Made by a program: the position numbers and the translations under genes. A stretch of DNA of 64,000 bases, taken from the IMG/VR virus record IMGVR_UViG_3300047567_000058, positions 80,405 to 144,404 of that record; one strand, written 5' to 3'. This document shows, one piece after another, positions 1 to 64,000 of this stretch. This DNA comes from a virus (lineage: Duplodnaviria > Heunggongvirae > Uroviricota > Caudoviricetes). A model generated the notes under the pieces. That model saw nothing but the letters and a program-made list of their open reading frames with translations, was not told the DNA's origin and did not search any database. How positions within the stretch are numbered: position 1 is the first letter of the stretch; each line of letters opens with the position of its first letter.

Positions 1-1810
1 TCTTCTCGGAATCGGAGATGGCTTTGTAGCGGGTCTTCAGCTGCTCGATCTCTCCTTCGAGGGACGTGATCGACTGCAGATCCTCCAATCCTTTCTTGGC
101 TGACGAGATGACCGATTGCGCCAAAGCGTTGAGATCATTGATCGGCTTTTGAAGCGTCTTGGAGAAAGTCGTCTTTGACTGAGCCACGAAATACGCGATG
201 ATAGGATTCTCGCGAGGTTTCATGGCTGAATAATAGATCGCGAATTCATCGTATAGGTGAACGATCTCAGACAGACGGTCGGCCGCGCGTTGGTCTTCTT
301 TGAGAAGCGCTTTGGCGTCGTAGATCTCCTTATCCAGAGTTTTTAGCTCAGACGGAAGATTGACGTATTTAAGCGCGTCGCTGATAAACGGGCAGCTGTC
401 GATCGTGCACGCCAATGGGCGTTTGTTCAGGATCTCGAGCTTCGTCAGATTGGCGCTCTTGGTCCCGTATTCGGAATTCTTCGTGTCTATGATGGACTGC
501 CGCCCGTCTATCGCATCGCGCCGATCTTTGGTAAGATGCTGGATGGTGTCTTTGAATCCGGCGTCGAAGAATTCTTCGACGTTGGCCATAGCCGGAGAGA
601 TATCGTGCTCATTGAGATCTTTGTAATGCGACACGGAGTATGAGATGAACTCCTCGAATCTTGCGAGATACGCCGGGATGTCTTTCTCGCGTCCCTTGAT
701 CGTCGGGATCATGAAATTGACGGCGACGCGATTCTCGGCGTCGGCTTTGTTCTTCTCATCCGCCTTGATTTTGGCGTCAAGCGATGTAAGATCTCCTGTC
801 TCCATTCCGACGAGCTTCAGCTTAGCCTTGGCGACGTCGTTCTGGTACATCGAGATCAGTTTGTTGGAATTTTCTTTGGCGGCTTCCTGAATCTTGATAT
901 CGGCTTCCGATTTTGAAATGTCGGCTCTGAGCCCGGTTGCTTTAACGGCGCAATCGTCAAGGCTCATGTCGTGATAATCCGATTCGAATTTCTGCTGGGC
1001 TATGGCGTATGCCTTGAGAGTCTCCAGATCGCTTTGCAGCTTCTCTGAGGATTCGGCGAAGTTGATCTTCGCCATCGCTTCGGAGAGCTCGGCGTTCTTG
1101 CTTTCAAGAACGGCTTTCTTTCCGGTGTAATTCAAGATCGCCTTGTCGGCGTTGTCGATGCCTAGCTTGAATTGCGCTATGGACGCCTCTAAGACCTTGC
1201 GGTCCTGAAACTTCTTGAGCGAAACTCCGATGTCGTCGATTCTGTCTTTCGACACTTTGAACTTGGCGGTGGCTTCGACGTATGCCGCTTGGTATTTTCC
1301 TACAGACGGAATGAGCCTTGAGAAGAACTCCTTCCGCTCGGTAGTTGTCAGATTGATGAAGCTTTGCGTATTGGTCCCGACTTTGCCGATCTGAAAATAA
1401 TCTTTGGTGATTCCGAATTTGTCTTTGATGACGTCTTCGAACGTGCGGACCGTTCCGCTTGGATTGAGCTCAATGCCGTTTTCCTGGATGAAGCATGACA
1501 CCGTTCCTCCGGTGGCTTTGAGATCGGCTGGATAGATGTGCTGAATCGTATATCTGCAGCCATCGTCTCCTAGAATGTCGATCTCTTTGCGCCCTTCCTT
1601 GTGCTCGACGATGAGATCCTTGCGATCATCGAAAGAATCCTTATACGGCTGCAGCTGAGACATGATCGTCGATTTGCCTGACCCATTCTGGCCAGACAGC
1701 ATCGTGATCTTATTCTTGCCGTCGGTAGGGAAATTGATTTCGACCTCATCTCGGTTCATGCCGTGCTTGATGCCGATGAAATTGACTAACTTAAGTCTGG
1801 TTATCCTCAC
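1..1810 (-). CDS. sbcC: SbcC/Rad50-like ATPase (runs off left edge)
   Basis: GTG start at 1810; MRITRLKLVNFIGIKHG...Walker A GQNGSGKST, long coiled coil, zinc-hook-like CTIDSCPF; same frame still coding-like at position 1. Not in ORF track (no stop in window). Confidence 0.88.
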   Translation of the reverse strand, partial: MRITRLKLVNFIGIKHGMNRDEVEINFPTDGKNKITMLSGQNGSGKSTIMSQLQPYKDSFDDRKDLIVEHKEGRKEIDILGDDGCRYTIQHIYPADLKATGGTVSCFIQENGIELNPSGTVRTFEDVIKDKFGITKDYFQIGKVGTNTQSFINLTTTERKEFFSRLIPSVGKYQAAYVEATAKFKVSKDRIDDIGVSLKKFQDRKVLEASIAQFKLGIDNADKAILNYTGKKAVLESKNAELSEAMAKINFAESSEKLQSDLETLKAYAIAQQKFESDYHDMSLDDCAVKATGLRADISKSEADIKIQEAAKENSNKLISMYQNDVAKAKLKLVGMETGDLTSLDAKIKADEKNKADAENRVAVNFMIPTIKGREKDIPAYLARFEEFISYSVSHYKDLNEHDISPAMANVEEFFDAGFKDTIQHLTKDRRDAIDGRQSIIDTKNSEYGTKSANLTKLEILNKRPLACTIDSCPFISDALKYVNLPSELKTLDKEIYDAKALLKEDQRAADRLSEIVHLYDEFAIYYSAMKPRENPIIAYFVAQSKTTFSKTLQKPINDLNALAQSVISSAKKGLEDLQSITSLEGEIEQLKTRYKAISDSEK

Positions 1811-1854
1811 GATGGTACCTTCTTTCTAGCGAATACAGTTTAGGCTTGCGCCGA

Positions 1855-2742
1855 CTATTTTGCAACTAGGAAATCCATCGCGCTGGAAACCAGAGTGCTC
1901 TTGATCGATTCGGAGTCGTAGTCCCCAAGGTCGAATGCCTTGACGAATGCGTCCGCGTATCTGAAGATATCTTTTAGAACGGTTCCGGCGAAGTCGGACG
2001 ATCTGCGATACGAGAACCAGACCTTGATGATCTTTGATTCCCACTCATGATACATATGATGAGTCCCCATGATATAAATCGGGCAATCGTTTTTGATGAT
2101 GGCCGTTTTGGTATCGAAGAACCCATGGACGGAGACGTATGCGCCGCTCTTCGAGAATCCGACCAGCACGCGATACACTATCCCCGTTTGCTTTTTGCTT
2201 CTGGCGACGACGTCTGGATTGACGTAGATGTCGGCGTTGCCAAATCCATTCGAGTTCATGATCGGATGGCTCGCCGAATTGGTCTGGTCGGCTTTGATCC
2301 GATATGGGAGCGGCATGCTGACTTTATTCCATTTGCCGTCCTGAGCTTTGCTGATGATTTTTGGCATCAGGCTAGCGATGTCGACCGGGTCTCCAGTGGC
2401 TTCAAGGGTCTTCGGATATGGATCGCTGTCGTCTTTCCTCTTTCTCGCGATCCCGACGCAATCGGACACGCTGTCATGGAACATCCCGTTGTAATTGGAT
2501 CGCATCGAGACGTCCTCGACGCACTTCCCGGCGCGGTTCCCGCGGTATCCTAAGACGACGTTGTAGATATTGCACGCATCCGGATACGATGGCTTTAGCT
2601 TTTCCGGGGCCGGATTGAAAACCGCGATGACCGTCCGGTTGACGATGTAATCTAAGACTGTTGTTTTGCAGTTTTTATGGAGATCGTCGCTATAATACGG
2701 ATATGCTGGCTTGGCTGCAACGGATTTATTATCCTTTTTCAT
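1855..2742 (-). CDS. hypothetical protein
   Basis: Track ORF 1855..2892 trimmed to ATG 2742 (MKKDNKSV) with SD GAAAGGA; the upstream part overlaps tRNA-Leu. Confidence 0.75.
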   Translation of the reverse strand: MKKDNKSVAAKPAYPYYSDDLHKNCKTTVLDYIVNRTVIAVFNPAPEKLKPSYPDACNIYNVVLGYRGNRAGKCVEDVSMRSNYNGMFHDSVSDCVGIARKRKDDSDPYPKTLEATGDPVDIASLMPKIISKAQDGKWNKVSMPLPYRIKADQTNSASHPIMNSNGFGNADIYVNPDVVARSKKQTGIVYRVLVGFSKSGAYVSVHGFFDTKTAIIKNDCPIYIMGTHHMYHEWESKIIKVWFSYRRSSDFAGTVLKDIFRYADAFVKAFDLGDYDSESIKSTLVSSAMDFLVAK

Positions 2743-2769
2743 AAGTGTCCTTTCACCCCAATCGAGGGG

Positions 2770-2803
2770 AAATAAAAATAAAATCCCGGATGCTGTCCGG
2801 GAT
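2770..2803 (-). terminator. intrinsic terminator after tmRNA/tRNA-Leu
   Basis: Hairpin ATCCCGGA/TCCGGGAT followed on minus strand by a T-rich tract. Confidence 0.7.
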
Positions 2804-2813
2804 ATCGAACGCA

Positions 2814-2898
2814 TGGTGCGCGAAACTGGAGTTGAACCAGCATGCTTTTGGGGCAGCGGCTTCTGAGACCGCAGCGTATACCATTTCGCCATTCGCGC
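2814..2898 (-). tRNA. tRNA-Leu(CAG)
   Basis: Cloverleaf, loop CTCAGAA, long variable arm, encoded CCA. Confidence 0.93.
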
Positions 2899-2899
2899 A

Positions 2900-3312
2900 T
2901 GGTGGACCTGAGGGGAATCGAACCCCTGTCCGAAGGTTCCATCAAATAGTCACTACAGCTTGTTTGGCGTTTGTAATCACGGCGCATCTACGCCAACGGA
3001 ACTGACGCCGTGATAGCAATCGGCGATAACCGTTTTCCGTTCCCGTTTGCCATGGGACCGGAAGCGTCGGTCTTTTTGTGACGTCACTCCCCGCGTTGGA
3101 GACGTAAACAACGCGGATGACGTGCCATCGGTCCCGCAGGATCGACGAGCCCCAGACTAGCTGAGGTCTACGCCTTAGGCAGCGTAGGCATAGCTACGGC
3201 TTGCGCCGTAGTTATAATGATAACCGTTAGCGATTATTGGGCTTGGTGTATTAGGCTCACCGGGCCGCTGCGACTAAGATCTGGTCGCCTCCGTCAAAAC
3301 CTGGGCAGGCCC
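2900..3312 (-). ncRNA. ssrA: tmRNA; tag ANGYHYNYGASRSYAYAA*
   Basis: 5' GGGCCTG pairs with 3' CAGGTCC-A-CCA with G3.U70; T-arm GGTTCGATTCC; TTTGACGG near 5' end; ATAATC then GCT resume codon and an 18-codon tag ending YAYAA-TAA. Confidence 0.93.
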
Positions 3313-3658
3313 GACAGAGAATGGTTTGATGCGGTGTTTTCCTTCGCCGTCGTTTCCCTTCCGCAGAGCCTCAGCACGCCTTTGGCACTAGAATGTCGCC
3401 GGCGCACCTAGCTGTTTTTGCATGGAACCGAATAATTGATTTATGGACATCGATGCAGTCATATGCGGAGTTTTCTGAGCCAGTCCACGCCGTTTTACGA
3501 GCGCTCCTTGTGACTCAGCGTTCCGTGTTTTCTCACGGGGCTTGATCTCGGTTATCACGCCAAGAATCGGCCTGCCTTTGTGATATCGGCGCAGGCAATC
3601 GCGCCTAATCTGACCACCATCGGCCGTATCGCCGGCCGATGATGCAATCATTCGAAAT

Positions 3659-3735
3659 TGGTTGCGGGAGTGAGAGTCGAACCCACTATTTTCAGCTTAT
3701 GAGGCTGATAGGATACCCGGTTCCGTATACCCGCT
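3659..3735 (-). tRNA. tRNA-Met(CAT), initiator-like
   Basis: Loop CTCATAA; fMet-like acceptor (A)GCGGG/CCCGCA-A-CCA with 1:72 mismatch. Confidence 0.85.
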
Positions 3736-3741
3736 TGTATT

Positions 3742-3770
3742 ATGATACAGCGAGTTTCGCGTTAAATCAA
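3742..3770 (-). promoter_or_regulatory. sigma-A/70-like promoter for tRNA-Met/tmRNA unit
   Basis: TTGATT-N17-TATCAT just upstream of tRNA-Met. Confidence 0.65.
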
Positions 3771-4705
3771 TGCCAAGGATACGTATCGAGAATCTTCTTG
3801 ACGACCTTGACGACGGAATCGTCGTTGAGGATATCCTTGACAGGAGGGATGTAGAAGTTCATCTGGCCGGCGATTGCGCCAATGGTGTCGGTGAGCTTGT
3901 TCATGAGATCCTTGTCAAGAGCATCGCTGATGATGAGCGCCGCGGCCAATTGGTCAGACGTGATCTTGGTAGCAGCGACCGGGGCAGGCGCCGGAGCGGG
4001 ATTAGCCACCTGGGAGCTAGCCTGAGTCTGAGCCGTCGCTTGGGCTGGGGTTGATGCCGCGACCGGAAGCTGAGCCGGAATGGTAACGTTGCCAGACGCA
4101 TCGACGATCTCAAGGCGGGCACGGACGTCATTTGACAGAGCGGTGTCGTTGCAATTGATATCCTCGATGGACTCTTCGGTCCCTTTGCAGATGCAATTGC
4201 ATTCCTGGCATATGCGCTGGATATCTGCTTTGGTGATGTCATCGAAGGTGCATTTGTCACAGTTGTTGTTGCCATACGCCGCTTTGCAGTGGTGGCAATA
4301 GACGTTTCCATCTTCCGGGATGTATGCGCGAAGCGCGTCTTTGTCATCGAAATAGAGAACGAATGCAATCGGGCATTCCCAATCGCCTCCGGCAGTAACC
4401 CATAAAACGTTGGTGCCTCCGATGTCTTCGAACGCGGCGCTCTCGACGGAGCAGTTATCTGATCCGTCAGGACGGCCGATATCGAGGTTCTCGAAGTCGA
4501 ATTGGATCTTCTGAAGGTCTTTCATAGTCTGAAAGAAATCGCAGCATGAGAACACCATGTAACTGATATCAGTGAAGTTATTGCTGTATTGCTGGATGTC
4601 AGAAACGGAGCTACCTAAAGCATTTGCGTGGCTTTTGATGAACGCGGCATATTTGCTTTTGAAAATATCCGGAGTGACTCCGGCTTGGATCTTGCGATTT
4701 GGCAT
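3767..4705 (-). CDS. hypothetical protein (AGGDWE...RAYIP..GN motif, Cys cluster, Ala/Pro linker)
   Basis: 312 aa ORF, SD-like AAGGA upstream. Confidence 0.75.
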   Translation of the reverse strand: MPNRKIQAGVTPDIFKSKYAAFIKSHANALGSSVSDIQQYSNNFTDISYMVFSCCDFFQTMKDLQKIQFDFENLDIGRPDGSDNCSVESAAFEDIGGTNVLWVTAGGDWECPIAFVLYFDDKDALRAYIPEDGNVYCHHCKAAYGNNNCDKCTFDDITKADIQRICQECNCICKGTEESIEDINCNDTALSNDVRARLEIVDASGNVTIPAQLPVAASTPAQATAQTQASSQVANPAPAPAPVAATKITSDQLAAALIISDALDKDLMNKLTDTIGAIAGQMNFYIPPVKDILNDDSVVKVVKKILDTYPWH

Positions 4706-4737
4706 AATTTTTTTATTTTTCCTTAAAGCCCGCAGGC

Positions 4738-5415
4738 TTACTTCTTGGCATCGCCGTTATACGCGGCGTGCATCTCTTTGACGTCTTCGTCAAGGATCGA
4801 TTTCATCTCTTCGCATCTAGCCTCGATGTCATTGTATTGATCGGTGACGCCTGAGATGAAGTCCTTCCCGCATTTGACGTGGAGGGCGCAATATAGAAGA
4901 ATCCCGGAAACGATCGCGAACGCCGCCGCCGGGGCGATGAGATACCAGACGTCTTTTCTGATGACGGCCGCCGCGATGATCAGCGCGATCGCCGCTAGCG
5001 CGATGACCCCGGCCGAGATGTAAAGAGCCACTCTGGAGCGGCGCTTCTTCGTTACGGCTTTCGGATCGATGATCGTATAAAGATAATCGGCTTCGTCTTT
5101 CGCCTCGGAATAATGGCTCTCATAGAGATGGTATTCGCGCTCGGCGGCATACACCTCAGGATGCTTCACTCTGGTGAATTTGAGATCGACTTGCTCGTAT
5201 ACGACGTTTCTTTGGACGTATCCTTCGTCGTCAACGAAATACTTCGACGGCTTGCTGCTTGTCTTGAACTTCTGAGATTCAAGCTTTCATCCGAATTGGG
5301 ACAGATACTCGATCTTGGCATCGGCTTCTTTGACCGGGAGGTTGATATCCATGGTCTCGACAACCGGAGTCTTAGCCGCAACCAATGGTGGTTGGGCTGA
5401 ATCTTGCTGTGGCAT
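4738..5415 (-). CDS. two-TM membrane protein interrupted by one in-frame TGA (5287-5289)
   Basis: ATG 5415 (MPQQDS...YLSQFG*KLESQKFK...VKHPEVY) is in frame with track ORF 4738..5169; single TGA at codon 43. Confidence 0.7.
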
Positions 5416-5600
5416 AATTTTTATTTTTTTCCTTTCGGTGCACCAGAAAGCCGCCCCAGTTATACTGCGGGGCGGCCGGTCAGTGATCGCGGCTTACGGA
5501 ATCGCACCGTAATTTTCGTTGTAAGGGCTGGCGTGCACGATCTGCCTGCCCGCAACACGATGAGCTTATGCAGCTCTTTGCCGCAACTACATTATACTAG

Positions 5601-6281
5601 TCATTCGATGAACATGTATATGCGGCTGGGCTTAATGGTTCTGACGCCGTTTTTGTTTTTGCTCATCGCGGATCCGATGATCCTAGCCATCGCTTCGTAT
5701 TCGGCTAACGTCATCGACGTCACGTTCTTCGGCCACGGATAAACGTCTTTTGAGAATACCTGCTTGCGCGGCTTTGCCGTGTAAACAGTGACGATGCCGT
5801 GATGAGCCAATGACGCATTGACGTCTTTCGCCTTTAGAACGCCTGGATAATTTTCGGCATATTCTTCGATAGACTGCGTCCAGAACACGTCGAACAAGAT
5901 CTTAAGATTGGCGAGGTCCGTGATGTCGATGTCGACGCTTCCTTCGGCCCATTCTCTCAAACTGGCTATTCCGGCATCGTCTAAGCAGACGACTCCGCTA
6001 TTGCGGTCTTGCCCATAATCTTCAGGCATGTCAGTTCCAAAGAAGATCTTATAGGATTCGGTATTCTCGAACGACACGCCATCCTCCTCATGCAGCAAAG
6101 CGTCGGCCGCAAACCTCTGATGAGTTTTGTAGCTTTCGATGTCTGCCGATTTGGACTTGATGAATTCGAGCACTTTGTTTGCGGCTTCGATCGACGATGC
6201 CGTATACGCGGACCAGTGCCAATATCCGGCGGCAATGTTCTTGCCTCCTTCTTTGATGGTGATAACTAATCTTTGGCCCAT
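5601..6281 (-). CDS. hypothetical protein (MGQRLVI...YWHWSAYT)
   Basis: 226 aa ORF with GGAGG SD. Confidence 0.8.
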   Translation of the reverse strand: MGQRLVITIKEGGKNIAAGYWHWSAYTASSIEAANKVLEFIKSKSADIESYKTHQRFAADALLHEEDGVSFENTESYKIFFGTDMPEDYGQDRNSGVVCLDDAGIASLREWAEGSVDIDITDLANLKILFDVFWTQSIEEYAENYPGVLKAKDVNASLAHHGIVTVYTAKPRKQVFSKDVYPWPKNVTSMTLAEYEAMARIIGSAMSKNKNGVRTIKPSRIYMFIE

Positions 6282-6292
6282 ATCAGACCTCC

Positions 6293-7618
6293 TTAAAGAA
6301 TCAAGTCCATCATCACCGAATTAAATTGTTCGATGGTCATGACTTTCTGCTCATCTACCAGCATGCGTTTTAGATCATCCTGGCCGCCTTTGGTGAAGTC
6401 AAGGATTAGCAGACCCTGGCTTGTGGTTTCATCCCCATAGCCTCCGCCGCCTCCACGGTAGTCCTTATCCAAAAGGTTTCCCATATTGATGACGAGTCTG
6501 TCGACGGTCTTGCCATCTCCGTAATACGATGAGTTGGGAATGCCCATGACTTCGAATCCGGGGAGAGTCTTGACGATTGCTGATTTTAGGAAGATCGTCT
6601 CGTTGCAGTTAAAGTACATATACGGATTGGTGTTTTCTTTGCCGGATCTGCCGGACCCGAATGACCTAAATCCTCCGCCGCGCTCTCTCTGGCGAACATA
6701 ACGATAGAACTTGATCATCCCAGGCATGGCCGCGAACTTAGACTCTGTATAGGCCTTCGACACCTTCGGATGCTTATTGTCGGAGCCGATGAATATGCCT
6801 TCCTTGATCTTATGAGGAAGGTAGGTCTTGTCTTCTGAGACGATCTCGGAATGGCCGCTTTTGTCTAGCCTTGTTTCGAGGCCGGCGATGTCTGGGTCGT
6901 ATCCTGTCGTGATAGACACCCCGTTGGAGCAGGCGATGATGTTGTTGATGGCGTCATCCTCCTTCTTCATCGTCAAATACGCATGGTCGATCATCTTGTC
7001 GTATTGGCTGTAGGCATCTTTAAGATGCTCGCTTCCATAAAACACCTTGGCTATAGTCTCGTGTATCTTGGCCTTGAGGGCTGCGCTGTCTCCGATGCAG
7101 CTCTTCGGAAGCTCATCGACGACATGAAGCCCTCTTCGATAATTCTCCATCGACTTGAACGAGAATGCCGGAAGATCGAGATCTTCGATGCTGTTCTGAA
7201 GCGACGATCTGATCTTGTCGTGGAAGTCATAATACGGATTGACGGCGATCAGATCCCCGTAGGCGTCGTTGATAAGGCCTCCGTTGATGCCGACCATGCA
7301 AAACCTGATCTTGCCCCAGGCCAATCCGTTGGTGATCATGTCGTTTGCGCGGCCTTGGTTGCATCCGACGGAATCGAGAATCGTGTTGACTTGCTTGTAC
7401 AGAGGCTCAAGCGTCCCGATCTGGGCTTGGACGACTTTGCCCTTTCCGTTGTAAGGCATGATCTTCCCGGTGCCGGAATCGACCATGACCATCGGAACTT
7501 CAGGATGGGCTTTGAGCGTATTGTAGAATAAATCGGCGAGCTCCTTAGTAAGATCGCGTTCGATCTTCCTGCACTCATTCTGATGAGACAGATATTCGTC
7601 TATTACTGAATTGTCCAT
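6293..7618 (-). CDS. hypothetical protein
   Basis: 441 aa ORF, coding-like composition. Confidence 0.8.
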   Translation of the reverse strand: MDNSVIDEYLSHQNECRKIERDLTKELADLFYNTLKAHPEVPMVMVDSGTGKIMPYNGKGKVVQAQIGTLEPLYKQVNTILDSVGCNQGRANDMITNGLAWGKIRFCMVGINGGLINDAYGDLIAVNPYYDFHDKIRSSLQNSIEDLDLPAFSFKSMENYRRGLHVVDELPKSCIGDSAALKAKIHETIAKVFYGSEHLKDAYSQYDKMIDHAYLTMKKEDDAINNIIACSNGVSITTGYDPDIAGLETRLDKSGHSEIVSEDKTYLPHKIKEGIFIGSDNKHPKVSKAYTESKFAAMPGMIKFYRYVRQRERGGGFRSFGSGRSGKENTNPYMYFNCNETIFLKSAIVKTLPGFEVMGIPNSSYYGDGKTVDRLVINMGNLLDKDYRGGGGGYGDETTSQGLLILDFTKGGQDDLKRMLVDEQKVMTIEQFNSVMMDLIL

Positions 7619-7659
7619 ATAGAAATTATTTTATTTTTTCCTTTCTTTGAAGCCCGGCG

Positions 7660-8235
7660 TCAGATCTGAAGATCTACCGTCAGCTCATCGGCCTGCATAG
7701 ATAGATCCTCGCTTCCGAGATTCTTGATATCGTCGAGCGATAGCTTGGCGTCTTTGTCGGTCCCTGAATAAAACGACGCCACGACTTGCTCGGTCGATTC
7801 CCTGACGATGGCGACGACGACTTTAGGCTTGAAGTCTTCCGCAGACGACGATCGGCTTGTCATCAGCGTCATCAACATAAGGACGTTGTTCGATGGATCG
7901 AAACGCCTGCAGATTACGCTAAGGCCTTTCTCGTTGGATTTGAAGAAGTCCTTGCCGATCATCCAATTGCGCCATCTGATGTATCCCATCGATTCCAGAT
8001 CCTTGTAGATGATGCTTGACGAGATGTCGTCGAACGAGACTTTTAGCTCTTTGGAGCTGCCTTCGCTGTCTCGGACGTCCATCCATTTGCATTTTAGCTC
8101 AGTTCCTTCTTCGTCTTCGCGGCCGTATGTCTTGACCGAAATCACGTCTGGGTAGGATTTGATTAGTTTTTTAAGCTCGTCGTCTTCGCTTACAGATTCC
8201 ATGATCTGCTTGATGGTGAATCCTTTGCTGTCCAT
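7660..8235 (-). CDS. hypothetical protein, paralog of 8255..8776
   Basis: 191 aa ORF; shares DL..xGY..WR.WMI.K.F and C-terminal motifs with neighbour. Confidence 0.8.
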   Translation of the reverse strand: MDSKGFTIKQIMESVSEDDELKKLIKSYPDVISVKTYGREDEEGTELKCKWMDVRDSEGSSKELKVSFDDISSSIIYKDLESMGYIRWRNWMIGKDFFKSNEKGLSVICRRFDPSNNVLMLMTLMTSRSSSAEDFKPKVVVAIVRESTEQVVASFYSGTDKDAKLSLDDIKNLGSEDLSMQADELTVDLQI

Positions 8236-8254
8236 AGCGATCTCCTTTCTAAAA

Positions 8255-8776
8255 TCAAATGCTAAGACTCATCGCGATCTGATCAGATTCGATGCTCAGC
8301 CTGTCGTTTCCTAGAAGCTTGATCTGATTAAGCGATATCTTGACATCTTCGAGATCTGGCGAACAGAACGATGCCCGTAGGCCTTTGTAGCGTATCGTAA
8401 TCAAAACGCTGGGGTTGTCCTTTGGAACCCCGCCCCAGCCAAGCACGTTCTCGATATCCGTTAGTGACGTAGTCGAATGTATGATATCTAAATCAATATG
8501 AATTCCTTTGGCGTTCCTCAAGAATTCCTTGCTGATCATCCAGTCGCGCCATTGGGCATAACCGGATTTCTTCAGATCTTCGATCACATCCGTCGCTGAG
8601 ATGTCATCAAGGCTGCTGGCATCGATGTAGCGTGTGCATGTATTCCAGAAGCATCTTGCTTGGCATTTTCTCTTATTGTCTAGCATGTACGCCTTGATAG
8701 TAATCATTTCTGGGGCGCCTTTTGGAGCTCTCTTTTCCGAGGCGATTCGGCGCAAAACAAAACCTTCGTCTTCCAT
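8255..8776 (-). CDS. hypothetical protein, paralog of 7660..8235
   Basis: 173 aa ORF; see neighbour. Confidence 0.8.
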   Translation of the reverse strand: MEDEGFVLRRIASEKRAPKGAPEMITIKAYMLDNKRKCQARCFWNTCTRYIDASSLDDISATDVIEDLKKSGYAQWRDWMISKEFLRNAKGIHIDLDIIHSTTSLTDIENVLGWGGVPKDNPSVLITIRYKGLRASFCSPDLEDVKISLNQIKLLGNDRLSIESDQIAMSLSI

Positions 8777-8965
8777 GATAGTATATGCCCTTTCCGACCT
8801 GGAAATATTTTAATTTTCTTGAGGCCTTAAACAACGAATTTCAAGCGCTTATTCTCCTACCCTTTTATTTCGCGCAGGCCTGTTGATCCTTGCCGCGTTT
8901 CCGTGGTCTGATCCGAGTTTCCCGGTCTTTAGCCGGTCCAAGGGTACAGGTCTTTAGTATCGTAT

Positions 8966-9053
8966 TGGCGGAAGGATAGGGGTTTGAACCCTAGAGGGAT
9001 TGCTCCCTGCCGGTTTTCAAGACCGGTGCCATCAACCACTCGGCCATCCTTCC
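8966..9053 (-). tRNA. tRNA-Ser(TGA)
   Basis: Loop CTTGAAA, long variable arm, G73-CCA. Confidence 0.93.
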
Positions 9054-9055
9054 AC

Positions 9056-9132
<77 letters not shown>

Positions 9133-9239
9133 GAACGAACGTTGAGCGGACTTACAATCGTCCTTCGCTCACGATTATTATATATCTTGTATCGGCAAAA
9201 TGACTACTACTATAAACTAATTTAGCGGTTGCTTTAATC

Positions 9240-9269
9240 AAAAAAAAGAACCGCATACGCGACTCTTAT
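9240..9269 (-). terminator. intrinsic terminator
   Basis: AAGAGTCGC-GTAT-GCGGTTCTT followed by a T run on minus strand. Confidence 0.6.
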
Positions 9270-9276
9270 TTTTAGA

Positions 9277-9373
9277 TGGTAGTCGGGGCGGGACTTTAAC
9301 CCACATTCACTGATTGTATCAGCTTTTACATTCAATTATAAGTTGAACTCTCTAAACATTGAGATACCCGACT
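9277..9373 (-). tRNA. atypical tRNA-Ile(TAT)-like, 97 nt
   Basis: Acceptor AGTCGGG/CCCGACT-A-CCA; anticodon arm TTCAA-CTTATAA-TTGAA; long variable region; T-loop TTAAAGT. Confidence 0.6.
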
Positions 9374-9377
9374 ATGC

Positions 9378-9453
9378 TGGTGGAACTTAGGGGGATCGGA
9401 CCCCTGACCTCCTGCTTGCAAAGCAGGCGCTCTCCCGGCTGAGCTAAAGCCCC
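9378..9453 (-). tRNA. tRNA-Ala(TGC)
   Basis: G3.U70, loop TTTGCAA, T-loop TCCGATC. Confidence 0.92.
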
Positions 9454-9531
9454 ATTAAGGCAAGCTATTGAGGGCTTGCCATTACCCTGCGCGTTTCTCG
9501 GCCTTTTGGGGTACCGCCCCTCTGGCCGATC

Positions 9532-9605
9532 TGGAGCGAGATACGGGAATCGGACCCGCGTATTCACCTTGGAGGGGTGATGTTCTACCATTGAACAAAT
9601 CCCGC
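9532..9605 (-). tRNA. tRNA-Gly(TCC)
   Basis: Loop CCTCCAA (C33), U73-CCA. Confidence 0.88.
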
Positions 9606-9671
9606 GCGACACCCCTGGATGGGATCATAGATATTGTAGTATCTATTGCCGATTCCGTCCAGGGATTTATT

Positions 9672-10421
9672 TTATTTTTTCTTCGCAGCGAGGTATCCGC
9701 AGTTGCGGAGCGCCTGGGCGAAGCAGTCGCAGAAGACGCGGCGATACTTGTACATATTGCCATCGTTCTCATTGACTCTCATCACATGGACGAGCAGTTT
9801 GTCGATCTTGTCGTATTGGTTGCCCTTGGATCCCGGGAAGTGGATGTCCGCCGAATCGCTCCTCGAGACGCTGGATCCCATCTCGGTCGCCGGATCTCCG
9901 ACGAGAAGGATGTGGAAGGTGTCGCGATGATGGTATTTGGCCCCGGGATTGTCCGGAGCGGCTTTGATGATGCCGACGTACATCGTCGACGTTTGGCCGG
10001 CGATGGTCATCTTGACGTTGACCGAATTGGGGTCGCTCATCAAGGCGCTGTCTTTGTCGGCGTCGCGCTTGGCGTATTTGGAATGGATGATCTCCTGCTT
10101 GCTTGCGGCATGCGCCTTGGCGGCGTCCTCTTCGCTGCGGTCAGGGGTCTTATCCTCGAATTGGCCTTCCGGATCCTTGCCTTCGAGAAGCGTTTGCTGC
10201 GGCTGGGGATTGGCCTCAGCCGGAGCTGGCTTCGCCTCTTCTTCGAGGCGGTTGCGGATTTCGTGGTCGAGCTCGGACAGGGCGTTGATCGCCCCTAGGG
10301 CAGACACCGATTGCGCCTCGTTTGTCTGTTGGGCGTTAAGCTCGTATCTCTTGGCGGTCGTCATGGCTCCGATGAGAGCCAGGATCTCCGACACTTCTGT
10401 GGTCTTATTCATAAAATTCAT
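9672..10421 (-). CDS. hypothetical protein
   Basis: Track ORF 9672..10445; ATG 10421 has AAAGGA SD. Confidence 0.75.
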   Translation of the reverse strand: MNFMNKTTEVSEILALIGAMTTAKRYELNAQQTNEAQSVSALGAINALSELDHEIRNRLEEEAKPAPAEANPQPQQTLLEGKDPEGQFEDKTPDRSEEDAAKAHAASKQEIIHSKYAKRDADKDSALMSDPNSVNVKMTIAGQTSTMYVGIIKAAPDNPGAKYHHRDTFHILLVGDPATEMGSSVSRSDSADIHFPGSKGNQYDKIDKLLVHVMRVNENDGNMYKYRRVFCDCFAQALRNCGYLAAKKK

Positions 10422-10441
10422 TTGTCCTTTCTTCGGCGATG

Positions 10442-10699
10442 TCACGCGCCGGCTTTGCTGGTCTTCAATTCGCTGTTCGTGAAGTCGTAGTCGACGATGG
10501 CGTCGCCTCCGAACTTCTTGCGCAGCGCGCTGAGCTCAGCCAAAATGATGTCGATCTGCTGTTTGTACGCGTCATGATCAGGATCATCGCGCTCGTCGTC
10601 GACGCGCATGAACATCCTTGACAGATAATCGTACGCGTCATTGATGGTGAATTGAGCGATCTGTATGCACAGGTCTCTCTTGATTTCGGCTTTCTGCAT
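10442..10699 (-). CDS. hypothetical protein
   Basis: 85 aa ORF, GGAGG upstream. Confidence 0.7.
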   Translation of the reverse strand: MQKAEIKRDLCIQIAQFTINDAYDYLSRMFMRVDDERDDPDHDAYKQQIDIILAELSALRKKFGGDAIVDYDFTNSELKTSKAGA

Positions 10700-11287
10700 T
10701 CAGCGTCCATGATGACGTCCTCCGACCGACTCGGGGTTATCGGGTCCCATATCTTCTCGAATGTGCTTTCTATAGGCGAGAATTTATTGACGTAATCGCC
10801 GCTGTCAAGGCGATAGTTCCTATGAGGGGTGTCGCTCCACGTTAGCTTGCTGGCGTATTCGTGCTTGACGGATTTCTCATAGCAAGCTTTGCATATGTAC
10901 AAGACATACCCGCTCGTGATGTAAGACGACGGCTTTCCGCAAAGGGCGCACACCGATTCTGAGACGTCTTCGTATTTCATGACGATCTCCTCGGTTGCCT
11001 CATTGCCTCCGCTGTCATACCAGCAAAGCGTTCCGTATTTCTCTTTCACCTGCTCCACCTGGTACTTCTCCAGGAGCCCATCTTTCTTAAGCTGGGCTTT
11101 CAGCTCCTTGCAGAGCTTCACTCCGAATGCCTTTCGCCATCCGTCTGGGATGTCATCGAGGTACGTGTAGCGGTAGTCATGCTTTGCCAAAGCGTTGCCG
11201 CAATAATCTTCGGGAGGATGCAGAAACGGGAACCGTTTGATTAGGATGTAGTTCCCTGAGGATTTTAAAAATATTTTCCATGAACAT
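10700..11287 (-). CDS. hypothetical protein with CxxC (frameshifts near 11255 and 10743)
   Basis: SD GAAAGGA-ATG at 11287; removing one G at 11254-11256 gives MFMENIFKILRNYILIKRFP into track ORF; motif QVKEKYGTLCWY...CALCG. Confidence 0.6.
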
Positions 11288-11340
11288 TCCTTTCTAGTCA
11301 CAAGTATCATATATCGTTCATGCGCGATTTGCCAGAGATA

Positions 11341-11940
11341 TCAGATTTCGACGTTAAGAAGGGCTGTTGCGATAGCTGGGTTTTCCTGCTCTGACTTCGG
11401 GAAGGAAGCCACTATGCTTCGCAGAAGCCTTGCGCTTGTTGTGACGCTGCAGGTATGGATCTCTATCAGCTGAAGCTTGATATGGCTCGCATCCCATTTC
11501 TGGGCGCACTTGACGTATTCGTTGATGTCTGACGTTACTGAAAGAGTGAGCGGATCACTGTCCTTGATCCTCACTCCGAAGTCTATCGATGTGCGACAAG
11601 ACTTGGCAGTGATGCCGACGAACATGTCTATTTTGCAATTGGGGGCTTTTGGCGTTTCCATTATGATGTAGCTTTTGCAATTCCCAGGATTGGAAATGAT
11701 GAATTTGCTTGTCGCTGCGTCATAGGCATCTTTGACGGCTGGAATCATTGGAATGTATTCATCGGTAACAGCCGGAAATATCAAAACCGATGGCGATTTG
11801 CCGGAGATATCGATGTCGTTCTTAACAAGAATCATGTTATACGACTTGATCTTTCCGGTATCGATTTTGCCATCATGGAGCTTGACCATCCCGGCGATAT
11901 GCCAATCGTCTGGGCTGTTTTCCCATTTCCGATCTGACAT
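11341..11940 (-). CDS. hypothetical protein
   Basis: 199 aa ORF. Confidence 0.7.
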   Translation of the reverse strand: MSDRKWENSPDDWHIAGMVKLHDGKIDTGKIKSYNMILVKNDIDISGKSPSVLIFPAVTDEYIPMIPAVKDAYDAATSKFIISNPGNCKSYIIMETPKAPNCKIDMFVGITAKSCRTSIDFGVRIKDSDPLTLSVTSDINEYVKCAQKWDASHIKLQLIEIHTCSVTTSARLLRSIVASFPKSEQENPAIATALLNVEI

Positions 11941-12015
11941 TCACAAACGATTTTTGGCGATCGATCATGAAAAGGCCATTAGACTCGTTAGCCGTTCCAA
12001 TGTATCCTCGGTCGC

Positions 12016-12417
12016 TCATTTCTCGTCTTCCCAGGAAATCCCGCCGCCTGAGCAGTTTAGTTTCTTGAAATCCTCGAGTTTGTGCTTAAGGATATCTATT
12101 TCGGCATCGGCTCTCGTATTAGATTCGTTCTTTCTATTGATGGCATCATCGATCTCTTTCTGAATCTTGGAAATCACCGTTGAGGCATATCCTTGATCAG
12201 ACAACGCATTTATGTCTTGCTTTGATCCGCTGTATTCGAAATTGTAAAAATCTTCATTGATCGGGAATCTTCCGAATTCCAAAACATAGATGTCTGGTAA
12301 GTCTTCATCATATTCATGCTTATGTGCTGCTAAAACAGCATAAATCTTGTCGCATCCTCTCATCTCGTTGGTCTTAGTATTTTTGATGATGTCCATCTCA
12401 AATAGCCTTCTTTCCAC
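12016..12417 (-). CDS. hypothetical protein
   Basis: 133 aa ORF downstream of a sigma-A-like promoter. Confidence 0.7.
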   Translation of the reverse strand: MERRLFEMDIIKNTKTNEMRGCDKIYAVLAAHKHEYDEDLPDIYVLEFGRFPINEDFYNFEYSGSKQDINALSDQGYASTVISKIQKEIDDAINRKNESNTRADAEIDILKHKLEDFKKLNCSGGGISWEDEK

Positions 12418-12423
12418 GACGAA

Positions 12424-12452
12424 ATGATACCATGCCTAGGAGCGGAGGTCAA
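12424..12452 (-). promoter_or_regulatory. sigma-A/70-like promoter
   Basis: TTGACC-N17-TATCAT with TG extended -10. Confidence 0.65.
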
Positions 12453-12460
12453 TGCTGAGG

Positions 12461-12492
12461 AAAAAATAAAATAAACCCCCGATCTCTCGGGG
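12461..12492 (-). terminator. intrinsic terminator
   Basis: CCCCGA/TCGGGG hairpin then T-rich tract on minus strand. Confidence 0.6.
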
Positions 12493-12572
12493 ATCTATCT
12501 TGGCGAGAACTTTCCCAGCCTAGAGGTGGACCGAATACCGGCTGCACGAATGCTGTCTTCAGCCCAAACGAA

Positions 12573-12890
12573 TCACTTCAATCCATTCAGCTTTGTCTGA
12601 AGAGCTGCTTTCTTCTCGGCATAGTCTGAAGGTCCGACATGATAATGAGCGTAATCGTATTCAAGATCTGATAGCTGATTTTTGATGGCTTGGATGGCGT
12701 TGTCTTTGGCGGGGATGTGCGACTGGATCATCGGGGCCGGCTTTCCGCCATTCTTAGCTCTGGCTTCCTCGTCTTTCTTCGGGTCCCCGGTAGGATTCCA
12801 TCCTTCAAGGATGCAGACCTCTTCCCAGGTTATGTTGTCCGGATCGTATCCGGCGCTGATCATTTTAGCGCATCTTTCGTTGTATGTCAT
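12573..12890 (-). CDS. hypothetical late protein
   Basis: Track ORF trimmed to MTYNERCAK; AACA-N6-TA motif immediately upstream. Confidence 0.7.
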   Translation of the reverse strand: MTYNERCAKMISAGYDPDNITWEEVCILEGWNPTGDPKKDEEARAKNGGKPAPMIQSHIPAKDNAIQAIKNQLSDLEYDYAHYHVGPSDYAEKKAALQTKLNGLK

Positions 12891-12905
12891 AGCAACTATC
12901 CTCCG

Positions 12906-12918
12906 ATAATCTATTGTT
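12906..12918 (-). promoter_or_regulatory. AR9-type late promoter motif
   Basis: AACAATAGATTAT. Confidence 0.65.
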
Positions 12919-12943
12919 GCGGTCGTAAAAAAAGATCGGCCAG

Positions 12944-13309
12944 CTATTTGCCAACCGATCTTTGATACCTCTTGTAGAATCTGAAGCCGATTCTCTCGGC
13001 TTCGTCTTCTATGCCAGGCGATCTCAGGTCTAACCCTGAATTCGCCTGAACTGAATGCGTCAGCTCGTGCATCAGAAGATGCACTGAGTTGGCCATTGAG
13101 GTTTTCTCGATGTAGACGTCCAGGCCATCTATGGAGCGATATCCTGTGGTCTTCCATCCTTTGATAGGATGCGGAAACATCCTATTGAGCTTTCTCAACT
13201 CGACGACGTGAAGGCGGATGCCACCACGATCTATCTCATCAAGAAGCTCAGAGTATGCTTGATCGCTTGCTTTGCATAGCGATCTGCAGACGGACACGAC
13301 TTTGGTCAT
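12944..13309 (-). CDS. putative zincin-like metallopeptidase domain protein
   Basis: LLMHELTHSVQ (HExxH) plus downstream IEDEAE; SD GAAAGGAGG before ATG 13309. Confidence 0.5.
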   Translation of the reverse strand: MTKVVSVCRSLCKASDQAYSELLDEIDRGGIRLHVVELRKLNRMFPHPIKGWKTTGYRSIDGLDVYIEKTSMANSVHLLMHELTHSVQANSGLDLRSPGIEDEAERIGFRFYKRYQRSVGK

Positions 13310-13365
13310 GATCCATCCTCCTTTCTTCAATTAAATCATATATTTTCGAACTGCCCGTGATAACA

Positions 13366-13392
13366 AGAAAAGCCCAAGATATCTCTTGGGCT
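13366..13392 (-). terminator. terminator closing the main tRNA array
   Basis: AGCCCAAGA/TCTTGGGCT hairpin then TTTTCTT on minus strand. Confidence 0.75.
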
Positions 13393-13400
13393 ATTGTGTC

Positions 13401-13486
13401 TGGTGCCCTCGGCAGGACTTGAACCTGTACGACTTTGGATCACTGCCACCTCAAAGCAGCGCGTATACCAATTTCGCCACGAGGGC
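13401..13486 (-). tRNA. tRNA-Leu(GAG)
   Basis: Loop TTGAGGT, long variable arm, CCA. Confidence 0.92.
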
Positions 13487-13492
13487 ATAGAA

Positions 13493-13567
13493 TGGGAGGA
13501 CTCGTCGGTACTGACCCGGCTTTTTCCGATTCACAGTCGGATGCCTTACCTTTAGGCTAGAGTCCTC
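13493..13567 (-). tRNA. tRNA-His(GTG)
   Basis: Loop CTGTGAA, encoded G-1:C73; T-loop GTCAGTA. Confidence 0.85.
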
Positions 13568-13574
13568 ATCAGAA

Positions 13575-13649
13575 TGGTGGATCTACCGGGAATCGAACCC
13601 GGAACTTTGCCTTGCGGAAGCAGCGTTTTCCCCGTTGAACTACAGACCC
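13575..13649 (-). tRNA. tRNA-Ala(CGC)
   Basis: G3.U70, loop TCCGCAA (C33). Confidence 0.8.
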
Positions 13650-13652
13650 ATC

Positions 13653-13728
13653 TGGTCTTCGCGGATCGTGATGGTCGATCGGCCTTCCCCTCGTGAAGGG
13701 GACGCTCTCCCCGCTGAGCTACGCGAAG
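13653..13728 (-). tRNA. tRNA-Val(CAC)
   Basis: Loop TTCACGA; T-loop ACCATCA. Confidence 0.82.
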
Positions 13729-13734
13729 AAATAT

Positions 13735-13809
13735 TGGTGTCCGATGATCGTGACGATCGATCGACCTCTTCCATGTCAAGGAAGCGTTCTCCCGCTGAAC
13801 TAATCGGAC
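13735..13809 (-). tRNA. tRNA-Val(GAC)
   Basis: Loop TTGACAT; T-loop ATCGTCA. Confidence 0.85.
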
Positions 13810-13812
13810 AAA

Positions 13813-13887
13813 TGGTCCTGGTAGAGAGTGCTGGCCTCCCGACCTATCGGTTATCAGCCGATCGCTCTACCGCTGAGCTACACCAGG
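13813..13887 (-). tRNA. tRNA-Ile(GAT)
   Basis: Loop CTGATAA; T-loop GCCAGCA. Confidence 0.85.
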
Positions 13888-13893
13888 ATGTAA

Positions 13894-13969
13894 TGGTGTC
13901 CCAACCTGGATTTGAACCAGGACTGTACAGCTTCTAAGGCTGTCATCTCTGCCGTTGGATTATTGGGAC
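13894..13969 (-). tRNA. tRNA-Leu(TAG), short variable loop
   Basis: ACAGC-CTTAGAA-GCTGT, A73-CCA, no long arm. Confidence 0.8.
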
Positions 13970-13972
13970 AAA

Positions 13973-14047
13973 TGGTGCCTCCATTCCGATTCGGACGGGA
14001 ATCAGACGCTTACAAGACGCCCGCTCTTCCTACTGAGCTATAGAGGC
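13973..14047 (-). tRNA. tRNA-Thr(TGT)
   Basis: Loop CTTGTAA; T-loop TCCGAAT. Confidence 0.88.
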
Positions 14048-14050
14048 AAA

Positions 14051-14125
14051 TGGTACTCGATGCCGGGTTTGGACCGACGACCCGCCCCGTGTAAAGGGGC
14101 CGCTCTCCCGCTGAGCTAATCGAGC
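14051..14125 (-). tRNA. tRNA-Val(TAC)
   Basis: Loop TTTACAC; T-loop TCCAAAC. Confidence 0.9.
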
Positions 14126-14130
14126 AGATG

Positions 14131-14215
14131 TGGTGCTTGAGGCGGGATTCGGACCCGCAAGCCCTAAGGCGACGGATTTTAAGTCCGTTGCGTATACCGG
14201 TTCCGCCACTCAAGC
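14131..14215 (-). tRNA. tRNA-Leu(TAA)
   Basis: Loop CTTAAAA, long arm; T-loop TCCGAAT. Confidence 0.92.
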
Positions 14216-14233
14216 AATCGTGTTAGTATCGTA

Positions 14234-14309
14234 TGGTGCCGGGCCAGGGAATCGGACCCAATGGTTTGCCGCTTACGAGACGGCTGTTCTGCCACTGAAC
14301 TAGACCGGC
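14234..14309 (-). tRNA. tRNA-Thr(CGT)
   Basis: Loop CTCGTAA; T-loop TCCGATT. Confidence 0.9.
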
Positions 14310-14314
14310 GAATT

Positions 14315-14388
14315 TGGTAGCCGAGAGAAGAGTTGGACTTCCGTTCGACGCGTATGGGGCGTCTGTCCTACCGTTGAACGACTCGGCC
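14315..14388 (-). tRNA. tRNA-Met/Ile2(CAT)
   Basis: Loop CCCATAC (C33); T-loop TCCAACT; Met vs lysidine-Ile not resolvable by eye. Confidence 0.78.
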
Positions 14389-14395
14389 ATGCAAT

Positions 14396-14469
14396 TGGTG
14401 CCCTCACCCAGAGTCGGACTGAGACCTGATCCTTACCATGGATCCGTTCTGCCGTTTAACTACAAGGGC
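14396..14469 (-). tRNA. tRNA-Thr(GGT)
   Basis: Loop ATGGTAA; T-loop TCCGACT. Confidence 0.88.
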
Positions 14470-14472
14470 ATC

Positions 14473-14547
14473 TGGTGCTTCGACAGAGATTCGGACTCTG
14501 GACCCACGGGTTAAAAGCCCGCTGCTCTGCCGCTGAGCTATCGAAGC
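14473..14547 (-). tRNA. tRNA-Lys(TTT)
   Basis: Loop CTTTTAA; T-loop TCCGAAT. Confidence 0.92.
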
Positions 14548-14551
14548 AAAT

Positions 14552-14629
14552 TGGTCTCCCATAGAGGATTTGAACCCCTAACCTTATCGTCCGTGGCGAC
14601 ACGCTCTGATCCAGTTGAGCTAATGGGAG
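14552..14629 (-). tRNA. tRNA-Arg(ACG)
   Basis: Loop CCACGGA (C33). Confidence 0.88.
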
Positions 14630-14632
14630 ATG

Positions 14633-14708
14633 TGGTTCCCCTTCCACGTGTCGAGCGTGGCTATGCAGGATTCAAGGTCCTGTGGCTTGACCGCTTGCCT
14701 AAAGGGGA
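14633..14708 (-). tRNA. tRNA-Gln(TTG)
   Basis: U1-A72, loop CCTTGAA (C33); T-loop CTCGACA. Confidence 0.85.
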
Positions 14709-14714
14709 ATAAGT

Positions 14715-14788
14715 TGGCGGGCCTTAAGCGAGTCAGACGCTTGTTGTTCGGTTAACGGCCGAGCGCTCTATCGTTGAGCTAAAGACCC
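14715..14788 (-). tRNA. tRNA-Asn(GTT)
   Basis: Loop CCGTTAA (C33), G73; T-loop TCTGACT. Confidence 0.85.
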
Positions 14789-14902
14789 ATCTTGATGGGG
14801 AGGGCGCCTCAGCAGCCGCCCTCCCGTTATAATGGGATGCGATGGCGCGCATCCCCCGGAAGCGGACGCGTTACCGGCGCGCTCTTCCGACTAGAATTCT
14901 GA

Positions 14903-14976
14903 TGGCAGAGGTTGAAGGTGTCGGACCTCCGTTAGCGGTTTTGGGGACCGCCGTCCTACCGTTGGACTAAACCCCT
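14903..14976 (-). tRNA. tRNA-Trp(CCA)
   Basis: AGGGG start, loop CCCCAAA (C33), U11-A24; T-loop TCCGACA. Confidence 0.9.
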
Positions 14977-14978
14977 AG

Positions 14979-15054
14979 TGGTTCCCCTTCCACGTGTCGA
15001 GCGTGGCTATGCGAAGTTCAGAGCTTCGTGGCTTAGCCGCTTGCCTAAAGGGGA
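14979..15054 (-). tRNA. tRNA-Gln(CTG)
   Basis: Loop CTCTGAA; near-copy of Gln(TTG). Confidence 0.87.
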
Positions 15055-15060
15055 ATGTGA

Positions 15061-15136
15061 TGGTGATCGCTGCGCGTGTCGATCGCGCTGATATAGGAGT
15101 GAAAATCCCATGGCTTTGCCGATTGCCTAAGCGACC
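15061..15136 (-). tRNA. tRNA-Glu(TTC)
   Basis: Loop TTTTCAC; T-loop ATCGACA. Confidence 0.85.
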
Positions 15137-15138
15137 AT

Positions 15139-15213
15139 TGGTGATCCCATGAGGTGCCTGCCCTCGATCTCCGGGTTGAGAACCCGGCGAACAATACGCT
15201 GTTCTATGGGACC
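15139..15213 (-). tRNA. tRNA-Glu(CTC)
   Basis: CCGGG-TTCTCAA-CCCGG; degenerate T-loop GCAGGCA. Confidence 0.75.
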
Positions 15214-15265
15214 ATATCGTATCGGATCGGATCGTCGCGGGGAATTTATTTTTTATTTCCCGTTT

Positions 15266-15353
15266 TGGCAGAGGGCGCAGGAGTCGAACCCGCCCAGGAT
15301 GCTGTCCTTCGTCGCGCCTCAGACGCGATGCCTTGCCGCTCGGCCAGCCCTCT
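15266..15353 (-). tRNA. tRNA-Ser(TGA), second copy
   Basis: Loop TCTGAGG (C33, G37), long arm, G73. Confidence 0.78.
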
Positions 15354-15358
15354 ACAAA

Positions 15359-15445
15359 TGGCAGTGGGTGCAGGAGTCGAACCCGCTCGCGGTTTCCCGT
15401 TCGTCGGCTTTCGAAGCCGATACCTTGCCGTTCGGTCAACCCACT
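15359..15445 (-). tRNA. tRNA-Ser(CGA)
   Basis: Loop TTCGAAA, long arm. Confidence 0.9.
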
Positions 15446-15449
15446 ATAA

Positions 15450-15525
15450 TGGTCGTGATGTAGGGCTTCGATCCCTCATTCCGTGCTCCCAAGGCACGTG
15501 TCCTGCCGAATTAGACGACATCACG
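15450..15525 (-). tRNA. tRNA-Pro(TGG)
   Basis: C1-G72, loop CTTGGGA; T-loop ATCGAAG. Confidence 0.88.
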
Positions 15526-15529
15526 ATGA

Positions 15530-15616
15530 TGGCGGAGGATGTTGGGGTCGAACCAACTCCGGAGTTACCCGCTACCTGTTTAGCGAACAGGCCTCTTGCC
15601 GTTTGAGTAATCCTCC
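15530..15616 (-). tRNA. tRNA-Ser(GCT)
   Basis: Loop TCGCTAA (C33), long arm. Confidence 0.9.
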
Positions 15617-15623
15617 ACATGAA

Positions 15624-15705
15624 TGGTGCTTGCTCAGGGACTCGGACCCTGAAGGTTTCCCGGCGGATTTTGAGTCCGCTGCGTCTTCCATTGCGCCAAG
15701 CAAGC
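15624..15705 (-). tRNA. tRNA-Leu(CAA)
   Basis: Loop CTCAAAA; T-loop TCCGAGT. Confidence 0.92.
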
Positions 15706-15708
15706 ATC

Positions 15709-15784
15709 TGGCGCCCAAGAGAGGATTCGAACCTCTGCCTGAAGCTTTAGAGGAACTTCCGTCTGTCCGCTGGCTTACTTGGGC
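15709..15784 (-). tRNA. tRNA-Arg(TCT), second copy (alternative register CTA)
   Basis: Best stem AAGTT/AGCTT gives loop CCTCTAA; a shifted register shows CTCTAAA. Confidence 0.65.
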
Positions 15785-15786
15785 AT

Positions 15787-15863
15787 TGGCCCCGACGCTA
15801 GGATTCGAACCTAGAACCTGCTCTTTAGGGGAGAGCCGATCTTGTCCATTGATCTACGTCGAG
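15787..15863 (-). tRNA. tRNA-Arg(CCT)
   Basis: GCTCT-CCCCTAA-AGAGC (C33). Confidence 0.85.
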
Positions 15864-15877
15864 AATCTGATAGTAAT

Positions 15878-15952
15878 TGGTGCCCCCTCGGGGATTCGGA
15901 CCCCGGACCCACGGTTTAAGAGACCGCTGCTCTGCCGCTGAGCTAAGGAGGC
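15878..15952 (-). tRNA. tRNA-Lys(CTT)
   Basis: Loop CTCTTAA; T-loop TCCGAAT. Confidence 0.92.
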
Positions 15953-15956
15953 ATAT

Positions 15957-16035
15957 TGGTCGGGCTGACAGGATTCGAACCTGCGATGTCTTGCTCCCGA
16001 AGCAAGCGCCGTAGTCCAAGCTGGGCCACAGCCCG
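15957..16035 (-). tRNA. tRNA-Pro(CGG)
   Basis: Loop TTCGGGA. Confidence 0.92.
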
Positions 16036-16039
16036 ATGA

Positions 16040-16128
16040 TGGCAGAGACTACAGGAGTCGGACCTGCTCGCGATGTTGATCGCTCGATCGGCTTCCAACC
16101 GATTGCCTTACCGTTCGGCCAAGTCTCT
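16040..16128 (-). tRNA. tRNA-Ser(GGA)
   Basis: Loop TTGGAAG, long arm; T-loop TCCGACT. Confidence 0.88.
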
Positions 16129-16132
16129 ACAT

Positions 16133-16207
16133 TGGTGGAACTTGAGGGATTTGAACCCTCGACATCCTCCATGCCATGGAGGCGCTCTCCCACTGAGCTA
16201 AAGCCCC
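16133..16207 (-). tRNA. tRNA-Ala(GGC)
   Basis: G3.U70, loop ATGGCAT. Confidence 0.92.
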
Positions 16208-16214
16208 ATTGAAT

Positions 16215-16289
16215 TGGTGGGCCCCGCTGCGTTTGAATCAGCTTCTGGTGATTTTCAGTCACCCACACTACCGCATGTGTTAGAGACCC
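16215..16289 (-). tRNA. tRNA-Phe(GAA)
   Basis: Loop CTGAAAA. Confidence 0.88.
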
Positions 16290-16293
16290 ATAT

Positions 16294-16368
16294 TGGCGGT
16301 GACATCCGGGGACGATCCGGAACCGCTCGCGTGACAGGCGAGCATCATAGCCGTTAGACCATGCCACC
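16294..16368 (-). tRNA. tRNA-Asp(GTC)
   Basis: Loop CTGTCAC, G73; T-loop ATCGTCC. Confidence 0.88.
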
Positions 16369-16372
16369 GTAT

Positions 16373-16446
16373 TGGAGCTGGCAACGGGTGTCGGACCCGT
16401 GCAGGCTGTCTGGCGGACAGCCGTCATACCGTTTGACCATGCCAGC
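16373..16446 (-). tRNA. tRNA-Gly(GCC)
   Basis: Loop CCGCCAG (C33), U73; T-loop TCCGACA. Confidence 0.85.
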
Positions 16447-16449
16447 ATC

Positions 16450-16524
16450 TGGAGCAAGTGACGGGTGAACGATCCCGTGTCACCGGCTTGGGAAGCCGGC
16501 ATACTGCCGTTGTACTACACTTGC
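16450..16524 (-). tRNA. tRNA-Gly(CCC)
   Basis: Loop TTCCCAA, U73; 8-nt T-loop ATCGTTCA. Confidence 0.85.
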
Positions 16525-16530
16525 ATATAT

Positions 16531-16613
16531 TGGTGCCCACTGATGGACTCGAACCACCGAACCCGAAGGAGCTGATTTACAGTCAGCCGTCGTTGCCACT
16601 GGACCAAGTGGGC
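16531..16613 (-). tRNA. tRNA-Tyr(GTA)
   Basis: Loop CTGTAAA, long arm. Confidence 0.93.
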
Positions 16614-16617
16614 ATAT

Positions 16618-16692
16618 TGGAGGTTCGTCTCCGTGTCGAGCGGAGTCGTGTCAGGGTTGCGACCTGATGCGTTCCCGTTTCGCCAACGAACC
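16618..16692 (-). tRNA. tRNA-Cys(GCA)
   Basis: Loop TCGCAAC (C33), U73; T-loop CTCGACA. Confidence 0.87.
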
Positions 16693-16823
16693 ACGAGAAA
16701 TAATTTTTATTTTCCGGCTAAGGAAAAGGATTCCTTGCTGGCAGACTGAATCTGATCAGCCTTGTGTATTTATACCCCGCGGGCTAGAGTCCGCGATTGC
16801 TTACTGATTATCGGAGTCAGGGC

Positions 16824-17030
16824 TTACCGCAATGTCGCTTGCGAAGAGCTTTGATCAGCGATTAGGCAATCGTATTTGGTTACGGATCTATCCGCGGTCT
16901 TTGGGCCGACTGATGCGCGCTGCCAATCACAATGCCTATCGGTATACGAGGACGCCTTATTCTCCGGCATGCCAAAACTAAGCTCATTGCTAAGCTTAAT
17001 CGTTTCGTTTGACATGACTGATAATTTCAT
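16824..17030 (-). CDS. possible 68 aa leader ORF (may instead be a structured ncRNA)
   Basis: AGGAG SD before ATG 17030, but the region shows several complementary segments. Confidence 0.3.
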   Translation of the reverse strand: MKLSVMSNETIKLSNELSFGMPENKASSYTDRHCDWQRASVGPKTADRSVTKYDCLIADQSSSQATLR

Positions 17031-17066
17031 AAGGTTCTCCTGATACCGATTTCGATATCTGAGACT

Positions 17067-17095
17067 ATTATAGGTGCATATGGCTTCAGGGTCAA
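17067..17095 (-). promoter_or_regulatory. strong sigma-A/70-like promoter of main tRNA array
   Basis: TTGACC-N17-TATAAT. Confidence 0.8.
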
Positions 17096-17106
17096 GCGTT
17101 AGTTGC

Positions 17107-17137
17107 AAAAATAAGAAGCGGCATCGCTGTCGCTTCT
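17107..17137 (-). terminator. intrinsic terminator
   Basis: AGAAGCG/CGCTTCT hairpin then TATTTTT. Confidence 0.7.
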
Positions 17138-17141
17138 ATTC

Positions 17142-17351
17142 TCAAAGAGTCTTTCCGGTCTTTAGAAACCGCTCGTAGAACTTCTTGGTCGGAGTCCCAT
17201 CGAATATGGTTTCTGGCGTAGAGCCTAATCTGCTGGCAAGATCTTTCGCAGATTCTGCCGCTTGCTTCCTCTCGTCCGGGAACATCGCCGCCCAGCGATC
17301 AGTCCCGGCCAGGAATTCGGCAAGCATCATCTCATCGTCAGATGGAGTCAT
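17142..17351 (-). CDS. hypothetical protein
   Basis: 69 aa ORF overlapping upstream gene end. Confidence 0.6.
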   Translation of the reverse strand: MTPSDDEMMLAEFLAGTDRWAAMFPDERKQAAESAKDLASRLGSTPETIFDGTPTKKFYERFLKTGKTL

Positions 17352-17574
17352 AATGCTTCACGACCCGACTGACCCAGAACGCTGACTTGTCGCCGCAGTA
17401 GTACTCTTTGACATGCTTGCTGACCTGAATGACGTCTTCAACCTGGAGATTGTTTCTGTAGAGAAGCTTCTCAACCTGGTTGTCGGCCATCGTTCTGGTG
17501 ACGTATTTCGTCTTGTCGACGAATCCGTCTCCATGAACGACGCCTTTTAATTCATAATACTTTACATCTAGCAT
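17338..17574 (-). CDS. hypothetical protein
   Basis: 78 aa ORF, GAGG SD. Confidence 0.65.
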   Translation of the reverse strand: MLDVKYYELKGVVHGDGFVDKTKYVTRTMADNQVEKLLYRNNLQVEDVIQVSKHVKEYYCGDKSAFWVSRVVKHYDSI

Positions 17575-17691
17575 TTGTGTTAACCTCTCGATAATGGCTA
17601 TATTGTAATTGGCCCGGATTGGTTATCCGGACATTACAATATAGGGCGTTATCAAGGCAGCTGACAGTATGTAAGTGTTTTCAGAAAACGG

Positions 17692-17928
17692 TTACACGAG
17701 TTTTACGCCGGCTTGCGTGAGCGCGTATACGCTAGTTCCGTTGAAATTGAAGGTGATGTAATTGTCGCGCATGGCTTTGCTCATCTTGACGAATGCCGAG
17801 TATGTGCTTGGAGAGTTGGCGTTGACGAAATCGATCTTAGGGAGGTAAACGGCGGCGCCATCAGACCAAGGAATGCTTGCCAGATGGTATTCGTCGAAGT
17901 GACCACTATAGTAACGCCATATCTGCAC
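17692..17928 (-). CDS. hypothetical protein
   Basis: 78 aa ORF. Confidence 0.5.
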   Translation of the reverse strand: MQIWRYYSGHFDEYHLASIPWSDGAAVYLPKIDFVNANSPSTYSAFVKMSKAMRDNYITFNFNGTSVYALTQAGVKLV

Positions 17929-17952
17929 AAATTATTTGTTCGGCGATTCGGG

Positions 17953-17998
17953 AAATAAAAAAATAATCCGGAAGGCCGATGCTGTCGGGCTTCCGGAT
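17953..17998 (-). terminator. intrinsic terminator
   Basis: CCGGAAG.CCGA/TCGG.CTTCCGG hairpin then T-rich tract on minus strand. Confidence 0.6.
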
Positions 17999-18002
17999 CG
18001 TT

Positions 18003-18689
18003 TCAGATGCTGGCGTTTAGGTACATAGAGTCGTAAACCTCTTTTGGAACTAAATCCTTGAAAGCGTTTACCGCGTTCTTGATACTTTCTTCGCCGTACA
18101 CCGTGATGAAGTTGCTGTACATATATGAGTTCTTTTGCTCATGAGGGCCGACGTTGCGGCCATCGGAATACTTCCAGCCAAAATGGATCTCAGGCTCCCT
18201 GCTGCAGGCATATCTTTCTTTGACTTTCTCTATCCACGGAGTCACGGTTCCGTTTCGGATAAGAGACTCTCGGATGAGCTTTGTCGTATACACGTAGCAG
18301 CTGGTGAATGGCCTGGACGCCTCCGTGAAATTGAAGAAGCCTCTGTTCGTCAGAGTGTCGACGATGCATTTCTTAATCTCATAGTACATCCCGTCGGTTC
18401 CGACGTCCACGCTGGCAAGACGGCCTTTGCCATCTGTGACGGAGTAATAGACGCAGATGTTGCGCCCTTCCGGCATCATGAATGACACCACTGCCGATGA
18501 TTTGCGGTTGTATCTGATGTCGGCCGAAATGGCTTTGTTTATGAGATACTTCGGAATCGGAAGATTGATTCCTGGCTCAAGCAATGCCGGCTGCATGAGA
18601 TCCTCTCCGGATGACACGCAGGTGACGTATAGCTTCTTGATCTTGAGAAATGACCCAGGATCAAGATCTTTCAATAGACTAGGATTCAT
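18003..18689 (-). CDS. hypothetical protein
   Basis: Track ORF trimmed to MNPSLLK with GAAAGGAG SD. Confidence 0.75.
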   Translation of the reverse strand: MNPSLLKDLDPGSFLKIKKLYVTCVSSGEDLMQPALLEPGINLPIPKYLINKAISADIRYNRKSSAVVSFMMPEGRNICVYYSVTDGKGRLASVDVGTDGMYYEIKKCIVDTLTNRGFFNFTEASRPFTSCYVYTTKLIRESLIRNGTVTPWIEKVKERYACSREPEIHFGWKYSDGRNVGPHEQKNSYMYSNFITVYGEESIKNAVNAFKDLVPKEVYDSMYLNASI

Positions 18690-18703
18690 GATAATATCTC
18701 CTT

Positions 18704-19294
18704 TCAATAGGTATAAAAGGCTGATCCGTACACATACAGATTGATGCTTTCGTTTGGCACCGTTTTCGTATTGGATCCGCGATGGTAATAGATATCCGAT
18801 CGCAACAATCTGAGGAACTCTTCAAACGTATAATCCATGGCGGTCTTGTAGTTAGGCTCGTCAGATTGGATCTCGAAAATATGGATTCCTCCTGTGCATT
18901 TCAGATAATCAACCAGTTTGTCGAAATTGGCTGAGCCCTTGATGTACTGTTTGCTTGTCAACGATCTGAATATTCTCTGAATCTCCTGATATCTGGCGTC
19001 CAGATAGGCATCGATGAATCTGGCCGAGATACAGATATAGTACGGAGGATGGCCAACCCCTCCGACTAGGACTGCTCGGTCTTGGCTGTTAGGAGACATC
19101 CCGGCGTATTCGTTGATGCCTTTGACGAATTTCTCAACGGTCTTGCCGGTATCGCCATCGTCTTGCACCAGGTCTCCGTAAGCGGTGTAAAAGCACCATT
19201 GGCTGATGTAGTCGATGTGCTTGCAGTAAGCGGAATACCGCTTTCCGTTGTCTGGGGCTATCTTCGACAGATATAGAATGCTAGAGCGCCGCAT
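18704..19294 (-). CDS. hypothetical protein
   Basis: Start MRRSSIL overlaps upstream stop (TGATG). Confidence 0.7.
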   Translation of the reverse strand: MRRSSILYLSKIAPDNGKRYSAYCKHIDYISQWCFYTAYGDLVQDDGDTGKTVEKFVKGINEYAGMSPNSQDRAVLVGGVGHPPYYICISARFIDAYLDARYQEIQRIFRSLTSKQYIKGSANFDKLVDYLKCTGGIHIFEIQSDEPNYKTAMDYTFEEFLRLLRSDIYYHRGSNTKTVPNESINLYVYGSAFYTY

Positions 19295-19446
19295 CAAGAC
19301 ATCACCCCTTTCACGATGACATATCCGAATGCGACGCATGCGACTGCCATCACGGCGCATGCGGCCATCATAAGAACGATCTCGGCTATTTCCAGCCAGT
19401 CGCGTTTTGGTTTGTCGTTAGCGTCTTTTGTTTCTCTTGTCAGCAT
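19294..19446 (-). CDS. small single-TM protein (50 aa)
   Basis: GAAAGGA SD; MLTRETKDANDKPKRDWLEIAEIVLMMAACAVMAVACVAFGYVIVKGVMS*; below track cutoff. Confidence 0.6.
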   Translation of the reverse strand: MLTRETKDANDKPKRDWLEIAEIVLMMAACAVMAVACVAFGYVIVKGVMS

Positions 19447-19460
19447 AAGGATTCCTTTCT

Positions 19461-20465
19461 TCACATGTTTCTGTTTTCCGTAAGCTCAGTCATGCGCTTA
19501 GACGGATCATCTGATTGATGAGGGGCGAGCCCAGCCAATTCCAAATACACCAACGCTTCGTCGATATAAGCGAAGGAGTCATCGTTTTCGGTTATTGACT
19601 TGACAGCTAGCTTGATATTGTATTCGAGCAGATCTGATTGGTCGAGCAGACAAAGATACCCGGCGAAGTACTGGCTCCAATAGTTATCGAGGTATTTCCT
19701 TTGAACCTTGGACATCTCATCGATGTCTGGCTTTCGGTAGGCGCAGCTTACGAACGCTGGATCCGAGTCGTCTTTCTTATACATCAGAGACAGACTGAAT
19801 GTCTTTGGGTAATCAGGAAGGTCATATGCGGCGGTGTTAGAGATATTGGAATACTCGGTCGTCAAAACAATGACGATCTGGTCCCGCATCCCTTTCATGA
19901 ACCTGAATATGTGAGGGTTCTTGTATCCCCAGGGTTTGCTCTTGGAGTCTACGACTGTGAAGCTGCTGAATTTTACGATATCGAAAAGAATGCTATTTGA
20001 AGCTATAAATTTAGACACGATCGAATAGATTTGCTTTTCCTGCATAGGATAGAATGAGAATCTTGTCGATCGGTCTATCGATGATTCTGAGCATCCAAGG
20101 ATCCGGTCTCGGTTTATTTTGCTGTCTCGTCCGTACATGATCACTTGGCCGCGAATGAAGCATCCGTCTTTGTAATATGGGATGTAATAGGCTTTTCTAA
20201 CGGTTCCCTTGGAAAACACCCTCCAACGAATATGCTTGTCGCCTGATTTGTCGCCATTGTCGTCAATGTTGTATAGATTGATGGCGGCATCGTCCGAGGA
20301 GTTCCCATAAGTGAATTGATGGCCGAATTCGAATCCGGTTGAGGCGATCATGCTGCGTCCGGCCGGGATCTCGCATGATATTCTTTTGATCAATCTCGGC
20401 AATCCTAGCACGTCGTCGTATCTCATGTTCACGATATCTTTCATCGTGACGTCGCATTTGCGCAT
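19461..20465 (-). CDS. hypothetical protein
   Basis: Track ORF trimmed to MRKCDVTM with AAAGGA SD. Confidence 0.75.
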   Translation of the reverse strand: MRKCDVTMKDIVNMRYDDVLGLPRLIKRISCEIPAGRSMIASTGFEFGHQFTYGNSSDDAAINLYNIDDNGDKSGDKHIRWRVFSKGTVRKAYYIPYYKDGCFIRGQVIMYGRDSKINRDRILGCSESSIDRSTRFSFYPMQEKQIYSIVSKFIASNSILFDIVKFSSFTVVDSKSKPWGYKNPHIFRFMKGMRDQIVIVLTTEYSNISNTAAYDLPDYPKTFSLSLMYKKDDSDPAFVSCAYRKPDIDEMSKVQRKYLDNYWSQYFAGYLCLLDQSDLLEYNIKLAVKSITENDDSFAYIDEALVYLELAGLAPHQSDDPSKRMTELTENRNM

Positions 20466-20534
20466 AATCGCGGTTTCCTTTCTAGCAAAAATCCAGACGG
20501 CTTTCGCCATCTGGACTTGCGTTTAAGCGCGGAA

Positions 20535-22118
20535 TTATTTTTTATTTTCCTGATCGGCCTTGGCCTTGGCGGCTTCGGCTTGCTCCTTTAGGATCTCAGG
20601 CTGCTCGGAGAAGTATCCGCCTTCGTGAATGGTCACGAACGGGGTCATCACCGAGCTTGTCCCAGGATCTCCAGCCGAAGCGTTGACCAGAGACAATCTT
20701 CCTGTGTAGCTCGGATGAAGGTCTCGCTGGGTGATCGACACGCTCTTGCTTAGAGCCTGCGGGCCTCTGAACGTCACTTTCAGGAACGCGCTGAACAGAT
20801 TCATCTCGTTGGTGGCGTTGTAGTATCGCAGCAATTCTCCGGTGACCAGCTTCTTGATGATGAACATCGGCGTCAGGCCAGAGAAGATCTTCTCCAATGT
20901 CTGAACGTTGCGGGTAGGCTGGTTGATGACCTTGAAGATCTGTTGGCTGAAGTAGGATCTCAGCGGATAGAAGATGTACTCATACAGACGGATTCTCTTG
21001 TTGTCGAGATTCTGAGAGTCGCTGTTGAACAGCGTCTGGAAGTTGAACATGAGATATCTGATGATGCAGAATATGTCTTTCTTGTCTTCTTCCGCGATCG
21101 GCATCGTCCTCTGAGTGGCGGAGTCGATCAATCTTCCGAGCGAGACATAAACCGCTTTGACTTTCTCGAAGCGTTTGAACGCATCGGTAAGTTTGCTGAA
21201 GAAGCCGGCGGTCTTGTCAACCCAGAACCACGGAGAGGTCATATCGTCATAAGTGAAGAACAGTTTCTTTTTCTTGACGTCGGACTTCGAGCCGAGGATC
21301 ATGCCAAGAACGATCTTGGTTTTCTGATCGGACAGGTCTGACGCTTTCACCGATAAGAACACTCCGTCTTTCTTGTCTGATCTCAGGCAGAACACCTCTC
21401 GTCCGTCGCCCATCACGGATTCGGCGGTTGGACCGAATTTGAAGTCGACACCCAAGAAGTCCGTCATCTTCTTGATGATGCTCGGATCCTTATAGGCTTC
21501 GAACACCGCGAAGTCATCGAATGCCGAGATGCCTTTGGCGTCAAGCGACTCCAACGCGTATCTCGTCATGAAGTAATATAGCGGAGAGACTCTCTTTGAG
21601 AACAGCAGCGCGTCATACACGGGTATGCGCTCGACCACGGTTCCGGTCATCTCGGCTTTGGCATCCATCATCCCATCGAAGATGAGGGTGATAGGCATGA
21701 GCAGCGATTTGATCGACACGCCGTTTTCGGTGCTGTAGGAAAGATTGTCGACGATCTGATAGATCGGGAAGAATCTGACTGATTCGTTCTCATAGAAGCA
21801 ATCGTCCAAAAGCTTGTTGACGAAGATGAATCTGTCGATAGGCTTGTCGCGGCCTTTGATGTCGACGATGTAGTGAATGCGATCGAATCGGCTCTCGGTG
21901 ATAGGCTTGTAATAATGCCCTTGAGATCGGATAGGTCCGAATGACTCTTCGTCGGTTTCCAGCGTGACGGATCGGACTTTGATCTCAGGGAGAATCTCGA
22001 GGGACTTGAAGATGTCCTCGATATACACGACGTTCTCATCCTTTGAACGAGATAAAATAAAATCGTGGTTGAATCTCTCTGGGTTTGAATCAGAATACGC
22101 TGCTAGAAGATTTTGCAT
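20535..22118 (-). CDS. phage multisubunit RNAP beta subunit, N-terminal half (probably non-virion RNAP)
   Basis: QRDLHPSYTGRLSLVNASAGDPGTSSVMTP matches beta RDVHPSHYGR..TPEGPNIG; 527 aa, similar in size to phiKZ gp123-type halves. Confidence 0.8.
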   Translation of the reverse strand: MQNLLAAYSDSNPERFNHDFILSRSKDENVVYIEDIFKSLEILPEIKVRSVTLETDEESFGPIRSQGHYYKPITESRFDRIHYIVDIKGRDKPIDRFIFVNKLLDDCFYENESVRFFPIYQIVDNLSYSTENGVSIKSLLMPITLIFDGMMDAKAEMTGTVVERIPVYDALLFSKRVSPLYYFMTRYALESLDAKGISAFDDFAVFEAYKDPSIIKKMTDFLGVDFKFGPTAESVMGDGREVFCLRSDKKDGVFLSVKASDLSDQKTKIVLGMILGSKSDVKKKKLFFTYDDMTSPWFWVDKTAGFFSKLTDAFKRFEKVKAVYVSLGRLIDSATQRTMPIAEEDKKDIFCIIRYLMFNFQTLFNSDSQNLDNKRIRLYEYIFYPLRSYFSQQIFKVINQPTRNVQTLEKIFSGLTPMFIIKKLVTGELLRYYNATNEMNLFSAFLKVTFRGPQALSKSVSITQRDLHPSYTGRLSLVNASAGDPGTSSVMTPFVTIHEGGYFSEQPEILKEQAEAAKAKADQENKK

Positions 22119-22139
22119 TTAATAGCTCCCAAGTGGCTT

Positions 22140-22202
22140 GACAGCCTCTTTTCAGTACGCATAAATTATAGCGGTCATGCGAGCTGAATGCAAGAGGCTG
22201 TC
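22140..22202. repeat. long imperfect hairpin downstream of RT
   Basis: GACAGCCTCTT/AAGAGGCTGTC (11 bp) with nested TTCAG/CTGAA and CGCAT/ATGCG. Confidence 0.85.
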
Positions 22203-22211
22203 TTTAGAAAT

Positions 22212-23639
22212 TCACTTGGAGGGTTTGGCTTCGGGCATCTTGAAGTTGTATCTTGTCATAACGTCAGGATATTTCTTCAGAAGACGCTCGATCTTGCCTG
22301 ACTTATCGACATTTCCGGCATATGCGATTTGGCCAGCCAGCTGATCGATCGTTCCTTCGATCTTGCGATCTTTGGATAGCAGATAAACCTTCTGGCGGAT
22401 GCTTTCGTAAAGCGATCGCTTGCAAGTGATCTGGTTCTTGTCGTTGATAGACAGCCCAGTCACATGACGCTTGTCTTTCGTGCATCCATAGACCTTATCC
22501 ATATTGAGGGTGAAGTAGCTTTCCAATCCGCATACGATGAACGCCTTCTGGAAGATCTTGAGCGCGACGTCAGGAACGATGAACTTATAGGAGCTCATCG
22601 TCATGTCGTCGGCATAGACCGTGAAGGCCATTCCGCATTTGGCGCACATATTGCGCATATAGGCGACCGGCTTGGCGATGATGGCGTTGGCCAAAGTGCC
22701 AGAGATCGGAGACCCGATGAAAAGCGCGTCATCGATCAGAATCATATCGAGGAATCTGTTTAGGGCTCTTTCAGGATCAGGCGCGTTGGCGAACAGAAAC
22801 TTGATCTTGTCGCTGACGAGCTGACGCTTGCAGCTTTGGAAGAAGTGATGGAAATCAAGCTTGAAGACGAAGTCGTTATCCTTATGAGGGTCGACGTTGT
22901 CCACGATGCTCTTGTTCTCTTTGTACGCTACCTGGAAGCTGGAGTTGGTCTTGTCGAAGATGCGCTGAAACACCTTATTCAGATCCTGAAGAGGAACTTT
23001 GATTTCCTCATGCGGAGCGACGATGTCTCTTGTCTTGCCATTCGGCTTCTTGATCTGATACTGCCTGTAAATGATTTCTTTCTTATTGACGAGATCCGCA
23101 TACGCAAGAAAGACCGATACGATCTGAGGCATGAAGAAGAACTGCCCTCTTAAGTGCCCGCGGGATTCGACTTTCCTTTCGTAGTATGACAGATTTTCTT
23201 CGCATGATTTTAGGCCAAGCTGATCATGCGCGGCGATCAATGCGTCGGATTCGCGCTTGCTTAATCCCATGATTCCGCAAAGCTCTTTGGCGACGTCGTC
23301 ATTCTCGGTTTTGTATAGGCAAACCGCCTCGTTGCTTCCGTTGATAAGCAGGAAGTACCTTCCGCACATAAACGATTGGAAAAACTGATCATATTGGCAA
23401 TTGAAGATCTTCTCGCATTTCAGCATGAAGTCTTTGCGATTATCGACCATGATGCCTGAATTGATTGACTCAAGCTCAGACGGAGTCATGGCTTTCGCTG
23501 ATTCAACGCCTTGAAAATAGACCCGATTTGCCTGCTTGGAGAATACTATTGATTTGAGGCCGCCTGTGATGCTGTCTCCAAGGAAGCAGATCGTATCGCT
23601 TCCTTCAACTGCAGGATTGGATGATTCTTGAACTGACAT
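22212..23639 (-). CDS. retron-type reverse transcriptase with ~190 aa N-terminal extension
   Basis: KKPNGKTRDIVAP, DNVDPH (region X NAxxH-like), FKLDFHHFFQS, GSPISGTLAN, YADD, VTG (retron region Y). Confidence 0.9.
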   Translation of the reverse strand: MSVQESSNPAVEGSDTICFLGDSITGGLKSIVFSKQANRVYFQGVESAKAMTPSELESINSGIMVDNRKDFMLKCEKIFNCQYDQFFQSFMCGRYFLLINGSNEAVCLYKTENDDVAKELCGIMGLSKRESDALIAAHDQLGLKSCEENLSYYERKVESRGHLRGQFFFMPQIVSVFLAYADLVNKKEIIYRQYQIKKPNGKTRDIVAPHEEIKVPLQDLNKVFQRIFDKTNSSFQVAYKENKSIVDNVDPHKDNDFVFKLDFHHFFQSCKRQLVSDKIKFLFANAPDPERALNRFLDMILIDDALFIGSPISGTLANAIIAKPVAYMRNMCAKCGMAFTVYADDMTMSSYKFIVPDVALKIFQKAFIVCGLESYFTLNMDKVYGCTKDKRHVTGLSINDKNQITCKRSLYESIRQKVYLLSKDRKIEGTIDQLAGQIAYAGNVDKSGKIERLLKKYPDVMTRYNFKMPEAKPSK

Positions 23640-23664
23640 GATACATGTCCTTCTTTCTAGCGGA

Positions 23665-24336
23665 TCATTTCCGCTTTGTCTTAAACGGATTCGCGGATTT
23701 AGTATTCGACGATGTCATAGTCGGCTTCGGCTTCGTCCTGGGAGTGCAGAATTCGGATGGCTTAAGGCCATACGCTTTCTTTCTGGCATTCTCATAGACA
23801 TCGAATCCGCAGCCATAGTCATTGTAGCCATAGCAGCAATCGCAGCCATGCAGCTCTTTGGTGATGTTATCGACGCTGTTAGGATCGCCGCTGCATGACG
23901 AGAACACGTATCTGCCGATCGGGGCGTACGTCACATGCTCCGATATCTTGTTGCCTATCGTTATCTCAGTATGGTTCATCGTGGCCAGAATGGCGTAGTT
24001 CTTGCCAAGGCAATACATTAGGACGAGGAATCTTCCGGTTTCACGCCTTCCCGTGCTTCCGGATTCCCTGAATTCAAACACTCTGTATTTGTTGGTGCTC
24101 ACGAGAAAGTGATCCCATTTGCCAGTGCTCTGAGAGCTGTTGAGACCGGTGACGATGACTGACCCAGATCCCATGAGATTGTACCCATGGCATTCGTATG
24201 CCACGCCGTTAGACAGATCGTACTTCACGCCGTTAAACGACGCATGCTCATATCGAGCAAGGCTATGCATGCATTCTTTGACTGACTTCCAGTTCACGCC
24301 GCTTAACTGGCTTGGCTGGTTGTTCTGTGTCTTCAT
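23665..24336 (-). CDS. unknown RT-adjacent protein with Cys/Tyr/Gly-rich C-terminal segment
   Basis: 223 aa ORF with GGAAGGA SD; ends 26 nt before the RT start; SSCSG...HGCDCCYGYNDYGCGF. Confidence 0.75.
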   Translation of the reverse strand: MKTQNNQPSQLSGVNWKSVKECMHSLARYEHASFNGVKYDLSNGVAYECHGYNLMGSGSVIVTGLNSSQSTGKWDHFLVSTNKYRVFEFRESGSTGRRETGRFLVLMYCLGKNYAILATMNHTEITIGNKISEHVTYAPIGRYVFSSCSGDPNSVDNITKELHGCDCCYGYNDYGCGFDVYENARKKAYGLKPSEFCTPRTKPKPTMTSSNTKSANPFKTKRK

Positions 24337-24390
24337 GACTTGTCCTTCCCGGGAAAAATAAATAATTTCCCTAACTGTTTCGTATACATT

Positions 24391-24420
24391 TAAAAAGCCT
24401 TGAGTTATTGGCTCAAGGCT
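24391..24420 (-). terminator. intrinsic terminator-like hairpin after RNAP beta-C
   Basis: AGCCTTGAG/CTCAAGGCT then TTTTA. Confidence 0.7.
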
Positions 24421-24473
24421 GGCTAGTAGGATTAACGTCTTCCTAGCTTCACTGGAATCATATATCCCCAGCG

Positions 24474-26573
24474 CTATTTTTGAGAAGACAGCTCTTCGTC
24501 ATCGACGGCCAGATCAAGGATCTCGAGATACTTGTCCAAGGTCTTGCGGTTGATGTTCTTGTCGCCGGACATCTTGATGGAAACGTTCATCGGATCCTCG
24601 GATTCAAGCAAAGCCTTGATAAGGGCTTCTCTGTCTGCCGGGGAAGATGACGTCTCGCGGAGCTCTTTGGCGACGATGTCGCCTCGCTTCGTTAGCATCA
24701 GGTTGTCAGTCTCCATCTCGCCTAGACGAATCGGGGTGGAAGCGACCAGCTGGCGTTTGTCCTTCTTGAGGTTGGACTTTGACGGCAGATCGCGAATGTT
24801 GAGTATGGAGGCCGAGCGCGCGCTTGATTTGTTGGCAGGCTCATGCTTCAATCTGATGAAGTACATGTCGCCGAGCACCATCTTGCGCTCGATGCCTTTC
24901 ATATTGTAGAGGCTGCACCATTCCGGATGCTTCTCGAAGATGTCGACGAATTGCTGCATCGTCGTGTTTCCGAAGAACGGAGGCTGATGGATGTAGATGC
25001 CATTGTCCTCGATGTCCTTGATGAATTCCTCTTTCTTGGCGCGGCTCATCGTCGCGTACCGAGAATAGAAGAAGTCATATTCGGTTTTATTGATGGACTT
25101 CATGTAGTCGAACAAGACGTCCGCTTTGGCTCCGAGGTTATCCAATCCCTTCATGATCTTAACGACATGATCGGACATGAAGTTGATATGCTGCTCTTGG
25201 ATCTGAGCGAGATTGAGACGGTTGATGATGCCTAAGCTGTTCAGGCACACATCGGCTCTGACTCCGTCTTCGGTCATCGGCATCTTGTCATCGTCTTCGA
25301 TGAGGGAAACGACGCCTTTGTTGCCGTATCTTCCGGAAAGCTTTGACCCCGGAACAAGAGGATTCTCTTTGAGGATCGTGAAGGTCATCTTAAACCCATC
25401 GAAGACTCTCTGATCATCCTTCCACTTGATATCCGGATCGATGTACTCATGGGCTTTCTTCCAATAGAATCCAAGCTCGTCGGTGTACTGATTCGGATTG
25501 AGTCTCTTAGGAAGCGGATGCTTATACGAAGCCCCGTATTCCTTCTTCTCGGCCTCGTAGGCTTTCTTCTCGGCGGCGGTCATGCCGTTGATAAGCTGGC
25601 GTTCCGTCGCGACCGGGATGACTTTCTCGAGAGCGTGCGCCAATTCGGTGTAGTAGGAATTCTGCTCCTCGATCACCTTCGACGCCTCTTTGCAGAAGTC
25701 GTTCTTGCCGGACTTGAGCTTATCGAGGTCGACGTTCGAGCAGATATCGATGTCAACGACTTTGCCGCCGTTGGTGTAGATGATCTGATCGCTGTCTTCG
25801 TCGATGCGTCTCATGCGGTCCGACTGGAAGTTATAAAGAACGTTTCGGTTGTTCTCGCGGCGCAGTGCCACAAGGACATGCTCCCCGGTCATATCGCCGA
25901 CTTCGGGGAACGACTTATAGGTGGTTTCATCGCCATACAGATTGAGCATGACGTCGATGGTGCTTACCATGACGGTTGTTTGCTCGACCTTGTAAGAGGT
26001 AAGCTTCTCAGCCGCTGATTTGCTGATGACGATCGCGTCCTCGAACGTGCGATTGAGATATGGGATGAAAACCGCTTTGAGGTTGACTCCATACCCATAG
26101 CATCCGTTGTCGAGATAGTTCGACGTCTTGTAAATCGTCGATCCTTCCTTAACGGTGTCGCCAACCGAATTAGGCTTGACGCAATCGATGAACGCGGCGC
26201 CATAGTCTTCGGTGATATGATCAGCCGCGCGGATATGGATGATGTCATACACCTTGGATTTGGTGTATTGGACGATCAAGTCATAATTAAGCTGATTCTT
26301 GGCGATCTTGTCGATGATGACGAAATCCTCTTTGGCCTTCTTGCATGCGACCGAGTATTCGCCGACCTGGTTTTCGAAATTGGTGAAGACCTTCGGATAT
26401 TCAGGGGAGACGAGATGGACGAACTGGCTGAGATGATTCGAGAACATGTTAATGCGCTGCGTGTCGCAGCAGTTATCACGGGGGACCAAGAGCTCTTCAG
26501 TAAGGAAATAATGAGGGTTGCCCTTATTGTCGCTCTTATGGAAATCGAAGTATGTCTTTTGATCTTTGCTCAT
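24474..26573 (-). CDS. phage multisubunit RNAP beta subunit, C-terminal half (probably non-virion RNAP)
   Basis: GSKLSGRYGNKGVVS, NSLGIINRLN, YFIRLKHEPANK, RLGEME correspond to conserved beta segments; 699 aa. Confidence 0.92.
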   Translation of the reverse strand: MSKDQKTYFDFHKSDNKGNPHYFLTEELLVPRDNCCDTQRINMFSNHLSQFVHLVSPEYPKVFTNFENQVGEYSVACKKAKEDFVIIDKIAKNQLNYDLIVQYTKSKVYDIIHIRAADHITEDYGAAFIDCVKPNSVGDTVKEGSTIYKTSNYLDNGCYGYGVNLKAVFIPYLNRTFEDAIVISKSAAEKLTSYKVEQTTVMVSTIDVMLNLYGDETTYKSFPEVGDMTGEHVLVALRRENNRNVLYNFQSDRMRRIDEDSDQIIYTNGGKVVDIDICSNVDLDKLKSGKNDFCKEASKVIEEQNSYYTELAHALEKVIPVATERQLINGMTAAEKKAYEAEKKEYGASYKHPLPKRLNPNQYTDELGFYWKKAHEYIDPDIKWKDDQRVFDGFKMTFTILKENPLVPGSKLSGRYGNKGVVSLIEDDDKMPMTEDGVRADVCLNSLGIINRLNLAQIQEQHINFMSDHVVKIMKGLDNLGAKADVLFDYMKSINKTEYDFFYSRYATMSRAKKEEFIKDIEDNGIYIHQPPFFGNTTMQQFVDIFEKHPEWCSLYNMKGIERKMVLGDMYFIRLKHEPANKSSARSASILNIRDLPSKSNLKKDKRQLVASTPIRLGEMETDNLMLTKRGDIVAKELRETSSSPADREALIKALLESEDPMNVSIKMSGDKNINRKTLDKYLEILDLAVDDEELSSQK

Positions 26574-26578
26574 CTAAT

Positions 26579-27319
26579 TCACTTCCTGGCAGCTGATTTG
26601 CTGCTTTGCAGATTGGCTATGTCGGCCGGATCGATAACTCCGAGGTCATGGAGAGTCTTATGCGGATCTGGGAATTTTATTTTATTTCCCTGAACCTCAT
26701 TGACGAATAGCGTGAACGCGTCGACTTTGGCCTGATAGGCTTTAAGCTTGGCGTCGGATTCCGCCGGCATCGGATCATCCCCGTATCTGTAGAACCATTT
26801 GGTCCTCAGCGGATAGATGAGATCCAGCATCCTGAGAGCGGCGTCATGGCCTGAATCGGGAGGGATTTCCTCAAGCCTGCTTTCGATGGCTTTGAGGTCT
26901 TCGCTTACGGAAACGGCGTATTTGGCTTTGACGTCATAATCGGAGAACATGGATATCGCCGCCAAATAAGATGGCAAGCGAACCATGATGTCCTGATCTG
27001 ACATCATCGCCTCCAGATCGGATATCAGCGATTTTCTGTCGCCATCGCCCTGGAACGCGCGCAGTCTCTTCTCGACCGCCGAGATGCCTCTGATGACATC
27101 TGACAATGCGAGGATCGGGCCGAATGAGTCTTTGGCTGATTGGCTTCCCCTTCCGCAGATATCGGCTATCGTGGAATGATCGGAAAAGCACTTCATCACA
27201 GAGTCGTTTCCGGAGTTGGCCATCTCGAGGATCTTCGTGATGTCGGAGATCCCCCATGACTCCACTTTGTTATTTACGAGCTTCTCAAGCTCGGAGACTG
27301 ATGGCATCGTCGATGTCAC
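26579..27319 (-). CDS. hypothetical protein
   Basis: 246 aa ORF, overlapping stop/start. Confidence 0.75.
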   Translation of the reverse strand: MTSTMPSVSELEKLVNNKVESWGISDITKILEMANSGNDSVMKCFSDHSTIADICGRGSQSAKDSFGPILALSDVIRGISAVEKRLRAFQGDGDRKSLISDLEAMMSDQDIMVRLPSYLAAISMFSDYDVKAKYAVSVSEDLKAIESRLEEIPPDSGHDAALRMLDLIYPLRTKWFYRYGDDPMPAESDAKLKAYQAKVDAFTLFVNEVQGNKIKFPDPHKTLHDLGVIDPADIANLQSSKSAARK

Positions 27320-27639
27320 TTTCCCGCGTTGCCGGAATTCTGGGCCTGAGAGGCCTGAAGGACTTCGAACACGGTGCGCACTGCGTCACGAGCGGCTTCT
27401 TGGGCGGCTTTGGTGACGTACGGCATGATCGCGACAGCCTGGCGCTGATAGTGGATGTTGTTCGCCATGTCTTCGACATGCTGATAGACATCCTGCTCGG
27501 TCGCCCCTTCGGTGATCGGAAGGACCTTGATTTCGCCATCGGACATTTCGCGGATGGTGTACTCGAACGTGACGGTCGGGCCTTCCTGCTTAGCGCTCGT
27601 ATTGGCTGCTTTAGAATCGACTTTCTTGTTGTCTTCCAT
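27316..27639 (-). CDS. hypothetical protein
   Basis: 107 aa ORF, AGGAG SD. Confidence 0.75.
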   Translation of the reverse strand: MEDNKKVDSKAANTSAKQEGPTVTFEYTIREMSDGEIKVLPITEGATEQDVYQHVEDMANNIHYQRQAVAIMPYVTKAAQEAARDAVRTVFEVLQASQAQNSGNAGK

Positions 27640-27662
27640 AATGATGGGCTCCTGTGCCTTAT

Positions 27663-28931
27663 TTATTTATCATCGTCATCGGCGTCTTTGTCGGCTGAGA
27701 CAGCCGCATCGAGGGCGGCCATCGCGGCCTGGGCATCGTTGCTGGCTCCGGTGGCTTTCGCCATCGATACTTTTGACGAAACCTCGAGCGACCCGCTGAG
27801 AAGCGACTGCCCAAGCGCATCGAACTTAGATCTAAGCGTCGGGCTTGTCAGCAATTTGTCTTTGAGATTGGCCATGCTGAATTTCTCATCGTTGTACCCA
27901 TTGATGTACATGCCGATGCCAGCTCCGCCGATCTGCTTGTTGGCGCGCATGAGCTCGAACATCGACAGGTCGTTGTCGAATCCTTCGGCTTGGTCGAAGA
28001 TCATCATCGCGGCGCGTCCGCCGGACGAGTTGCGGGATTTGATGAGCGTGATGTTGGCTTCGAATCCTTTGATCTTGTATTTCTCGGTCGGCTCGAGCTT
28101 GCTTCCGGCATCGATCATCATGATCGTGTTGACGAGATAGGTAAGCGATTTGCCGCCAGGGATGGTGAGAGTGTTCTTGAGGAATCTGGTCTGCGATTCA
28201 GCAGGCATAGGACCGATGCTCATATTAGCGCTGAGCTGATTGATGATGATCGGGATGATATTGGCTTCAAGGCACGGCTGCAGGATCTTCTTAAGAACCT
28301 GCTTATTGACCTGAGCCGTGCGTCCGCCGATGGTCTGGCCATCAATCACTCCGCCATTGTCTGAGATGTCGGCTTTGGGCATCATGGTTGTCCACGAATC
28401 GATCATGATGAAAGTGGGCGGGAACATCTTGATTACCTTTCCGTTTTTGTCACGAAGACCATCGCAATTGTCGATCATGATCTCATCGGCGTATTTCTTC
28501 TTGGTGTCGTAGATCTGCTTGACCAAGGCCAAAACGGTCTCGGTGTAGATCCCGGTCTGAAGAAGAAGGACGTGCTTATTGATATAGTCCTGAGACAATC
28601 CGCTGATATTGCGGACGCGCTCGATTTTGTTCGATTGCTCATAGTCAAGGATGTAGAGATCGCTGTTCTCGTAATTCTTCATGATATTCGTGGCGATCTG
28701 GATCCCAAGCGACGATTTGCCTGATCCTGCCTTTCCGACGATCATGATCGCCTTGCCGGCGTCGAATCCGACCGCTTCGACGGTCGATCCGTCGTCGTTA
28801 ACGGTAATTTCGCCGTTAAGATAGTCGACGATGCCGATTCCTGATTTGATCAGGATGTCTTTCTGCGTGTAGCCGAAAGACGCCGGATTGTCTTGGATGG
28901 TGCTTCTCAATTCGCTCAGATAATCACTCAT
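27663..28931 (-). CDS. uvsX: RecA/UvsX-like recombinase
   Basis: IVGKAGSGKS Walker A, IMIDSW Walker B, IIINQL, IPGGKSLTY; start trimmed to MSDYLSE with AAAGGAG SD. Confidence 0.92.
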   Translation of the reverse strand: MSDYLSELRSTIQDNPASFGYTQKDILIKSGIGIVDYLNGEITVNDDGSTVEAVGFDAGKAIMIVGKAGSGKSSLGIQIATNIMKNYENSDLYILDYEQSNKIERVRNISGLSQDYINKHVLLLQTGIYTETVLALVKQIYDTKKKYADEIMIDNCDGLRDKNGKVIKMFPPTFIMIDSWTTMMPKADISDNGGVIDGQTIGGRTAQVNKQVLKKILQPCLEANIIPIIINQLSANMSIGPMPAESQTRFLKNTLTIPGGKSLTYLVNTIMMIDAGSKLEPTEKYKIKGFEANITLIKSRNSSGGRAAMMIFDQAEGFDNDLSMFELMRANKQIGGAGIGMYINGYNDEKFSMANLKDKLLTSPTLRSKFDALGQSLLSGSLEVSSKVSMAKATGASNDAQAAMAALDAAVSADKDADDDDK

Positions 28932-28999
28932 TAGTGTTCTCCTTTGTGATATCAGTGCGCAAGATTCGATGGATTGCCCGATAGGCACTAAGCCTCTTG

Positions 29000-29012
29000 A
29001 ACAATGAATTAT
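29000..29012 (+). promoter_or_regulatory. AR9-type late promoter motif
   Basis: AACAATGAATTAT. Confidence 0.65.
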
Positions 29013-29054
29013 CTCCGCGAATTAATTATAACTAATCACAGGCTGGTGTCAACA

Positions 29055-29384
29055 ATGACTTTAACTACGATAACTAACGCGCTGTCTTCGATCGGCGGAT
29101 ACACCGTTGACAAATGGTTCAGCCCCAAAAACATCACGATAGTCGCCCTTGGGCAGGATGCCAGCTACTACCCGAATCCTTCGACTGAGATGATCAAGTT
29201 CTCCACGGCCGATGAGGCGCTGCTCGTAACCGTCGGATCATACATAAACGGAGTGTTCACCGACGCCGAAGGGAACACCTCGGACGCAAACTACAAAGTT
29301 TGGCACGCCATATCATTCGACGAGATCATGTCTCTGGACGCATCCGTAGTCCGTGGCCCATCTGGGACGTTCATCAGCAAGTAG
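29055..29384 (+). CDS. small late protein (MTxxxI family)
   Basis: Track ORF trimmed to MTLTTITNAL, downstream of late promoter. Confidence 0.7.
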   Translation: MTLTTITNALSSIGGYTVDKWFSPKNITIVALGQDASYYPNPSTEMIKFSTADEALLVTVGSYINGVFTDAEGNTSDANYKVWHAISFDEIMSLDASVVRGPSGTFISK

Positions 29385-29421
29385 CCGGGAAAAATAAAAA
29401 TAATTTCCAAGGATCATCACA

Positions 29422-31098
29422 ATGCGCTTAGACATCATCGACATCAACGAGTTCATCAAAGAGAATCACTGCAAAGAGGTCACCGACCCGATATTCTTCA
29501 TGTCGGACGGAACCTACACTCCGAGCGGCCTATTCTCCTATGATATTTTCGGGATCACCGAGAAAGATCGCAAGAACCGCTTCGGATACATCAATCTCAA
29601 CGACCATTTCATTCATCCGGTCGTCTACACGATGCTCAATGGAAGAATGGGTGCCTACAAGTCGATTCTGAGAGGAGAGAAGTACGCGATAGTCGAAGGA
29701 AACCATCGCATAAAATACGTCGATCAAACGGAGAAAGGGGCTTTGACGGGAACCGATTTCTTCTATGCCAACTTCGAAAAATTCGATTGGATGGACGGAA
29801 CCGCCGATGATTCAGACCCATCTGACATAGACTCCATCGATAAGCGCACGCGCGTGATGTTCCTGAAATCCCTTGCCAAAAACGAGATGTTCGTCGACAA
29901 ATGGCTTGTCCTTCCGCCGTATTACAGGGCCGAGAACAGCCAAGACAGAACGATGGGCGACGACATCAATAAGCTTTACAAGGAGCTTATCAACAGATCG
30001 GCGGCCATCAAGAAAGGATTCGGATTCCAGGCATTCGGAGACCAGACCAAGCAGCGCATTCAGCAGCTTCTCGAGATGATCTACGAGAAAACGATGATGC
30101 CGATCACCGGAAAGGCGCTTGACATCGATAAGCCGGATGAGCTCAAAGGCGCAGCCAAGTTCAGCATGTTCAGAAAGCATATGCTCGGCAAAGCCATCGA
30201 CTGGTCTGTTCTCAACGTGATCACCGCGAATCTAAGTTCGGACTGCGAGAGCGTCGACGATTCCGGAACAAGATTCGGATACGGAAACTTCCCTCTCATG
30301 AGCGTTGTCTCCATGGCGAAGCCGTTCTTCATCAACAGCCTTACGGATTTCTATGACAGAGTCATATCCTTCATCGGATATGTCCCTGGGGTGAAACTAA
30401 GAAGCATCGATAAGAACCAGTATTCGGCGGACGTCGTCGACAAGATGCTCGATAAGTACATCAAGTCGGAGTATGGCAAGTTCGACCCGATCACGGTGTC
30501 GTTCATCGATGCCGACGGAAAGCAGGAATTCTTCACTCCGAAAATGGATCTCTATGGATCTGAGCAGGACGCCATCGACGGGAAGAATCCTATCGAGCAT
30601 CGCCCAATGACGATCACGGACCTCGTGTTCATGAACGCCTTGGACATCGTCGCGGACAAGCATGCCTATGTCACGCGATATCCCGTCACCAACTTCCAGA
30701 ACATCTATCCTACCAGGATGAACGTCATGAGCACGATCAAGACCAGAGACGTCTGGGTCAGGATCATGCCTGAGCTTGCTGCTTCTAAGCCGATACACTA
30801 TAAGCAGTATCCGTATGTTAAATACGCCGGCAATCCGCATCCGATGCCAGAGTCATATTATGAATTCGTCGGAGTGTTCAAGCTTGGCAACTGGCCTCTT
30901 AAGTCAATCGGAGGCGACTTCGATGGAGACACCGTCATCGCCAGAATGGTGTTCTCAAAGGAAGCGAACAGCGAAGCCGATAAGCTGGCATTCGCAAAAT
31001 CAAACGTCTTGCTGGCAGCCGGTCAGCCCGCGAGATCGCTGTCGAGAATCGGAAAGGACTGCGTGATAGCGATATACGAGATGACGAAGGACGAATGA
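29422..31098 (+). CDS. phage RNAP beta' subunit part carrying catalytic DFDGD (probably virion RNAP)
   Basis: FRKHMLGKAIDWS, TRYPVTNFQNI, IGGDFDGDT; 558 aa; behind a late promoter. Confidence 0.92.
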   Translation: MRLDIIDINEFIKENHCKEVTDPIFFMSDGTYTPSGLFSYDIFGITEKDRKNRFGYINLNDHFIHPVVYTMLNGRMGAYKSILRGEKYAIVEGNHRIKYVDQTEKGALTGTDFFYANFEKFDWMDGTADDSDPSDIDSIDKRTRVMFLKSLAKNEMFVDKWLVLPPYYRAENSQDRTMGDDINKLYKELINRSAAIKKGFGFQAFGDQTKQRIQQLLEMIYEKTMMPITGKALDIDKPDELKGAAKFSMFRKHMLGKAIDWSVLNVITANLSSDCESVDDSGTRFGYGNFPLMSVVSMAKPFFINSLTDFYDRVISFIGYVPGVKLRSIDKNQYSADVVDKMLDKYIKSEYGKFDPITVSFIDADGKQEFFTPKMDLYGSEQDAIDGKNPIEHRPMTITDLVFMNALDIVADKHAYVTRYPVTNFQNIYPTRMNVMSTIKTRDVWVRIMPELAASKPIHYKQYPYVKYAGNPHPMPESYYEFVGVFKLGNWPLKSIGGDFDGDTVIARMVFSKEANSEADKLAFAKSNVLLAAGQPARSLSRIGKDCVIAIYEMTKDE

Positions 31099-31130
31099 AA
31101 AGAGGACGGCCTAAGCCGCCCTCTTTGTTT
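31098..31130. terminator. bidirectional terminator
   Basis: AAGAGG.CGGC/GCCG.CCTCTT between convergent genes. Confidence 0.65.
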
Positions 31131-31136
31131 TGGGTT

Positions 31137-31742
31137 TCAGAATGCCGGATCGTCGGCATGCTCGAATGTGGTTGTCCAGCATTCAGATCCGAACGTCATG
31201 ACGAATTCTAGCTTTGCCTCGTCATACATGCTTGGGTTCTTTTCTTTTAGCATGACCATGAACGCCTTGGCGTTCTCAAGAAGCATATTGACCTTGATCT
31301 GCTTAGCAAGGATCTTCAATATGCTTTCGTCTTTTCCGTCGTAGCAGCCTGCGAATCCGATAGAGAAAGTAAGCACGGAGCCAGATTGCAGCTTTATCTT
31401 TCCTGATATGGATCTGCTCGTCCCGGATGGCATAATCTGATCTTTATTGACGCTGATATTCCCTATCTTCGTCACATCCATCGATATGACGGCCAATCCT
31501 ATTCCGCCGTCTCCGCTTTGGTCGGACGGCATGCTGCCTCCGATCTTCATGTCGAACCACGAATCCCGGTGGGACAGCACGCACCCCATGACGAGATTAT
31601 AGTCATTCTCGTTCAGCATCTCAGGCGGGAAAACGAGCGGAGAGACCTTCATAACGAATGGGTCGGCAGACACTCGCTGCCGGAAGAAATAAGGATACGC
31701 TCCGTTGTTGATGCCATCTACTATTTCGTTTGCAGTTAGCAC
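31137..31742 (-). CDS. hypothetical protein
   Basis: 201 aa ORF; true start may be ATG 31764 given one more indel. Confidence 0.7.
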   Translation of the reverse strand: MLTANEIVDGINNGAYPYFFRQRVSADPFVMKVSPLVFPPEMLNENDYNLVMGCVLSHRDSWFDMKIGGSMPSDQSGDGGIGLAVISMDVTKIGNISVNKDQIMPSGTSRSISGKIKLQSGSVLTFSIGFAGCYDGKDESILKILAKQIKVNMLLENAKAFMVMLKEKNPSMYDEAKLEFVMTFGSECWTTTFEHADDPAF

Positions 31743-31835
31743 TTGTGTATATACCTGCTTCCATGGATATGATATTACTGCCGGAGCCGTTTTGCAATAG
31801 GGAAATATTTATTTTTTTCCCAAAGAAAAGCCTCG

Positions 31836-32639
31836 TCACTTTGACGGGGCCTTGAGATCTTGATCTATGGTGTATCTCGTTTTCAATCCCGTTGTGACGA
31901 GATCGGATCTGATGCCTGACGCGATGAGATAAACATTCATCGTGTTGAGCGTCGTATGCTGGTCGATGTCGTCTTTGAGATTGTCGAGCATGACGTATCC
32001 GTTCTTGGCGATGTCTGAGTACATCTCTCGCTTCTTGGCTTGGTTGTCCGCTCGCGGGCCCATGAACTCCTTGAGGGCTTCGTTGGCGTTGATGACGTTC
32101 AAGCAGAATGCCTCGGCGTCGGATATGGCTGCCACCTTGGCGCTTCCGGTGGGCTGGCCTGACTTGAAATCGACATCCTCGTTCTGAAGGCTGTATTTGT
32201 TCTTCTTGGCAAGCATCTGCTGCACGCGTTTGATGTGGATGTATCCGACCGGGACTTTGGTGATCGTTCTGATGGCATCCTTCCCCTTGTCGTGATACCA
32301 GATGTATTCCTCGAGGGGAATATTGAGGTCATCGGCCGCTTTCTTGATCTGGGTAAGGCGCATTTCCTCGAAAGGAAGCTGATAGATCTGCACCGTGGCG
32401 TCGAGATCGGTTCCCATATGGGATGCCCATGCTGAGAATTCGGCGTCCGACATGATGTCGAACATCGCTTTGTATCTGTCGTAGTTCTGATGCTTGCTGT
32501 TGTCCATGTCTCCGACCACCGTGAGAACCATCGCCTCGATGGCTTTGCGCTTGGCTTCCTTGCTGTGGTCTTTGGGCTTGAATTTATCCGGCACGAGATC
32601 GATCTCGTTTTTGACTGGCGCTGGCATACTCATGTTCAA
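31836..32639 (-). CDS. second RNAP beta C-terminal fragment (probably virion RNAP)
   Basis: VPVGYIHIKRVQQMLAKKNKYS...SGQPTG...ISDAEAFCL...ALKEFMGPRADN aligns with beta end (YMLKL.H..DDK...QQPLGG...GEME.WAL...LQE.LT.KSDD). Confidence 0.75.
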   Translation of the reverse strand: MNMSMPAPVKNEIDLVPDKFKPKDHSKEAKRKAIEAMVLTVVGDMDNSKHQNYDRYKAMFDIMSDAEFSAWASHMGTDLDATVQIYQLPFEEMRLTQIKKAADDLNIPLEEYIWYHDKGKDAIRTITKVPVGYIHIKRVQQMLAKKNKYSLQNEDVDFKSGQPTGSAKVAAISDAEAFCLNVINANEALKEFMGPRADNQAKKREMYSDIAKNGYVMLDNLKDDIDQHTTLNTMNVYLIASGIRSDLVTTGLKTRYTIDQDLKAPSK

Positions 32640-33994
32640 TCTCCTCCGTATCCGTTCTTCTTGGCGGACATCACGAATAAAGAATAGTACATAAGCAGAG
32701 ACTTTTCAATCTGCTTGCTTTGCGTATTCTTATACTGCAGGCTGCTTGACTTGGTCATATCGGCGACGATTCTCTTGGCCTCAAGCTTATTGGCGTCCTT
32801 GGTGCCGGAATCGGCGTTGATGATATCGGTGCTCTCTTTGATGAATTGTATCGTCGAGATGTCATCTGGCATGTATTTGGCCCCGGTGGCCGGATTGGTT
32901 TTGTATAGGAAAGCCCCAAGCAGGCATTCGAATAATTCAGGAACGAGCTCCGGGCGCTTGGTGTCGACGTCTGAGACGACTGTCCTGACGATGTTCGACA
33001 CGTGCGAATCGGTTCCGGTCTTGAATCCGCTTCTGGCGGCGATGGTTATGAACTTGTCGTTGATCGGGCTTACGCTGTATTTCATCGAAGCCGAATGAAC
33101 ATATGATGCTATGGCTGCGCTATTGGAGTCTATGCTTCTCTCAACAGTCGACGAATTTCCGTCGCTGTCAACCGCAGTAGAATAGCTGCGCTCAAATGAC
33201 AGATATTTATTATTATCCTTGCCATTCTTGATGTAATCGTAATATTTGCTTGCGATCTTCCATTCGAAAGTGGCGGTCGCCGTGTATATTCCAGAGCAGA
33301 AGATGTCGTCCATCTCCTTGTCGGTCATAGACCCAGCAAGGATATCCTTGTAATTCTCGTATCTGATGGCTGCTTTGTTCTCAAGGACCCTGCGGACGTC
33401 GCCTAGCTTCTTGATGTCGAACCTCATGCTGATATCGGGCCCTTCGATGACCTTGAGCATGATATCCTCCTGGACCCCGTTCTGAAAGCTCTGGCTGCAG
33501 ACGCTCGAGTAAGGCTTAAGCATCGCGAAGAAATACACGGTTCTGGCGTCATCTTCCCTCTTAAGGGCCGTGAACACGCCGATCGCTATGACGAGAGGCA
33601 GGCCGAACAGCATCTGCTTCTCCATTTTCTTGGCGCTCTTGACGCGGTAGTATTCGGATGAGTCATATGCGTCTTTCACAGTGGCCGCGTCGAGATTGAT
33701 GTCCGCCAGGATCATCGCCTCGTCTCGGCTGTTGATATAAACCTGCTCTCCGACGATGTTCGTCAGAAGGGCTTTGGAATTGCTGTCTTTGATATACTCG
33801 ATGTCATTGAGGAATTTCATCCTTGACGCCGGCTTCGACAAAGCCGAATACACCTTGTCATGCAAGGCATCGTATATCGTGGTCTGCGGCTTTACGCCAT
33901 GAAGGGCCACGGTTCTGGCCGATGGCGCGTAATCCTCGTCATCGTCATCATCGTCCAGCGCCGGTTTGCGGCTTTCAAGCAGTTCATCGTACAT
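32636..33994 (-). CDS. hypothetical late protein (predicted leaderless)
   Basis: 452 aa ORF; AACAATGGATT-ATG. Confidence 0.8.
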   Translation of the reverse strand: MYDELLESRKPALDDDDDDEDYAPSARTVALHGVKPQTTIYDALHDKVYSALSKPASRMKFLNDIEYIKDSNSKALLTNIVGEQVYINSRDEAMILADINLDAATVKDAYDSSEYYRVKSAKKMEKQMLFGLPLVIAIGVFTALKREDDARTVYFFAMLKPYSSVCSQSFQNGVQEDIMLKVIEGPDISMRFDIKKLGDVRRVLENKAAIRYENYKDILAGSMTDKEMDDIFCSGIYTATATFEWKIASKYYDYIKNGKDNNKYLSFERSYSTAVDSDGNSSTVERSIDSNSAAIASYVHSASMKYSVSPINDKFITIAARSGFKTGTDSHVSNIVRTVVSDVDTKRPELVPELFECLLGAFLYKTNPATGAKYMPDDISTIQFIKESTDIINADSGTKDANKLEAKRIVADMTKSSSLQYKNTQSKQIEKSLLMYYSLFVMSAKKNGYGGD

Positions 33995-34037
33995 AATCCA
34001 TTGTTCAAGACTAGATTATGCCGCAACAATCAATTAT
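33993..34037. promoter_or_regulatory. back-to-back divergent AR9-type late promoters
   Basis: AACAATGGATTAT (-, 33993-34005) and AACAATCAATTAT (+, 34025-34037). Confidence 0.7.
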
Positions 34038-34073
34038 CTCAGGAAATATTTATTTTTTCCTGGCGGCAAGAAA

Positions 34074-34451
34074 ATGACAGCAGCACAAATAAGATACATA
34101 TTGGAAACCGTCTTAGGGCTTGATTCCACCGCGGATGCGCTGGCTCTTTCGAGCGTCATTCTTATCAGCGACACCAAGAAAGAGAATCTCATCACGGATC
34201 CCACGTCGAAGAGATTCAGATTCGACTTGGACAAGGATCTCATGGAAAGATGGAATTGCTACAAGTATTCAAGCGACGTCAATAAGGTTCCGGCGCACGG
34301 GCATTATGACATCATCTATTCAAACGAGGCCAAGACCGCCGGAGTCGTTTACGCATACGTCGTCGACGCCGACGATGGGAACCGCGTTCAGAAAGACTAT
34401 TACGACATCGGAAATATCATATGTATCTCAGCCGACAAGGACATCGTATGA
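34074..34451 (+). CDS. small late protein, MTAAQI paralog 1
   Basis: Track ORF trimmed; ATGA overlap with next gene. Confidence 0.75.
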   Translation: MTAAQIRYILETVLGLDSTADALALSSVILISDTKKENLITDPTSKRFRFDLDKDLMERWNCYKYSSDVNKVPAHGHYDIIYSNEAKTAGVVYAYVVDADDGNRVQKDYYDIGNIICISADKDIV

Positions 34452-34747
34452 CAGCAGCACAGATCGATTTGATGCTTGGCTATTTCGGAGTAGACGCCGG
34501 AGTTTGGACGTCGATGCCTGAGGTTTCGTCCATCGTTCTCGATGGCGACATGTCCGTGTATCCGTGCGATTCATGCCAGGTTTATTTCGATGACGCGCAT
34601 CAGCTTATCCATACCAGACGGCCGGCTTATCCAGGATCGACGGAATACACGTATTACGCGTTCTTCCCATACGTGTCCGTCGTTGCGTTCTATAGGACTT
34701 CGCCGGCTCATCGCAAAGAAACATACACAGTGGGGCTTAGCGTATGA
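34448..34747 (+). CDS. small late protein, MTAAQI paralog 2
   Basis: Track ORF trimmed; ATGA overlaps. Confidence 0.75.
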   Translation: MTAAQIDLMLGYFGVDAGVWTSMPEVSSIVLDGDMSVYPCDSCQVYFDDAHQLIHTRRPAYPGSTEYTYYAFFPYVSVVAFYRTSPAHRKETYTVGLSV

Positions 34748-35055
34748 CATCAGCTGAATTTTCATCAGCCATCGAATTGGCGGGAATCACGGCTGGCAAA
34801 TGGTTCCGATCTAGCGATCTTCGCATCATAGCCATCAAGACTTCGTCCAATCGCCAGTTCATCACCAAAGACACTGCCCTGCTGTATTTCGACGTCCCGA
34901 ATATGGTGATACGCATGAGAAACATCGAGAAGCAATCCGATGGCACTTATGTATATCCATCAGGATATGACGAAACCGACGATACCCTTGCCGACGCTTA
35001 CTTCGACGTCAATTCGATAGCGTCGTTCATATTCCTGGAGGATTTGAGATCATGA
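34744..35055 (+). CDS. small late protein, MTSAEF paralog 3
   Basis: 103 aa; ATGA overlaps. Confidence 0.75.
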   Translation: MTSAEFSSAIELAGITAGKWFRSSDLRIIAIKTSSNRQFITKDTALLYFDVPNMVIRMRNIEKQSDGTYVYPSGYDETDDTLADAYFDVNSIASFIFLEDLRS

Positions 35056-35429
35056 CTTCCAACGAGATAAAGACGCTCTTGACGACGACGTTCGGGGAGA
35101 CGATCCTAGGATCGGATTCCAATCCGGCATGGTGCTCGCTCAACACGGTGGCGTTCATCGGGGTGTCGGACGACGAGATGTACTTCTCCAATCCGCTGAC
35201 GTGCCAATATCTGTTCCTGCCTACCGTGATACTCATGAGAAAGACCTGCGACCCTGTTGCATGGGCTGACGGAATGACGACGGACAGCACTCATTTCAAA
35301 GTAGCTGATTTCGATGGGAAGTTCTATCGCGTCAGCCTTGAAAGCCCAGGTCACTACAACAGCACCTATGGGTATTTCAACGTCATACAATCCTACAGCA
35401 CGATAACCGGGCTGTACCGACTTCACTAA
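35052..35429 (+). CDS. small late protein, MTSNEI paralog 4
   Basis: 125 aa. Confidence 0.75.
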   Translation: MTSNEIKTLLTTTFGETILGSDSNPAWCSLNTVAFIGVSDDEMYFSNPLTCQYLFLPTVILMRKTCDPVAWADGMTTDSTHFKVADFDGKFYRVSLESPGHYNSTYGYFNVIQSYSTITGLYRLH

Positions 35430-35468
35430 AAAAGAGTCAGAGCGGCATGCCCTGACTCTATTTTTTGT
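35429..35468. terminator. bidirectional terminator
   Basis: AGAGTCAG/CTGACTCT flanked by A and T runs. Confidence 0.7.
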
Positions 35469-35940
35469 TGTAGCGATAGCTCTTGACCGACGACAATGCC
35501 TGCGTCACCTTGGTGAATTCAGACAGCGACGAATATGACTCAGGGTCAGACTTGGATGACTCGACTTCGTCTTTCTTTGCCACGATAAGCTGATTGACGT
35601 CAGTCAGCCTTTCGGGAGGAAGCACTTTGATGACCGGCTTGTCGAAATCGAATAGCGATGGTATCCCGGCGAAATACATCACGAGGAAATCAAGGCCAGG
35701 GGTGCCGTAATAGTTCTCGGCGAACGCCGCCGGGGAATAATAAAATTTTTCGTCAACCGAGCAATCCGTGAGATACTTCTCGAAATAATCGTAATAATCA
35801 TCGAGTATCGTTCCGATGAACAGAACATGGCTTCCGCTGTACTTGACGTATTTAGACACGCGGTCTACCGACCACGTGTCGTCTGACGCATCAGCTGTCA
35901 TCGTAACTACGGTCTTGTCGCTATCAGATTTGTTTTTCAT
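35458..35940 (-). CDS. putative baseplate wedge protein (T4 gp53/LysM-like)
   Basis: FYYSPAAFAENYYGTPGLDFLVMYFAGI resembles the gp53-type Y.PD.IS..YG....W motif (by eye). Confidence 0.45.
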   Translation of the reverse strand: MKNKSDSDKTVVTMTADASDDTWSVDRVSKYVKYSGSHVLFIGTILDDYYDYFEKYLTDCSVDEKFYYSPAAFAENYYGTPGLDFLVMYFAGIPSLFDFDKPVIKVLPPERLTDVNQLIVAKKDEVESSKSDPESYSSLSEFTKVTQALSSVKSYRYNKK

Positions 35941-37127
35941 TTATTAAGGCTCTTCAATAAATCTGCCATGCTGGCTGGCTTGGCAACTCCGTCTGCGGAA
36001 TAAATAGTTCCAGTCGATACCTTGGCAGCCGCTGGCTTAGTCTCTTCCTTAACGACGGATGCTTCCTTATTGTCGGACACGGCTTTATCAGCCGATTTTA
36101 CATCAACATTTGCTTTGGCATCATCTACTTTGACATCAGCGGCTGCGACGGATTCAACTTTGGAATCGGCCACGTCTGACGATGCACTTTCGGTTGCTTC
36201 GGAAGCCGTTTCTTCTGTTGCGGAGGAGTCGTCAGCGGATGACTCCGCCGATGACGTCTTCTTTCCGAATAGCTTGGAGAATCCGTATTTGATGTCTGCC
36301 CACGTGTCTTTGAACAGCGATTTTACGGCTGATTTAGCGGCTTTTCCGGCATCGGCTTTGTCATCTGCCGTCAGGCCGAGCTTATTATCGGCATCGGCGT
36401 TCTCCACAGATGCCCCGACGATCTCGGCTGCCGAATCGGATATCGAATCGACTTTCTCATCGATCTTAGCTTTGGCCTCGTCTGAAAGAAGCGATCCTTC
36501 CAGATCAGACGCCGCCGAATCATCGGATGCGTCTAAATCGGCATCTTTGGAAACGCTTTCGACGGTGTCGCCATTCTCGGTGCTGGCTTTCATTATGGTA
36601 TTCAATTCTTGGGCGGCTCTGATCGTCCCGGTCACTATTCCTCCGCTGGCTGAGACATTGTCTATCCCAACGGCTTTGTCGGTCTCTTCGGCTGTGGCGT
36701 CATCCGATACCGTGGCTGCTACTTTGCGTTTGCAGAGCTTGCCATCCTTGTTGAAGTAATATCCGTATTTAACCATCGCCTCTTTTACTGAGCGGCTGCT
36801 ACCCTTGATGTCATCAAGGGTTATTTTCTTTACCTTATAAACGACAAGCCATGCGGTGCTTAGCGCCGACAAAGCTCCGGTGACGTATCCGACGATCTTC
36901 TCCCAAGTGATGGCTCCGTCATCCCCTCGGACGTCGATGAGCCAATCGCGGAATTGCGGAATAAGCGTGATGCAAAGCACTAACGCCGTCAAAACTACGA
37001 TCAGAGCGATCTTCATTATAAGGGATGCGTTCTTTAGAACCCATATTTTGAGGAGAGCTATCCTCAACTTGAAATTAGACATCTCGGAATCCGTCGTTGA
37101 CGATGCGGTTTCATTAGTAGTTGCCAT
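35937..37127 (-). CDS. late membrane protein, two TM plus long acidic low-complexity tail
   Basis: IALIVVLTALVLCITLIP and IVGYVTGALSALSTAWLVVY; Asp/Ser/Ala-rich C-terminus. Confidence 0.75.
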   Translation of the reverse strand: MATTNETASSTTDSEMSNFKLRIALLKIWVLKNASLIMKIALIVVLTALVLCITLIPQFRDWLIDVRGDDGAITWEKIVGYVTGALSALSTAWLVVYKVKKITLDDIKGSSRSVKEAMVKYGYYFNKDGKLCKRKVAATVSDDATAEETDKAVGIDNVSASGGIVTGTIRAAQELNTIMKASTENGDTVESVSKDADLDASDDSAASDLEGSLLSDEAKAKIDEKVDSISDSAAEIVGASVENADADNKLGLTADDKADAGKAAKSAVKSLFKDTWADIKYGFSKLFGKKTSSAESSADDSSATEETASEATESASSDVADSKVESVAAADVKVDDAKANVDVKSADKAVSDNKEASVVKEETKPAAAKVSTGTIYSADGVAKPASMADLLKSLNK

Positions 37128-37152
37128 TTGTTTAAGCCACCGTGCACATGCG

Positions 37153-37165
37153 ATAATGGATTGTT
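37153..37165 (-). promoter_or_regulatory. AR9-type late promoter motif
   Basis: AACAATCCATTAT. Confidence 0.65.
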
Positions 37166-37210
37166 CGAGGCATTAAAAGAAGGTGCGTTTGGCACCTTCT
37201 CTCATGAGCG

Positions 37211-39784
37211 TCAGATCGTGATGGTCAAGACTCCGCCTGAGAAGCTTATGGCTGCTTTCTGCAAGTATTTAGACGCTTCGGTTCCGCCTAGCTTAGAGCT
37301 GTTAGTCGCGGTTCCGTCAATCGTAGCGGTGATGGTCCCGGCTGAGAAATTGCCATTGGCATCTCTTTGGACGAGAGCCAATCCGGTGTTCGAATTCGTG
37401 TAAGCCGGTCCAGACACAATCGCGCTGGTCCCGTTTCCTACGAGGACTTTATCAGCGGTCAAGCTCGTGTTTCCGGTTCCGCCATTCGAGACAGGAATCG
37501 TCCCTGATAGCGTTATGGACGTGTCTCCGGTTCCATAAGACCCGGATCCGCTTAGGCCTGCTCCTGAGATCGCGAACGAGAACGCGCTCTTGAACGACGT
37601 GGCTGTCGATGCGTTTCCTCCGGCGGCGGCAACGAATGAACTCTGATTATAAGACGTATGAACGATTCTGTTTCCGGAGACGTCCCAAGCCATGAAATTT
37701 CCGCCATAGCTGGCGAGAGAGGTAGACGGCTCTCGAGTGGCGAGAGGCTGTAGAGTGTTTATGGCCGATGTGATAGACCCATCGTTCAATCCGGTGCTGA
37801 TATCTCCGACATATGCCGTTCCTGACGCATCCCATCCAAGGAATCCATCATTGGTGCCGTCATATTTAGGAGAGCGCAATCCAACCATTGACGTCAGCGA
37901 AGTCGTGTTGGCTGATCCAAGGGTTATGACATAATCCTCGACAGCGATGGCACTCTTGCTGATAGTCGTGGTATTGCCGGACACGATGATGTTGTTCGCA
38001 TATATCGTAGCCGCCGATACGTTGGTGCTTGAAATGCTGGACGCGACGATATTGTTGGCAGCGAAGCTTCCGGATCCGTCTCTGATGACGACCGCGTTAG
38101 CGTCGGCAGCCGATGACTTCGGCGTGAACACGACTGCTCCGGCGGTGTTTCCGGTTAGAAGCTGGCCGGCAGACAGCGTCTGAAGCCCGGTTCCGCCATT
38201 GGCCACCGATAAGACGCCGTTGAGGTTTAGTCCGATTGAAGACGATCCGTCGAATTGAACGGTTGACGCCGATAATCCGGCAATAGACACTCCGATGCTA
38301 ACTGGAGAGTTCAGCTTCGACGCGGTCGCGGCGTTTCCAATCAAGGCTCCGGAAACGGCCGACACGGCGATACTTCCGCTGGCATCTCTCTTGACGATGG
38401 TATTTGCCTTATTTGAAGAAGTGTCTTCGATCACTCCTACCGCCGAAGACCCATTTCCTACTAGCAGATATCCTGAGCTGAACGAAGTCGATCCAGTTCC
38501 GCCATTGGCGACAGAGAGCGTTCCGCCAAGCGCCAGATTCGCCAGTTTTCCAGTTCCTGCCAGCGATACGGATGCTGCCGATAGGCCGGTGTTTCCGGTT
38601 ATGGCTACGGCTCCGAGTCCATTTGTCGGATTGAACTTCATATCCGAATTTATAAGATTAGTTGAAGTGTCATATATGACTGCGCGGTTTGACGACGATG
38701 CTAAGCCATAAGTGTTAAGAGTGGAGTCGAGGACGGATCTGGTGATATACAGAGTCTGATCGGAGTTTCCGCTGCTGAGAGGGTCGTAGTGCAATCCGAG
38801 GCTATCCGCATAGATCGCGCTGGTATTGAAAACGGCTTGGCTGTTATAGCTTGTAGCGACGATGTTGCCGATGCCGATGACGTAATATTTAGAAGCGGAA
38901 TTCATAGGAGACACATTGACGTTGCTCGAGCTGACTGCAAGGGTTGCCTTGTCAGCGTTTCCTATGAGATTACCAGTGACGCTTCCAACTGCGATATTGC
39001 CTCCGGCGTCGCGTCTGACTATGGCGTTAGCGATGTTTGCCGAAGTTGTGCTGACCGCGACTGCCGGAGACGTCCCGTTTCCAACAAGCACGTATCCGCT
39101 GGGCACCGATGCGACTCCGGTTCCGCCATGGGAAACGTCCATGACTTTGTCAATGACGAGAGGGACGCTGTTTCCTCCATTGAAGCTTACCGATGACGAT
39201 CCAAGCCCGGCGATCGATACCGATATGTCTCTGGCATTCTTCAAATTAACGGCATAGCTTGCCGTTCCTGCGAATGTCGGATCAGACGTGGAGGACCCAA
39301 CGATGCTATTAACGGCTATCGGGGCATTCTGAGAATCAAGGGAAGCGCTGATCAGAGAATCCTTGACGATGCAGGGATTGGAAAGAGACGCTGTTGAGAC
39401 ATCCGTCGTCATGTCCGACGCTACGCCATAGAATATCTCTTTTCTGATATTGGAAATCGTTGTGGCAGCCGTTGACGGCGCCACGGTCATATAGCACGAA
39501 TACGATGACGAATCGCTGACGACATAGAATGACGCCCCGGTGATCCCGGTCGTTGTCTTGTCGTTGCTTACTGATTTAAGAACGCATTTCGTTTTGTCTT
39601 CGGATAATTCGACATAAAGCTTGCACGATCCTGTTGAGGCTGTCATCTCGATGTGGCATCCGACGAGAAACGAAGACGTTTTTTGCATTGTCAGCAATTT
39701 AAACTCAGATCCAGTATTGGATACACTCTGAGATATGGTTCTGTATAATGCTTGCTTTACGCTAGTCAGATCGCTGTTTGCCAT
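37211..39784 (-). CDS. tail fibre-like protein with four GGTG...GNG...RD repeats
   Basis: 857 aa, Ser/Gly/Ala-rich, four ~50 aa repeats. Confidence 0.7.
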   Translation of the reverse strand: MANSDLTSVKQALYRTISQSVSNTGSEFKLLTMQKTSSFLVGCHIEMTASTGSCKLYVELSEDKTKCVLKSVSNDKTTTGITGASFYVVSDSSSYSCYMTVAPSTAATTISNIRKEIFYGVASDMTTDVSTASLSNPCIVKDSLISASLDSQNAPIAVNSIVGSSTSDPTFAGTASYAVNLKNARDISVSIAGLGSSSVSFNGGNSVPLVIDKVMDVSHGGTGVASVPSGYVLVGNGTSPAVAVSTTSANIANAIVRRDAGGNIAVGSVTGNLIGNADKATLAVSSSNVNVSPMNSASKYYVIGIGNIVATSYNSQAVFNTSAIYADSLGLHYDPLSSGNSDQTLYITRSVLDSTLNTYGLASSSNRAVIYDTSTNLINSDMKFNPTNGLGAVAITGNTGLSAASVSLAGTGKLANLALGGTLSVANGGTGSTSFSSGYLLVGNGSSAVGVIEDTSSNKANTIVKRDASGSIAVSAVSGALIGNAATASKLNSPVSIGVSIAGLSASTVQFDGSSSIGLNLNGVLSVANGGTGLQTLSAGQLLTGNTAGAVVFTPKSSAADANAVVIRDGSGSFAANNIVASSISSTNVSAATIYANNIIVSGNTTTISKSAIAVEDYVITLGSANTTSLTSMVGLRSPKYDGTNDGFLGWDASGTAYVGDISTGLNDGSITSAINTLQPLATREPSTSLASYGGNFMAWDVSGNRIVHTSYNQSSFVAAAGGNASTATSFKSAFSFAISGAGLSGSGSYGTGDTSITLSGTIPVSNGGTGNTSLTADKVLVGNGTSAIVSGPAYTNSNTGLALVQRDANGNFSAGTITATIDGTATNSSKLGGTEASKYLQKAAISFSGGVLTITI

Positions 39785-39804
39785 GTTAATAAGCCTCTAC
39801 TGAG

Positions 39805-39817
39805 ATAATTGATTGTT
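39805..39817 (-). promoter_or_regulatory. AR9-type late promoter motif
   Basis: AACAATCAATTAT. Confidence 0.65.
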
Positions 39818-39866
39818 GCGGAGGGCATTTCCGCTTGGGAAAGACGGATTTTATTTTTTTTAATCC

Positions 39867-42068
39867 TCACACCTTGACTTCAACCGTCTTCGAAGACACG
39901 ACATCTGTGGCATAATCGAGCCCGCGAGATGCCGATATCGATAAATGGCTTGAAGCCGTTCCTGAAACGCCATGATGCACATGATAGTTGCTGATGCTTC
40001 CGGAAGTTCCGCTATTGACAAGGTCTATGTATGAGCATCCGTCATCAAACGAATTGCTTGATGAATCCTCTCCGATAGATATGTACATGCATGCTTTTCC
40101 GAATGACGAATATCGCATGACGCTTCCTGATATGCCATGGCATTCGTCTGCGAATGAATTTTCGATGTTTCCTGACCCGGACAGAGTTATATTGCTGCAT
40201 CCGTTTCCGAAATATTCGTTTACGCTGTTTGAGCCAACGAATACGTAGCTGCATTCATCGGACATCCTAAGCCCAGAGCAATCGCCATGGAAATAGTTGT
40301 ATTTGCAATCGTTTCCGATCGTCGTGTTATAAAACTGCGGAAGCATGATGTTGTACATGCTGCCGTATCCTATCTCATTCTTGCTGAATAAAAGCAATAT
40401 GGTTCCTTTGGTGCTTTCGAAGATGTCGTAGCTAAGATCATTGATCCATACGTCTTCTGACGTGGATCCGCGCGACGGGCTTCCTTTGACGACGTTGTTG
40501 TTGCATTCCGATCCTGTTAGGGACAGATCGTAAGATCCGGCTTCGCAATCGAAAGTGTAATAGTATTTTCCAGAATCGAGTCCAACGGATTCGCTTCCAT
40601 TGTTTATGCTGAATCCCTTGTATTTGACGTTCTTGAAATCGTAATCACACTCATTGCCGAATTCATCTCTCATATGGTAAATGACGCCTTTGCCGCTGTA
40701 TGAGTTTATTATCTCGGTCCCGACGACTTTCAGCGACTTGTCCTGGGTGTCGGCTACGTAGATATCCCCTATTTTGATGACGACGAATAAGGAATCACCT
40801 ATTTTGAGAATATTCGGGGCGATCGTCGTTCCGATGCCGTATATCGAAGATCCGGCCGGCATATACGAAGAAAGGATCTTCGTGTATTGCTTGGCGATGC
40901 TGTCGTTTGTTAAAAGATATGCGGACGATGTCGTCCCGGCAGTGGTATCGGTAATCGTTATGGTTCCTGTTTCCTTTATCCATCCGAACGCGCTGCATTT
41001 GACGAACTTTCCTTCCTGCAAAGCCCATATGTATTTCATCCAGTCATTGTCGATGCAATAGCTTATGTCCCATGCCGATAAGTTGGCATTTGCGAAATAG
41101 TCGTCTCCGTCATGAATGGCGGCCGACGCTTTCTCGCTGATGGAATTTGCCGATATTGCAGTGACGACGAGATCGAATTGATGGCCTGCTGACTGAACGT
41201 CGGACTTGCATGTTGAAAAAGCATAGTCCGTTATTCTGTATTTCTGGCCAGGCATCAATCCTCCTGAGTCGCGCAAAGATTTGAGCTCAGACCATGTTTT
41301 TGCTAAAACGGTCGCGCCTTTGTTATCGATCGCCGTCTGAAGAGACGCGCATACCGCCGATCTGGTGCTCGCTTCCGAGTCGATGAGAGTCTGTATTTTA
41401 TTGTCGGCGTCTCCGCGGATCTTTTGCTCAGCGGCTATGGCTGACGATCTCGTGGATATCTCTGATGATATTGCTGACGCGTTGGCTGCTTCAGATGCCT
41501 TTGCCCTAGCCTCTTCGTCTGAAACTGATTTCTTGCTTGCGTATGAGCTGAGATCGACAGTTCCTGGAAGCGAGTCCCAAGCGGCTCCGTTCCAGGCATA
41601 ATTAGCGCCAGCGGGGACTGACCCGTTTGCGGCATATACGTTATAGGTGTCTCCGACTTGATTGTCGGTTAAAGGAAGAAGATCGTATGATTGAACCGAT
41701 CCTTTGTATTTATAGACTGTCGCTATCTTGGAATCCGTGTATTCTTTGGATTCGCTTAGAGTCGAAGAATCTCCTGATGTGATATACGAATTCAAATATG
41801 TATACATCTCAGATTTCAGCGTGTCGCTTATGGAGCTGCTCTTCAACGCCAGCTCCTGAAGGGTAAGCGTCGTTCCGTCGGTATCGTATATCGCCTCATA
41901 CACCGCGGCTTCCTTCTGGCCTGACACGGCTATTACCATGCCAGGATAAGCCGCAGCGTCTGTCTTTACGAAATTGAGAGCCTCGGCATAGGTATCCCAT
42001 TTCGATTTGGCATCGAGGGCGAATGGCCCATTGCGTTTGTATCCTTTCAAAGCGAGTATGTCTGCCAT
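39867..42068 (-). CDS. tail fibre/receptor-binding-like protein
   Basis: 733 aa; YKYKGSV..Y..LP...GDTYNV module, coiled coil, GQKYRITDY module, C-terminal N.[FI]G..C beta-solenoid-like repeats. Confidence 0.6.
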   Translation of the reverse strand: MADILALKGYKRNGPFALDAKSKWDTYAEALNFVKTDAAAYPGMVIAVSGQKEAAVYEAIYDTDGTTLTLQELALKSSSISDTLKSEMYTYLNSYITSGDSSTLSESKEYTDSKIATVYKYKGSVQSYDLLPLTDNQVGDTYNVYAANGSVPAGANYAWNGAAWDSLPGTVDLSSYASKKSVSDEEARAKASEAANASAISSEISTRSSAIAAEQKIRGDADNKIQTLIDSEASTRSAVCASLQTAIDNKGATVLAKTWSELKSLRDSGGLMPGQKYRITDYAFSTCKSDVQSAGHQFDLVVTAISANSISEKASAAIHDGDDYFANANLSAWDISYCIDNDWMKYIWALQEGKFVKCSAFGWIKETGTITITDTTAGTTSSAYLLTNDSIAKQYTKILSSYMPAGSSIYGIGTTIAPNILKIGDSLFVVIKIGDIYVADTQDKSLKVVGTEIINSYSGKGVIYHMRDEFGNECDYDFKNVKYKGFSINNGSESVGLDSGKYYYTFDCEAGSYDLSLTGSECNNNVVKGSPSRGSTSEDVWINDLSYDIFESTKGTILLLFSKNEIGYGSMYNIMLPQFYNTTIGNDCKYNYFHGDCSGLRMSDECSYVFVGSNSVNEYFGNGCSNITLSGSGNIENSFADECHGISGSVMRYSSFGKACMYISIGEDSSSNSFDDGCSYIDLVNSGTSGSISNYHVHHGVSGTASSHLSISASRGLDYATDVVSSKTVEVKV

Positions 42069-42080
42069 AGTTGGCCCTCC

Positions 42081-44211
42081 TCAGAACTTAAGCCTGAGTT
42101 CGACGTCTTGGCCGAACGGCTGGTCCAATTTATATGTGTACACGAAATACGCCGTTCCTGACGAAGTGTTTCCGTCTGGTCCCGGGACGATATAGCTATT
42201 GGTGTCTTCAGTGAAGAGATCCAGTATTTCGATTCCCTCTTTTACCATCATGACCGAGCTTATGGCGTCTCCGATGGAAATGTTTGCCGGGTAGGCTATG
42301 ACGATGTATCTATCTTTCGTCAGATCGGAATCGGTATCGACGAGATCGACGCTAAGCTCTTGATCGGCATTGGGAAGATCGTAATGCTTTGCCTTTCTTA
42401 TGTCTGATGCTGCCAAAGCTGCCCCTTTGGTTAGATAAACGTATCCGACGAACATCTTTCTAACGCCATCGACTTCACCTTCATACGACGATGATCCGGC
42501 AGCTATTCCGTATTGACTTCCAGTCGTAGAATCCGTCAATATGTTGGCGTTGTAGTCAGCCGTTACCTTGAACGTCATAGATTTGCCTTCGACTATGTTG
42601 ACGGCGAGCTCCCACTTTCCGCCAAGCGTCTTATCTGGATAGGCTGTCGTCGACTCAGGATAAGTCTGAACAAGATGATATGCCTTGAGGGATCCTCCGT
42701 CGTTTTGGACAAACGAAGGAGTGATGACCACGTTCGTGCTTCCGACTCCTATCTCATTGTCTGCGACGCTGACGCCGCATGTCACGGCAGGCTTAGTTAG
42801 CGTCTTCGGCTCGGAGAATAGCTTAAGGATTACGGCTGACAAAGTCGTTCCTGAGCTTATGACATCGCCATTGGAATATCCGCCCAAACTCGAATTGAGA
42901 GCAACGGGGATGGTCGGCATGAGAACCTCATCGGCCTGAATGGACGATATGGCGTTAATCGCGGCTTGCATTTCTCCAAGGCGATCAGAAAGGGTCTTGG
43001 TGGAATCGGCCGTGTCTTTGATCATATCGATGCTCAATCCTGATTTGAACGCCGATATCTGGCTGTTTACGCTTGCGACTAAATTATTTATTTTATCCTC
43101 GAACGCGGACTCGATTTCCTGAACGGATGTCGTTACCGCTCCGGATTTAAGATCATCGGCAAGATTAAGCTGATCGGCGATCAAAGCCGTCGCTTGGGCC
43201 TTTGTCATGTATTCGCTGTGCGTATGAAAGAAGTCCGCATACACCCCATCGTGATTATGATTGGCCGATGCGAATTGCGAATGCGTGTGCTGACGAAGGG
43301 CGTATGTATCTGACGCCTCAGCCTTGGTAAGATATTTATTGAGGTTTATAGATCCGTTGGTGATGCTTGAAAGGAAATCCTGCTTGGTGATGTATTCTTT
43401 GCTTATGGAATCCATTATCCCCGTGATTCCGTTGCGGATCACGAGAATCAAGACGTTTTCTCCGGCGTCGAAAGTGTCTCCGCTGGCATCGTCCAGAACG
43501 ATTGTCAAGACATTGCTCGCGCACGTCGCCGTATAAGACGATATGAAATCATGCCCATCGAAAATGAGCAGTTGGTCACCGAGCGACGCGTCATAATGCA
43601 CATCGGACACGATTAGCTTCTTGGTGTCATCTCCGGCATTGATTGTGACTTTCTTTACCTGGAACGTCTGCGACGGAAGGAAGTTGTTGGTCCATTCATA
43701 GGATCCCGTAGCCGTCTCCGTGAGATAAAGGTTCTTTCCAGCCATGTCGGAAGGAACCGCCGGAAGCCCGTCAGGAAGATCAACCCAGCTTAGCTTGTAT
43801 CCAGATGACGTCGCCGATTCTCCGTCTCCGTCAGACGCGGTGGATATGACCAGCATCTTCTTGGCGTTTACCAATTCGCTGGCGTCGATGTTTCCAAGCT
43901 GATCGAGAAGCTCGATGTTGCTATGGGAATGCGATCCGATGACGACGAGGATCCATTGGCTTGAGTCCCAATCGAATGTGTAATATCTTGGAGAGTCTCC
44001 TTTGACCATCATGGTCAGATTCTCCCCAGATGAGTACGCCTTCCCATTGGCGGTTACCGTAACGGTTCCGTCTGAGGCGGGTAACAGGAGCTGGCAGATT
44101 CGAGAAAGCGTCGACTACTCCTGCTATGACAACCGGTCCTTTGATGAGGACTGAGTCTGAGTTCGTTCCATCTGATTCAAACGTAAGCGTCATTTGATCG
44201 CTCGTTGCCAT
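42081..44211 (-). CDS. tail-associated structural protein (frameshift at 44079-44081)
   Basis: Track ORFs 43921..44211 and 42081..44012 join by removing one base: LPAPVTASDGTVTVTANGK. Confidence 0.65.
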
Positions 44212-44212
44212 G

Positions 44213-44950
44213 TTACTTAACCCCGACCACGCTTATTATCGTGGGAAATACGTATTCTGGAGCAGTGATCGATCCCGAGCCGATCGCGGATTTCCATATT
44301 TTGACCCAAAGGCCGTTATTCCAATAGACCTGCGCGTCCATCAGATACAGACTGGTCGGATTCTCCTCGCTGGCGTATTCTCCGATGCAGTTGCATGCGC
44401 AATGGATCACATTCTGCTTCGATGCGTCAGTCAGAAGGCCAACCGGGGCTGTGACGGAAAAATAATTATATTTCCCCGAAGCGTCGGCATCTGCGCTAAG
44501 CATGAATATTATTCTGATGGAATTTCTATCGGACAAAGATGCCCTAGGAAGGGTTATGCTATCGATGAACCCATTGGCAGCCGAACCTGAGAATAGCGTT
44601 TTCTCGATGAGGCCAACTTCTCCTATGGCCGTCGTAAGCTCCGATTTCGTCGCGTATGTGGCAGCTGCGCTTTCCGTGGTCAGCGACGCGTCAACGCCAT
44701 TCTTGAGAGCGGTTATCTGCGACTGAAGATTGGCGACGTTCTCGGTATTGTAGTCCTTGATTAGCTGAACGATCTCATTGTTTGTCTTATAGGTTCCGCC
44801 GCTGTACTGAATCTTCTTGCCGGCAGCGTTGCCGACGAAGATCTCTTTCGTGTCGGTGGCAAGATAGAACATCTTGTCTATAGTCTCCGCGGCTTCGACT
44901 TCGGCCAATGTTCCGCGGAAGAATCGAATTGTGTCTACAGGTGTGTTCAT
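44213..44950 (-). CDS. tail-associated structural protein
   Basis: IRFFRGTLAEV...FYLATDTKEIFVG N-terminal module typical of fibre proteins. Confidence 0.55.
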   Translation of the reverse strand: MNTPVDTIRFFRGTLAEVEAAETIDKMFYLATDTKEIFVGNAAGKKIQYSGGTYKTNNEIVQLIKDYNTENVANLQSQITALKNGVDASLTTESAAATYATKSELTTAIGEVGLIEKTLFSGSAANGFIDSITLPRASLSDRNSIRIIFMLSADADASGKYNYFSVTAPVGLLTDASKQNVIHCACNCIGEYASEENPTSLYLMDAQVYWNNGLWVKIWKSAIGSGSITAPEYVFPTIISVVGVK

Positions 44951-44981
44951 TTATAGTGGTCCTATCTTGCGTTGAAAGCTG

Positions 44982-44994
44982 ATAATTTATTGTT
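44982..44994 (-). promoter_or_regulatory. AR9-type late promoter motif
   Basis: AACAATAAATTAT. Confidence 0.65.
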
Positions 44995-45019
44995 GCCCGG
45001 GCGTTTTTGGCGGCAAGCA

Positions 45020-45050
45020 AAGAAAAGGCCGTCGTTATGACGGCCTTTGG
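45020..45050 (-). terminator. intrinsic terminator
   Basis: AAAGGCCGTC/GACGGCCTTT hairpin then T run. Confidence 0.7.
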
Positions 45051-45983
45051 CTATTTCTTGGCTTCCCCTGAAATCATGGCATCGAGCTCATCATCGCTCA
45101 TGTCAGACGCTTTCTTCTCAACCGGGGCAGCTTGCTGCTGAGGAGTAACGACATCGCTTCGTCTTGTCGGCTCCTTTGGCTTATCCTCATGGAACGGCTT
45201 CGCCTCAGGCTCTTTTGATTCTGCGGAGTATTTCCAGACTACTGGTTTCTCAGGCTCGTCGTAATCCCTGTGATCTCCGTCGTCTTCTTGCAGACGCTTG
45301 ATAGCGGATTGAGCAGGCTTCTCATCATCTTTGTCAAGATCTTCCTCAATCGGAGAGGTCTCTTTTGAAGCCTCGGCTTTCTTCTTGCGGTCGTATTCCT
45401 CGACATCGACGTCCTTGAGCTGATCGGCATATTCGTGAGCTGAGTCTTTGATGGCTTTGCGAGATGCTTTGATGGCTCGGTATCCTTCCTTGCATAGCGC
45501 GATGAAGTCTTTGACGCAATACATGGCGAACTTGACCAACAGAACGACGTACCCGATAAGGATTATCGTGCAGAACGCTGTATCGAAGAAGGCATAATAC
45601 TGCGGGCCCATGGCCAGCTGGCCACCAACGATCGCGGTTCCTTTCGTGATGACGCCCCACGCATAAACATTGTATTCGCTTCCGCCGAATCCGGTGGTGT
45701 ACGTGAATAATCCTGCGATATCGAACCCGTTGGTGGTGATCCAATTATCCCAAGCGCCGCTTGAGACATCCCAAATTCCGGTATGGGCTCCCCAGATGAA
45801 GTATCCGAAAACAGATCCGGCCCACGTGATCGTGACGATTCGCCACGACATGACGACGATTCCGATGAATCCGACGATGATCAGAAGATGGTCTAGCCAA
45901 GTCTTCTGGCGATAAGCTTTGTAGATTGACACTTTTCCATCATCTCCAATAACCTTAAGGTCATGCTTCTTTAGAGTTGCCAT
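45051..45983 (-). CDS. late membrane protein with charged disordered tail
   Basis: Hydrophobic LLIIVGFIGIVVMSW and FCTIILIGYVVLLVKFAMY segments. Confidence 0.75.
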   Translation of the reverse strand: MATLKKHDLKVIGDDGKVSIYKAYRQKTWLDHLLIIVGFIGIVVMSWRIVTITWAGSVFGYFIWGAHTGIWDVSSGAWDNWITTNGFDIAGLFTYTTGFGGSEYNVYAWGVITKGTAIVGGQLAMGPQYYAFFDTAFCTIILIGYVVLLVKFAMYCVKDFIALCKEGYRAIKASRKAIKDSAHEYADQLKDVDVEEYDRKKKAEASKETSPIEEDLDKDDEKPAQSAIKRLQEDDGDHRDYDEPEKPVVWKYSAESKEPEAKPFHEDKPKEPTRRSDVVTPQQQAAPVEKKASDMSDDELDAMISGEAKK

Positions 45984-46026
45984 ATTTATTTATTGCCTCT
46001 ACCTTTGCCATTTTGGCATTTTAGTG

Positions 46027-46039
46027 ATAATTTGTTGTT
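46027..46039 (-). promoter_or_regulatory. AR9-type late promoter motif
   Basis: AACAACAAATTAT. Confidence 0.65.
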
Positions 46040-46070
46040 CGCGCGGCTACCTAACTATTAGGAAATCCGA

Positions 46071-47504
46071 TCACGGCTGGGGAAGTTTGAGATATGCCTT
46101 GTTAGATCCGTCCGTAACGCACAATCCGTAAACCGATGATGCGGTGTAATAGGCGGAAACGTCTGATATGACGCATGCCGTGTTAGCCACCGAAACGCTC
46201 GAGACGCTAGTGCCGGATGCGTTGTAGATATAAGCGGACAGAGACGATCCAAGATCGTTCCTGAGAGCGACATTGAGGGAAGTCACCGATCCCGATGAAT
46301 TGATAGACGCCCCGATTGATTCTATTCCCATATACGCACCGAACACATCGCATGAGGAGACAACGGCGCTTACCGGAGACCCCGCGTAATTCGGGGTCTG
46401 ATACCATCCAAGGAAAACCATCTTAGGAAGGGTCTCGTAAGTGACGGAGGGCCCGCTTATCGACGCGACCGGGAAAATATTATTATTTTCCTGAGACGAG
46501 TCTATCGACGAGAACAAGCTTGCCGACACCGATACGACATCGGCGTATCTATGCTCTGTGACAGAGCATTCCGTCGCGGTATTGGATAGGTATCTGTCGG
46601 CTAGAGTCGATACGCTGGCATATGCCGAATTGGCGATGGCCGAGGCATATTCGGAATATCCGGACTCGATGGCGGCCGAGTTTGAATATCTTGCGGTAGA
46701 AGGAATCGACGCCTGCGCCGCATAATAAGAGACAAGCGAGATCCTTGATGATGCCATCGACGCCAAAGCGGATATCCTTGACTTCGATTCTGATTCGTAT
46801 CTTTCTATCTCAGTCATGTCTTCCTCGGCTGATATCGCCGATATGGCGGATGCCTTAATAGAAGACAGCGCATCCGATGACAACGAATCGGAGATCGCCG
46901 TCGTGCTAATGCCATCAATGATCTTGTCTTTGATGTATTTCATGAGATAATCTACAGTCTTCATGGCGTGCCTTATTTCATCAGATGTCTTGAAATCCTT
47001 GGCATATCCTATGTCGATTGTCTTGGTGTCGCCATCCTGGGTGACAGCGGCACTAAGGGTATCCGGAAGATTGATGTACACGCTGTCGTTGAGCCTGACG
47101 GGTATGTCCTTGCCGGAGATCATGATGTGATGCTGAATTGGATTGCGCTCCGATTCGATCACTTTGTAGTCGCCTTGGACGTTGCATTTGATCCAGAATC
47201 TAAGTCTGATATTGTAATCGACGACCCAGATATAGACGTGGCTTCCGATATCAGGCATCGGCGCTTCCATGTCCCAAGCCCGGCATCTGATGGCATTGGC
47301 CTTTGCCACCGTTGGATCGATGCTGATCTTCGATTCGTCTATTCCGATGTTTCCTGAATTCGTTGAATGATTGGTCTCTCGGAACGTTCCTTCTGAGATC
47401 GCTGGCATCAGCTTCGGTATGAAAACCCAGCACTCTCTGGTGTCGGAGTCTATTTTCATAACCGTTCCTATAAGCCAATCATAATCCACGTCATTGTTGA
47501 TCAT
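46071..47504 (-). CDS. putative baseplate hub/spike protein (gp5/VgrG OB-fold-like N-terminus); predicted leaderless
   Basis: IGTVMKIDSDTRECWVFIPKL...PMPDIGSHVYIWVVDYNIRLRFW; AACAATCGATT-ATG. Confidence 0.5.
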   Translation of the reverse strand: MINNDVDYDWLIGTVMKIDSDTRECWVFIPKLMPAISEGTFRETNHSTNSGNIGIDESKISIDPTVAKANAIRCRAWDMEAPMPDIGSHVYIWVVDYNIRLRFWIKCNVQGDYKVIESERNPIQHHIMISGKDIPVRLNDSVYINLPDTLSAAVTQDGDTKTIDIGYAKDFKTSDEIRHAMKTVDYLMKYIKDKIIDGISTTAISDSLSSDALSSIKASAISAISAEEDMTEIERYESESKSRISALASMASSRISLVSYYAAQASIPSTARYSNSAAIESGYSEYASAIANSAYASVSTLADRYLSNTATECSVTEHRYADVVSVSASLFSSIDSSQENNNIFPVASISGPSVTYETLPKMVFLGWYQTPNYAGSPVSAVVSSCDVFGAYMGIESIGASINSSGSVTSLNVALRNDLGSSLSAYIYNASGTSVSSVSVANTACVISDVSAYYTASSVYGLCVTDGSNKAYLKLPQP

Positions 47505-47554
47505 AATCGATTGTTGAAGCCATTTTTGCGATTGCGCCTAAAAAATCCAAATGC

Positions 47555-48175
47555 TTACTGAGCATCTGGATCTTCGGATTCGTTTATCGCGCTGTTGACG
47601 CCTGATTTGACCCGATCGTTTATGTATTTGCGAGTCGAGTATATTTTGGCGACGGCTTTTAGAAGCTTCTTGTACGCATAGACGGCGTCGTTGTACTTCT
47701 TGCGGGTGGCTTTGTCTTTTATCTTCCATCCTTGCTTCCACATATTCCACAGGACAAGGTAGCCTTTCTTGATGTTGCTCTTCGTTTTGTTGAACGACTT
47801 GGAATCAACGGATTTCTGAATAGCCGCTTGCATATTCACTGAAACCGGGCCTTTGAACGATCCTTCTCCGATTCCGGCTTTCTTAAGAAGCTGCTCAAGG
47901 CCATCCGATCCATTGATGACTGACTCATAGTCTCCGCTCATCATTGCATCGAATAGCTTGTCGATGACTCCGTCCAGTTTGGTCGAGCAGAGAAAATTGA
48001 TGGCTGTATCGCTTGCGATGCCGCTCAAAAGGATGCTGGTATTGCTGGGGATATCGTTGAACTTTGGATCTGGGTTGTTTTTGAGATCATCGATGACGTT
48101 GTTGATGTCGTTGATGTATCCGGCCAGATCCTTCTCGTTCTGCGACGTGTTTTCGCGATCGTCATCATCTTTCAT
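47555..48175 (-). CDS. hypothetical protein
   Basis: 206 aa ORF. Confidence 0.75.
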   Translation of the reverse strand: MKDDDDRENTSQNEKDLAGYINDINNVIDDLKNNPDPKFNDIPSNTSILLSGIASDTAINFLCSTKLDGVIDKLFDAMMSGDYESVINGSDGLEQLLKKAGIGEGSFKGPVSVNMQAAIQKSVDSKSFNKTKSNIKKGYLVLWNMWKQGWKIKDKATRKKYNDAVYAYKKLLKAVAKIYSTRKYINDRVKSGVNSAINESEDPDAQ

Positions 48176-48185
48176 TGTCTAGGCC

Positions 48186-49195
48186 TCACTTGGGATTGTT
48201 TTTGCTGTCGTCATGCTTATGCCCGAAATGACGGCGCCACTTATGAGCCTCGTACTCGGCTTCGCGCTGCTGATCTGTCTTGACTGCGAACGGATTGCGG
48301 AACCCGCCGGAAACCTCATCATAGCCATCTCCGCTGCGACGGATGCGGATTGGATTCTGGGCGACGAACCAGATAGACAGGATCAACGAGATAAGGAAGC
48401 ATGAATAAACTCCGACGACGCTGTACTTGACTTCGCTCTTGTCTTCGGTAAGGAACTTGCTGGCCCATTTCGCATAGTCAGGATTGTTGTACTTGTCGAT
48501 CTTATAGAGCTTATTGACGAAGGATTTATTATATTTCTTCCAGTCTCCGATGCCCATGGAGTCGCTCGTGCTGTATTGCTCTTTGGCGACTTGGACGTCG
48601 GCTACGCCGTCTTTGACGACCACTTTGCACAGATGGCCTGACGCGCTGGTATCCTCGGCGCTCTCGCGATATTCATAAACCACCCAGGTCGACATGTCTG
48701 ATTTGCCGGTGTATTCGGATTTCAATTCGGCCGCGGACGAAACCGTTGAGTCGAACTTGACGCCGGTAAAGATCCTCTGAGTAAGAATATTCCTTTGAGA
48801 TGGTGATCGTCAGATCGGATTGGTCGTTGTTGGAAACATAGAAGTCTTTGAGCTGCGATACCTCGTATGTCGGAGCGAACACAGGGACGACGGCTCCGAC
48901 GACTGCCTCTATGGCATAGTCGGCCCACTTGGTCCCGTTCTGCCACCATTCTGCACCAGACCAGGCTCTGACCATGTATCTAGGCTCTCTGGTGACGCTG
49001 GCTTTAATGTCGTTACCCCAGAAGGCGAACGCGTCGACATAAGACACTTTGTCTTCTTTGTTGGAATAGATCGAGATGTTATTCGATCCAACGTACATCG
49101 CGCCGTAATCCCAAACGCCGATGGTCAGCAAGCTGAACAGGCAGAATGTGATGATCCAGGTGAAGAAGTTTAGGGATCTTAGATATGAATTTCAT
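48186..49195 (-). CDS. membrane protein (two indels, 49173-49175 and 48768-48770)
   Basis: Removing one base at each site gives MKFISKILNFFTWIITFCLFSLLTIGVWDY...EDLTGVKFDSTVSSAAELKSEY, joining the track ORFs. Confidence 0.65.
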
Positions 49196-49244
49196 GATTG
49201 CACCTCTAAAGGATTTATTTATTTATTCCCGGCAAGCCGAGAAT

Positions 49245-50276
49245 TCATACGTCTTTGCGTCGGCTGTTCTCATTGACGGTTCCGCCCGATTCTATTCTGG
49301 CGACTCGGTTGCTAAGCGACACGACGCTCTGGGACACTCTCTTGATCTCGTCATATCTGTCGCTGAAGTCCTGATACTTGATATTGATCTTCTGGATATC
49401 GGCGTCGATGTCATTCTTTGTCGATATCAGAGCGGCGACAGGCTCAAGCCCTTTGTCGATCTGATGCTGGCATACCCCAAGAACGGTGTTCTGCATTTCG
49501 TGAACGCTGGCCGCGAGGGAGCTTTGCGTTGAGCGCTGATACTCCTGCATGTCCTCTTTTGTGACGAAGTTAGACTTGAAGACGACGCCGAACTTGAACA
49601 CGCTCATGATTATTCTGGCGAAGATCGTGGCTGCCCCTGAATAGATGATGGCCACGACTGACGTCGTCAATGCGGTGTTCTTGCTTAGGAATGAGTTGAA
49701 CTGATCCCACACGGACGTACCGGCAACGGTGATCGATCTCATGACCGAAGACATGGCGTAATGAGACGAATCGTTGTATTTGGCGGTGTACAGGATGTAA
49801 TAGACTCCGGATGTCTGGGTTTTGAAAACGTAATTGCTGATGGAGTCGTTCTTGACGGCCGATCCGAGATATGCCTCGCATCCGATCATGAAAGGATTGG
49901 CCCCGCTTATGGGAGTCGATATTTTCGTCGATACGTCGATTGAGTACGCCGCTTTGTCGTACCAGCATGCGATGAAATCACCATTGGAATCCTTGACGCA
50001 GATGGCCAGATTGGATATAAGAGACGCTCCGTTGGTGTCTGAAGCGTCAGTCGCCAGATCGGAGAACGTGTAGTTCGTGTCTTTTATGACAGGATGCCCA
50101 TCTCCGTCTATCTCGGCGTTCATCCAAGCGATCGAATAGGACGATACCGTCGAAGTGGAATCGGCAGCCATCACGGTCGAAGCCGGAGACGACGTCGAAA
50201 TCGCTATCGCGGTCGATGCCGCAAAGAACGCGAATATGCCAAAAATACCAAGAATAAAGCGATGAGTTAAAGTCAT
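49245..50276 (-). CDS. late membrane protein (signal/TM, luminal domain, TM, coiled coil); predicted leaderless
   Basis: 343 aa; AACAATCTATT-ATG. Confidence 0.75.
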   Translation of the reverse strand: MTLTHRFILGIFGIFAFFAASTAIAISTSSPASTVMAADSTSTVSSYSIAWMNAEIDGDGHPVIKDTNYTFSDLATDASDTNGASLISNLAICVKDSNGDFIACWYDKAAYSIDVSTKISTPISGANPFMIGCEAYLGSAVKNDSISNYVFKTQTSGVYYILYTAKYNDSSHYAMSSVMRSITVAGTSVWDQFNSFLSKNTALTTSVVAIIYSGAATIFARIIMSVFKFGVVFKSNFVTKEDMQEYQRSTQSSLAASVHEMQNTVLGVCQHQIDKGLEPVAALISTKNDIDADIQKINIKYQDFSDRYDEIKRVSQSVVSLSNRVARIESGGTVNENSRRKDV

Positions 50277-50358
50277 AATAGATTGTTCGAGCGGCGCGAT
50301 GCTAGATGAGATGTGAATTGCGCTGGCTATGGCCTTCGTGAAACGAACAATCTATTAT
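50275..50358. promoter_or_regulatory. divergent AR9-type late promoters
   Basis: AACAATCTATTAT on - (50275-50287) and + (50346-50358). Confidence 0.7.
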
Positions 50359-50391
50359 CGCATCAGCGTATCCAATCGGAGGCATTAAATA

Positions 50392-51018
50392 ATGAAGTTC
50401 TGGAAGGTGATGTCTTTTATCATGGACGTCCTCGTGGCCTGCGTGGTCTTATTCGCAGCCGGGGCAATCGTCCATTATTCTGGCGTGACGACCGTGTTTG
50501 GGGATTCCAGCCTCAATGACATGGTTCTCGGATTCGTGGCATGGGAATACCAGTTATGGGATGCCCTGAGAAGCGGATTGGGGATCAACGCACCCGCGGC
50601 CCAAGTCGCTGCGTCCGGATCATTTATTGTGATAGTTTTGGCAGTGATTACGTGGATCGTGACTGGATCCAAATCACGCTCATATGAAGAGGGGATCGCA
50701 ACCGGTGCCATCGCATACCGCAAGCATCACCATCATCATGGGCACAGCCATGAACTCGGCGAGGAAGTCGTGAGTTCGACTGCGTCATCGTCGACAACGG
50801 CCTCAACCACCGCCACTACCGAAGCTACTGATGAATCCGATGATGAAGAGGAAACAAAAATGACACTCAAAGAAAAGATCGCAGCTAAGAAGGCAGCCAA
50901 AGCGGCCAAGAAAGCCGAGAAAGTGGCCGCCAAAGAAGCCGTTGCCGAAGCCACGAAGGCCGAAGCCGCAGCTAAGCCTGAGACCATGAGCGAATTTCTT
51001 AAGAACCTTAAGAAGTAA
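50392..51018 (+). CDS. late membrane protein with His-rich, acidic and Lys/Ala-rich tail
   Basis: 208 aa; TM segments, HHHHHGHSH, KKAAKAAKK. Confidence 0.75.
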   Translation: MKFWKVMSFIMDVLVACVVLFAAGAIVHYSGVTTVFGDSSLNDMVLGFVAWEYQLWDALRSGLGINAPAAQVAASGSFIVIVLAVITWIVTGSKSRSYEEGIATGAIAYRKHHHHHGHSHELGEEVVSSTASSSTTASTTATTEATDESDDEEETKMTLKEKIAAKKAAKAAKKAEKVAAKEAVAEATKAEAAAKPETMSEFLKNLKK

Positions 51019-51040
51019 TCGTCGGTAGCGGATTTCATTT

Positions 51041-51080
51041 AAAAAAAAGCGGAGCGTGCGATGCGCTTCGCTTTCTTTTG
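51041..51080. terminator. bidirectional terminator
   Basis: AAAGCGGAGCG/CGCTTCGCTTT with A and T flanks. Confidence 0.7.
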
Positions 51081-52425
51081 CTACGGAAGGATTATCGTCA
51101 GGGTCTTCTTGGCTCTGGTGATCGCTGTGTACAGCCAGCGATTCTTCTCGTTCTTGAATGAGTTGGACTCATCTATTACGACAAGATTATCAAACTCAGA
51201 TCCTTGCGACTTATGGCAGCTGATGGCATATCCATAATCAAACTCGTTGATCTGGCTTATGGCCATGGCCCGCTTGCGATTGAGAATCTCGGTTTTCACT
51301 CTCTGGGCATACGCATTATGCGATTCGCCTGGAATGCGCTTCTGATAAGGAGCGGCTATCTCATACGTCCCATTTTGCATGAGGTATGCTTTCTGGGCCA
51401 CGTCATATGCGAATGCGTGGGATCTGAATGCGCCCATATCGGTAAGGATTCCATCAGTCTGATTGTCGAGGAAATCCGGCTTGAAGCTTATCTTGCATAG
51501 GCTCTTCTGCTCGTCGATGACGGTGAATCCCATCAGCTTTCCGATGCATCCGTTGATAAGGAAGAAGTCCTTGTTGGCATCAACCGGAACGGAATAGTCG
51601 TTGGCGCAGCAGATGATCTTCTCTCCAGGCTTCGGATCGCCAGACCCGAATCCAAGATTCTGACGGATCTGATCGTTAAGGCTGTTGCGGGTGGCGTTCC
51701 GTCCGCAGATGACTTGGTCGGCCTCAGTGAGAAGCTTCATGTATTCGGCATTCCCCAATTGCCATCTTGGGACGATTCTCAAGCTGTCCCCATACGTCCC
51801 AGGAAGAAGAGGAATCCCTCTTCGCGTATCGGTGGCTAGCTTTAGGATCGGGCTGTCCGCCGCCTGTCTGACGACGTCGCTAAGAATCGCATTCGGAGCC
51901 GCGATGTATCTGTTCATATCAGCGGCAACCGGCTGAAGCTGCCCAGGATCTCCGCAGCATAGCACCGGGATCCCGAAACTGAGGATATCGTTCATCATGT
52001 ATTGCGATACCATCGATACCTCATCGATCACGATCAGTTTGTATTCAGACGGAAGAGATCTGATCTTCGTGAAATGCATCGATGTGTGAATCACGGGCTT
52101 TCCGGCTGTGATTGTGACGTATTGGCTCTCTTCCTCATGATAGATCAGCCGATGGATCGTGTGCGCGTCCCGGCCTTTCTGAACCCAAGACCATGGCAGC
52201 CTTTCCGGTCGGGGCGGCAAAAGCAACCTCATATGGTTTGAGATTCAGAACGTATTGAATCACGTAATCGATGAGATACGTCTTTCCGGTTCCGGCATAT
52301 CCGGCCAAAGTAAAAGTCTGATGCGATCCGGTCTTAGGGCCTAAGAACCAGGCTTTTATAGCGTCTGCCGCAGATTCTTGCTGCGGGGTAAGCTCGACAT
52401 TCGTCAATGATATTTCGTTTTCCAC
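51081..52425 (-). CDS. dda: Dda/RecD2-like SF1 helicase (frameshift at 52184-52186)
   Basis: AGYAGTGKT, AAPTGKAA, TIHRLIY, VIDEVSM, GDPGQL, YAISCHKSQGSEF, YTAITRAK. Confidence 0.88.
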
Positions 52426-52451
52426 GCCGATATGATAACACGCCTTTCCGG

Positions 52452-52492
52452 AAAATAAAAATAAAATCGGACTGATTTCTCAGTCCGACTTG
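52452..52492 (-). terminator. intrinsic terminator
   Basis: TCGGACTGA/TCAGTCCGA hairpin then T-rich tract on minus strand. Confidence 0.65.
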
Positions 52493-52495
52493 TTT

Positions 52496-54194
52496 CTAAT
52501 GGCCCCAGGGGCCTTTGTTTCCTCCTCCGGAAACTCCGATCGGGCCTTGAGGAATGATATGTCTGGCTCCTCTGGTCTGAGGCGCTCCGGCTGAGATGAG
52601 ATTCTGACGAACCATTATCTCGGTATTGGCGTCTCCGAAGAATGATTTCTGGCCTTGGCAATTGATGTCCTCGTCAAGTCTAAGATCGTTGTTGGTCGCA
52701 AACGGATGCGAGAATTGCATGATGTCAGGCTGCTTTCCTCTGCAGGCGATTAGCTTGACGTTAAGGATTCTGTCAACCGAATCAAGATGGCCTGCGTCAT
52801 CGTGGTTTTGAACGACCGTTCGATTGATGATGAACGCGTAATCCGTGTTCTGGACGATGTCGATTGACTCGCCGACGTTGCTGGCGCCCATCTGATAGAC
52901 TGCTTTCGTCTTGGATGCGAGGTCATCGGCTTGTTCGTATTCCTTGAATGCGTCACGGTTGAGCTGCATGGCGGTGAGAACCGGAATGTCGCGGCTCTTG
53001 GCCAAAGCGCAAAGATCATCGGTGATGCTTCCAAGATCAAGGCGGACCTCGCCGTTCTTATTGGGGACGTTCGGTCTGATGCGCTTCAGATAGTCGATGA
53101 TGAGAAAGACGCACTCTTTGCCTTCCTTGCTGAGATCATCGAGGATAGACTTGATATCGTCAACGCAGATCGACTTGGGCGGCTTGTACATGATGATGAG
53201 ATCGGGAGACGCCGGATCGTCTGGCGTATACAGCTTTGCCGATCTTAGCATCTGAGCAACGGCATCGGATGAGTGCTGCGCGATATTGAAATCATTTCCG
53301 TTGGCATAGCAGCCAAGGCGTATGATCGTCTCGTCGACGGAGTTCTCAAGGCTGATCATGACGATGCATGGGCGTTTCATAGGATCTTTTGGCGAGATCG
53401 TGTTGTACAGCTTGGCCCAGCATGCGCTATTGAGAAGATAGCCTGATTTCCATCCTTTGGCCATGCCCATAGCGACGTAAAGGCGCCCGCTTTCGTATCC
53501 GCCGTCAAGCATCTCGTTCATGGCTTTGATGCCAGTTTTGATCTTGTTGCTCGGATTGGCTTGCTTGGCGATGACCCCTGGATAGGGCTCCGGTAAACGC
53601 CTGATCGCTGAGATCGACTTCATTCTTGGTGTCATCAGCGCTTTCTCTGGCTTCGCGAAGATCGCGCGAGAACTCGCTGGTGGTGTCTTCGATTTTGGTC
53701 ATCTCAGTCTCTAGATCGTCATAGCTCTCGCTTCTGACGGTATCGATCAGATTGACAAGCTTGTCGCTCTTTGAGATGACGATTCCATACTTGACTTTCT
53801 GAGAAACGGTCTGGTCGATGTTCTTAAGATCGTTGTCATCGATCGTTTGATTGGCATAGACCGAGAACTGCGTGATCGCCTGATCTGAAAGACGGCCGCT
53901 CATATCGACGGTATTCATGATCGCCGTCTTATCGACTAAGCGATCGTTTGACAGAAGAGCGTCAAGAACCTTTCTGATGATATAGACCCGAAGATCCTTA
54001 TCGGCGTCATTGCGGAAATCGTTGTCGTCGATCAGCGAGAACAGCTTCGAGACGTTAGCCACGAATCTGCGGTTATTGGCGTATTGAAGAAGCGCCAGAA
54101 TGATGCGATCAAGAAGGAACGTGTTGGTCTGAAGAACTATCTTCTGAGACGCAGACTGCCGTCTGTATCCCTGCGACTGAGATTGATTTGCCAT
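52496..54194 (-). CDS. dnaB: DnaB-like replicative helicase (frameshift at 53575-53578)
   Basis: IKTGIKAMNEMLDGG, GMAKGWKSG, SLEN, IIDYLKRI, VLTAMQLNR, GESIDIVQNTD, RGK. Confidence 0.85.
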
Positions 54195-54196
54195 AA

Positions 54197-54778
54197 TCAG
54201 TTATCGATTCCTTCTCCGCTCAATGGGCAGTAGATGTACAGATACGTCTTGACGACAACGCTTCTCTTGGTCTGATCATAAGAGCAGTCTGCCGTCGTTT
54301 TCTCAAGGACACAGACGACGTATTGGTCGGTGTCGGTGATCGATGTAGGGGTCTCCATCGGGATGCTTTCGAGCTCATTGATCGTGGTGCTTCCGCTCAC
54401 GAGCTTGATGCTCTCGGCGAATCCGATGTTGACGCTTCCGTAATAGGTGTATGAGTCGCAGGTCTCGACATGCGACGTTCCGTTGATGTCGATGATCGCT
54501 TCCTTGAACACGTTGTAGTCTTTCTCGAATTCCTCGCGATCCTCTTTGTAATAGATGTTGATCGTGTCATCGCTGACATTCTGGAAGTCGATATCCTCAA
54601 ACGCTTCGAGAAGATGGCTTTGGACATCTGTTGGAAGGGTGATCTTATTGCTTGCGAAGTATTCGAGCACTGAGTCTTTCAGCATCTCGTTTGATTCCGA
54701 TTTAAGCTGAACTGACGGCGCGTCTTGCTTTGGCTGATCGTCTACCGTCGGCATCGGCGTATCTTCATTTACTTTCAT
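54197..54778 (-). CDS. hypothetical acidic protein
   Basis: Track ORF trimmed to MKVNEDTP with GGAGG SD. Confidence 0.7.
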   Translation of the reverse strand: MKVNEDTPMPTVDDQPKQDAPSVQLKSESNEMLKDSVLEYFASNKITLPTDVQSHLLEAFEDIDFQNVSDDTINIYYKEDREEFEKDYNVFKEAIIDINGTSHVETCDSYTYYGSVNIGFAESIKLVSGSTTINELESIPMETPTSITDTDQYVVCVLEKTTADCSYDQTKRSVVVKTYLYIYCPLSGEGIDN

Positions 54779-55911
54779 TGGAGGCCTCCTGTTTTGGCGT
54801 GATCGTGTTTCTAATGACGTCAAGCGATATGTCTTTGCCTTTCTCTTCGAAGATGTACTTATGGATGACATCCTCGACTGGGAGAACCCCATCGAAGATG
54901 TATTTGTACTTGTCGAATCTCGTGTCGTCTGATTCCTGGAGAGACTCAGGCTTGTCTTGGACTTTGATGAATGTCTTGATCTTCGGATTGACCGAGTATT
55001 TTATTCTCAGCGCCGTGATCGTGTCGGACGGCAATCCGTCGAGATCGGCTCTTGCGAAGTCATATTGTGATGCGGCAGCCTCAATCGCGTTGATGAGGTC
55101 TCCGATGTGCTGGATCGTCTTATCGCAGTTGATCGACGCGCAGTCGATGATCCCGAACTTCGGGCAAAGGTTGTTGTCGATGAACTGCACCTTGTAGTCG
55201 CCGGTCTCGGTGTCAACCTCATAATAGACGAATCCTCTTGCCGAGATATCCGTGTAATCCCAGGCGCTGAACGATCCGGAATAAAATATTTTATCCTGCA
55301 TGACATGGCGGCTGTGGATGTGGCCGAACGTGGCGAATCCGTGCTCAAGCGATTCCTTCCAGTCGTCATACATGAAGACCGGGGCGGTCTGGATGTCGGT
55401 TCTGGCAGCCTTGACGATCATTCCTTTATAGGCAAGGAAATCCCAGGTGCCGTGTCCATGGATGATGTTGTATTTCTTGGCCATGTATGGCCCGTAGAAT
55501 TCCTTCGAATTGATCGGATACTCTTCGGGAGCGTATAAGACATGCATCCCGCAGATATCCTCATCAGCCAGGCTTTGGATGAACTTGAAGTCAAGGCCAT
55601 CGGGGGCGGCTTGCTCGAGGACGCTTCCCTGCATCATGTCATGGCTCATCGTTTCCTTCGACGAGGCGCAGCTTGATGCCTTTTCTGAGGCAAACTTCGC
55701 ACAAATCGTTGAAAAAGCCGATCGCATACAATGTTGACGATTCGGTTAGCGTGAGCTTCCTGTCGAAGTAATCTCCGTTTATGTTGATGATCTGAATGTC
55801 GTGAGACTCGACGAATGGCAAGAAGATCTTCTTCAGCTCATCGTACGTCCTTGCGGATGACGCGATGCCGAAATGAAGATCGTTAATCGCTATTCCCTTA
55901 ACTGTTGCCAT
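54765..55911 (-). CDS. sbcD: SbcD/Mre11-like metallophosphoesterase nuclease (frameshift at 55652-55654)
   Basis: NDLHFG, NGDYFDR, GTMSHD, HGHG, GHIH. Confidence 0.88.
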
Positions 55912-55938
55912 AATTCATTACTCCTTGTCTGCGTCTAG

Positions 55939-55967
55939 ATTATAACCATCCGGAGTTGCAAAGACAA
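55939..55967 (-). promoter_or_regulatory. sigma-A/70-like promoter of sbcD-dnaB operon
   Basis: TTGTCT-N17-TATAAT. Confidence 0.65.
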
Positions 55968-56011
55968 CATTTTGTTTAGAGAAAGACGAATACGCCAGGT
56001 CGCATCGAGCG

Positions 56012-56857
56012 TTAATACAATAAATTGAACGCGGCTAAGCTGGCGCTTCCGTAATTAGTATTCGTTATGGCGAAGGAATCCGAGCTTCCTGAATACAGAG
56101 ACGCCTTTCCGAAATTCTTTAATTCGATGTACTGCATCGACTTCATGATCTCGGCATACGAATTGAGGATGTAGTCCGAATACATGAATATTCCGTTGAT
56201 GGTGCCATCGCCATTATAAGACGTGATGGTTCTCTTCATCGGGAAAGGAATCCCTCTGATGATGACGTTAGCCATGATCGTCGCCGGAGCGGATCTTATC
56301 GCAATCGCAGGATACAGGCCGATGATCCCGTTTGATGGAATGGATATGCTTGTTTGCTGAGCGGCTTTGTAAACGGATGGGCTGTATGACATGTCATACA
56401 TCGACGCGAAGAAGTTGATCATGCTGACTTTGCGGCTTACCTCTCCAACGGATAGGCGCCTCTCGGCGTCATTGATCATTCCGGTCATTCCGTGGGATAC
56501 TCTGATCTTCTCGATTCCTGGATATGACGTTATCTCGATATCTGGCACGTTGTCTCCGGATCTGAGAGCGTTTATTGCGTTTATATTGGAAAGGCTGCTG
56601 CTGTTATACGATTCCAGCGTATGGAATGAAAGCCCAGTGTTAGTTTTGAGAAGCATGACAGCCGGACGATAAATCAAAGCGCCGGATATGGAATCTGATG
56701 ACGATGAAAGAGTCATCATATAGTAATTGTTTGACGAATCTTGCTTAGGGTTGAATTCCTTGAGCAATGACGCGTCGGAGTCATATGCGTTTCCAAGAAG
56801 GCCGTGTCGAGATATCGCATGAGATTTCGTGGCGATGTTAATTGTCTGTATTGCCAT
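56012..56857 (-). CDS. hypothetical (likely structural) protein
   Basis: 281 aa ORF, Ser-rich, AAGGAG SD. Confidence 0.7.
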   Translation of the reverse strand: MAIQTINIATKSHAISRHGLLGNAYDSDASLLKEFNPKQDSSNNYYMMTLSSSSDSISGALIYRPAVMLLKTNTGLSFHTLESYNSSSLSNINAINALRSGDNVPDIEITSYPGIEKIRVSHGMTGMINDAERRLSVGEVSRKVSMINFFASMYDMSYSPSVYKAAQQTSISIPSNGIIGLYPAIAIRSAPATIMANVIIRGIPFPMKRTITSYNGDGTINGIFMYSDYILNSYAEIMKSMQYIELKNFGKASLYSGSSDSFAITNTNYGSASLAAFNLLY

Positions 56858-56859
56858 GG

Positions 56860-57204
56860 CTATTTATCTCCTTCGACGGTATTGGGGGCAGTGTATCCAT
56901 CGGTGCTCTGGCTTGAGCTTATGCCGCTGATAAGCCTCGTGTATTCGCGCATGTACGCCGTCTCCATAGACAAGTCCGAGTTAAACGAAAGGTATTCTCC
57001 GTATTTAGAGTCGTAGACGATGACTTCGTCGGCATGGGATGATTTGTCTGAATTATAAGTGCGAAAAATATAAATATTTCCGCTGACCGGATCGATCTGG
57101 CTTCCGGAATTGGCCGATATCCTGTATCCGCCTATGCTCGGGTCCAGAGTCTTCGTGTATTTATCGGATTCAAGTATCGCGACTGCGTTGGTTATTCTTT
57201 CCAT
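56860..57204 (-). CDS. hypothetical protein
   Basis: 114 aa ORF. Confidence 0.7.
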   Translation of the reverse strand: MERITNAVAILESDKYTKTLDPSIGGYRISANSGSQIDPVSGNIYIFRTYNSDKSSHADEVIVYDSKYGEYLSFNSDLSMETAYMREYTRLISGISSSQSTDGYTAPNTVEGDK

Positions 57205-57214
57205 GATATTTCCC

Positions 57215-59363
57215 TCACAGCATCACCTGATACCCGGTTACGGAATTGGCCGAGCTTGAAATCGATATGGAAACGTTGCTGCTGTATTTGAAAGACCCGC
57301 CGTGGTAATAGAACGGAAGATGGACGTAATAGTATTTGTTGGAGGAGTCCTTCTCAGGGACGATTCCGTATTCGCAATCGATCAGCGACGCGGCTGACGA
57401 GGCTGTCGAAGATCCATAGACGTAAACGTCAAACGGAGACGATGTGCTCATTTCCATATAGACTGCCATGAACGTTCCGCTTAAGATGGGAAGCCTTCCG
57501 GATCCAGATGCCTTAATGGTCATGGCTGGCTGATTGTCAGCCATCTTCTTGAGATTGGATTTTATCGTGTGGATATTGTTTTCTATGGCCTGGGCTGAGC
57601 TTGAGGACAGATATGCCATGTAATTGCTTATGGCTGTTGATACTGAGCTGGCTATCGAATCGAGGGAATTATTTAAATTTCCCTGCAAAACATACTCGGA
57701 TCCTGACGTCGACACCGATATCTCACCGTCTATGACGGCTTGTCCGACGTAGCTGTCGTACGCAAGATCATACGCTATTACGTCATGCGTCTTGGATATC
57801 GACGACGCCGTATCGCATGCGGACATTACGTCGCAATACGATATCGGTGAATTAGTCGGAGAATATATCCCGGAGTAATTATCGATGATATTGACGTCAT
57901 CTGAAGAAGTGGCTGACCCAGGGATTCAAATACGTGCTGTCAGACACGCTTGGGACGTCTGGCGTGTTGTAATCCTCGATGCAGATCTCATTATATAGAT
58001 CTCCAGAAGACGACTTCATGCCGTCGACATCTTTTGACGATGTCAGACTTCCGCCGTTGAATATTTCAACAAATTCGTTGGCTAGCTTAAGGTTATGCTT
58101 GTAGATATGCTTCCTAAGAAGATACCCATTGACATTGAACGACGTTTCTTGAGTGGCTATATCGAAGTATCTCATTCTGTTCATTCTCGGAAGAACTTCG
58201 CAGTATTGGCTAGACAAAGCGCATCCCGATGCGTTGGTCGTGGAATTGAATGCGACGCTTGCCACGATTCCGGTCGAGTTGATAGAAGCCGAGTAATCTA
58301 TGCCAGGTATAAGCTTCTTTCCTTTGTAATAGATGACGAAGTCCGACATCATGTGGAATTTGAATACGGATATGTCGCTGAATTTTTCAATCAGAGAGCT
58401 TGACTCAAGCTGCTTGCTTCTAGGGCATAGGAAGATCTTATATGAGCTGCTGATTCCAGTCAGAGACGCATACACGACCGACTTGGCTGGATCCGACTTG
58501 GTGTCGCTGGTTTTAAGCAGCTTGAAATAAGTCGATTGCTTCGATACGAGATTGGCATCGTTGCTTCCGATGGCCGTCTGAGAGATGAATTCGTTAGCCG
58601 ATGACGAATCGATCAGCGTAAGAGAATACGATGACGCGTTAAGGACTCGTTCATACCCGCCGATTGAGTCAACGGCTATGACATCGTAATCCGATGTCGA
58701 TAAGGAGTCGAATCCTGGCCATGAGTAATCTGTGCTTATTGATCCTATGAATGCCTTTGACGTGCTATCGTAGGAAAGTTCGAATCTAGGAGCGGAGTAA
58801 TCCGACGTGCTTTGCGATCTTTGATTCTTATGGTCTGTGACGTATGTGAAGGATGCCGAAGAATCAGCGTCGTCTATCTTAGCCTCATATTGGGCGTTGG
58901 CGTTTCTGTTGTACGCCCGATCGATCAGGATATAAGCGCTTTTATCGACATTGATCTCAGCATCCCGATATGATTCTGAGATATCTTTATCCCGTTGTAA
59001 TAAACGTACGGAACGAAATCGAACATTGCCGGAGATCTCGACTGGCTCCCGTAATCCGGGATCTTCAGAACATAGAATTGGCTGAACAGATCTGAGCTGC
59101 TGATGGCCCTTGTTATTCGATTTGATAAGGCTCGTGTAAAGAGATAAGAAGTTATCGGTTAGCTGACTTTGCATGCTGCTCTGATAATTCGGAAACTGCA
59201 GGAGATAGCCATAGGCGTCCCCTCCGAAGATTCCGTTGCTTACGGACATAGTCACGTTATCGCTGGCGCTGCTAGCGGTGCTCTGATACAGCTGTATCAG
59301 AGTCGGCATGTCGCTTATGCTAGCTTGCGATATGGCAATAGGCCCGTACTTCTTTATCATCAT
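57215..59363 (-). CDS. large Ser-rich, likely structural protein (indel at 57921-57923, possibly others)
   Basis: Removing one base joins 57897..59363 to 57215..57826 (YLNPGSATSSDDVNIIDNYSG...VMSACD). Confidence 0.65.
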
Positions 59364-59385
59364 TAGCTTATCCGCCTAAGACTAT

Positions 59386-60456
59386 TCATCTAATCTTTGA
59401 GACAACCGCGGCATGCAAGGCCTGAAGCCCGTCTTTGGCTAGATCCGGGGCTCTGTTGGAAAGACGATTCATGTTTCCGAGTCTTGCGTTATGAAGAGCG
59501 GCAAAGAGATAATGCAGCAAATACGGGACGTATTCTATTGCCAGATAGCATCCTTCTCCGCAGGTTCTCTGCCACGACGCCGTGAAATCATTGTAATTGG
59601 CCGCGGCTTTGTACATCGAAGATGAAAGCTGCGTGATGAAGTCATTGGCGTTGTCATACTTGATGTCGTCAAGAGTGTCTTCGTAAAGCTTGAGAGAATC
59701 GAATGTGGTGTCATAGCGGCAGCCATATTCCCATGCAAGTTTGTCAGTGGTATCCGATGGGGCCATCCCAAGATTATGGATCATGAAGAACTTCGCCGCG
59801 GTGTAGTAAATCGCGTCGTTGTTGAATGAGTCTCCGACAAACGGGCTCTTGCATGCCATGTTGAATGAGATGTAGAACAGCCCGGTATACAATCTGACGA
59901 GGTTTGAAAGAACGTCGGTCTTTCTCAAAATATCGTCTCCTTCTCCGCAGCAAAGCATATGATATGCGATGACTCCGGTCTCAAGGCAGGATATAAGATC
60001 GCTCAAAGACTCGAGGCCTTCGTATTGAGATCCGTCCTCGCTCCACTTTCCGATGCGATACATGTTTAGATAAACGCACTTTCCGACGTTGCGCGGAGCG
60101 GAAAGCTTATTTGACAGCGCGGTTGTCTGAGGAGCCGCCACCGGGGAAGGCGCGATGATGAACGGCATCGATGGAGGGACGTCATCTCCGCCAAGGTCAA
60201 AGAGATAGATGCTGGGGACGGATGATGTGTAAAGATCAAGCGCTTCCATAAGAAGCGGGAGAGCCGATGACTTTCTCTTGATCTTTAGCTTCTCGATCTC
60301 GAGGGCGATGTTATCGGGGCGGATAAGGCCGATTCCTTTGACCAGCTTCGGAATCGATGCGGTTATGCGCTGCTCAATGCTTCCGGATCCGGTGTCTCCG
60401 TTATTCGATGCGTTCCCGAAGATCTTGTATGAATACGACTGACTTAGCATTAACAT
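59386..60456 (-). CDS. hypothetical late protein
   Basis: 356 aa ORF behind late promoter motif. Confidence 0.75.
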   Translation of the reverse strand: MLMLSQSYSYKIFGNASNNGDTGSGSIEQRITASIPKLVKGIGLIRPDNIALEIEKLKIKRKSSALPLLMEALDLYTSSVPSIYLFDLGGDDVPPSMPFIIAPSPVAAPQTTALSNKLSAPRNVGKCVYLNMYRIGKWSEDGSQYEGLESLSDLISCLETGVIAYHMLCCGEGDDILRKTDVLSNLVRLYTGLFYISFNMACKSPFVGDSFNNDAIYYTAAKFFMIHNLGMAPSDTTDKLAWEYGCRYDTTFDSLKLYEDTLDDIKYDNANDFITQLSSSMYKAAANYNDFTASWQRTCGEGCYLAIEYVPYLLHYLFAALHNARLGNMNRLSNRAPDLAKDGLQALHAAVVSKIR

Positions 60457-60481
60457 AGGTTCTATCCCCGATTATGTGCAG

Positions 60482-60550
60482 ATAATCAATTGTTCGAGAC
60501 GGCCTAAGCGCCCCTGCCAACTAGAACTTAGCGCTCCAACAATCGATTAT
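60482..60550. promoter_or_regulatory. divergent AR9-type late promoters
   Basis: AACAATTGATTAT (-, 60482-60494) and AACAATCGATTAT (+, 60538-60550). Confidence 0.7.
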
Positions 60551-60636
60551 CCACGAGGGTGGCATATGCCAGCATAGACAAAAGTCGCTGCCGTTAGTTT
60601 CCGGAGAAATAAAAAAATAAATCCAAGGAATCATCA

Positions 60637-61360
60637 ATGTCATCTTACAAAAGCAAGCATTCAGATCCTATTAGAGAGAACAAGAATCCTAACGTCGTGA
60701 TGTGCATCGATTTCAGCGATAACAAAGAGCAGCGCGAGCTTATCCGTCTGATGAATCAAAATGAGGCTCCTGTCATATTCTGCGAAGGATTGGCTGGGAC
60801 CGGAAAGACCTTCACCGCGGTCGCCGCGGCCCCTCGACCTCGTGATATTCAAGAAGAAATACTCCAAGATCTATTATATCCGAGAGCCGGTTGAGGTCGG
60901 GCATTCAATCGGATTCCTCCCTGGGGAGCTCGAAGACAAATACGGCGTATACCTCGACGGCCTTCAGGACAACATCGATCATATCCATGAATTCTGCCAG
61001 CTTCCGGTCAACGCGCTCAAAGACAAGATCGAATGCGTCCCGCCGGAGTTCGTCAGAGGAAGATCATTCGAGAATGCGATCATCATCGCCGACGAAGCCC
61101 AGAACTTCACTCTGACGACGATCCAGACCCTGATGACCAGACTCGGCAAGTACTGCAAGATCGTCTTCCACGGCAGCACCAACCAGATCGACGTAAAGGG
61201 CTTCACCAAGGAAAACAACGACTTCATGAAGTCATATGCCATCGTCAAGGATACGGGTCTCGTGTCATACGTCCAGCTTAAGAAATCCGAGCGATCGGCG
61301 GCATCTGCGATTCTCGATGAGGCTTTCGCTAAATACGAAGACAAGAAAGTCGATCAGTGA
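60637..61360 (+). CDS. phoH: PhoH-like ATPase (frameshift at 60830-60833)
   Basis: EQRELI, GLAGTGKT, IGFLPGELEDK, RGRSF, IIADEAQN, TRLG, QID. Confidence 0.9.
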
Positions 61361-61367
61361 CGTGCCG

Positions 61368-61414
61368 AAAAAATAAAAAAAGACCGGAGCATCGAATTGC
61401 ATCGGTCTCTTTTT
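61368..61414. terminator. bidirectional terminator
   Basis: GACCG...CGGTC hairpin with A and T flanks between convergent genes. Confidence 0.6.
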
Positions 61415-61415
61415 G

Positions 61416-63919
61416 TCAGATTCCGGATGACGCCATGAGCGCCACGTCGATAGCTGCTTTGCGGTGAATGAGCAACGGAGATCTGCTTATCGCATCCGTC
61501 GCCTCTTTCATGGTCAGCCCGAACATGTACGCGATGAAATTGGAATTGTACGCGTCGTATTTTCTGCGATACTTTTCAGAATAGTATGTCTCAGAGTTCT
61601 TGCTGAACGTGATGCAATCCTGTATCTCAGCCGGAGCGAGAAGCGACTCGTTGAGGCAGCTGATCACCGCGCAGAGATATTCGGATCTGACGTCTTCTCC
61701 GCTGTGGCTTGTCGGGCTGTCGTTGTGGATCATCGTATTGAGAGCTATGATGAAACGCTCGTGCCTAGGCTTCTTCGATCTCAGGATCTGAAGCATAAGC
61801 GTTGGGGCGATATCGATCACGACATCGGTTCCGTAATCAAGGATCATGGCGTATCGAAATGCCATGAACCATGTTTCGGCGGAGCAGATGTCTTTGGCTG
61901 TGTTGTTCCAAACGAGGTCTCGGCTTGACGAATTTAGAATATGCCGATAAGCTCCGATCGGGCTGTCGTCATAAGAATATGACGACACGCTTTTTTGCTT
62001 GATGGCGCCTTCGTACAGAGAAGTGCATTTCGACGCCAAGGAAACGGGCAGAACGCTACCTGATATTTGATGACCTCATAATCGAACATGAAGTCGCTCA
62101 GACATTTGATGGTGCGCTCTTTGAGATGATCCTTCTGAATGATGTTGATGATGAACGGAAGCCGGTCGCAAGCTTTGGCGATGATGTTACGGATGTAGTT
62201 TTCATCGCTTCCGTATGTCTCTGACAGGACGTGATCGGCAGCGGTTAGAAGGCTGTCGGAAGACGTCGCGCAAAGACGGTTGTTGCTGAACCATGCGTCG
62301 CTCTTTAAGCAATCGATCATGCAGCTAGCGACCTTGATGAACCCGCCGTTAACGATGGCGATGTCGCTTGAATTGGCATCAGCCGCCATCGACGCCATAA
62401 GGGCATGTATCTCGGGATAGTAGTATTTTTTGATGTCGAAGTAGTGACGCTTCAATCCTCTGGTCATGGTCGCCGGAGCTTTTGCGTAGGCAATGGTTCC
62501 GTAGATCGACTCGAATGCGTATATCTTGTCGTCAAGGCCGATGCCGTTGGATTCGGAAAAGCTCTTTAGAACGTTTCCTCCGCGCTTGATGGCCTCGAGA
62601 TACATCACGGATTTATTGAATAGAGACTTCGAAATAGGCCCGTGGTTGTAATTCGAGATTTCCTCAAGCAAGTAAGAAGACGTCCTTGAGATGCTGCTGA
62701 TGTGATCGATATTGGTGTCGATATTATTGAATGAGATGAAATTGTCGTCGCTCATCCCTTTGATGACGTCATAGAACGGCGTCGGAAGCCTATTGAGGAA
62801 CTTGCCGTCGTTGATGATTGCTTTGAGGAACGCATGCCCATTCGCATCGAGATCCGGAACGTTTCCGGCGGCGATTACGATGTCGTGTATCCGCTTAAGG
62901 AGATCAAGTCTGGATTCCTCTGAAATGAGCATCGCGTAAGTGGCCGACGTCGCAAGATAAGGATCAACAGATCCTACTTCCTGCTCGCAGATGCTGACAT
63001 CGTGCCCCGACGCCGGAATGATAGTCAACGCATATGCGCCGATGATCGACTCCATCATCGGATCTGGAACGAAATCGCAGTCGGTGTCAGATTCGAATAT
63101 GCCGCTCTTAACTGAGACGTAACCAAGAAGCTGACGCTCGTATTCTTTGATCGGTGAAGTAAAGAAGTATAGGCTTGATCCTTGATTCACGAATTTTTGG
63201 AGACGAAGGAATTCTTGATTCGGGCACTGCTGAATATTGTCTGGGGTATCGGATCCGTACCAGTTGTACTGAAACGGAACCGACCCAAGGAATGAATTGA
63301 CGTATCTGTCTGTTCTGGCGATGGCTTCGAGAGTCCTAAGATTAAAGGATTCCGTAGCAGAGCAGAGATCTCTGGCCAGCGTCTCCTTGGCTTTTGTCGG
63401 ATATGGCGTTTCAGACATCATCGAGTTGGCGACGCAGCACATAACGCACAGCCAATCAAGGATGTATTTGCAGTAAAGCGCTGACTGAAAGTTGTTGCTT
63501 GCGTATTTGTAAGATGTGGTTCCGACATAGTCATCGGATATGATGGCTTTTGAGATGAACTCTGAAACCATCGTGTCTCCGGTGCTCACATAGACCAATC
63601 TGATCTTGGCGAGAGATGTCTCTTCAGGATCAAGGTCCTTTCCGAGCATGAGCACTGGGATTCCGATCGTGTCTAATTTCTTAGATTTGATGCATCGGAC
63701 TAAGTTATCGGCTAATTCTTTGAATGCCGCAAAAACGCTTCCGCGCTGTTCCGTCATTTCCGGAATGATCATGGAATGCTCAAACGGATCTTGATTCATT
63801 CCGATGACTGATCCGATTTTGATGATGTTCTGATCTTTGTCGAACACCATGAAGTCATTATATTCAGTGAACGCATGAATATAATCTTTAATCGTATTCT
63901 CTGACTTTACTTCTATCAT
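61416..63919 (-). CDS. large hypothetical protein (probable indel near 62065 joining two track ORFs)
   Basis: Adding one A gives EVIKISGSVLPVSLASKCTSLYE; AAAGGAG SD at 63919. Confidence 0.65.
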
Positions 63920-64000
63920 AAATGTGTTCTCCTTTCACTTTAAAATATTAGCAAGATACCCTTATATTAAGACCGCGGCTGATGTAGCCGTCAACGGTCA

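Follow-up and report, generated by a model that had tools for sequence, protein, structure and literature searches.

Evenly spaced, G/C-framed A/T islands in the genome of an AR9/PBS1-like jumbo phage

The window, a stretch of 64,000 nt, carries a tmRNA/tRNA-Leu unit, a tRNA array, RNA polymerase subunit genes, a helicase gene and an SbcD-like gene, and is punctuated by short A/T-only islands (Table 1). It belongs to a genome record of 201,011 bp (78% complete) that was analyzed whole; the full genome size is roughly 220 kb. The genome is that of an AR9/PBS1-like jumbo phage of 50% GC with split multisubunit RNA polymerases. Genes were called with our own crude caller, and the record has a few frameshift errors; the intragenic status of the islands at 26673 and 35736 is also backed by public gene calls on a near-identical contig. 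DNA comparison with a phage collection returned no close relative of the phage, and a single-protein query of viral contigs returned no relatives. Contigs L004–L007 and L047 are at least 99.9% identical to the record and so give conservation tests no power. Four wastewater runs labelled RNA-Seq consist of contigs of even coverage and probably derive from DNA, so that starts, ends and strand are not readable from them.

The islands are uninterrupted A/T of 15–16 bp (range 14–17) bounded by 5'-GG and CC-3', with no fixed inner sequence. Thirty pure A/T runs of at least 14 nt lie in the window, whereas 60 simulated first-order Markov sequences had 1.8 on average and 5 at most; this bears out the large excess over chance claimed in an earlier note on this DNA. 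All 29 starts listed there are pure A/T runs of 14–17 nt; a 14-nt run at 33203–33216 had been missed. The G(G)...C(C) clamps it described were likewise found, with inner G...C flanks in 26 of the 30 runs and full GG...CC in 17. Across the genome, 95 runs reach at least 14 nt, nearly all framed G(G)...C(C). Counts fall from 99 runs of 8 nt through 47 (9 nt) and 19 (10 nt) to 6 (11 nt), followed by 11 (12 nt), 10 (13 nt), 10 (14 nt), 34 (15 nt), 39 (16 nt) and 12 (17 nt), with none of 18 nt or more. The maximum at 15–16 nt stands apart as a peak of its own and does not belong to a geometric tail. Upstream, terminator and intragenic islands share the same GG/AAA...T/CC frame, and past the two flanking positions no base is conserved in any class. 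The interior is asymmetric and A-rich rather than dyad-symmetric, following A3-7 T A3-8 T ... with varying T positions, and the most meltable TA-alternating sequences are avoided. The islands are the sole A/T-only stretches of at least 14 nt in a 50%-GC genome and, by composition, locally the least stable duplex. Composition and length, not a fixed word, define the lattice. The exact island word had 28 chance matches among viral contigs, in AT-rich contigs (22–42% GC), none of which carries a lattice.

Table 1. A/T runs of at least 14 nt in the window, with the strand that is A-rich and the local context.
Feature	Positions	A-rich strand	Context
Island	2770..2784	+	T-rich on sense (minus) strand, right behind GC hairpin; predicted terminator U-tract ending tmRNA/tRNA-Leu unit
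Island, 17 nt	4704..4720	-	A-rich sense; between AAGG and ATG of gene 3767-4705; 16 nt in strain L044
Island, 17 nt	5414..5430	-	A-rich sense; behind terminator hairpin, ends in small gene's ATG; 15 nt in L044
Island, 17 nt	7623..7639	-	A-rich sense; 4 nt upstream of ATG at 7618; 16 nt in L044
Island	8803..8817	-	26 nt upstream of ATG at 8776; flank AG here, GG in L044; downstream gene absent in L044, breakpoint 12 nt past island
Island	9665..9680	-	A-rich sense; 59 nt upstream of tRNA-Gly
Island	11262..11277	-	Codons 2-6 (M-E-N-I-F-K-I) of gene with early-type promoter just upstream at 11299-11315
Island	12461..12475	+	T-rich sense, right behind hairpin; predicted terminator U-tract
Island	15243..15258	-	Within 129-nt spacer of tRNA array
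Island	16698..16713	-	5 nt upstream of tRNA-Cys, first tRNA of array
Island	17953..17967	+	T-rich sense, right behind strong hairpin; predicted terminator U-tract
Island	20533..20548	-	Contains stop codon of RNA polymerase beta-N gene, then separate hairpin+T5 terminator; variant-strain contigs end around it at 20531, 20547, 20556
Island	24354..24368	+	T-rich sense, no adjoining hairpin; leader, 17 nt before ATG at 24336, downstream of early-type promoter 24450-24466
Island, intragenic	26673..26687	-	Sense; G-N-K-I-K-F in unconserved C-terminal tail of 242-aa gene; 99 nt before RNA polymerase beta-C gene
Island	29390..29406	+	A-rich sense; 15 nt upstream of ATG, plus-strand RNA polymerase subunit gene
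Island	31803..31818	-	After hairpin+T terminator; 60 nt upstream of ATG at 31742; 1-nt shorter allele in one run
Run, 14 nt, intragenic	33203..33216	-	Atypical, GG...CT flanks; weak member
Island	34044..34058	-	Divergent intergenic region; 6 nt past motif of plus-strand late-type promoter at 34025, whose leader is therefore T-rich
Island, intragenic	35736..35750	+	Sense is T-richer strand (E-K-F-Y-Y-S)
Island	39848..39864	-	32 nt upstream of late-type promoter at 39805
Island, intragenic	43080..43096	-	Sense; relative position 0.48 of long gene; gap-filling
Island, intragenic	44458..44473	+	Sense is T-richer strand
Island, intragenic	46474..46489	-	Sense (E-N-N-N-I-F-P)
Island	49213..49227	-	A-rich sense; 17 nt upstream of ATG
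Island	52452..52467	+	U-tract of predicted bidirectional terminator after helicase gene
Island, intragenic	55280..55294	+	Near-palindromic; in SbcD-like gene
Island, intragenic	57064..57079	+	Sense is T-richer strand
Island, intragenic	57667..57680	-	Sense orientation
Island	60607..60622	+	A-rich sense; 14 nt upstream of ATG at 60637, downstream of late-type promoter at 60538
Island	61368..61381	+	One arm of predicted bidirectional terminator between convergent genes

The earlier note had claimed a genome-wide lattice with copies also inside genes, and both spacing statistics and codon-preserving shuffles upheld it. Window islands are spaced 2021 bp apart on average (range 602–4113, CV 0.466), and 0 of 5000 random placements was as even. 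The genome-wide CV was 0.50 compared with 0.98 for random placement, again matched in 0 of 5000 simulations. "Lattice" here denotes even spacing and no strict periodicity: an island is kept at least every ~4 kb, and two are seldom less than ~0.6 kb apart. The lattice has one 7-kb hole (genome 50946–58005), which weighs against the docking reading given below. Degenerate islands with one G/C were sought in long gaps; five were found genome-wide, none of them in the 7-kb gap.

Thirty of the 95 islands are intragenic and 65 lie outside genes. Shuffles (n = 200) that preserved every protein sequence and the codon usage of each gene gave a mean of 3.2 (maximum 9) runs of at least 14 nt wholly within called CDSs, compared with 33 observed, a clear intragenic excess. 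The nine intragenic sites named previously all fall inside CDSs by our own calls. Nearly all intragenic islands (28 of 30) fall in gaps of more than 3.7 kb between islands outside genes, and none of 10,000 random placements split these gaps as evenly. Deleting the six intragenic islands with a T-rich sense strand hurt evenness as much as deleting six random sense ones, and five of these six retain G...C flanks. Even spacing is maintained at the cost of altered protein sequences. For one intragenic island placed in a cross-relative protein alignment, the orthologues are about 18% identical and the island sits in an unconserved C-terminal tail, so that insertion and substitution cannot be told apart.

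Terminator use, as the earlier note had held, covers a minority of sites. About 20–25 of the 95 islands (about a quarter) adjoin a GC hairpin, making them terminator U-tracts or A-tracts by anatomy only; these include the five sites previously assigned to terminators (2770, 12461, 17953, 52452 and 61368). About 21 islands are T-rich on the sense strand or lie at convergent ends. A hairpin lies immediately 5' of the T-run in 14 of these 21 and in a few A-sense islands, and is absent from about 70 others. Any island in contact with a GC hairpin would form the U-tract, or the opposite A-tract, of a predicted intrinsic terminator. Besides these, the phage has about 25 ordinary terminators, whose conserved tail is a different one. 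Non-terminator islands mostly present the A-rich strand as sense, by about 36 to 6 among hairpin-less intergenic ones. Around gene starts, islands lie upstream of the SD, between SD and ATG or, in five genes, immediately after the ATG.

The promoters of the phage are separate motifs. An early-class motif, RATATAT(G/T/A)AT-N5-TG, occurs in about 16 copies and a late-class motif, AACAATNNATTAT, in about 33. Both match the published AR9 promoters, AAATATATATTAT-N6-G (early) and AACA-N6-TA/G (late) (PMC5312081). The islands are consequently a third class of cis-element, clearly separable from both promoter classes of the phage's own polymerases, and the separate AR9-type motifs largely remove the alternative of islands as virion RNA polymerase promoters. 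The early and late classes of AR9 were also mapped onto homologues, but only 17 lie within the first 100 kb of AR9, amounting to anecdotes too few for statistics.

We tentatively favor, at a little under even confidence, the reading that islands are a duplex signal indifferent to orientation, with docking sites of a lineage-specific shape-reading protein as its likeliest form. For a DNA-level role as a whole the balance is about even; protein docking specifically is a good deal more doubtful. The earlier note's assignment to a phage and to a DNA-level signal stands, and the binding, packaging or replication role that it offered remains a prediction. What is read would be the double-stranded island itself, whichever its orientation; the A-rich strand may lie on the sense side only to spare messages long U-runs and proteins hydrophobic peptides. 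The reader would be a lineage-specific DNA-binding protein recognizing the narrow minor groove of the A/T-only stretch together with its G:C borders, and might use islands as regularly spaced anchors or roadblocks that organize or insulate the genome. Consistent with a duplex signal, T-sense intragenic islands contribute to evenness like any other, and the varied positions around SD and ATG fit a rule of placement wherever it is cheap. The relative L015 (52% GC; RNA polymerase beta subunit about 55% identical) has the two promoter types along with ordinary terminators but no island lattice, which fits a lineage-specific pair of protein and site. Several observations weigh against docking. No candidate reader protein was identified; the search for a reader covered HU-type proteins (PF00216) and found none in the 78%-complete record. 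Lengths of 15, 16 and 17 nt are all common and vary between strains, a variability not expected of a rigid dimer that reads both clamps, and the A-rich interior is without dyad symmetry. The ~36:6 bias toward A-rich sense is explained by an orientation-blind signal only with an added assumption.

Phage genome-wide lattices of cis-sites are known but unexplained, and the present one is unusually clean; a literature search gave nothing specific on phage AT islands at even spacing. In Cluster O mycobacteriophages, a 17-bp repeat is present in more than 30 copies across about 70 kb, one third of them within genes, with a predicted protein binder (PMC4351075). Like these repeats and the Cluster A stoperators, predicted docking sites present in dozens of genome-wide copies, the islands are numerous, are not tied to promoters and extend into coding DNA, with about one third inside genes as in Cluster O (PMC4351075). 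In contrast to those invariant, sequence-specific and usually dyad-symmetric words, islands are set by composition, length and the GG/CC frame, and even spacing with gap-filling is not reported for those repeats. A composition-defined, even and promoter-independent lattice points to a giant-phage process for which sites are required at intervals of a few kilobases. It could be genome organization, insulation of transcription by sigma-less polymerases or primer synthesis without a primase; about 95 defined sites are offered for testing such a process.

It is unlikely, although arguable, that the islands are direction-specific transcription stops, at which a polymerase reading the T-rich strand as sense falls off a 15-nt U-tract. 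With a hairpin, an island would end an operon; a hairpin-less island with A-rich sense would stop the sigma-less polymerases only when they transcribe antisense or run away. The evenness of spacing would then follow from a cost of antisense RNA that grows with the length of unprotected DNA. The strong orientation rule in noncoding DNA agrees with this, as do the 20–25 anatomical U-tracts, some of which face antisense, the hairpin beside them having a T-tail of its own on the sense side. Hairpin-free termination at oligo-T is known from Pol III and archaeal polymerases, at T-runs with G/C flanks as in islands, but most islands offer the A-rich strand to sense transcription. In jumbo phage 201phi2-1, whose genome we take to be ~317 kb, mapped terminators come to about one per 2.4 kb, resembling island density. 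These 132 terminators have conserved motifs, some directly after promoters, and only 52 were classed as intrinsic (PMC11512511). Antisense terminators are also known: in Pseudomonas phages, 9% of those mapped are antisense to genes (PMC10914365). Intrinsic and bidirectional terminators, including the conserved-motif ones of phiKZ and 201phi2-1, thus match the islands in density, at about one per 2 kb (PMC10914365, PMC11512511), but three quarters of islands are without a hairpin and most point the A-rich strand along the message. Complete exclusion of G/C over 15–16 nt, GG/CC clamps and an upper length limit are not needed by a U-tract. The six well-formed intragenic islands with a T-richer sense strand count in the lattice like others, and three late-type promoters point through a T-sense island 5–15 nt downstream (genome 114429, 174404 and 72900). 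Finally, since ordinary terminators are present, islands are not needed for termination.

Rather improbable is a role in replication opening or priming, with each island the weakest duplex per ~2 kb, at which primers would be started by the divergent PolB or by a phage RNA polymerase. The ~2-kb spacing would correspond to Okazaki fragments, and both strands show an identical GG...CC frame. The lattice would then be the priming map of a primase-less giant phage, with GC-clamped A/T bubbles priming either strand; this long shot, if true, would answer how group 1 jumbo phages prime DNA synthesis. No match to a DnaG zinc ribbon, Toprim_2 or Prim-Pol was found in the 78%-complete record, yet RNase H1 and a DnaB-type helicase are present. 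Iyer et al. state that jumbo phages of this group lack both primase types and yet keep RNase H1, and suggest priming by polymerase or by multisubunit RNA polymerases (PMC7824862), a proposal that favors priming at islands, as does the ability of the AR9 non-virion polymerase to start on single-stranded DNA (PMC7598289). The spacing, strand-symmetric frame, orientation-blind lattice and tolerance of 15–17 nt all fit, and AT-rich relatives have comparable A/T runs everywhere through composition. Against this, 52%-GC L015 lives without a lattice, the most meltable sequences are those that islands avoid, and no initiator sites lie beside them; because the record is incomplete, a primase could also sit in its missing part. 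DNA unwinding elements such as T4 R-loop origins are similarly short, easily opened A/T DNA between stable DNA (PMC3016281). Origins, however, are few and lie beside promoters or initiator sites, whereas islands number about 95 and have no partner motifs.

Promoter function, for the virion RNA polymerase or as a third, middle class, with firing in the A-rich direction like the AT-only early promoters of AR9, phiKZ and phiR1-37, is very unlikely. In every jumbo phage that encodes RNA polymerase, early promoters are AT-rich motifs roughly 10–13 nt long. Those of AR9/PBS1, phiKZ and phiR1-37 resemble islands in being A/T-only, at least 13 nt long, recurrent in a same-clade jumbo phage and often upstream in sense orientation (PMC5312081, PMC7598289). 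Forty-four islands precede genes in sense orientation, many of them 13–30 nt before the ATG with the ribosome-binding site between, one of them 5 nt before the first tRNA of an array and another 15 nt before an RNA polymerase subunit gene. But the phage already has its early (~16 sites) and late (~33) motifs, the former clearly homologous to the AR9 type: the ATATAT(T)AT core of the AR9 early promoter and the start-site G six nt past it are lacking from islands, and this separate motif supplies the core and an N5-T-G start signature. Islands have no fixed core and no conserved base after CC. Rather than keeping to intergenic, sense-oriented positions upstream of early operons, thirty sit within genes at positions set by spacing, about 21 are directed the opposite way, facing a hairpin, five follow directly on an ATG and two lie between SD and ATG. 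The island at 11262, in codons 2–6 of a gene with its own early-type promoter upstream, cannot be that gene's promoter, and no island lies outside genes in the helicase/SbcD operon, whose homologues in AR9 are early genes. An action in RNA, as an unstructured A-rich tract every ~2 kb serving either as a ribosome standby or S1-binding enhancer or as a target of RNase or Hfq, is scarcely credible: about 45 of the 95 islands are found no more than about 30 nt before or after a start codon, and the sense strand is mostly A-rich, but mid-gene copies are positioned by spacing, an A-rich signal in RNA does not suit terminator and T-sense copies, the presence of GG/CC clamps on both strands is left unexplained and most genes have no upstream island.

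As base composition drifts from roughly 28–35% to 50% GC, functional needs for A/T can come to light that the AT-rich model phages AR9 and PBS1 conceal. Between strains at 97.5% identity, 144 island bp contained 0 substitutions (about 3 expected); island differences were confined to A-run slippage of 1–2 nt, and lengths stayed at 15–17. Two strain-difference breakpoints, among a handful, coincide with islands (8789 and 20531–20556), which is suggestive only.

All 29 pure A/T runs listed in the earlier note were recovered where it had placed them, and an additional run was found at window position 33203. The window therefore holds 30 runs of at least 14 nt versus 1.8 expected, in line with the proposed excess over chance. 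The whole genome carries 95 such runs, nearly all framed G(G)...C(C), here termed islands and named by window start. The genome run-length distribution drops to 6 at length 11, shows a separate peak at 15–16 and ends at 17. Read 5' to 3' along the A-rich strand, G occupies position -1 in 95–100% and position -2 in 71–84% of islands; the first base 3' of the island is C in 67–93% and the second in ~70%. Island bases 1–3 are almost always A and the final base is usually T. This frame is identical across gene-upstream, terminator and intragenic islands, and no conservation was seen beyond the two flanking positions. The suggestion that runs also accumulate inside genes was borne out by shuffles preserving proteins and codon usage (33 runs within CDSs versus 3.2 in shuffles).

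Spacing statistics agreed with the claim of a lattice, meaning even spacing rather than strict periodicity. The interval CV was 0.50 versus 0.98 for random placement, with none of 5000 simulations as even, and only 2 intervals below 500 bp were observed versus 20 expected. With the 65 non-intragenic islands serving as anchors, anchor gaps longer than 3.7 kb contained 28 of the 30 intragenic islands, which divided these gaps more evenly than 10,000/10,000 random placements in coding DNA. Islands in long genes lie near the middle, at relative positions of 0.46–0.49 in three genes of 559–1303 aa. The lattice has a single long hole, of 7 kb.

The window spans bases 80405–144404 of a 201,011-bp viral record (50% GC), and near-identical longer contigs extend to 219 kb. 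In the beta-C subunit of the split RNA polymerase, the closest named relatives, the Bacillus phages AR9 and PBS1, are 36% identical, and gene order near the beta-C gene is that of AR9 g086–g089. The phage is present in wastewater samples. Approximately 82% of its genes are on the minus strand; further window genes encode a UvsX-like recombinase and an SbcC-like protein. The 41 tRNA genes and one tmRNA gene of the window form three minus-strand blocks (2814–16692), and the first gene of the main array of 34 tRNAs starts 5 nt past an island. A reverse-transcriptase gene (RVT_1, window 22212–23639) lies between the two beta-subunit halves and is kept at the same place in sampled relatives at ~50–57% beta-subunit identity (L009–L015), L011 excepted. 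A 99.9% identical contig, L047, shows single-base differences at window 44079, 48765, 49173, 52184, 53575 and 55652 and calls longer single genes (a 565-aa DnaB-type helicase, a 447-aa PIF1-type helicase and a 709-aa protein), which suggests that the record probably contains frameshift errors. Two overlapping minus-strand ORFs in different frames (10442–10699 and 10465–11310, together window 10442–11310) are not both callable; their overlap may reflect a frameshift error or a programmed shift.

Coordinates of polymerase genes, terminators and promoter-type motifs (window positions unless marked genome)
Feature	Position	Strand	Remark
Split multisubunit RNA polymerase subunit gene	24474-26573	minus	beta-C
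Split multisubunit RNA polymerase subunit gene	20535-22118	minus	beta-N
Split multisubunit RNA polymerase subunit gene	29422-31098	plus	
Hairpin terminators, TTTCTTTGCT-like tail	genome 3490, 125429, 175166	minus	examples
Hairpin terminator, TTTCTTTGCT-like tail	genome 23321	plus	example
Late-type motif (G)AACAATNNATTAT	12906, 33993, 37153, 39805, 44982, 47503, 50275, 60482	minus	
Late-type motif (G)AACAATNNATTAT	28999, 34025, 50345, 60538	plus	
Early-type motif	9170-9186, 11299-11315, 13328-13344, 24450-24466	minus	~12 more elsewhere in genome

Relatives at ~50–57% beta-subunit identity are mostly of 26–35% GC, with A/T runs of every length abundant. L011 (47.5% GC) carries AR9-like ATATATTAT islands. 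In L015 (52% GC), both motif types, late and early, occur together with ordinary hairpin-plus-T terminators, but no lattice was found (only four A/T runs of at least 13 nt in 22 kb). As L015 combines both promoter motifs with no lattice and AT-rich relatives have runs everywhere, the lattice is apparently restricted to this phage's lineage. Two strain variants, 97.4–97.5% identical, keep all islands, with 0 substitutions in 144 island bp versus ~3 expected. Losses of one or two A residues, four in all, shorten the three 17-nt islands to 16, 15 and 16 nt; a 16-to-15 allele occurs at 31812 in one run, and one variant has a GG island flank where the record reads AG. One strain lacks the gene 8255–8776 (window 8252–8789) just downstream of island 8803, the breakpoint being 12 nt past the island, and island 20533 coincides with breaks in further variant contigs; such overlaps of breakpoints with islands are few and at most suggestive. 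A ~1.1-kb insertion at window 17897 occurs in one run, and two runs contain a joint (29279 to 31211) that would delete the plus-strand RNA polymerase subunit gene.

We put the chance that the islands are a DNA-level signal at about even, and protein docking would take roughly half of that share. A lineage-specific protein would read the shape of the A/T-only stretch and its borders. Docking would account for the phyletic pattern, the context-independent frame and the orientation-blind lattice, and the 17-bp dispersed Cluster O repeats of mycobacteriophages provide a precedent (PMC4351075). Tolerance of a 15–17-nt length range and islands without dyad symmetry argue against a rigid dimer.

It is less likely that the islands are terminators stopping antisense transcription. 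Co-directional intergenic islands number 36 with the A-rich strand as sense (A-sense) and 15 with the T-rich strand as sense (T-sense), 9 of the latter directly 3' of a GC hairpin. Another 8 are divergent intergenic, 6 lie at convergent gene ends (hairpin in 5), and 30 are intragenic (24 A-sense, 6 with the T-richer strand as sense). Several A-sense islands form the A-tract of a bidirectional terminator with its own tail on the sense side. In noncoding DNA the A-rich strand is sense unless a hairpin precedes, so a long U-run in the message seems disfavoured; this makes antisense stops attractive, and they would match the dense conserved-motif terminators mapped in phiKZ-type phages (PMC11512511, PMC10914365). 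However, the six T-sense intragenic islands are well formed and add to the even spacing like the others, and three late-type promoters read directly through a T-sense island. A U-tract model also gives no place to the total G/C exclusion, the length ceiling or the GG/CC clamps. The phage has ~25 ordinary hairpin terminators with a conserved tail near TTTCTTTGCT, recalling conserved terminator motifs of phiKZ-type phages; islands are therefore not required for termination.

Somewhat more doubtful still is a role as bubbles for replication opening or priming. DnaG zinc ribbon, Toprim_2 and Prim-Pol domains were not found in the 201-kb record, yet a DnaB-type helicase and an RNase H1 domain gene (genome 61696–62157, minus, outside the window) are present. 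Priming at islands would fit the published puzzle that the jumbo-phage group to which this phage belongs has no primases (PMC7824862), but L015 does without a lattice.

An RNA-level role is improbable, and so is a promoter function, the latter removed by a separate early-promoter class. Many islands lie 13–30 nt 5' of a start codon with the ribosome-binding site (SD) in between, two separate an SD-like AAGG from the ATG, and five form codons 2–6 after a start codon with a good SD. AR9-type early promoters are A/T-only motifs (PMC5312081, PMC7598289), that of AR9 being AAATATATATTAT-N6-G(+1) and its late consensus AACA-N6-TA/G (PMC5312081). Islands fail as promoters of this type: separate late and early motifs exist, with early motifs upstream of or reading through islands. 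The late-type motif (G)AACAATNNATTAT (~33 sites genome-wide, 20–35 nt 5' of ribosome-binding sites) agrees with the AR9 late motif. A k-mer scan of intergenic DNA yielded GATATAT and from it the early-type motif RATATAT(G/T/A)AT-N5-T-G, which is built like the early promoter of AR9. Its 15–17 sites all share the strand of the gene and, with few exceptions, lie in intergenic DNA; most precede a ribosome-binding site of the AAAGAAAGG type, the ATG lying 19–24 nt past the G; L015 has the same kind of motif. One (11299) lies just 5' of the gene whose codons 2–6 are island 11262, and another (24450) opens a leader crossing island 24354 in T-rich sense. With the promoters of both polymerases accounted for, the islands constitute a third element. 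Some late-type motifs stand back-to-back in divergent regions, and one is part of a hairpin.

Follow-up and report, generated by a model that had tools for sequence, protein, structure and literature searches.

Phage tRNAs that escape host nucleases through mutation of the anticodon loop are established, with cases described by van den Berg et al. 2023 (PMC10264068), for phage T5 tRNA-Lys versus PARIS (PMC11464382) and for T5 tRNA-Tyr versus the retron PtuAB (PMC11555353). In those systems, as in the phage presented here, tRNAs are off-norm at loop positions read by a nuclease while decoding is kept, and the logic of sustaining translation is the same. The known evaders, however, carry changes in the anticodon loop of a single tRNA species, with resistance tested, whereas in the present phage the T-loop (positions 54, 55 and 58), the D-loop and position 33 are changed across most of 45 genes. 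The T-loop, the D-loop and U33 go unmentioned in the eLife paper (PMC10264068).

Two types of nuclease, Cash and CdiA-CT(E479), read exactly the nucleotides that are rewritten in this phage, and they represent the presumed enemy rather than the thing found. Cash proteins are Schlafen tRNases associated with CRISPR, which cleave the T-loop on the 5′ side of U55 (PMC13462974, 2026), and CdiA-CT(E479) cleaves between T and Psi (PMC9086364). CbCash requires both U54 and U55, as judged by substitutions other than U55C, also cuts anticodon loops at a 'UC' motif and reportedly recognises the U-turn; the authors of that work leave the targeting of phage tRNAs as an open question (PMC13462974).

The eukaryotic initiator tRNA resembles the phage tRNAs in that T54 has become A with the 54–58 contact rebuilt, two phage tRNAs having A54–A58, but the change there is an initiator mark, whereas here it is found in phage elongators with a wide range of specificities. 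The initiator carries A54, A60 and an A54–m1A58 pair, which keep it out of elongation (see also PMC10602860). Phage T5 (NC_005859) also has a large tRNA cluster, yet 22/23 of its genes keep TTC and all real ones keep U33. Similar sequences also occur in bacterial chromosomes and other phages, where normal cloverleaves carry the TCCGA loop too and where the phages have A54–U58 and C54 loops as well; such genes are a minority there, whereas here 40% of the tRNAs in one genome have C55 and 62% depart from TTC.

The tRNA gene set

The window, a stretch of 64,000 nt, belongs to a 201-kb virus record of the AR9-like jumbo phage type. The union of ARAGORN and Rfam calls gave this wastewater giant phage 45 tRNA genes, every one on the minus strand and every one with an encoded CCA. 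ARAGORN found 41 tRNAs and a tmRNA, and Rfam added the following four genes, which ARAGORN missed at its default threshold:

13816–13887, minus strand: tRNA-Ile(GAU)
14318–14388, minus strand: tRNA-Met(CAU)
14718–14788, minus strand: tRNA-Asn(GUU)
15142–15213, minus strand: tRNA-Glu(CUC)

RF00005 scores were 35–67 bits in about 40 genes (gathering threshold 29), and calls made by ARAGORN only were Val-CAC, two Gln genes, Ser-UGA (15266) and Cys. The genes and their flanking signals are arranged as follows:

2814–3734, minus strand: Leu-CAG, tmRNA (2900–3312, T-loop TTCGATT) and Met-CAU, with canonical T-loops
8966–9132, minus strand: Ser-UGA and Arg-UCU, fully canonical (TTC, U33)
9277–9605, minus strand: small cluster of Ile-UAU, Ala-UGC and Gly-UCC
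13371–13392, minus strand: hairpin terminator, 9-bp stem with 5 G-C, then TTTCTTGTT
13401–16692, minus strand: main array of 38 tRNA genes, Cys-GCA first and Leu-GAG last, spacers mostly 2–15 nt
about 15237–15256: second A/T island, within the array
16693–16716, minus strand: A/T-only island GGAAAATAAAAATTATTTC, a candidate start signal

The terminator sits 9 nt past the last tRNA of the array, and the A/T island ends 7 nt ahead of its first. The original prediction had placed a systematic rewriting of the T-loop at 9277–16692, a range that holds 41 of the 45 genes; it leaves aside four upstream genes (2814–2898, 3663–3734, 8966–9053 and 9056–9132), all of them canonical. The Ser-UGA and Arg-UCU anticodons of 8966–9132 recur in rewritten form within the main array.

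Taken together, these genes cover the decoding of all 20 amino acids. Twelve of the amino acids (Asn, Asp, Cys, Gln, Glu, Gly, His, Ile, Lys, Thr, Trp and Val) depend on genes with variant loops alone, and without the variants the set would be incomplete.

Loop changes on a conserved fold

A recount gave exactly the class sizes first proposed for the 45 tRNAs, with 17 TTC loops, 15 with T54–C55 and 13 others, and the loops cited as examples (TCCGAAT in both Lys, Leu-UAA and Thr-UGU; TCCGACA in Trp and Gly-GCC) were also right. The T54–C55 class comprises 13 TCC loops found by ARAGORN together with Met TCCAACT and Asn TCTGACT, and the remaining class comprises ATC in five genes, CTC in three, and ACCATCA, GCCAGCA, GTCAGTA, GCAGGCA and TTAAAGT. 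The main array holds 13 TTC, 13 T54–C55 and 12 other loops. The signature of elongator tRNAs, T54-Psi55-C56 with A58, is thus not shared across the phage set: TTC is absent from 28/45 (62%), C55 is found in 18/45 (40%; U55 kept in 27/45), a base other than T54 in 12/45 (U54 kept in 33/45) and a base other than A58 in 7/45. Substitutions at positions 33 and 55 are always U to C, and changes of a GC-neutral or GC-lowering type are frequent elsewhere (A54 in six genes, A60 in eleven, and G19–C56 replaced by U–A or A–U). The following loci illustrate these classes:

13653–13887, minus strand: Val-CAC (ACCATCA), Val-GAC (ATCGTCA) and Ile-GAU (GCCAGCA)
14473–14547, minus strand: tRNA-Lys(UUU), T-loop TCCGAAT (C55)
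14715–14788, minus strand: tRNA-Asn(GUU), T-loop TCTGACT (C55, U56), D-loop AACGATA (A19), C33
15139–15213, minus strand: tRNA-Glu(CUC), T-loop GCAGGCA (G54, C55, A56, G58), D-loop AGCGTAT (U19)
16294–16524, minus strand: Asp-GUC (ATCGTCC), Gly-GCC (TCCGACA) and Gly-CCC (ATCGTTC)

No tRNA in the window scores higher than tRNA-Lys(UUU) (67 bits), although it has C55; its D-loop, AGCGGCA, has 7 nt and no U. Both Val tRNAs, Asp-GUC and Gly-CCC have swapped the 54–58 pair to A54–U58, the stem of Gly-CCC being perfectly paired only with its loop read as 8 nt; Ile-GAU has G54–G58 with C55, and Gly-GCC has C55 with C33. In the small cluster, Ile-UAU is 97 nt long with a long extra arm, T-loop TTAAAGT and U19–A56, Ala-UGC has the loop TCCGATC, and Gly-UCC has TCCGATT plus C33.

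Against this variation the other invariants stand nearly untouched: U8, G18 and purine 57 are present in 45/45 genes and G53–C61 in 42/45, the cloverleaves are intact and the T-stems are perfect in 37/45, which bears out the claim of a systematic rewriting on intact T-stems. G19 is kept in 42/45, and its three exceptions pair with an altered 56, so that the 19–56 pair covaries perfectly (42 G–C, 2 U–A, 1 A–U; p=7e-5). The compensated pairs include A19–U56 in tRNA-Asn(GUU) and U19–A56 in tRNA-Glu(CUC), which adds a G54–G58 pair; the same A19–U56 compensation is seen in T5 tRNA-Ile(GAU), with T-loop TTTAAAT and D-loop AGCGATCTA. Position 58 is altered only where 54 is altered (7/12 versus 0/33, p=2e-5), giving 54–58 pairs of U–A, A–U, G–G, C–A and A–A, and 7-nt D-loops accompany C55 both here (11/15 versus 4/19, p=0.005) and in other phages (13/28 versus 98/396, p=0.02). 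The D-loop co-variation that had been proposed as a check is therefore present in three forms. The change is position-specific and not general decay. Judging from these sequences, the tRNA fold is under selection and its elbow is kept through compensating changes, while exposed loop uridines that are read by proteins (T54, U55, many U's of the D-loop and, independently, U33) are replaced in this lineage.

These features bear directly on whether the variants are decaying or unexpressed pseudogenes, with only the 17 canonical genes working. The Rfam scores do lie below those of relatives (35–67 versus up to 77 bits), and four genes fall outside the default threshold of ARAGORN, but decay is hard to reconcile with universal CCA ends, intact stems, compensated tertiary pairs, tight packing in one unit with a terminator and sole responsibility for 12 amino acids. 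We consider this reading extremely improbable, and at the sequence level the pseudogene outcome named as a refutation of the rewriting did not materialise. Exact multi-tRNA contigs over parts of the array occur in 3 metatranscriptome runs, where DNA carry-over is possible and no mature ends or charging are visible. The phage tRNAs are apparently working, and they are probably charged and used in translation.

The same RNA libraries bear on an editing activity, which the original prediction had offered as one source of the shared U-to-C direction. C-to-U (or C-to-Psi) editing would restore U33 and U55 after transcription, U to C at these positions being the sole change that a deaminase could reverse, and precedents are TrcP at C32 in Vibrio cholerae and CDAT8 at C8 in archaea. 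No dCMP/cytidine deaminase-fold (PF00383) or TruB domain is found, however, in the 201-kb record, which is 78% complete, and contigs over C55 genes (14131–14400, 13798–14007 and 16163–16397) carry the genomic C, at low depth and maybe from DNA or precursor. Nor could editing produce the A, C and G bases found at 54, the altered position 58 or the compensated 19–56 pairs, and we regard it as very improbable.

Relatives, other phages and bacteria

The nearest relatives are AR9-like phages with 50–55% RNA-polymerase identity, of which 64 tRNAs were compared. C55 is found in 18/45 tRNAs of this phage versus 0/64 of the relatives (Fisher 1e-8), and loops other than TTC in 28/45 versus 3/64 (3e-11); two relatives taken singly have TTC in 21/24 and 28/29. 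Comparison with related phages thus places the rewriting in this lineage specifically. The Ala-UGC gene is 80–83% identical to the canonical-loop Ala-UGC genes of relatives. For the most part the C55 genes are at most 75% alike, with T-stems that differ, and so they are not recent copies of one another. Apart from the same phage, found at 97% DNA identity and with 2 indels in the array, no closer relative turned up.

Single elements of the pattern are widespread. The alleles TCCGA, ATCGT, ATCGA, CTCGA and ATCAT recur in unrelated phage arrays, two of which are heavily changed and lack TTC in 13/31 (L136) and 6/16 (L094) tRNAs. C55 makes up 5–6% of co-resident phage tRNAs and is sporadic in many unrelated phages, and a base other than T54 is about 8 times commoner in phage loci (27/556) than in bacterial loci (1/179). 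In bacterial chromosomes C55 is limited to one to four genes per genome (at most 13%); many bacteria have it in Gly-GCC and Thr-GGU, and one Treponema genome has it in its only tRNAs for Phe and Tyr. C55 is therefore compatible with long-term use and can persist without phage-specific pressure. The phage is an extreme case of a recurrent trait that has apparently not been described before.

A host with the same non-canonical T-loops, whose rules the phage tRNAs follow, would account for the pattern directly. The host is perhaps a gut or wastewater member of the Bacillota, a weak lead that comes from AR9-type relatives and a strong GGAGG ribosome site. At least 120 chromosomal C55 stretches were matched, mainly Gly-GCC, Thr-GGU and Thr-CGU from Bacteroidales, Treponema, Clostridiales and Bifidobacterium, and several of those isoacceptors have C55 in the phage too. 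However, the richest bacterial genome examined has C55 in 4/31 genes with no C33 and no base other than T54, co-resident bacterial tRNAs are 94% TTC, and identity between the phage tRNAs and the bacterial or viral C55 tRNAs fetched does not exceed 87%. Relatives on other hosts are canonical, as are the T-loops (TTC) of the tmRNA and the four upstream tRNAs in the phage itself. As for matching loops in host tRNAs, the other outcome named as a refutation, no sampled bacterial genome approaches the share seen in the phage, and we judge host mimicry quite unlikely.

Possible selection on the loop uridines

Our tentative explanation, to which we give somewhat less than an even chance, is that the loop changes are driven by selection to escape tRNases that read the T-loop or the U-turn. 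The presumed agents would be cA4-activated Schlafen nucleases (Cash) of type III CRISPR or T-loop toxins of the CdiA-CT(E479) type; C55 or a base other than U54 would block cleavage, and translation of phage genes would continue on the variant tRNAs once host tRNAs are cut. The selective role of these nucleases is our inference. U54 and/or U55, both needed by CbCash, are replaced in 28/45 phage genes, and change at these bases with the fold intact at other invariants counts for escape, as do the placement of the main array between an A/T island and a terminator, the recurrence of variant alleles and the lack of a GC trend in C55. Against this, 17 genes keep TTC, and since the only genes for Phe and Tyr are among them, translation would still be halted by a nuclease acting on T-loops in general; a domain search of the phage record also found no Schlafen domain.

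A single selective pressure on positions 33 and 55, as originally suggested, is plausible but not established: U33 and U55 both serve as U-turn bases and a nuclease that reads both loops exists (PMC13462974), whereas C33 is independent of C55 over the 45 tRNAs (5/13 versus 13/32, p=1.0), and elsewhere among phages it is C33, not C55, that becomes more frequent with GC. The 'UC' motif of CbCash also mismatches the C33 pattern of the phage, in which C33 does not track C34 and U33 is kept in 11/15 C34 tRNAs.

The principal competitor, appreciably short of an even chance in our estimation, is relaxed selection combined with compositional pressure and no enemy nuclease. Phage tRNAs serve one infection cycle and may not need m5U54, Psi55 or dihydrouridine, so that loop uridines would be near-neutral and drift from U to C as the GC of the lineage rose, with occasional damaging changes repaired by compensating mutations. 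The genome has 49.9% GC versus 26–30% in the nearest relatives, and such a rise in the lineage, from about 28% to 50%, is in itself a push from U to C at sites under weak constraint; D-loop U has fallen from 25% to 13% and C has risen from 8% to 16%. The climb of C33 frequency with GC in other phages, the patchy coverage with 17 TTC loops left, the independence of C33 and C55 and the toleration of C55 in bacteria, even in sole Phe and Tyr tRNAs, all fit this account. Yet C55 in other phages does not rise over GC bins (3.5, 6.9, 2.9 and 5.9%), many changes do not raise GC (A54, A60 and the 19–56 replacements), relaxation that leaves the other invariants intact would be oddly specific, and non-T54 loops are in excess in phages over bacteria. 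High-GC bacteria are known to keep U33, U54 and U55, which we also count against relaxation.

The escape reading can be extended to a general counter-defence, which we consider doubtful, in which the tRNA set would be 'orthogonal' at the U-turn bases and T54 and spared by a tRNase that destroys host tRNAs. That tRNase would be the host's, of the Cash/Schlafen type or a toxin, or the phage's own host shut-off nuclease. If true, this would be a counter-defence so far undescribed, with this phage as its most complete natural example. Within one family of gut-phage tRNA-Ile(UAU), the C55 and the U55 allele are both found on backbones that are otherwise identical (73 versus about 44 of 118), a polymorphism that fits relaxed selection and that, if the counter-defence is real, would be the same arms race in progress.

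T-loop composition of a complete tRNA gene set

The window spans bases 80405-144404 of a 201-kb IMG/VR virus record. The RNA-polymerase beta subunit of the phage is 36% identical to its counterpart in Bacillus phage AR9/PBS1, which places the phage among the AR9-type jumbo phages, though at a distance, and the phage is found in metagenome contigs and sequencing runs of wastewater origin. The ARAGORN calls, all of them minus-strand, comprise 41 tRNA genes and one tmRNA, and Rfam added four tRNA genes missed by ARAGORN at its default threshold to give 45; the rest of the 201-kb record outside the window held no further tRNA genes, and the gaps of the array held no extra degenerate tRNAs at E values up to 1. 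Every one of the 45 genes encodes its CCA end, and the set covers all 20 amino acids. An A/T-only island lies 7 nt ahead of the main array of 38 genes (13401-16692, minus strand), and a hairpin terminator 9 nt past the array's end. Exact matches to multi-tRNA stretches occur in contigs of three metatranscriptome runs (four runs were examined, all as assembled contigs, in which uncovered parts of the array are uninformative), a sign of transcription that is only weak because DNA carry-over is possible. A DNA search with the array against cultured phages returned only short single-tRNA matches. None of the 19 ORFs that flank or separate the arrays gave a significant Pfam match, one reaching a sub-threshold match to DUF2207/7TM, and their sole PHROG match is 'polymerase' (20535-22118).

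The loop counts of the original prediction were all reproduced: among the 45 genes, 17 keep the canonical TTC at positions 54-56, 15 have T54-C55, and 13 have other loops (ATC in five, CTC in three, and ACCATCA, GCCAGCA, GTCAGTA, GCAGGCA and TTAAAGT).

Bases at five loop positions in the 45 tRNA genes
Position 33: T 32, C 13
Position 54: T 33, A 6, C 3, G 3
Position 55: T 27, C 18
Position 56: C 42, A 2, T 1
Position 58: A 38, T 4, G 3

All five positions together are canonical in just 11 genes. The tmRNA and the four genes at 2814-9132, upstream of the stretch covered by that prediction (9277-16692), are canonical. Few nucleotides in biology are as conserved as T54, Psi55 and U33, with U33 and Psi55 being the uridines of the tRNA's two U-turns. 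In phage T5, which carries a classic large tRNA set, TTC is found in 22/23 tRNAs, whereas here it is found in 17/45. The D-loops are also depleted of U (13% versus 25% in relatives, p=8e-6), with no U at all in 15 of them and C at twice the relatives' level; C predominates at position 59, and A is frequent at position 60. The m5U, pseudouridine and dihydrouridine sites are exposed loop uridines, and U8, which is buried, is unchanged. Together, the D- and T-loop changes and the untouched U8 indicate a shift that hits exposed loop uridines and U33.

Integrity of the variant genes and compensating changes

U8, G18 and the purine at position 57 are kept in 45/45 genes and G53-C61 in 42/45, and 37 genes have mismatch-free T-stems. 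The three genes with a base other than C56 all have a matching base 19 (Fisher 7e-5), and bases other than A58 occur only where position 54 is not T (7/12 versus 0/33, p=2e-5).

Compensated and rebuilt pairs
19-56: A19-U56 in tRNA-Asn; U19-A56 in tRNA-Glu(CUC) and tRNA-Ile(UAU)
54-58: A54-U58 in four genes, G54-G58 in three, C54-A58 in three, A54-A58 in two

The same A19-U56 compensation as in tRNA-Asn is found in T5 tRNA-Ile(GAU) (L352, record positions 28210-28286), which has the T-loop TTTAAAT and the D-loop AGCGATCTA. A minimal 7-nt D-loop is present in 11/15 class I tRNAs with C55 against 4/19 (p=0.005), an association that is repeated in the tRNAs of unrelated phages (13/28 versus 98/396, p=0.02). 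The C55 genes are mostly no more than 75% alike in pairwise comparison and differ in their T-stems, and there has thus been no recent duplication among them. This evidence from the gene sequences indicates that the variant tRNAs are real genes; that they are pseudogenes is unlikely, as the compensated tertiary pairs and the intact invariant bases speak against it.

Relatives and the recurrence of C55

The nearest relatives found, G001 and G002 (polymerase subunit identity 55% and 50%), have syntenic arrays of 24 and 29 tRNAs, with TTC in 21/24 and 28/29, respectively; in each array a single tRNA lacks U33. Across AR9-like loci fetched regardless of their tRNAs, C55 occurs in 0/64 distinct tRNAs versus 18/45 here (p=1e-8), and the T-loop pattern is more than chance. 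When two flanking proteins were each scanned against viral contigs, no closer relatives came up. An '86%' homologue, P0034, and the other P0001 contigs were rejected as relatives: they are the same phage at 97% DNA identity, and so give no independent evidence of conservation. Their differences are concentrated in a stretch at 24000-25718, and against one such strain, L085, the window is near-identical over 11 kb, with 281 of 302 differences in the last 1.7 kb (24000-25718), within the RNA-polymerase beta gene, in what looks like a recombinant patch. The reverse-transcriptase gene is shorter in L085 (284 aa versus 475 aa).

C55 is less special than the original prediction assumed, recurring in phages and bacteria. 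A scan pattern of a common D-arm followed by GTCCGA, which shows occurrence and not frequency, had at least 114 matches among viral contigs, and bacterial genomes gave at least 120. In phages C55 usually affects one or two tRNAs per array (C55 5.6%, non-T54 4.9% and C33 7.6% among co-resident tRNAs in those loci), and the variant loops are of the same few types as here (TCCGA, ATCGT, ATCGA, ATCAT, CTCGA). Two unrelated high-GC arrays carry far more, with non-TTC loops in 13/31 and 6/16 tRNAs:

L136:2399-5952 and L094:4387-7221, arrays without encoded CCA, loops TCCGA, ATCATTC, ATCGTTG and CTCGACT

The rewritten T-loops of these two arrays suggest convergence; the L136 array had no informative match among cultured phages. 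In gut phages, a tRNA-Ile(UAU) family sampled with a T-loop-blind pattern (L090, L095 and about 116 further viral loci, among the matches listed) has C55 in 62% of the matches listed, with U55 alleles on identical backbones; the T-loops among these matches are TCCGATT (72), TTCGATA (21), TTCGGTT with G58 (13) and others.

In bacteria, C55 is carried by ordinary chromosomal tRNA genes, chiefly Gly-GCC and Thr-GGU among the matches listed, and in bacterial loci non-T54 (1/179) and C33 (3/179) are both much rarer than in phage loci. The tRNA-Gly(GCC) with TCCGA recurs in Bacteroidales, Prevotella, Treponema, Fibrobacter and Clostridiales, and natural bacterial tRNAs unable to carry Psi55 seem under-reported. 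Mimicry of host tRNAs is an unlikely source of the pattern, as C55 is found in only 4/31 sampled tRNAs (Phe, Tyr, Thr-GGU and Thr-UGU) of the richest bacterial genome sampled, the Treponema MAG G006 (L273, L322-L351). Fetched C55 tRNAs were likewise rejected as the origin of the phage tRNAs, none, bacterial or viral, being more than 87% identical. The spread of C55 across phages and chromosomal bacterial tRNAs argues that it is compatible with long-term function, and the phage here is the most extreme case of a trait that recurs. We found no published description of this trait, and the central publication on escape by phage tRNAs concerns the anticodon loop only (PMC10264068).

Proposed nuclease escape, possible compositional drift and further features

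CbCash, a Schlafen nuclease activated by type III CRISPR signalling, cleaves tRNAs chiefly within the T-loop, directly 5' of U55, and its activity is lost upon substitution of U54 or U55; it also cleaves anticodon loops, and its authors in 2026 left the targeting of phage tRNAs as an open question (PMC13462974). A CDI toxin cleaves between T and Psi (PMC9086364), and it is established that loop mutations let phage tRNAs escape anticodon nucleases (PMC10264068, PMC11464382, PMC11555353). Loop-altered phage tRNAs are already known; what is new is the T-loop/elbow version across a whole decoding set. We tentatively favour an account in which selection would strip the phage tRNAs of the uridines that T-loop and U-turn tRNases read, with the elbow preserved through compensating changes and the selective agent itself inferred. 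It fits best because the U-turn uridines are changed, T-loop nucleases exist and escape at the anticodon loop is established. Against it, 17 genes keep TTC, including the sole Phe and Tyr genes, the distribution of C33 does not follow the UC motif that CbCash cuts in anticodon loops, and C33 and C55 are independent of each other.

The main rival, near-neutral drift with rising lineage GC in which modifications are perhaps dispensable for phage tRNAs, is plausible but somewhat doubtful. The GC content of the whole record is 49.9% against 26-30% in its relatives (26-34% across L001, L002, L081 and L082). Base composition has thus moved very far within a single phage group, which favours drift, as does the rise of C33 with GC in other phages. 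However, other phages show no rise of C55 with GC, many of the changes here leave GC unraised, and the remaining invariant positions all hold. GC pressure as a full explanation was rejected for C55 but not for C33. In the record, which is 78% complete so that absence is not proof, neither SLFN_AlbA_2 and PolyA_pol domains nor TruB_N and dCMP_cyt_deam_1 were found, the latter pair counting against RNA editing, which is unlikely.

The set is a complete natural decoding set in which most members lack one or more of T54, Psi55 and U33. If the tRNAs work, it measures how dispensable the 'invariant' T-loop is, and A54-U58, G54-G58, U19-A56 and short D-loops with C55 would be elbow-keeping compensations. 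If nuclease escape is true, the idea of phage-tRNA counter-defence widens from the anticodon loop to the T-loop, and the question of the Cash authors would be answered. The variant loops are ready substrates for testing T-loop nucleases, TruB and TrmA, and could supply nuclease-resistant or modification-independent tRNA parts for synthetic biology.

Three further features of the tRNA region are listed here.

9277-9373, minus strand: tRNA-Ile(UAU) of 97 nt, in which the extra arm is long, the body AT-rich, the T-loop TTAAAGT and the U19-A56 pair compensated
9058-9132, 13577-13649 and 15626-15705, plus strand: sub-threshold matches to the Rfam Plastid-ycf2 5'UTR model
14789-14902, minus strand: GC-rich spacer of 114 nt between tRNA-Trp and tRNA-Asn within the array

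A class-II-like Ile tRNA is unusual. The Plastid-ycf2 matches, on the reverse strand of several tRNA genes, are almost certainly artefactual, the model itself having tRNA-like content. The spacer, which has no tRNA or Rfam match, contains two strong hairpins, GGGATGCG...CGCATCCC and GGGAGGGCG...CGCCCTCCC, and may be a small structured RNA freed by tRNA processing.

Follow-up and report, generated by a model that had tools for sequence, protein, structure and literature searches.

The window, the whole 64,000-nucleotide stretch of viral DNA analysed here, belongs to a 201 kb record that is ~78% complete. It holds 45 tRNA genes, every one on the minus strand (Table 1). ARAGORN at default settings returned 41 tRNAs and a tmRNA, and at a lowered threshold it added a tRNA-CAU (14315-14388) and a tRNA-Asn (14715-14788). 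A further gene, tRNA-Ile(GAU) at 13816-13887, was contributed by Rfam, and tRNA-Glu(CUC) at 15139-15213 was recognised by hand folding. Together these calls confirmed the number of tRNAs given in the first-pass annotation. The phage origin of the tRNA-bearing record was demonstrated, and the source is an AR9/PBS1-like jumbo phage; it is abundant in the wastewater and sludge sampled by 15 studies. The two tRNAs that flank the tmRNA are part of the same phage decoding set as the main array. Two tRNAs of the outlying cluster, Ser(UGA) and Arg(UCU), carry U33 and duplicate genes that have C33 in the main array.

Table 1. tRNA gene groups and the C33 tRNA genes of the window (coordinates are window positions; the C33 column gives the position of the corresponding plus-strand G)
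Feature	Coordinates	Strand	Anticodon loop	C33	Remarks
tRNA-Leu(CAG), tmRNA (2900-3312), tRNA-Met(CAU)	2814..3734	-			canonical at 33, 54, 55
Outlying cluster	8966..9605	-			Ser(UGA), Arg(UCU), Ile(UAU), Ala(UGC), Gly(UCC); C33 in Gly(UCC) only
Main tRNA array	13401..16692	-			38 close-packed CCA-encoding tRNA genes; C33 in 12
tRNA-Gly(UCC)	9532..9605	-	CCUCCAA	9574	C55
tRNA-Ala(CGC)	13575..13649	-	UCCGCAA	13617	G3:U70 present
tRNA-Met/Ile(CAU)	14315..14388	-	CCCAUAC	14357	C55
tRNA-Arg(ACG)	14552..14629	-	CCACGGA	14595	
tRNA-Gln(UUG)	14633..14708	-	CCUUGAA	14676	
tRNA-Asn(GUU)	14715..14788	-	CCGUUAA	14757	T-loop UCUGACU (C55, U56)
tRNA-Trp(CCA)	14903..14976	-	CCCCAAA	14945	C55; G73
tRNA-Ser(UGA)	15266..15353	-	UCUGAGG	15322	G37
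tRNA-Ser(GCU)	15530..15616	-	UCGCUAA	15585	
tRNA-Arg(UCU)	15709..15784	-	CCUCUAA	15752	
tRNA-Arg(CCU)	15787..15863	-	CCCCUAA	15830	
tRNA-Gly(GCC)	16373..16446	-	CCGCCAG	16415	C55
tRNA-Cys(GCA)	16618..16692	-	UCGCAAC	16661	U73

Position 33 is C in exactly 13 of the 45 tRNAs, U in the remaining 32 and a purine in none; all 13 sites read G on the plus strand. These are the 13 tRNAs that had been named in the first-pass annotation, each with a normal 7-nt anticodon loop, and the list was correct in every detail. C33 was found in 8/10 tRNAs with C35 versus 5/35 of the others (p = 2e-4, post hoc). The paralogue of the C33 tRNA-Gln(UUG), Gln(CUG) at 14979-15054, has U33; outside the anticodon arm, the pair differ at two adjacent D-loop bases. 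Codons read by the C33 tRNAs are common in the phage (GGA 28, AAC 30, AGC 25 and GGC 20 per 1000). All four NGY decoders carry C33, and the phage uses NGU codons 5-20 times less often than NGC codons; C33 may restrict wobble, with the codon usage of the phage co-adapted to it.

The first-pass annotation had left room for reads that show T at these sites. The C33 residues are the same in independent assemblies, and hence are not a base-calling artefact. The tRNA genes showed zero substitutions in contigs from three independent metagenome studies (X1, X3 and X4) and likewise none at loci L003, L004 and L005, while the C33 sites were unchanged in four JGI/Logan contigs. Sequencing error as the source of C33 is ruled out by the three-study and the four public contigs. 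Run X1 is labelled RNA-Seq and has flat depth over genes and tRNAs, so that it may be DNA; X18 covers three short pieces of the array only. The strains are ~99.9% identical across the array. Locus L005 has 273 mismatches to the window, nearly all within 24000-25718. Strain-level conservation as a sign of selection was dropped, given this concentration of mismatches and the near-identity of the array; with the array ~99.9% identical in all strains, selection is not measurable from polymorphism.

Structurally, the tRNAs are intact. An ARAGORN cloverleaf with a 7-bp acceptor stem, a 5-bp anticodon stem and a 7-nt anticodon loop was obtained for 43/45, and none of 915 called stem pairs is non-standard. 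Unpaired stem positions are not in excess (1.12 per tRNA versus 1.23 in controls), and the CCA end is encoded in 42/43 tRNAs. Rfam model RF00005 gave scores of 39-67 bits where reported, several divergent members falling below the E 0.1 cut-off. Conserved loop positions are largely retained: U8 and R37 in 43/43, the D-loop GG (G18G19) in 41/43, G53 in 41/43, C56 in 40/42, A58 in 38/42 and C61 in 41/43. The identity elements agree with the anticodons (G3:U70 in Ala; G73 in Trp, Asn and Ser; U73 in Cys and Gly). Measured against the canonical bacterial-type elongator tRNA of RF00005, 13/45 lack U33, and the canonical T-loop U54-U55-C56 is also departed from while G53, C56 and C61 are kept. The view that the C33 genes are not products of random decay was therefore upheld by their stems, CCA ends, discriminator bases and conserved loop positions. 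That C33 reflects a base-calling or assembly error, or pseudo-tRNAs out of use, is extremely improbable. The window does contain indel errors of one base, among them an additional G in each of two D-loops (in Ala(CGC), one G more than in all other assemblies), and Ile(GAU) and Glu(CUC) in the array have aberrant T-loops. However, the error part of this explanation is already refuted by the contigs described above, and neither the cloverleaves nor the CCA ends nor the identity elements are disrupted.

We compared these frequencies with 137 control tRNAs, taken from relatives in the clade and from unrelated phages rich in tRNA genes. C33 occurred in 3/137 controls and C55 in 0/137; the excess of C33 was significant (Fisher p = 2e-6, against the first 88 controls). 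C33 was absent (0/43) from clade relatives at 26, 35 and 52% GC and from the cultured relatives AR9, S6, phiR1-37 and LPJP1, and GC pressure alone is therefore insufficient to account for it. As the only cause it is excluded: relatives of equal GC keep U, and loop G is unchanged. In clade relatives, no orthologues of these tRNAs were recognisable (best identities 57-78%), and neither single-protein scans of viral contigs nor a scan of metagenome contigs yielded closer relatives. The C residues are genuine and the genes intact; the change is derived, far above background and from U to C only.

The replacement of uridine extends beyond the anticodon loop. Position 55 is C in 18/45 tRNAs, with only U elsewhere, and position 54 is not U in 9/42 folded tRNAs and in both hand-folded ones. 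Loop uridines number 5.3 per tRNA versus 7.5 in controls, with U at 12% versus 21% in the D-loop (p = 2e-4) and at 32% versus 44% in the T-loop (p = 8e-4); G is not raised. C33 and C55 are distributed independently (odds ratio 0.9). C33 is thus one facet of a wider pattern of C55, non-U54 and D-loop U loss that was absent from the first-pass annotation. The loss of loop uridines looks selected. In the literature, we found no paper on C33 and C55 in phage tRNA arrays.

Single C33 tRNAs do occur elsewhere. In the Klebsiella phages SEL21 (T5-like) and vB_Kpn_AM_K6 (Straboviridae), an otherwise normal tRNA-Ile(GAU) has C33 in a 7-nt loop (CCGAUAA), as here. Those genomes have one C33 isoacceptor each and canonical UUCGA T-loops, whereas here the change is set-wide. 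Since both cultured phages retain this tRNA, C33 tRNAs persist in working phages. The cytoplasmic initiator tRNA-Met of multicellular eukaryotes carries A54 and A60. In these eukaryotes, C33 initiator tRNAs are functional (PMC8887486), and thus provide a natural C33 tRNA with a non-U54 T-loop, as here; however, that is one tRNA that enters the P site directly, while the C33 tRNAs of this bacterial virus are elongators with nine or ten different amino-acid identities.

Our preferred reading, held tentatively, is that these are unedited, working variant tRNAs that have been hardened against host enzymes acting on loop uridines. The 13 C33 genes are genuine, genomically fixed variants, and their tRNAs would be transcribed, charged and used on the ribosome as they are, with C33 unedited. 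A lineage-specific change has stripped loop uridines, turning U33 and U55 into C and U54 into A, C or G and leaving fewer D-loop uridines, while all features for folding, aminoacylation and decoding have been retained. The most likely driver would be selection for a phage decoding set that resists enzymes, from the host or from rivals, whose recognition, modification or cleavage of tRNA loops takes place at uridines; anticodon-loop nucleases, T-loop nucleases and modification-dependent nucleases are candidates.

The main rival of hardening is relaxed constraint, which we consider less probable. Under this explanation, U33, U54, U55 and D-loop uridines matter less in the phage, and U has drifted to C wherever a pyrimidine suffices, so that the tRNAs work and nothing is gained. 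Short-lived phage tRNAs that need no host modifications would be an example of a cause. In its favour, the changes are pyrimidine-to-pyrimidine transitions only, fourfold sites on the same strand are C in 38% and T in 18%, C33 is independent of C55, and no partner gene or target is identifiable. However, at equal GC (52-55%) both relatives and unrelated phages retain U33 and U55, and every other invariant position and all stems are kept. Loop A is not shifted to G, which indicates a loss of U rather than GC drift. The tie between C33 and C35 anticodons, albeit post hoc, is also unpredicted by plain drift. Avoidance of modification is more doubtful still. Here the substitutions would remove substrates or determinants of TruB (U55), TrmA (U54), Dus (D-loop U) and TsaBCDE (via U33), and as a consequence the tRNAs would mature without host enzymes or would miss the marks that some defence nucleases need. 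The changed positions are indeed those that classically carry D, m5U54 and pseudouridine 55. Several main-array tRNAs are without the MiaA motif A36-A37-A38 (loops UCUGAGG, UCGCAAC and UUGGAAG), and C33 is an anti-determinant for t6A37 synthesis in E. coli (PMC8887486). Yet ANN decoders make up only 5/13 C33 tRNAs, U8 (the s4U site) is retained in all, U54-U55 is still present in many tRNAs, and a benefit of under-modification is an assumption.

The first-pass annotation had also proposed C-to-U editing by analogy with Methanopyrus. In this scheme, an unrecognised phage or host enzyme would restore U33, and U55 as well, by converting C to U or to pseudouridine after transcription. In favour of editing, U gives way to C and to nothing else at two otherwise near-invariant U positions. 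A genomic C where U is functionally expected is likewise the substrate of CDAT8 in Methanopyrus, at C8, and of TrcP in Vibrio cholerae, where C32 becomes pseudouridine (PMC9553926); TrcP is the closer analogue of the two. Both are dedicated deaminases fused to THUMP or RluA domains that act at one position in one or few tRNAs, while here no such gene was found and 31 sites (18 and 13) in many sequence contexts would require a very broad editor. Within the 201 kb record, ~78% complete, the CMP/dCMP-type deaminase PF00383, the RluA-type PF00849 and TruB (PF01509, TruB_N) had no match at E <= 1. Nor did its ORFs of at least 60 aa contain an H/C-x-E...PCxxC zinc motif, a search that cryptic folds could escape; TrcP proves that a deaminase may be without the usual sequence motif (PMC9553926). 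The same record gave no RNA ligase, CCA enzyme or tRNA repair genes at E <= 1, and the ORFs beside the arrays matched no family, with nothing usable from Pfam, PHROGs or a protein atlas. A low-depth metatranscriptome contig (14250-14400) has C at both 33 and 55 of tRNA-CAU, which argues weakly against editing, since the contig could derive from precursor RNA or from DNA. The two Klebsiella phages retain their C33 tRNA as well, which may also speak against editing. With neither a deaminase nor a pseudouridine synthase in the 201 kb, editing is without support, and we regard it as very unlikely. If true, it would be the first case of editing at both U-turn positions as well as the first viral system to edit multiple tRNAs, and the phage would control the maturation of its own tRNAs.

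Hardening of the tRNAs has a proposed precedent in phages. Escape from anticodon nucleases was proposed for phage tRNAs with anticodon-loop changes, in cluster C1 mycobacteriophages and T5 (van den Berg et al. 2023, PMC10264068). As here, those phages have large arrays of intact tRNAs with non-consensus anticodon loops that keep the anticodon and identity elements. In those cases, loop positions were shown to affect VapC-type cleavage and the host counterpart and nuclease are known, whereas here U33C affects 29% of the full set alongside C55, non-U54 and D-loop U loss. It is plausible, in line with the other proposal of the first-pass annotation, that these tRNAs escape host enzymes directed at tRNA. 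We know of no nuclease against which U33C protects, and the C33 set matches the target list of no anticodon nuclease known to us. The gamma-toxin of K. lactis cleaves a U33C stem-loop as well as the wild type (PMC2275089). Cas13a, with preferred substrates Lys UUU, Glu UUC and Thr UGU (PMC11042736), is a poor fit as the driver: all three retain U33 in this phage, and only Gln UUG carries C33. For the five C33 tRNAs that decode ANN codons, the change is likely costly, since E. coli TsaBCDE is unable to place t6A37 on U33C tRNA (PMC8887486).

Provided that these tRNAs work, U33 is dispensable for a third and U55 for 40% of a complete elongator set. Few nucleotides in biology are as conserved as U33 and pseudouridine 55, each of which forms a U-turn, in the anticodon loop and the T-loop, respectively. 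That both could be dispensable in working tRNAs would bear on the real role of the two residues. If the change is adaptive, it would indicate that hosts have defences which read loop uridines, and it would provide a simple sequence signature for phages under tRNA-directed attack.

The window spans positions 80405-144404 of one IMG/VR virus record of 201,011 bp and 50% GC, and it contains all of that record's tRNA genes, each encoded on the minus strand. ARAGORN identified 41 tRNAs and a tmRNA; with a lowered threshold it added tRNA-CAU and tRNA-Asn, while tRNA-Ile(GAU) was contributed by Rfam and tRNA-Glu(CUC) was folded by hand. The total matches the 45 genes counted in the first-pass annotation, and the set serves all 20 amino acids. 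C at position 33 (C33) was found in exactly the 13 tRNAs that the annotation had named, the other 32 having U33. In every C33 tRNA the anticodon stem is well paired over 5 bp and closes a loop of 7 nt, which rules out an alternative register giving U33. Identity elements were consistent with the anticodons (G3:U70 in Ala; G73 in Trp, Asn and Ser; U73 in Cys and Gly).

C33 and C55 in this phage and in control tRNA sets
Set	tRNAs	C33	C55
This phage	45	13	18
Environmental clade relatives L007 (35% GC), L012 (52%), L011 (26%)	33	0	0
Cultured relatives AR9, S6, phiR1-37, LPJP1	10	0	0
Gordonia phage Phendrix	30	0	0
Klebsiella phage SEL21	25	1	0
Klebsiella phage vB_Kpn_AM_K6	39	2	0
All controls	137	3	0

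C33 is far above background and derived. All three control cases were tRNA-Ile(GAU) with the loop CCGAUAA. Compared with the first 88 controls, the excess was significant for C33 (Fisher p 2e-6) and for C at T-loop position 55 (C55; p 2e-10), the latter signal being statistically the stronger. C55 (UCCGA...) affects three Thr, two Lys, Gly(UCC), Gly(GCC) and Trp tRNAs, among others, and occurs independently of C33 (odds ratio 0.9). At position 54, 9 of 42 folded tRNAs and two hand-folded ones (about 11) carry A, C or G. Only 12 of the 45 tRNAs, five of them outside the main array, are canonical at 33, 54 and 55 jointly. The loss of U extends to the D-loop (12% versus 21% in controls, p 2e-4) and the T-loop (32% versus 44%, p 8e-4), with 5.3 loop uridines per tRNA versus 7.5; C and A are higher than in controls, and G is not.

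These sites do not reflect sequencing error, which is ruled out by independent contigs: those of three runs from three studies covered all C33 sites with zero substitutions. Four further public contigs (L003-L006) share 97.7-99.9% identity with the window, their tRNA genes being free of mismatches. Single-base indels set the window apart from every independent assembly and probably stem from homopolymer errors in its own assembly. In Ala(CGC) and in Val(CAC) one such indel gives the D-loop an extra G, other indels alter ORF frames, and none touches position 33. Two larger length differences are strain polymorphisms. L005 is nearly identical to the window except for ~15% divergence across only ~1.7 kb within the RNA polymerase beta gene, which suggests a recombined segment.

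Coordinates of features, in the window unless another sequence is named
Feature	Coordinates	Remark
C33 tRNA genes	9532-16692
C55 tRNA genes	9378-16446
tRNA-CAU	14315-14388
tRNA-Asn	14715-14788
tRNA-Ile(GAU)	13816-13887 (Rfam); 13813-13887	T-loop GCCAGCA
tRNA-Glu(CUC)	15139-15213	T-loop GCAGGCA
Gln(UUG)	14633-14708
Gln(CUG)	14979-15054
Single-base indels	~9214, 9239, 10690, 11254, 11922, 12927, 13630, 13709, 15262
ORF	10465-11310	Final third frame-shifted versus L004:15443-16288
Insertion	near 12200 (about 12195-12214)	~530 additional bases in L003, L005 and sequencing run X3
Deletion	11463 to 12433	969 bases skipped by contig of sequencing run X1
Divergent stretch of L005	24000-25718
Reverse transcriptase (RVT_1)	22212-23639
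Peptide deformylase; ribosomal protein S21	L007: 7801-8376; 11754-11948
Peptide deformylase; ribosomal protein S21	L012: 5055-5609; 8970-9164

The annotation's view that the tRNAs are not randomly decayed was supported by intact stems, CCA ends and conserved positions. Over 43 machine-folded tRNAs we counted U8 in 43/43, G53 in 41/43, C56 in 40/42, A58 in 38/42, C61 in 41/43, a purine at 37 in 43/43, the D-loop GG in 41/43 and CCA in 42/43. None of 915 called stem pairs was non-standard, and unpaired stem positions were not more frequent than in controls (1.12 versus 1.23 per tRNA). Codons decoded by C33 tRNAs are among the phage's most used (GGA, GGC, AAC, AGC, AGA, CGC, UGC). Aberrant T-loops occur in tRNA-Ile(GAU) and tRNA-Glu(CUC), the latter also without G18G19; ARAGORN detected neither even at low threshold. 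Outside the anticodon arm, Gln(UUG) and Gln(CUG) differ only at two neighbouring D-loop bases; their anticodon stems are wholly different, and one only carries C33.

C33 was present in 8 of 10 tRNAs with C35 versus 5 of 35 others (p 2e-4, post hoc test). It is carried by all four decoders of NGY codons (Gly GCC, Ser GCU, Cys GCA, Arg ACG). Phage genes use NGU codons 5-20-fold less often than NGC (per 1000, GGT 2.1 versus GGC 20; TGT 0.6 versus TGC 12). This codon effect is not clean, since GT/AC dinucleotides are depleted genome-wide (odds 0.74).

Two genes match the split RNA polymerase beta subunits of jumbo phages, the best cultured matches being Bacillus phages AR9 and PBS1 (36% identity), then Staphylococcus S6, Yersinia phiR1-37 and Listeria LPJP1. 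AR9/PBS1, S6 and phiR1-37 carry deoxyuridine instead of thymidine in their DNA. Environmental relatives reach at most 50-57% identity in the RNA polymerase beta subunit protein, and the phage is therefore an isolated branch. It is common: the tRNA region was present in sequencing runs of 15 studies on wastewater and sludge. Immediately downstream of RNA polymerase beta lies a reverse transcriptase gene, a placement conserved in the clade relatives L007, L010 and L011 despite the low polymerase identity. Peptide deformylase and ribosomal protein S21 genes lie just upstream of the clade relatives' tRNA clusters. IMG/VR lists the record as a provirus, but judged by content it belongs to an AR9-like jumbo phage; it is probably a truncated phage genome, because an identical polymerase subunit is found on a 219,300 bp contig.

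At the U-turn positions 33 and 55 the replacements are exclusively C. The changes are confined to loop uridines, folding and charging determinants are spared, and relatives of any GC are unaffected. The pattern resembles directional selection acting on loop uridines rather than functional loss. Losing loop uridines may harden phage tRNAs against host enzymes acting on tRNA loops. We know of no nuclease whose target set matches the C33 tRNAs, which counts against such hardening. We nonetheless favour it, with slightly less than even confidence, because escape of phage tRNAs from host anticodon nucleases through loop changes is an accepted idea (PMC10264068). Also against it, U33C gives no protection from gamma-toxin (PMC2275089), and the phage's versions of the preferred Cas13a substrates (PMC11042736) keep U33. 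Moreover, t6A37 synthesis by E. coli TsaBCDE is blocked when position 33 is C (PMC8887486), which is probably costly for five C33 tRNAs. The same block speaks for the phage shedding host modification sites, which we consider quite improbable. The main alternative to hardening, a relaxed constraint combined with a bias towards C, is possible though rather unlikely.

The C-to-U editing proposed in the first-pass annotation went unsupported, and restoration of U33 by editing is highly improbable. Profile searches across all six frames of the 201 kb record gave no hit at E <= 1 to a CMP/dCMP-type deaminase, a pseudouridine synthase of the RluA or TruB type, an RNA ligase or a CCA-adding enzyme. 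The zinc deaminase motif was absent from all ORFs of at least 60 aa, and ORFs flanking or between the tRNA arrays gave no informative match. In favour of editing, the record is only ~78% complete and deaminases can be cryptic, as in TrcP (PMC9553926). One metatranscriptome contig has C at both 33 and 55 of tRNA-CAU; given its low depth and inclusion of spacer, it could stem from precursor RNA or from DNA.

In our literature searches, no paper described C33 or C55 for sets of phage tRNAs. New here is the combined load of both changes in one full set, the highest among the sets compared, together with its link to general loop-uridine loss, its tie to C35 anticodons and its placement in AR9-like jumbo phages.
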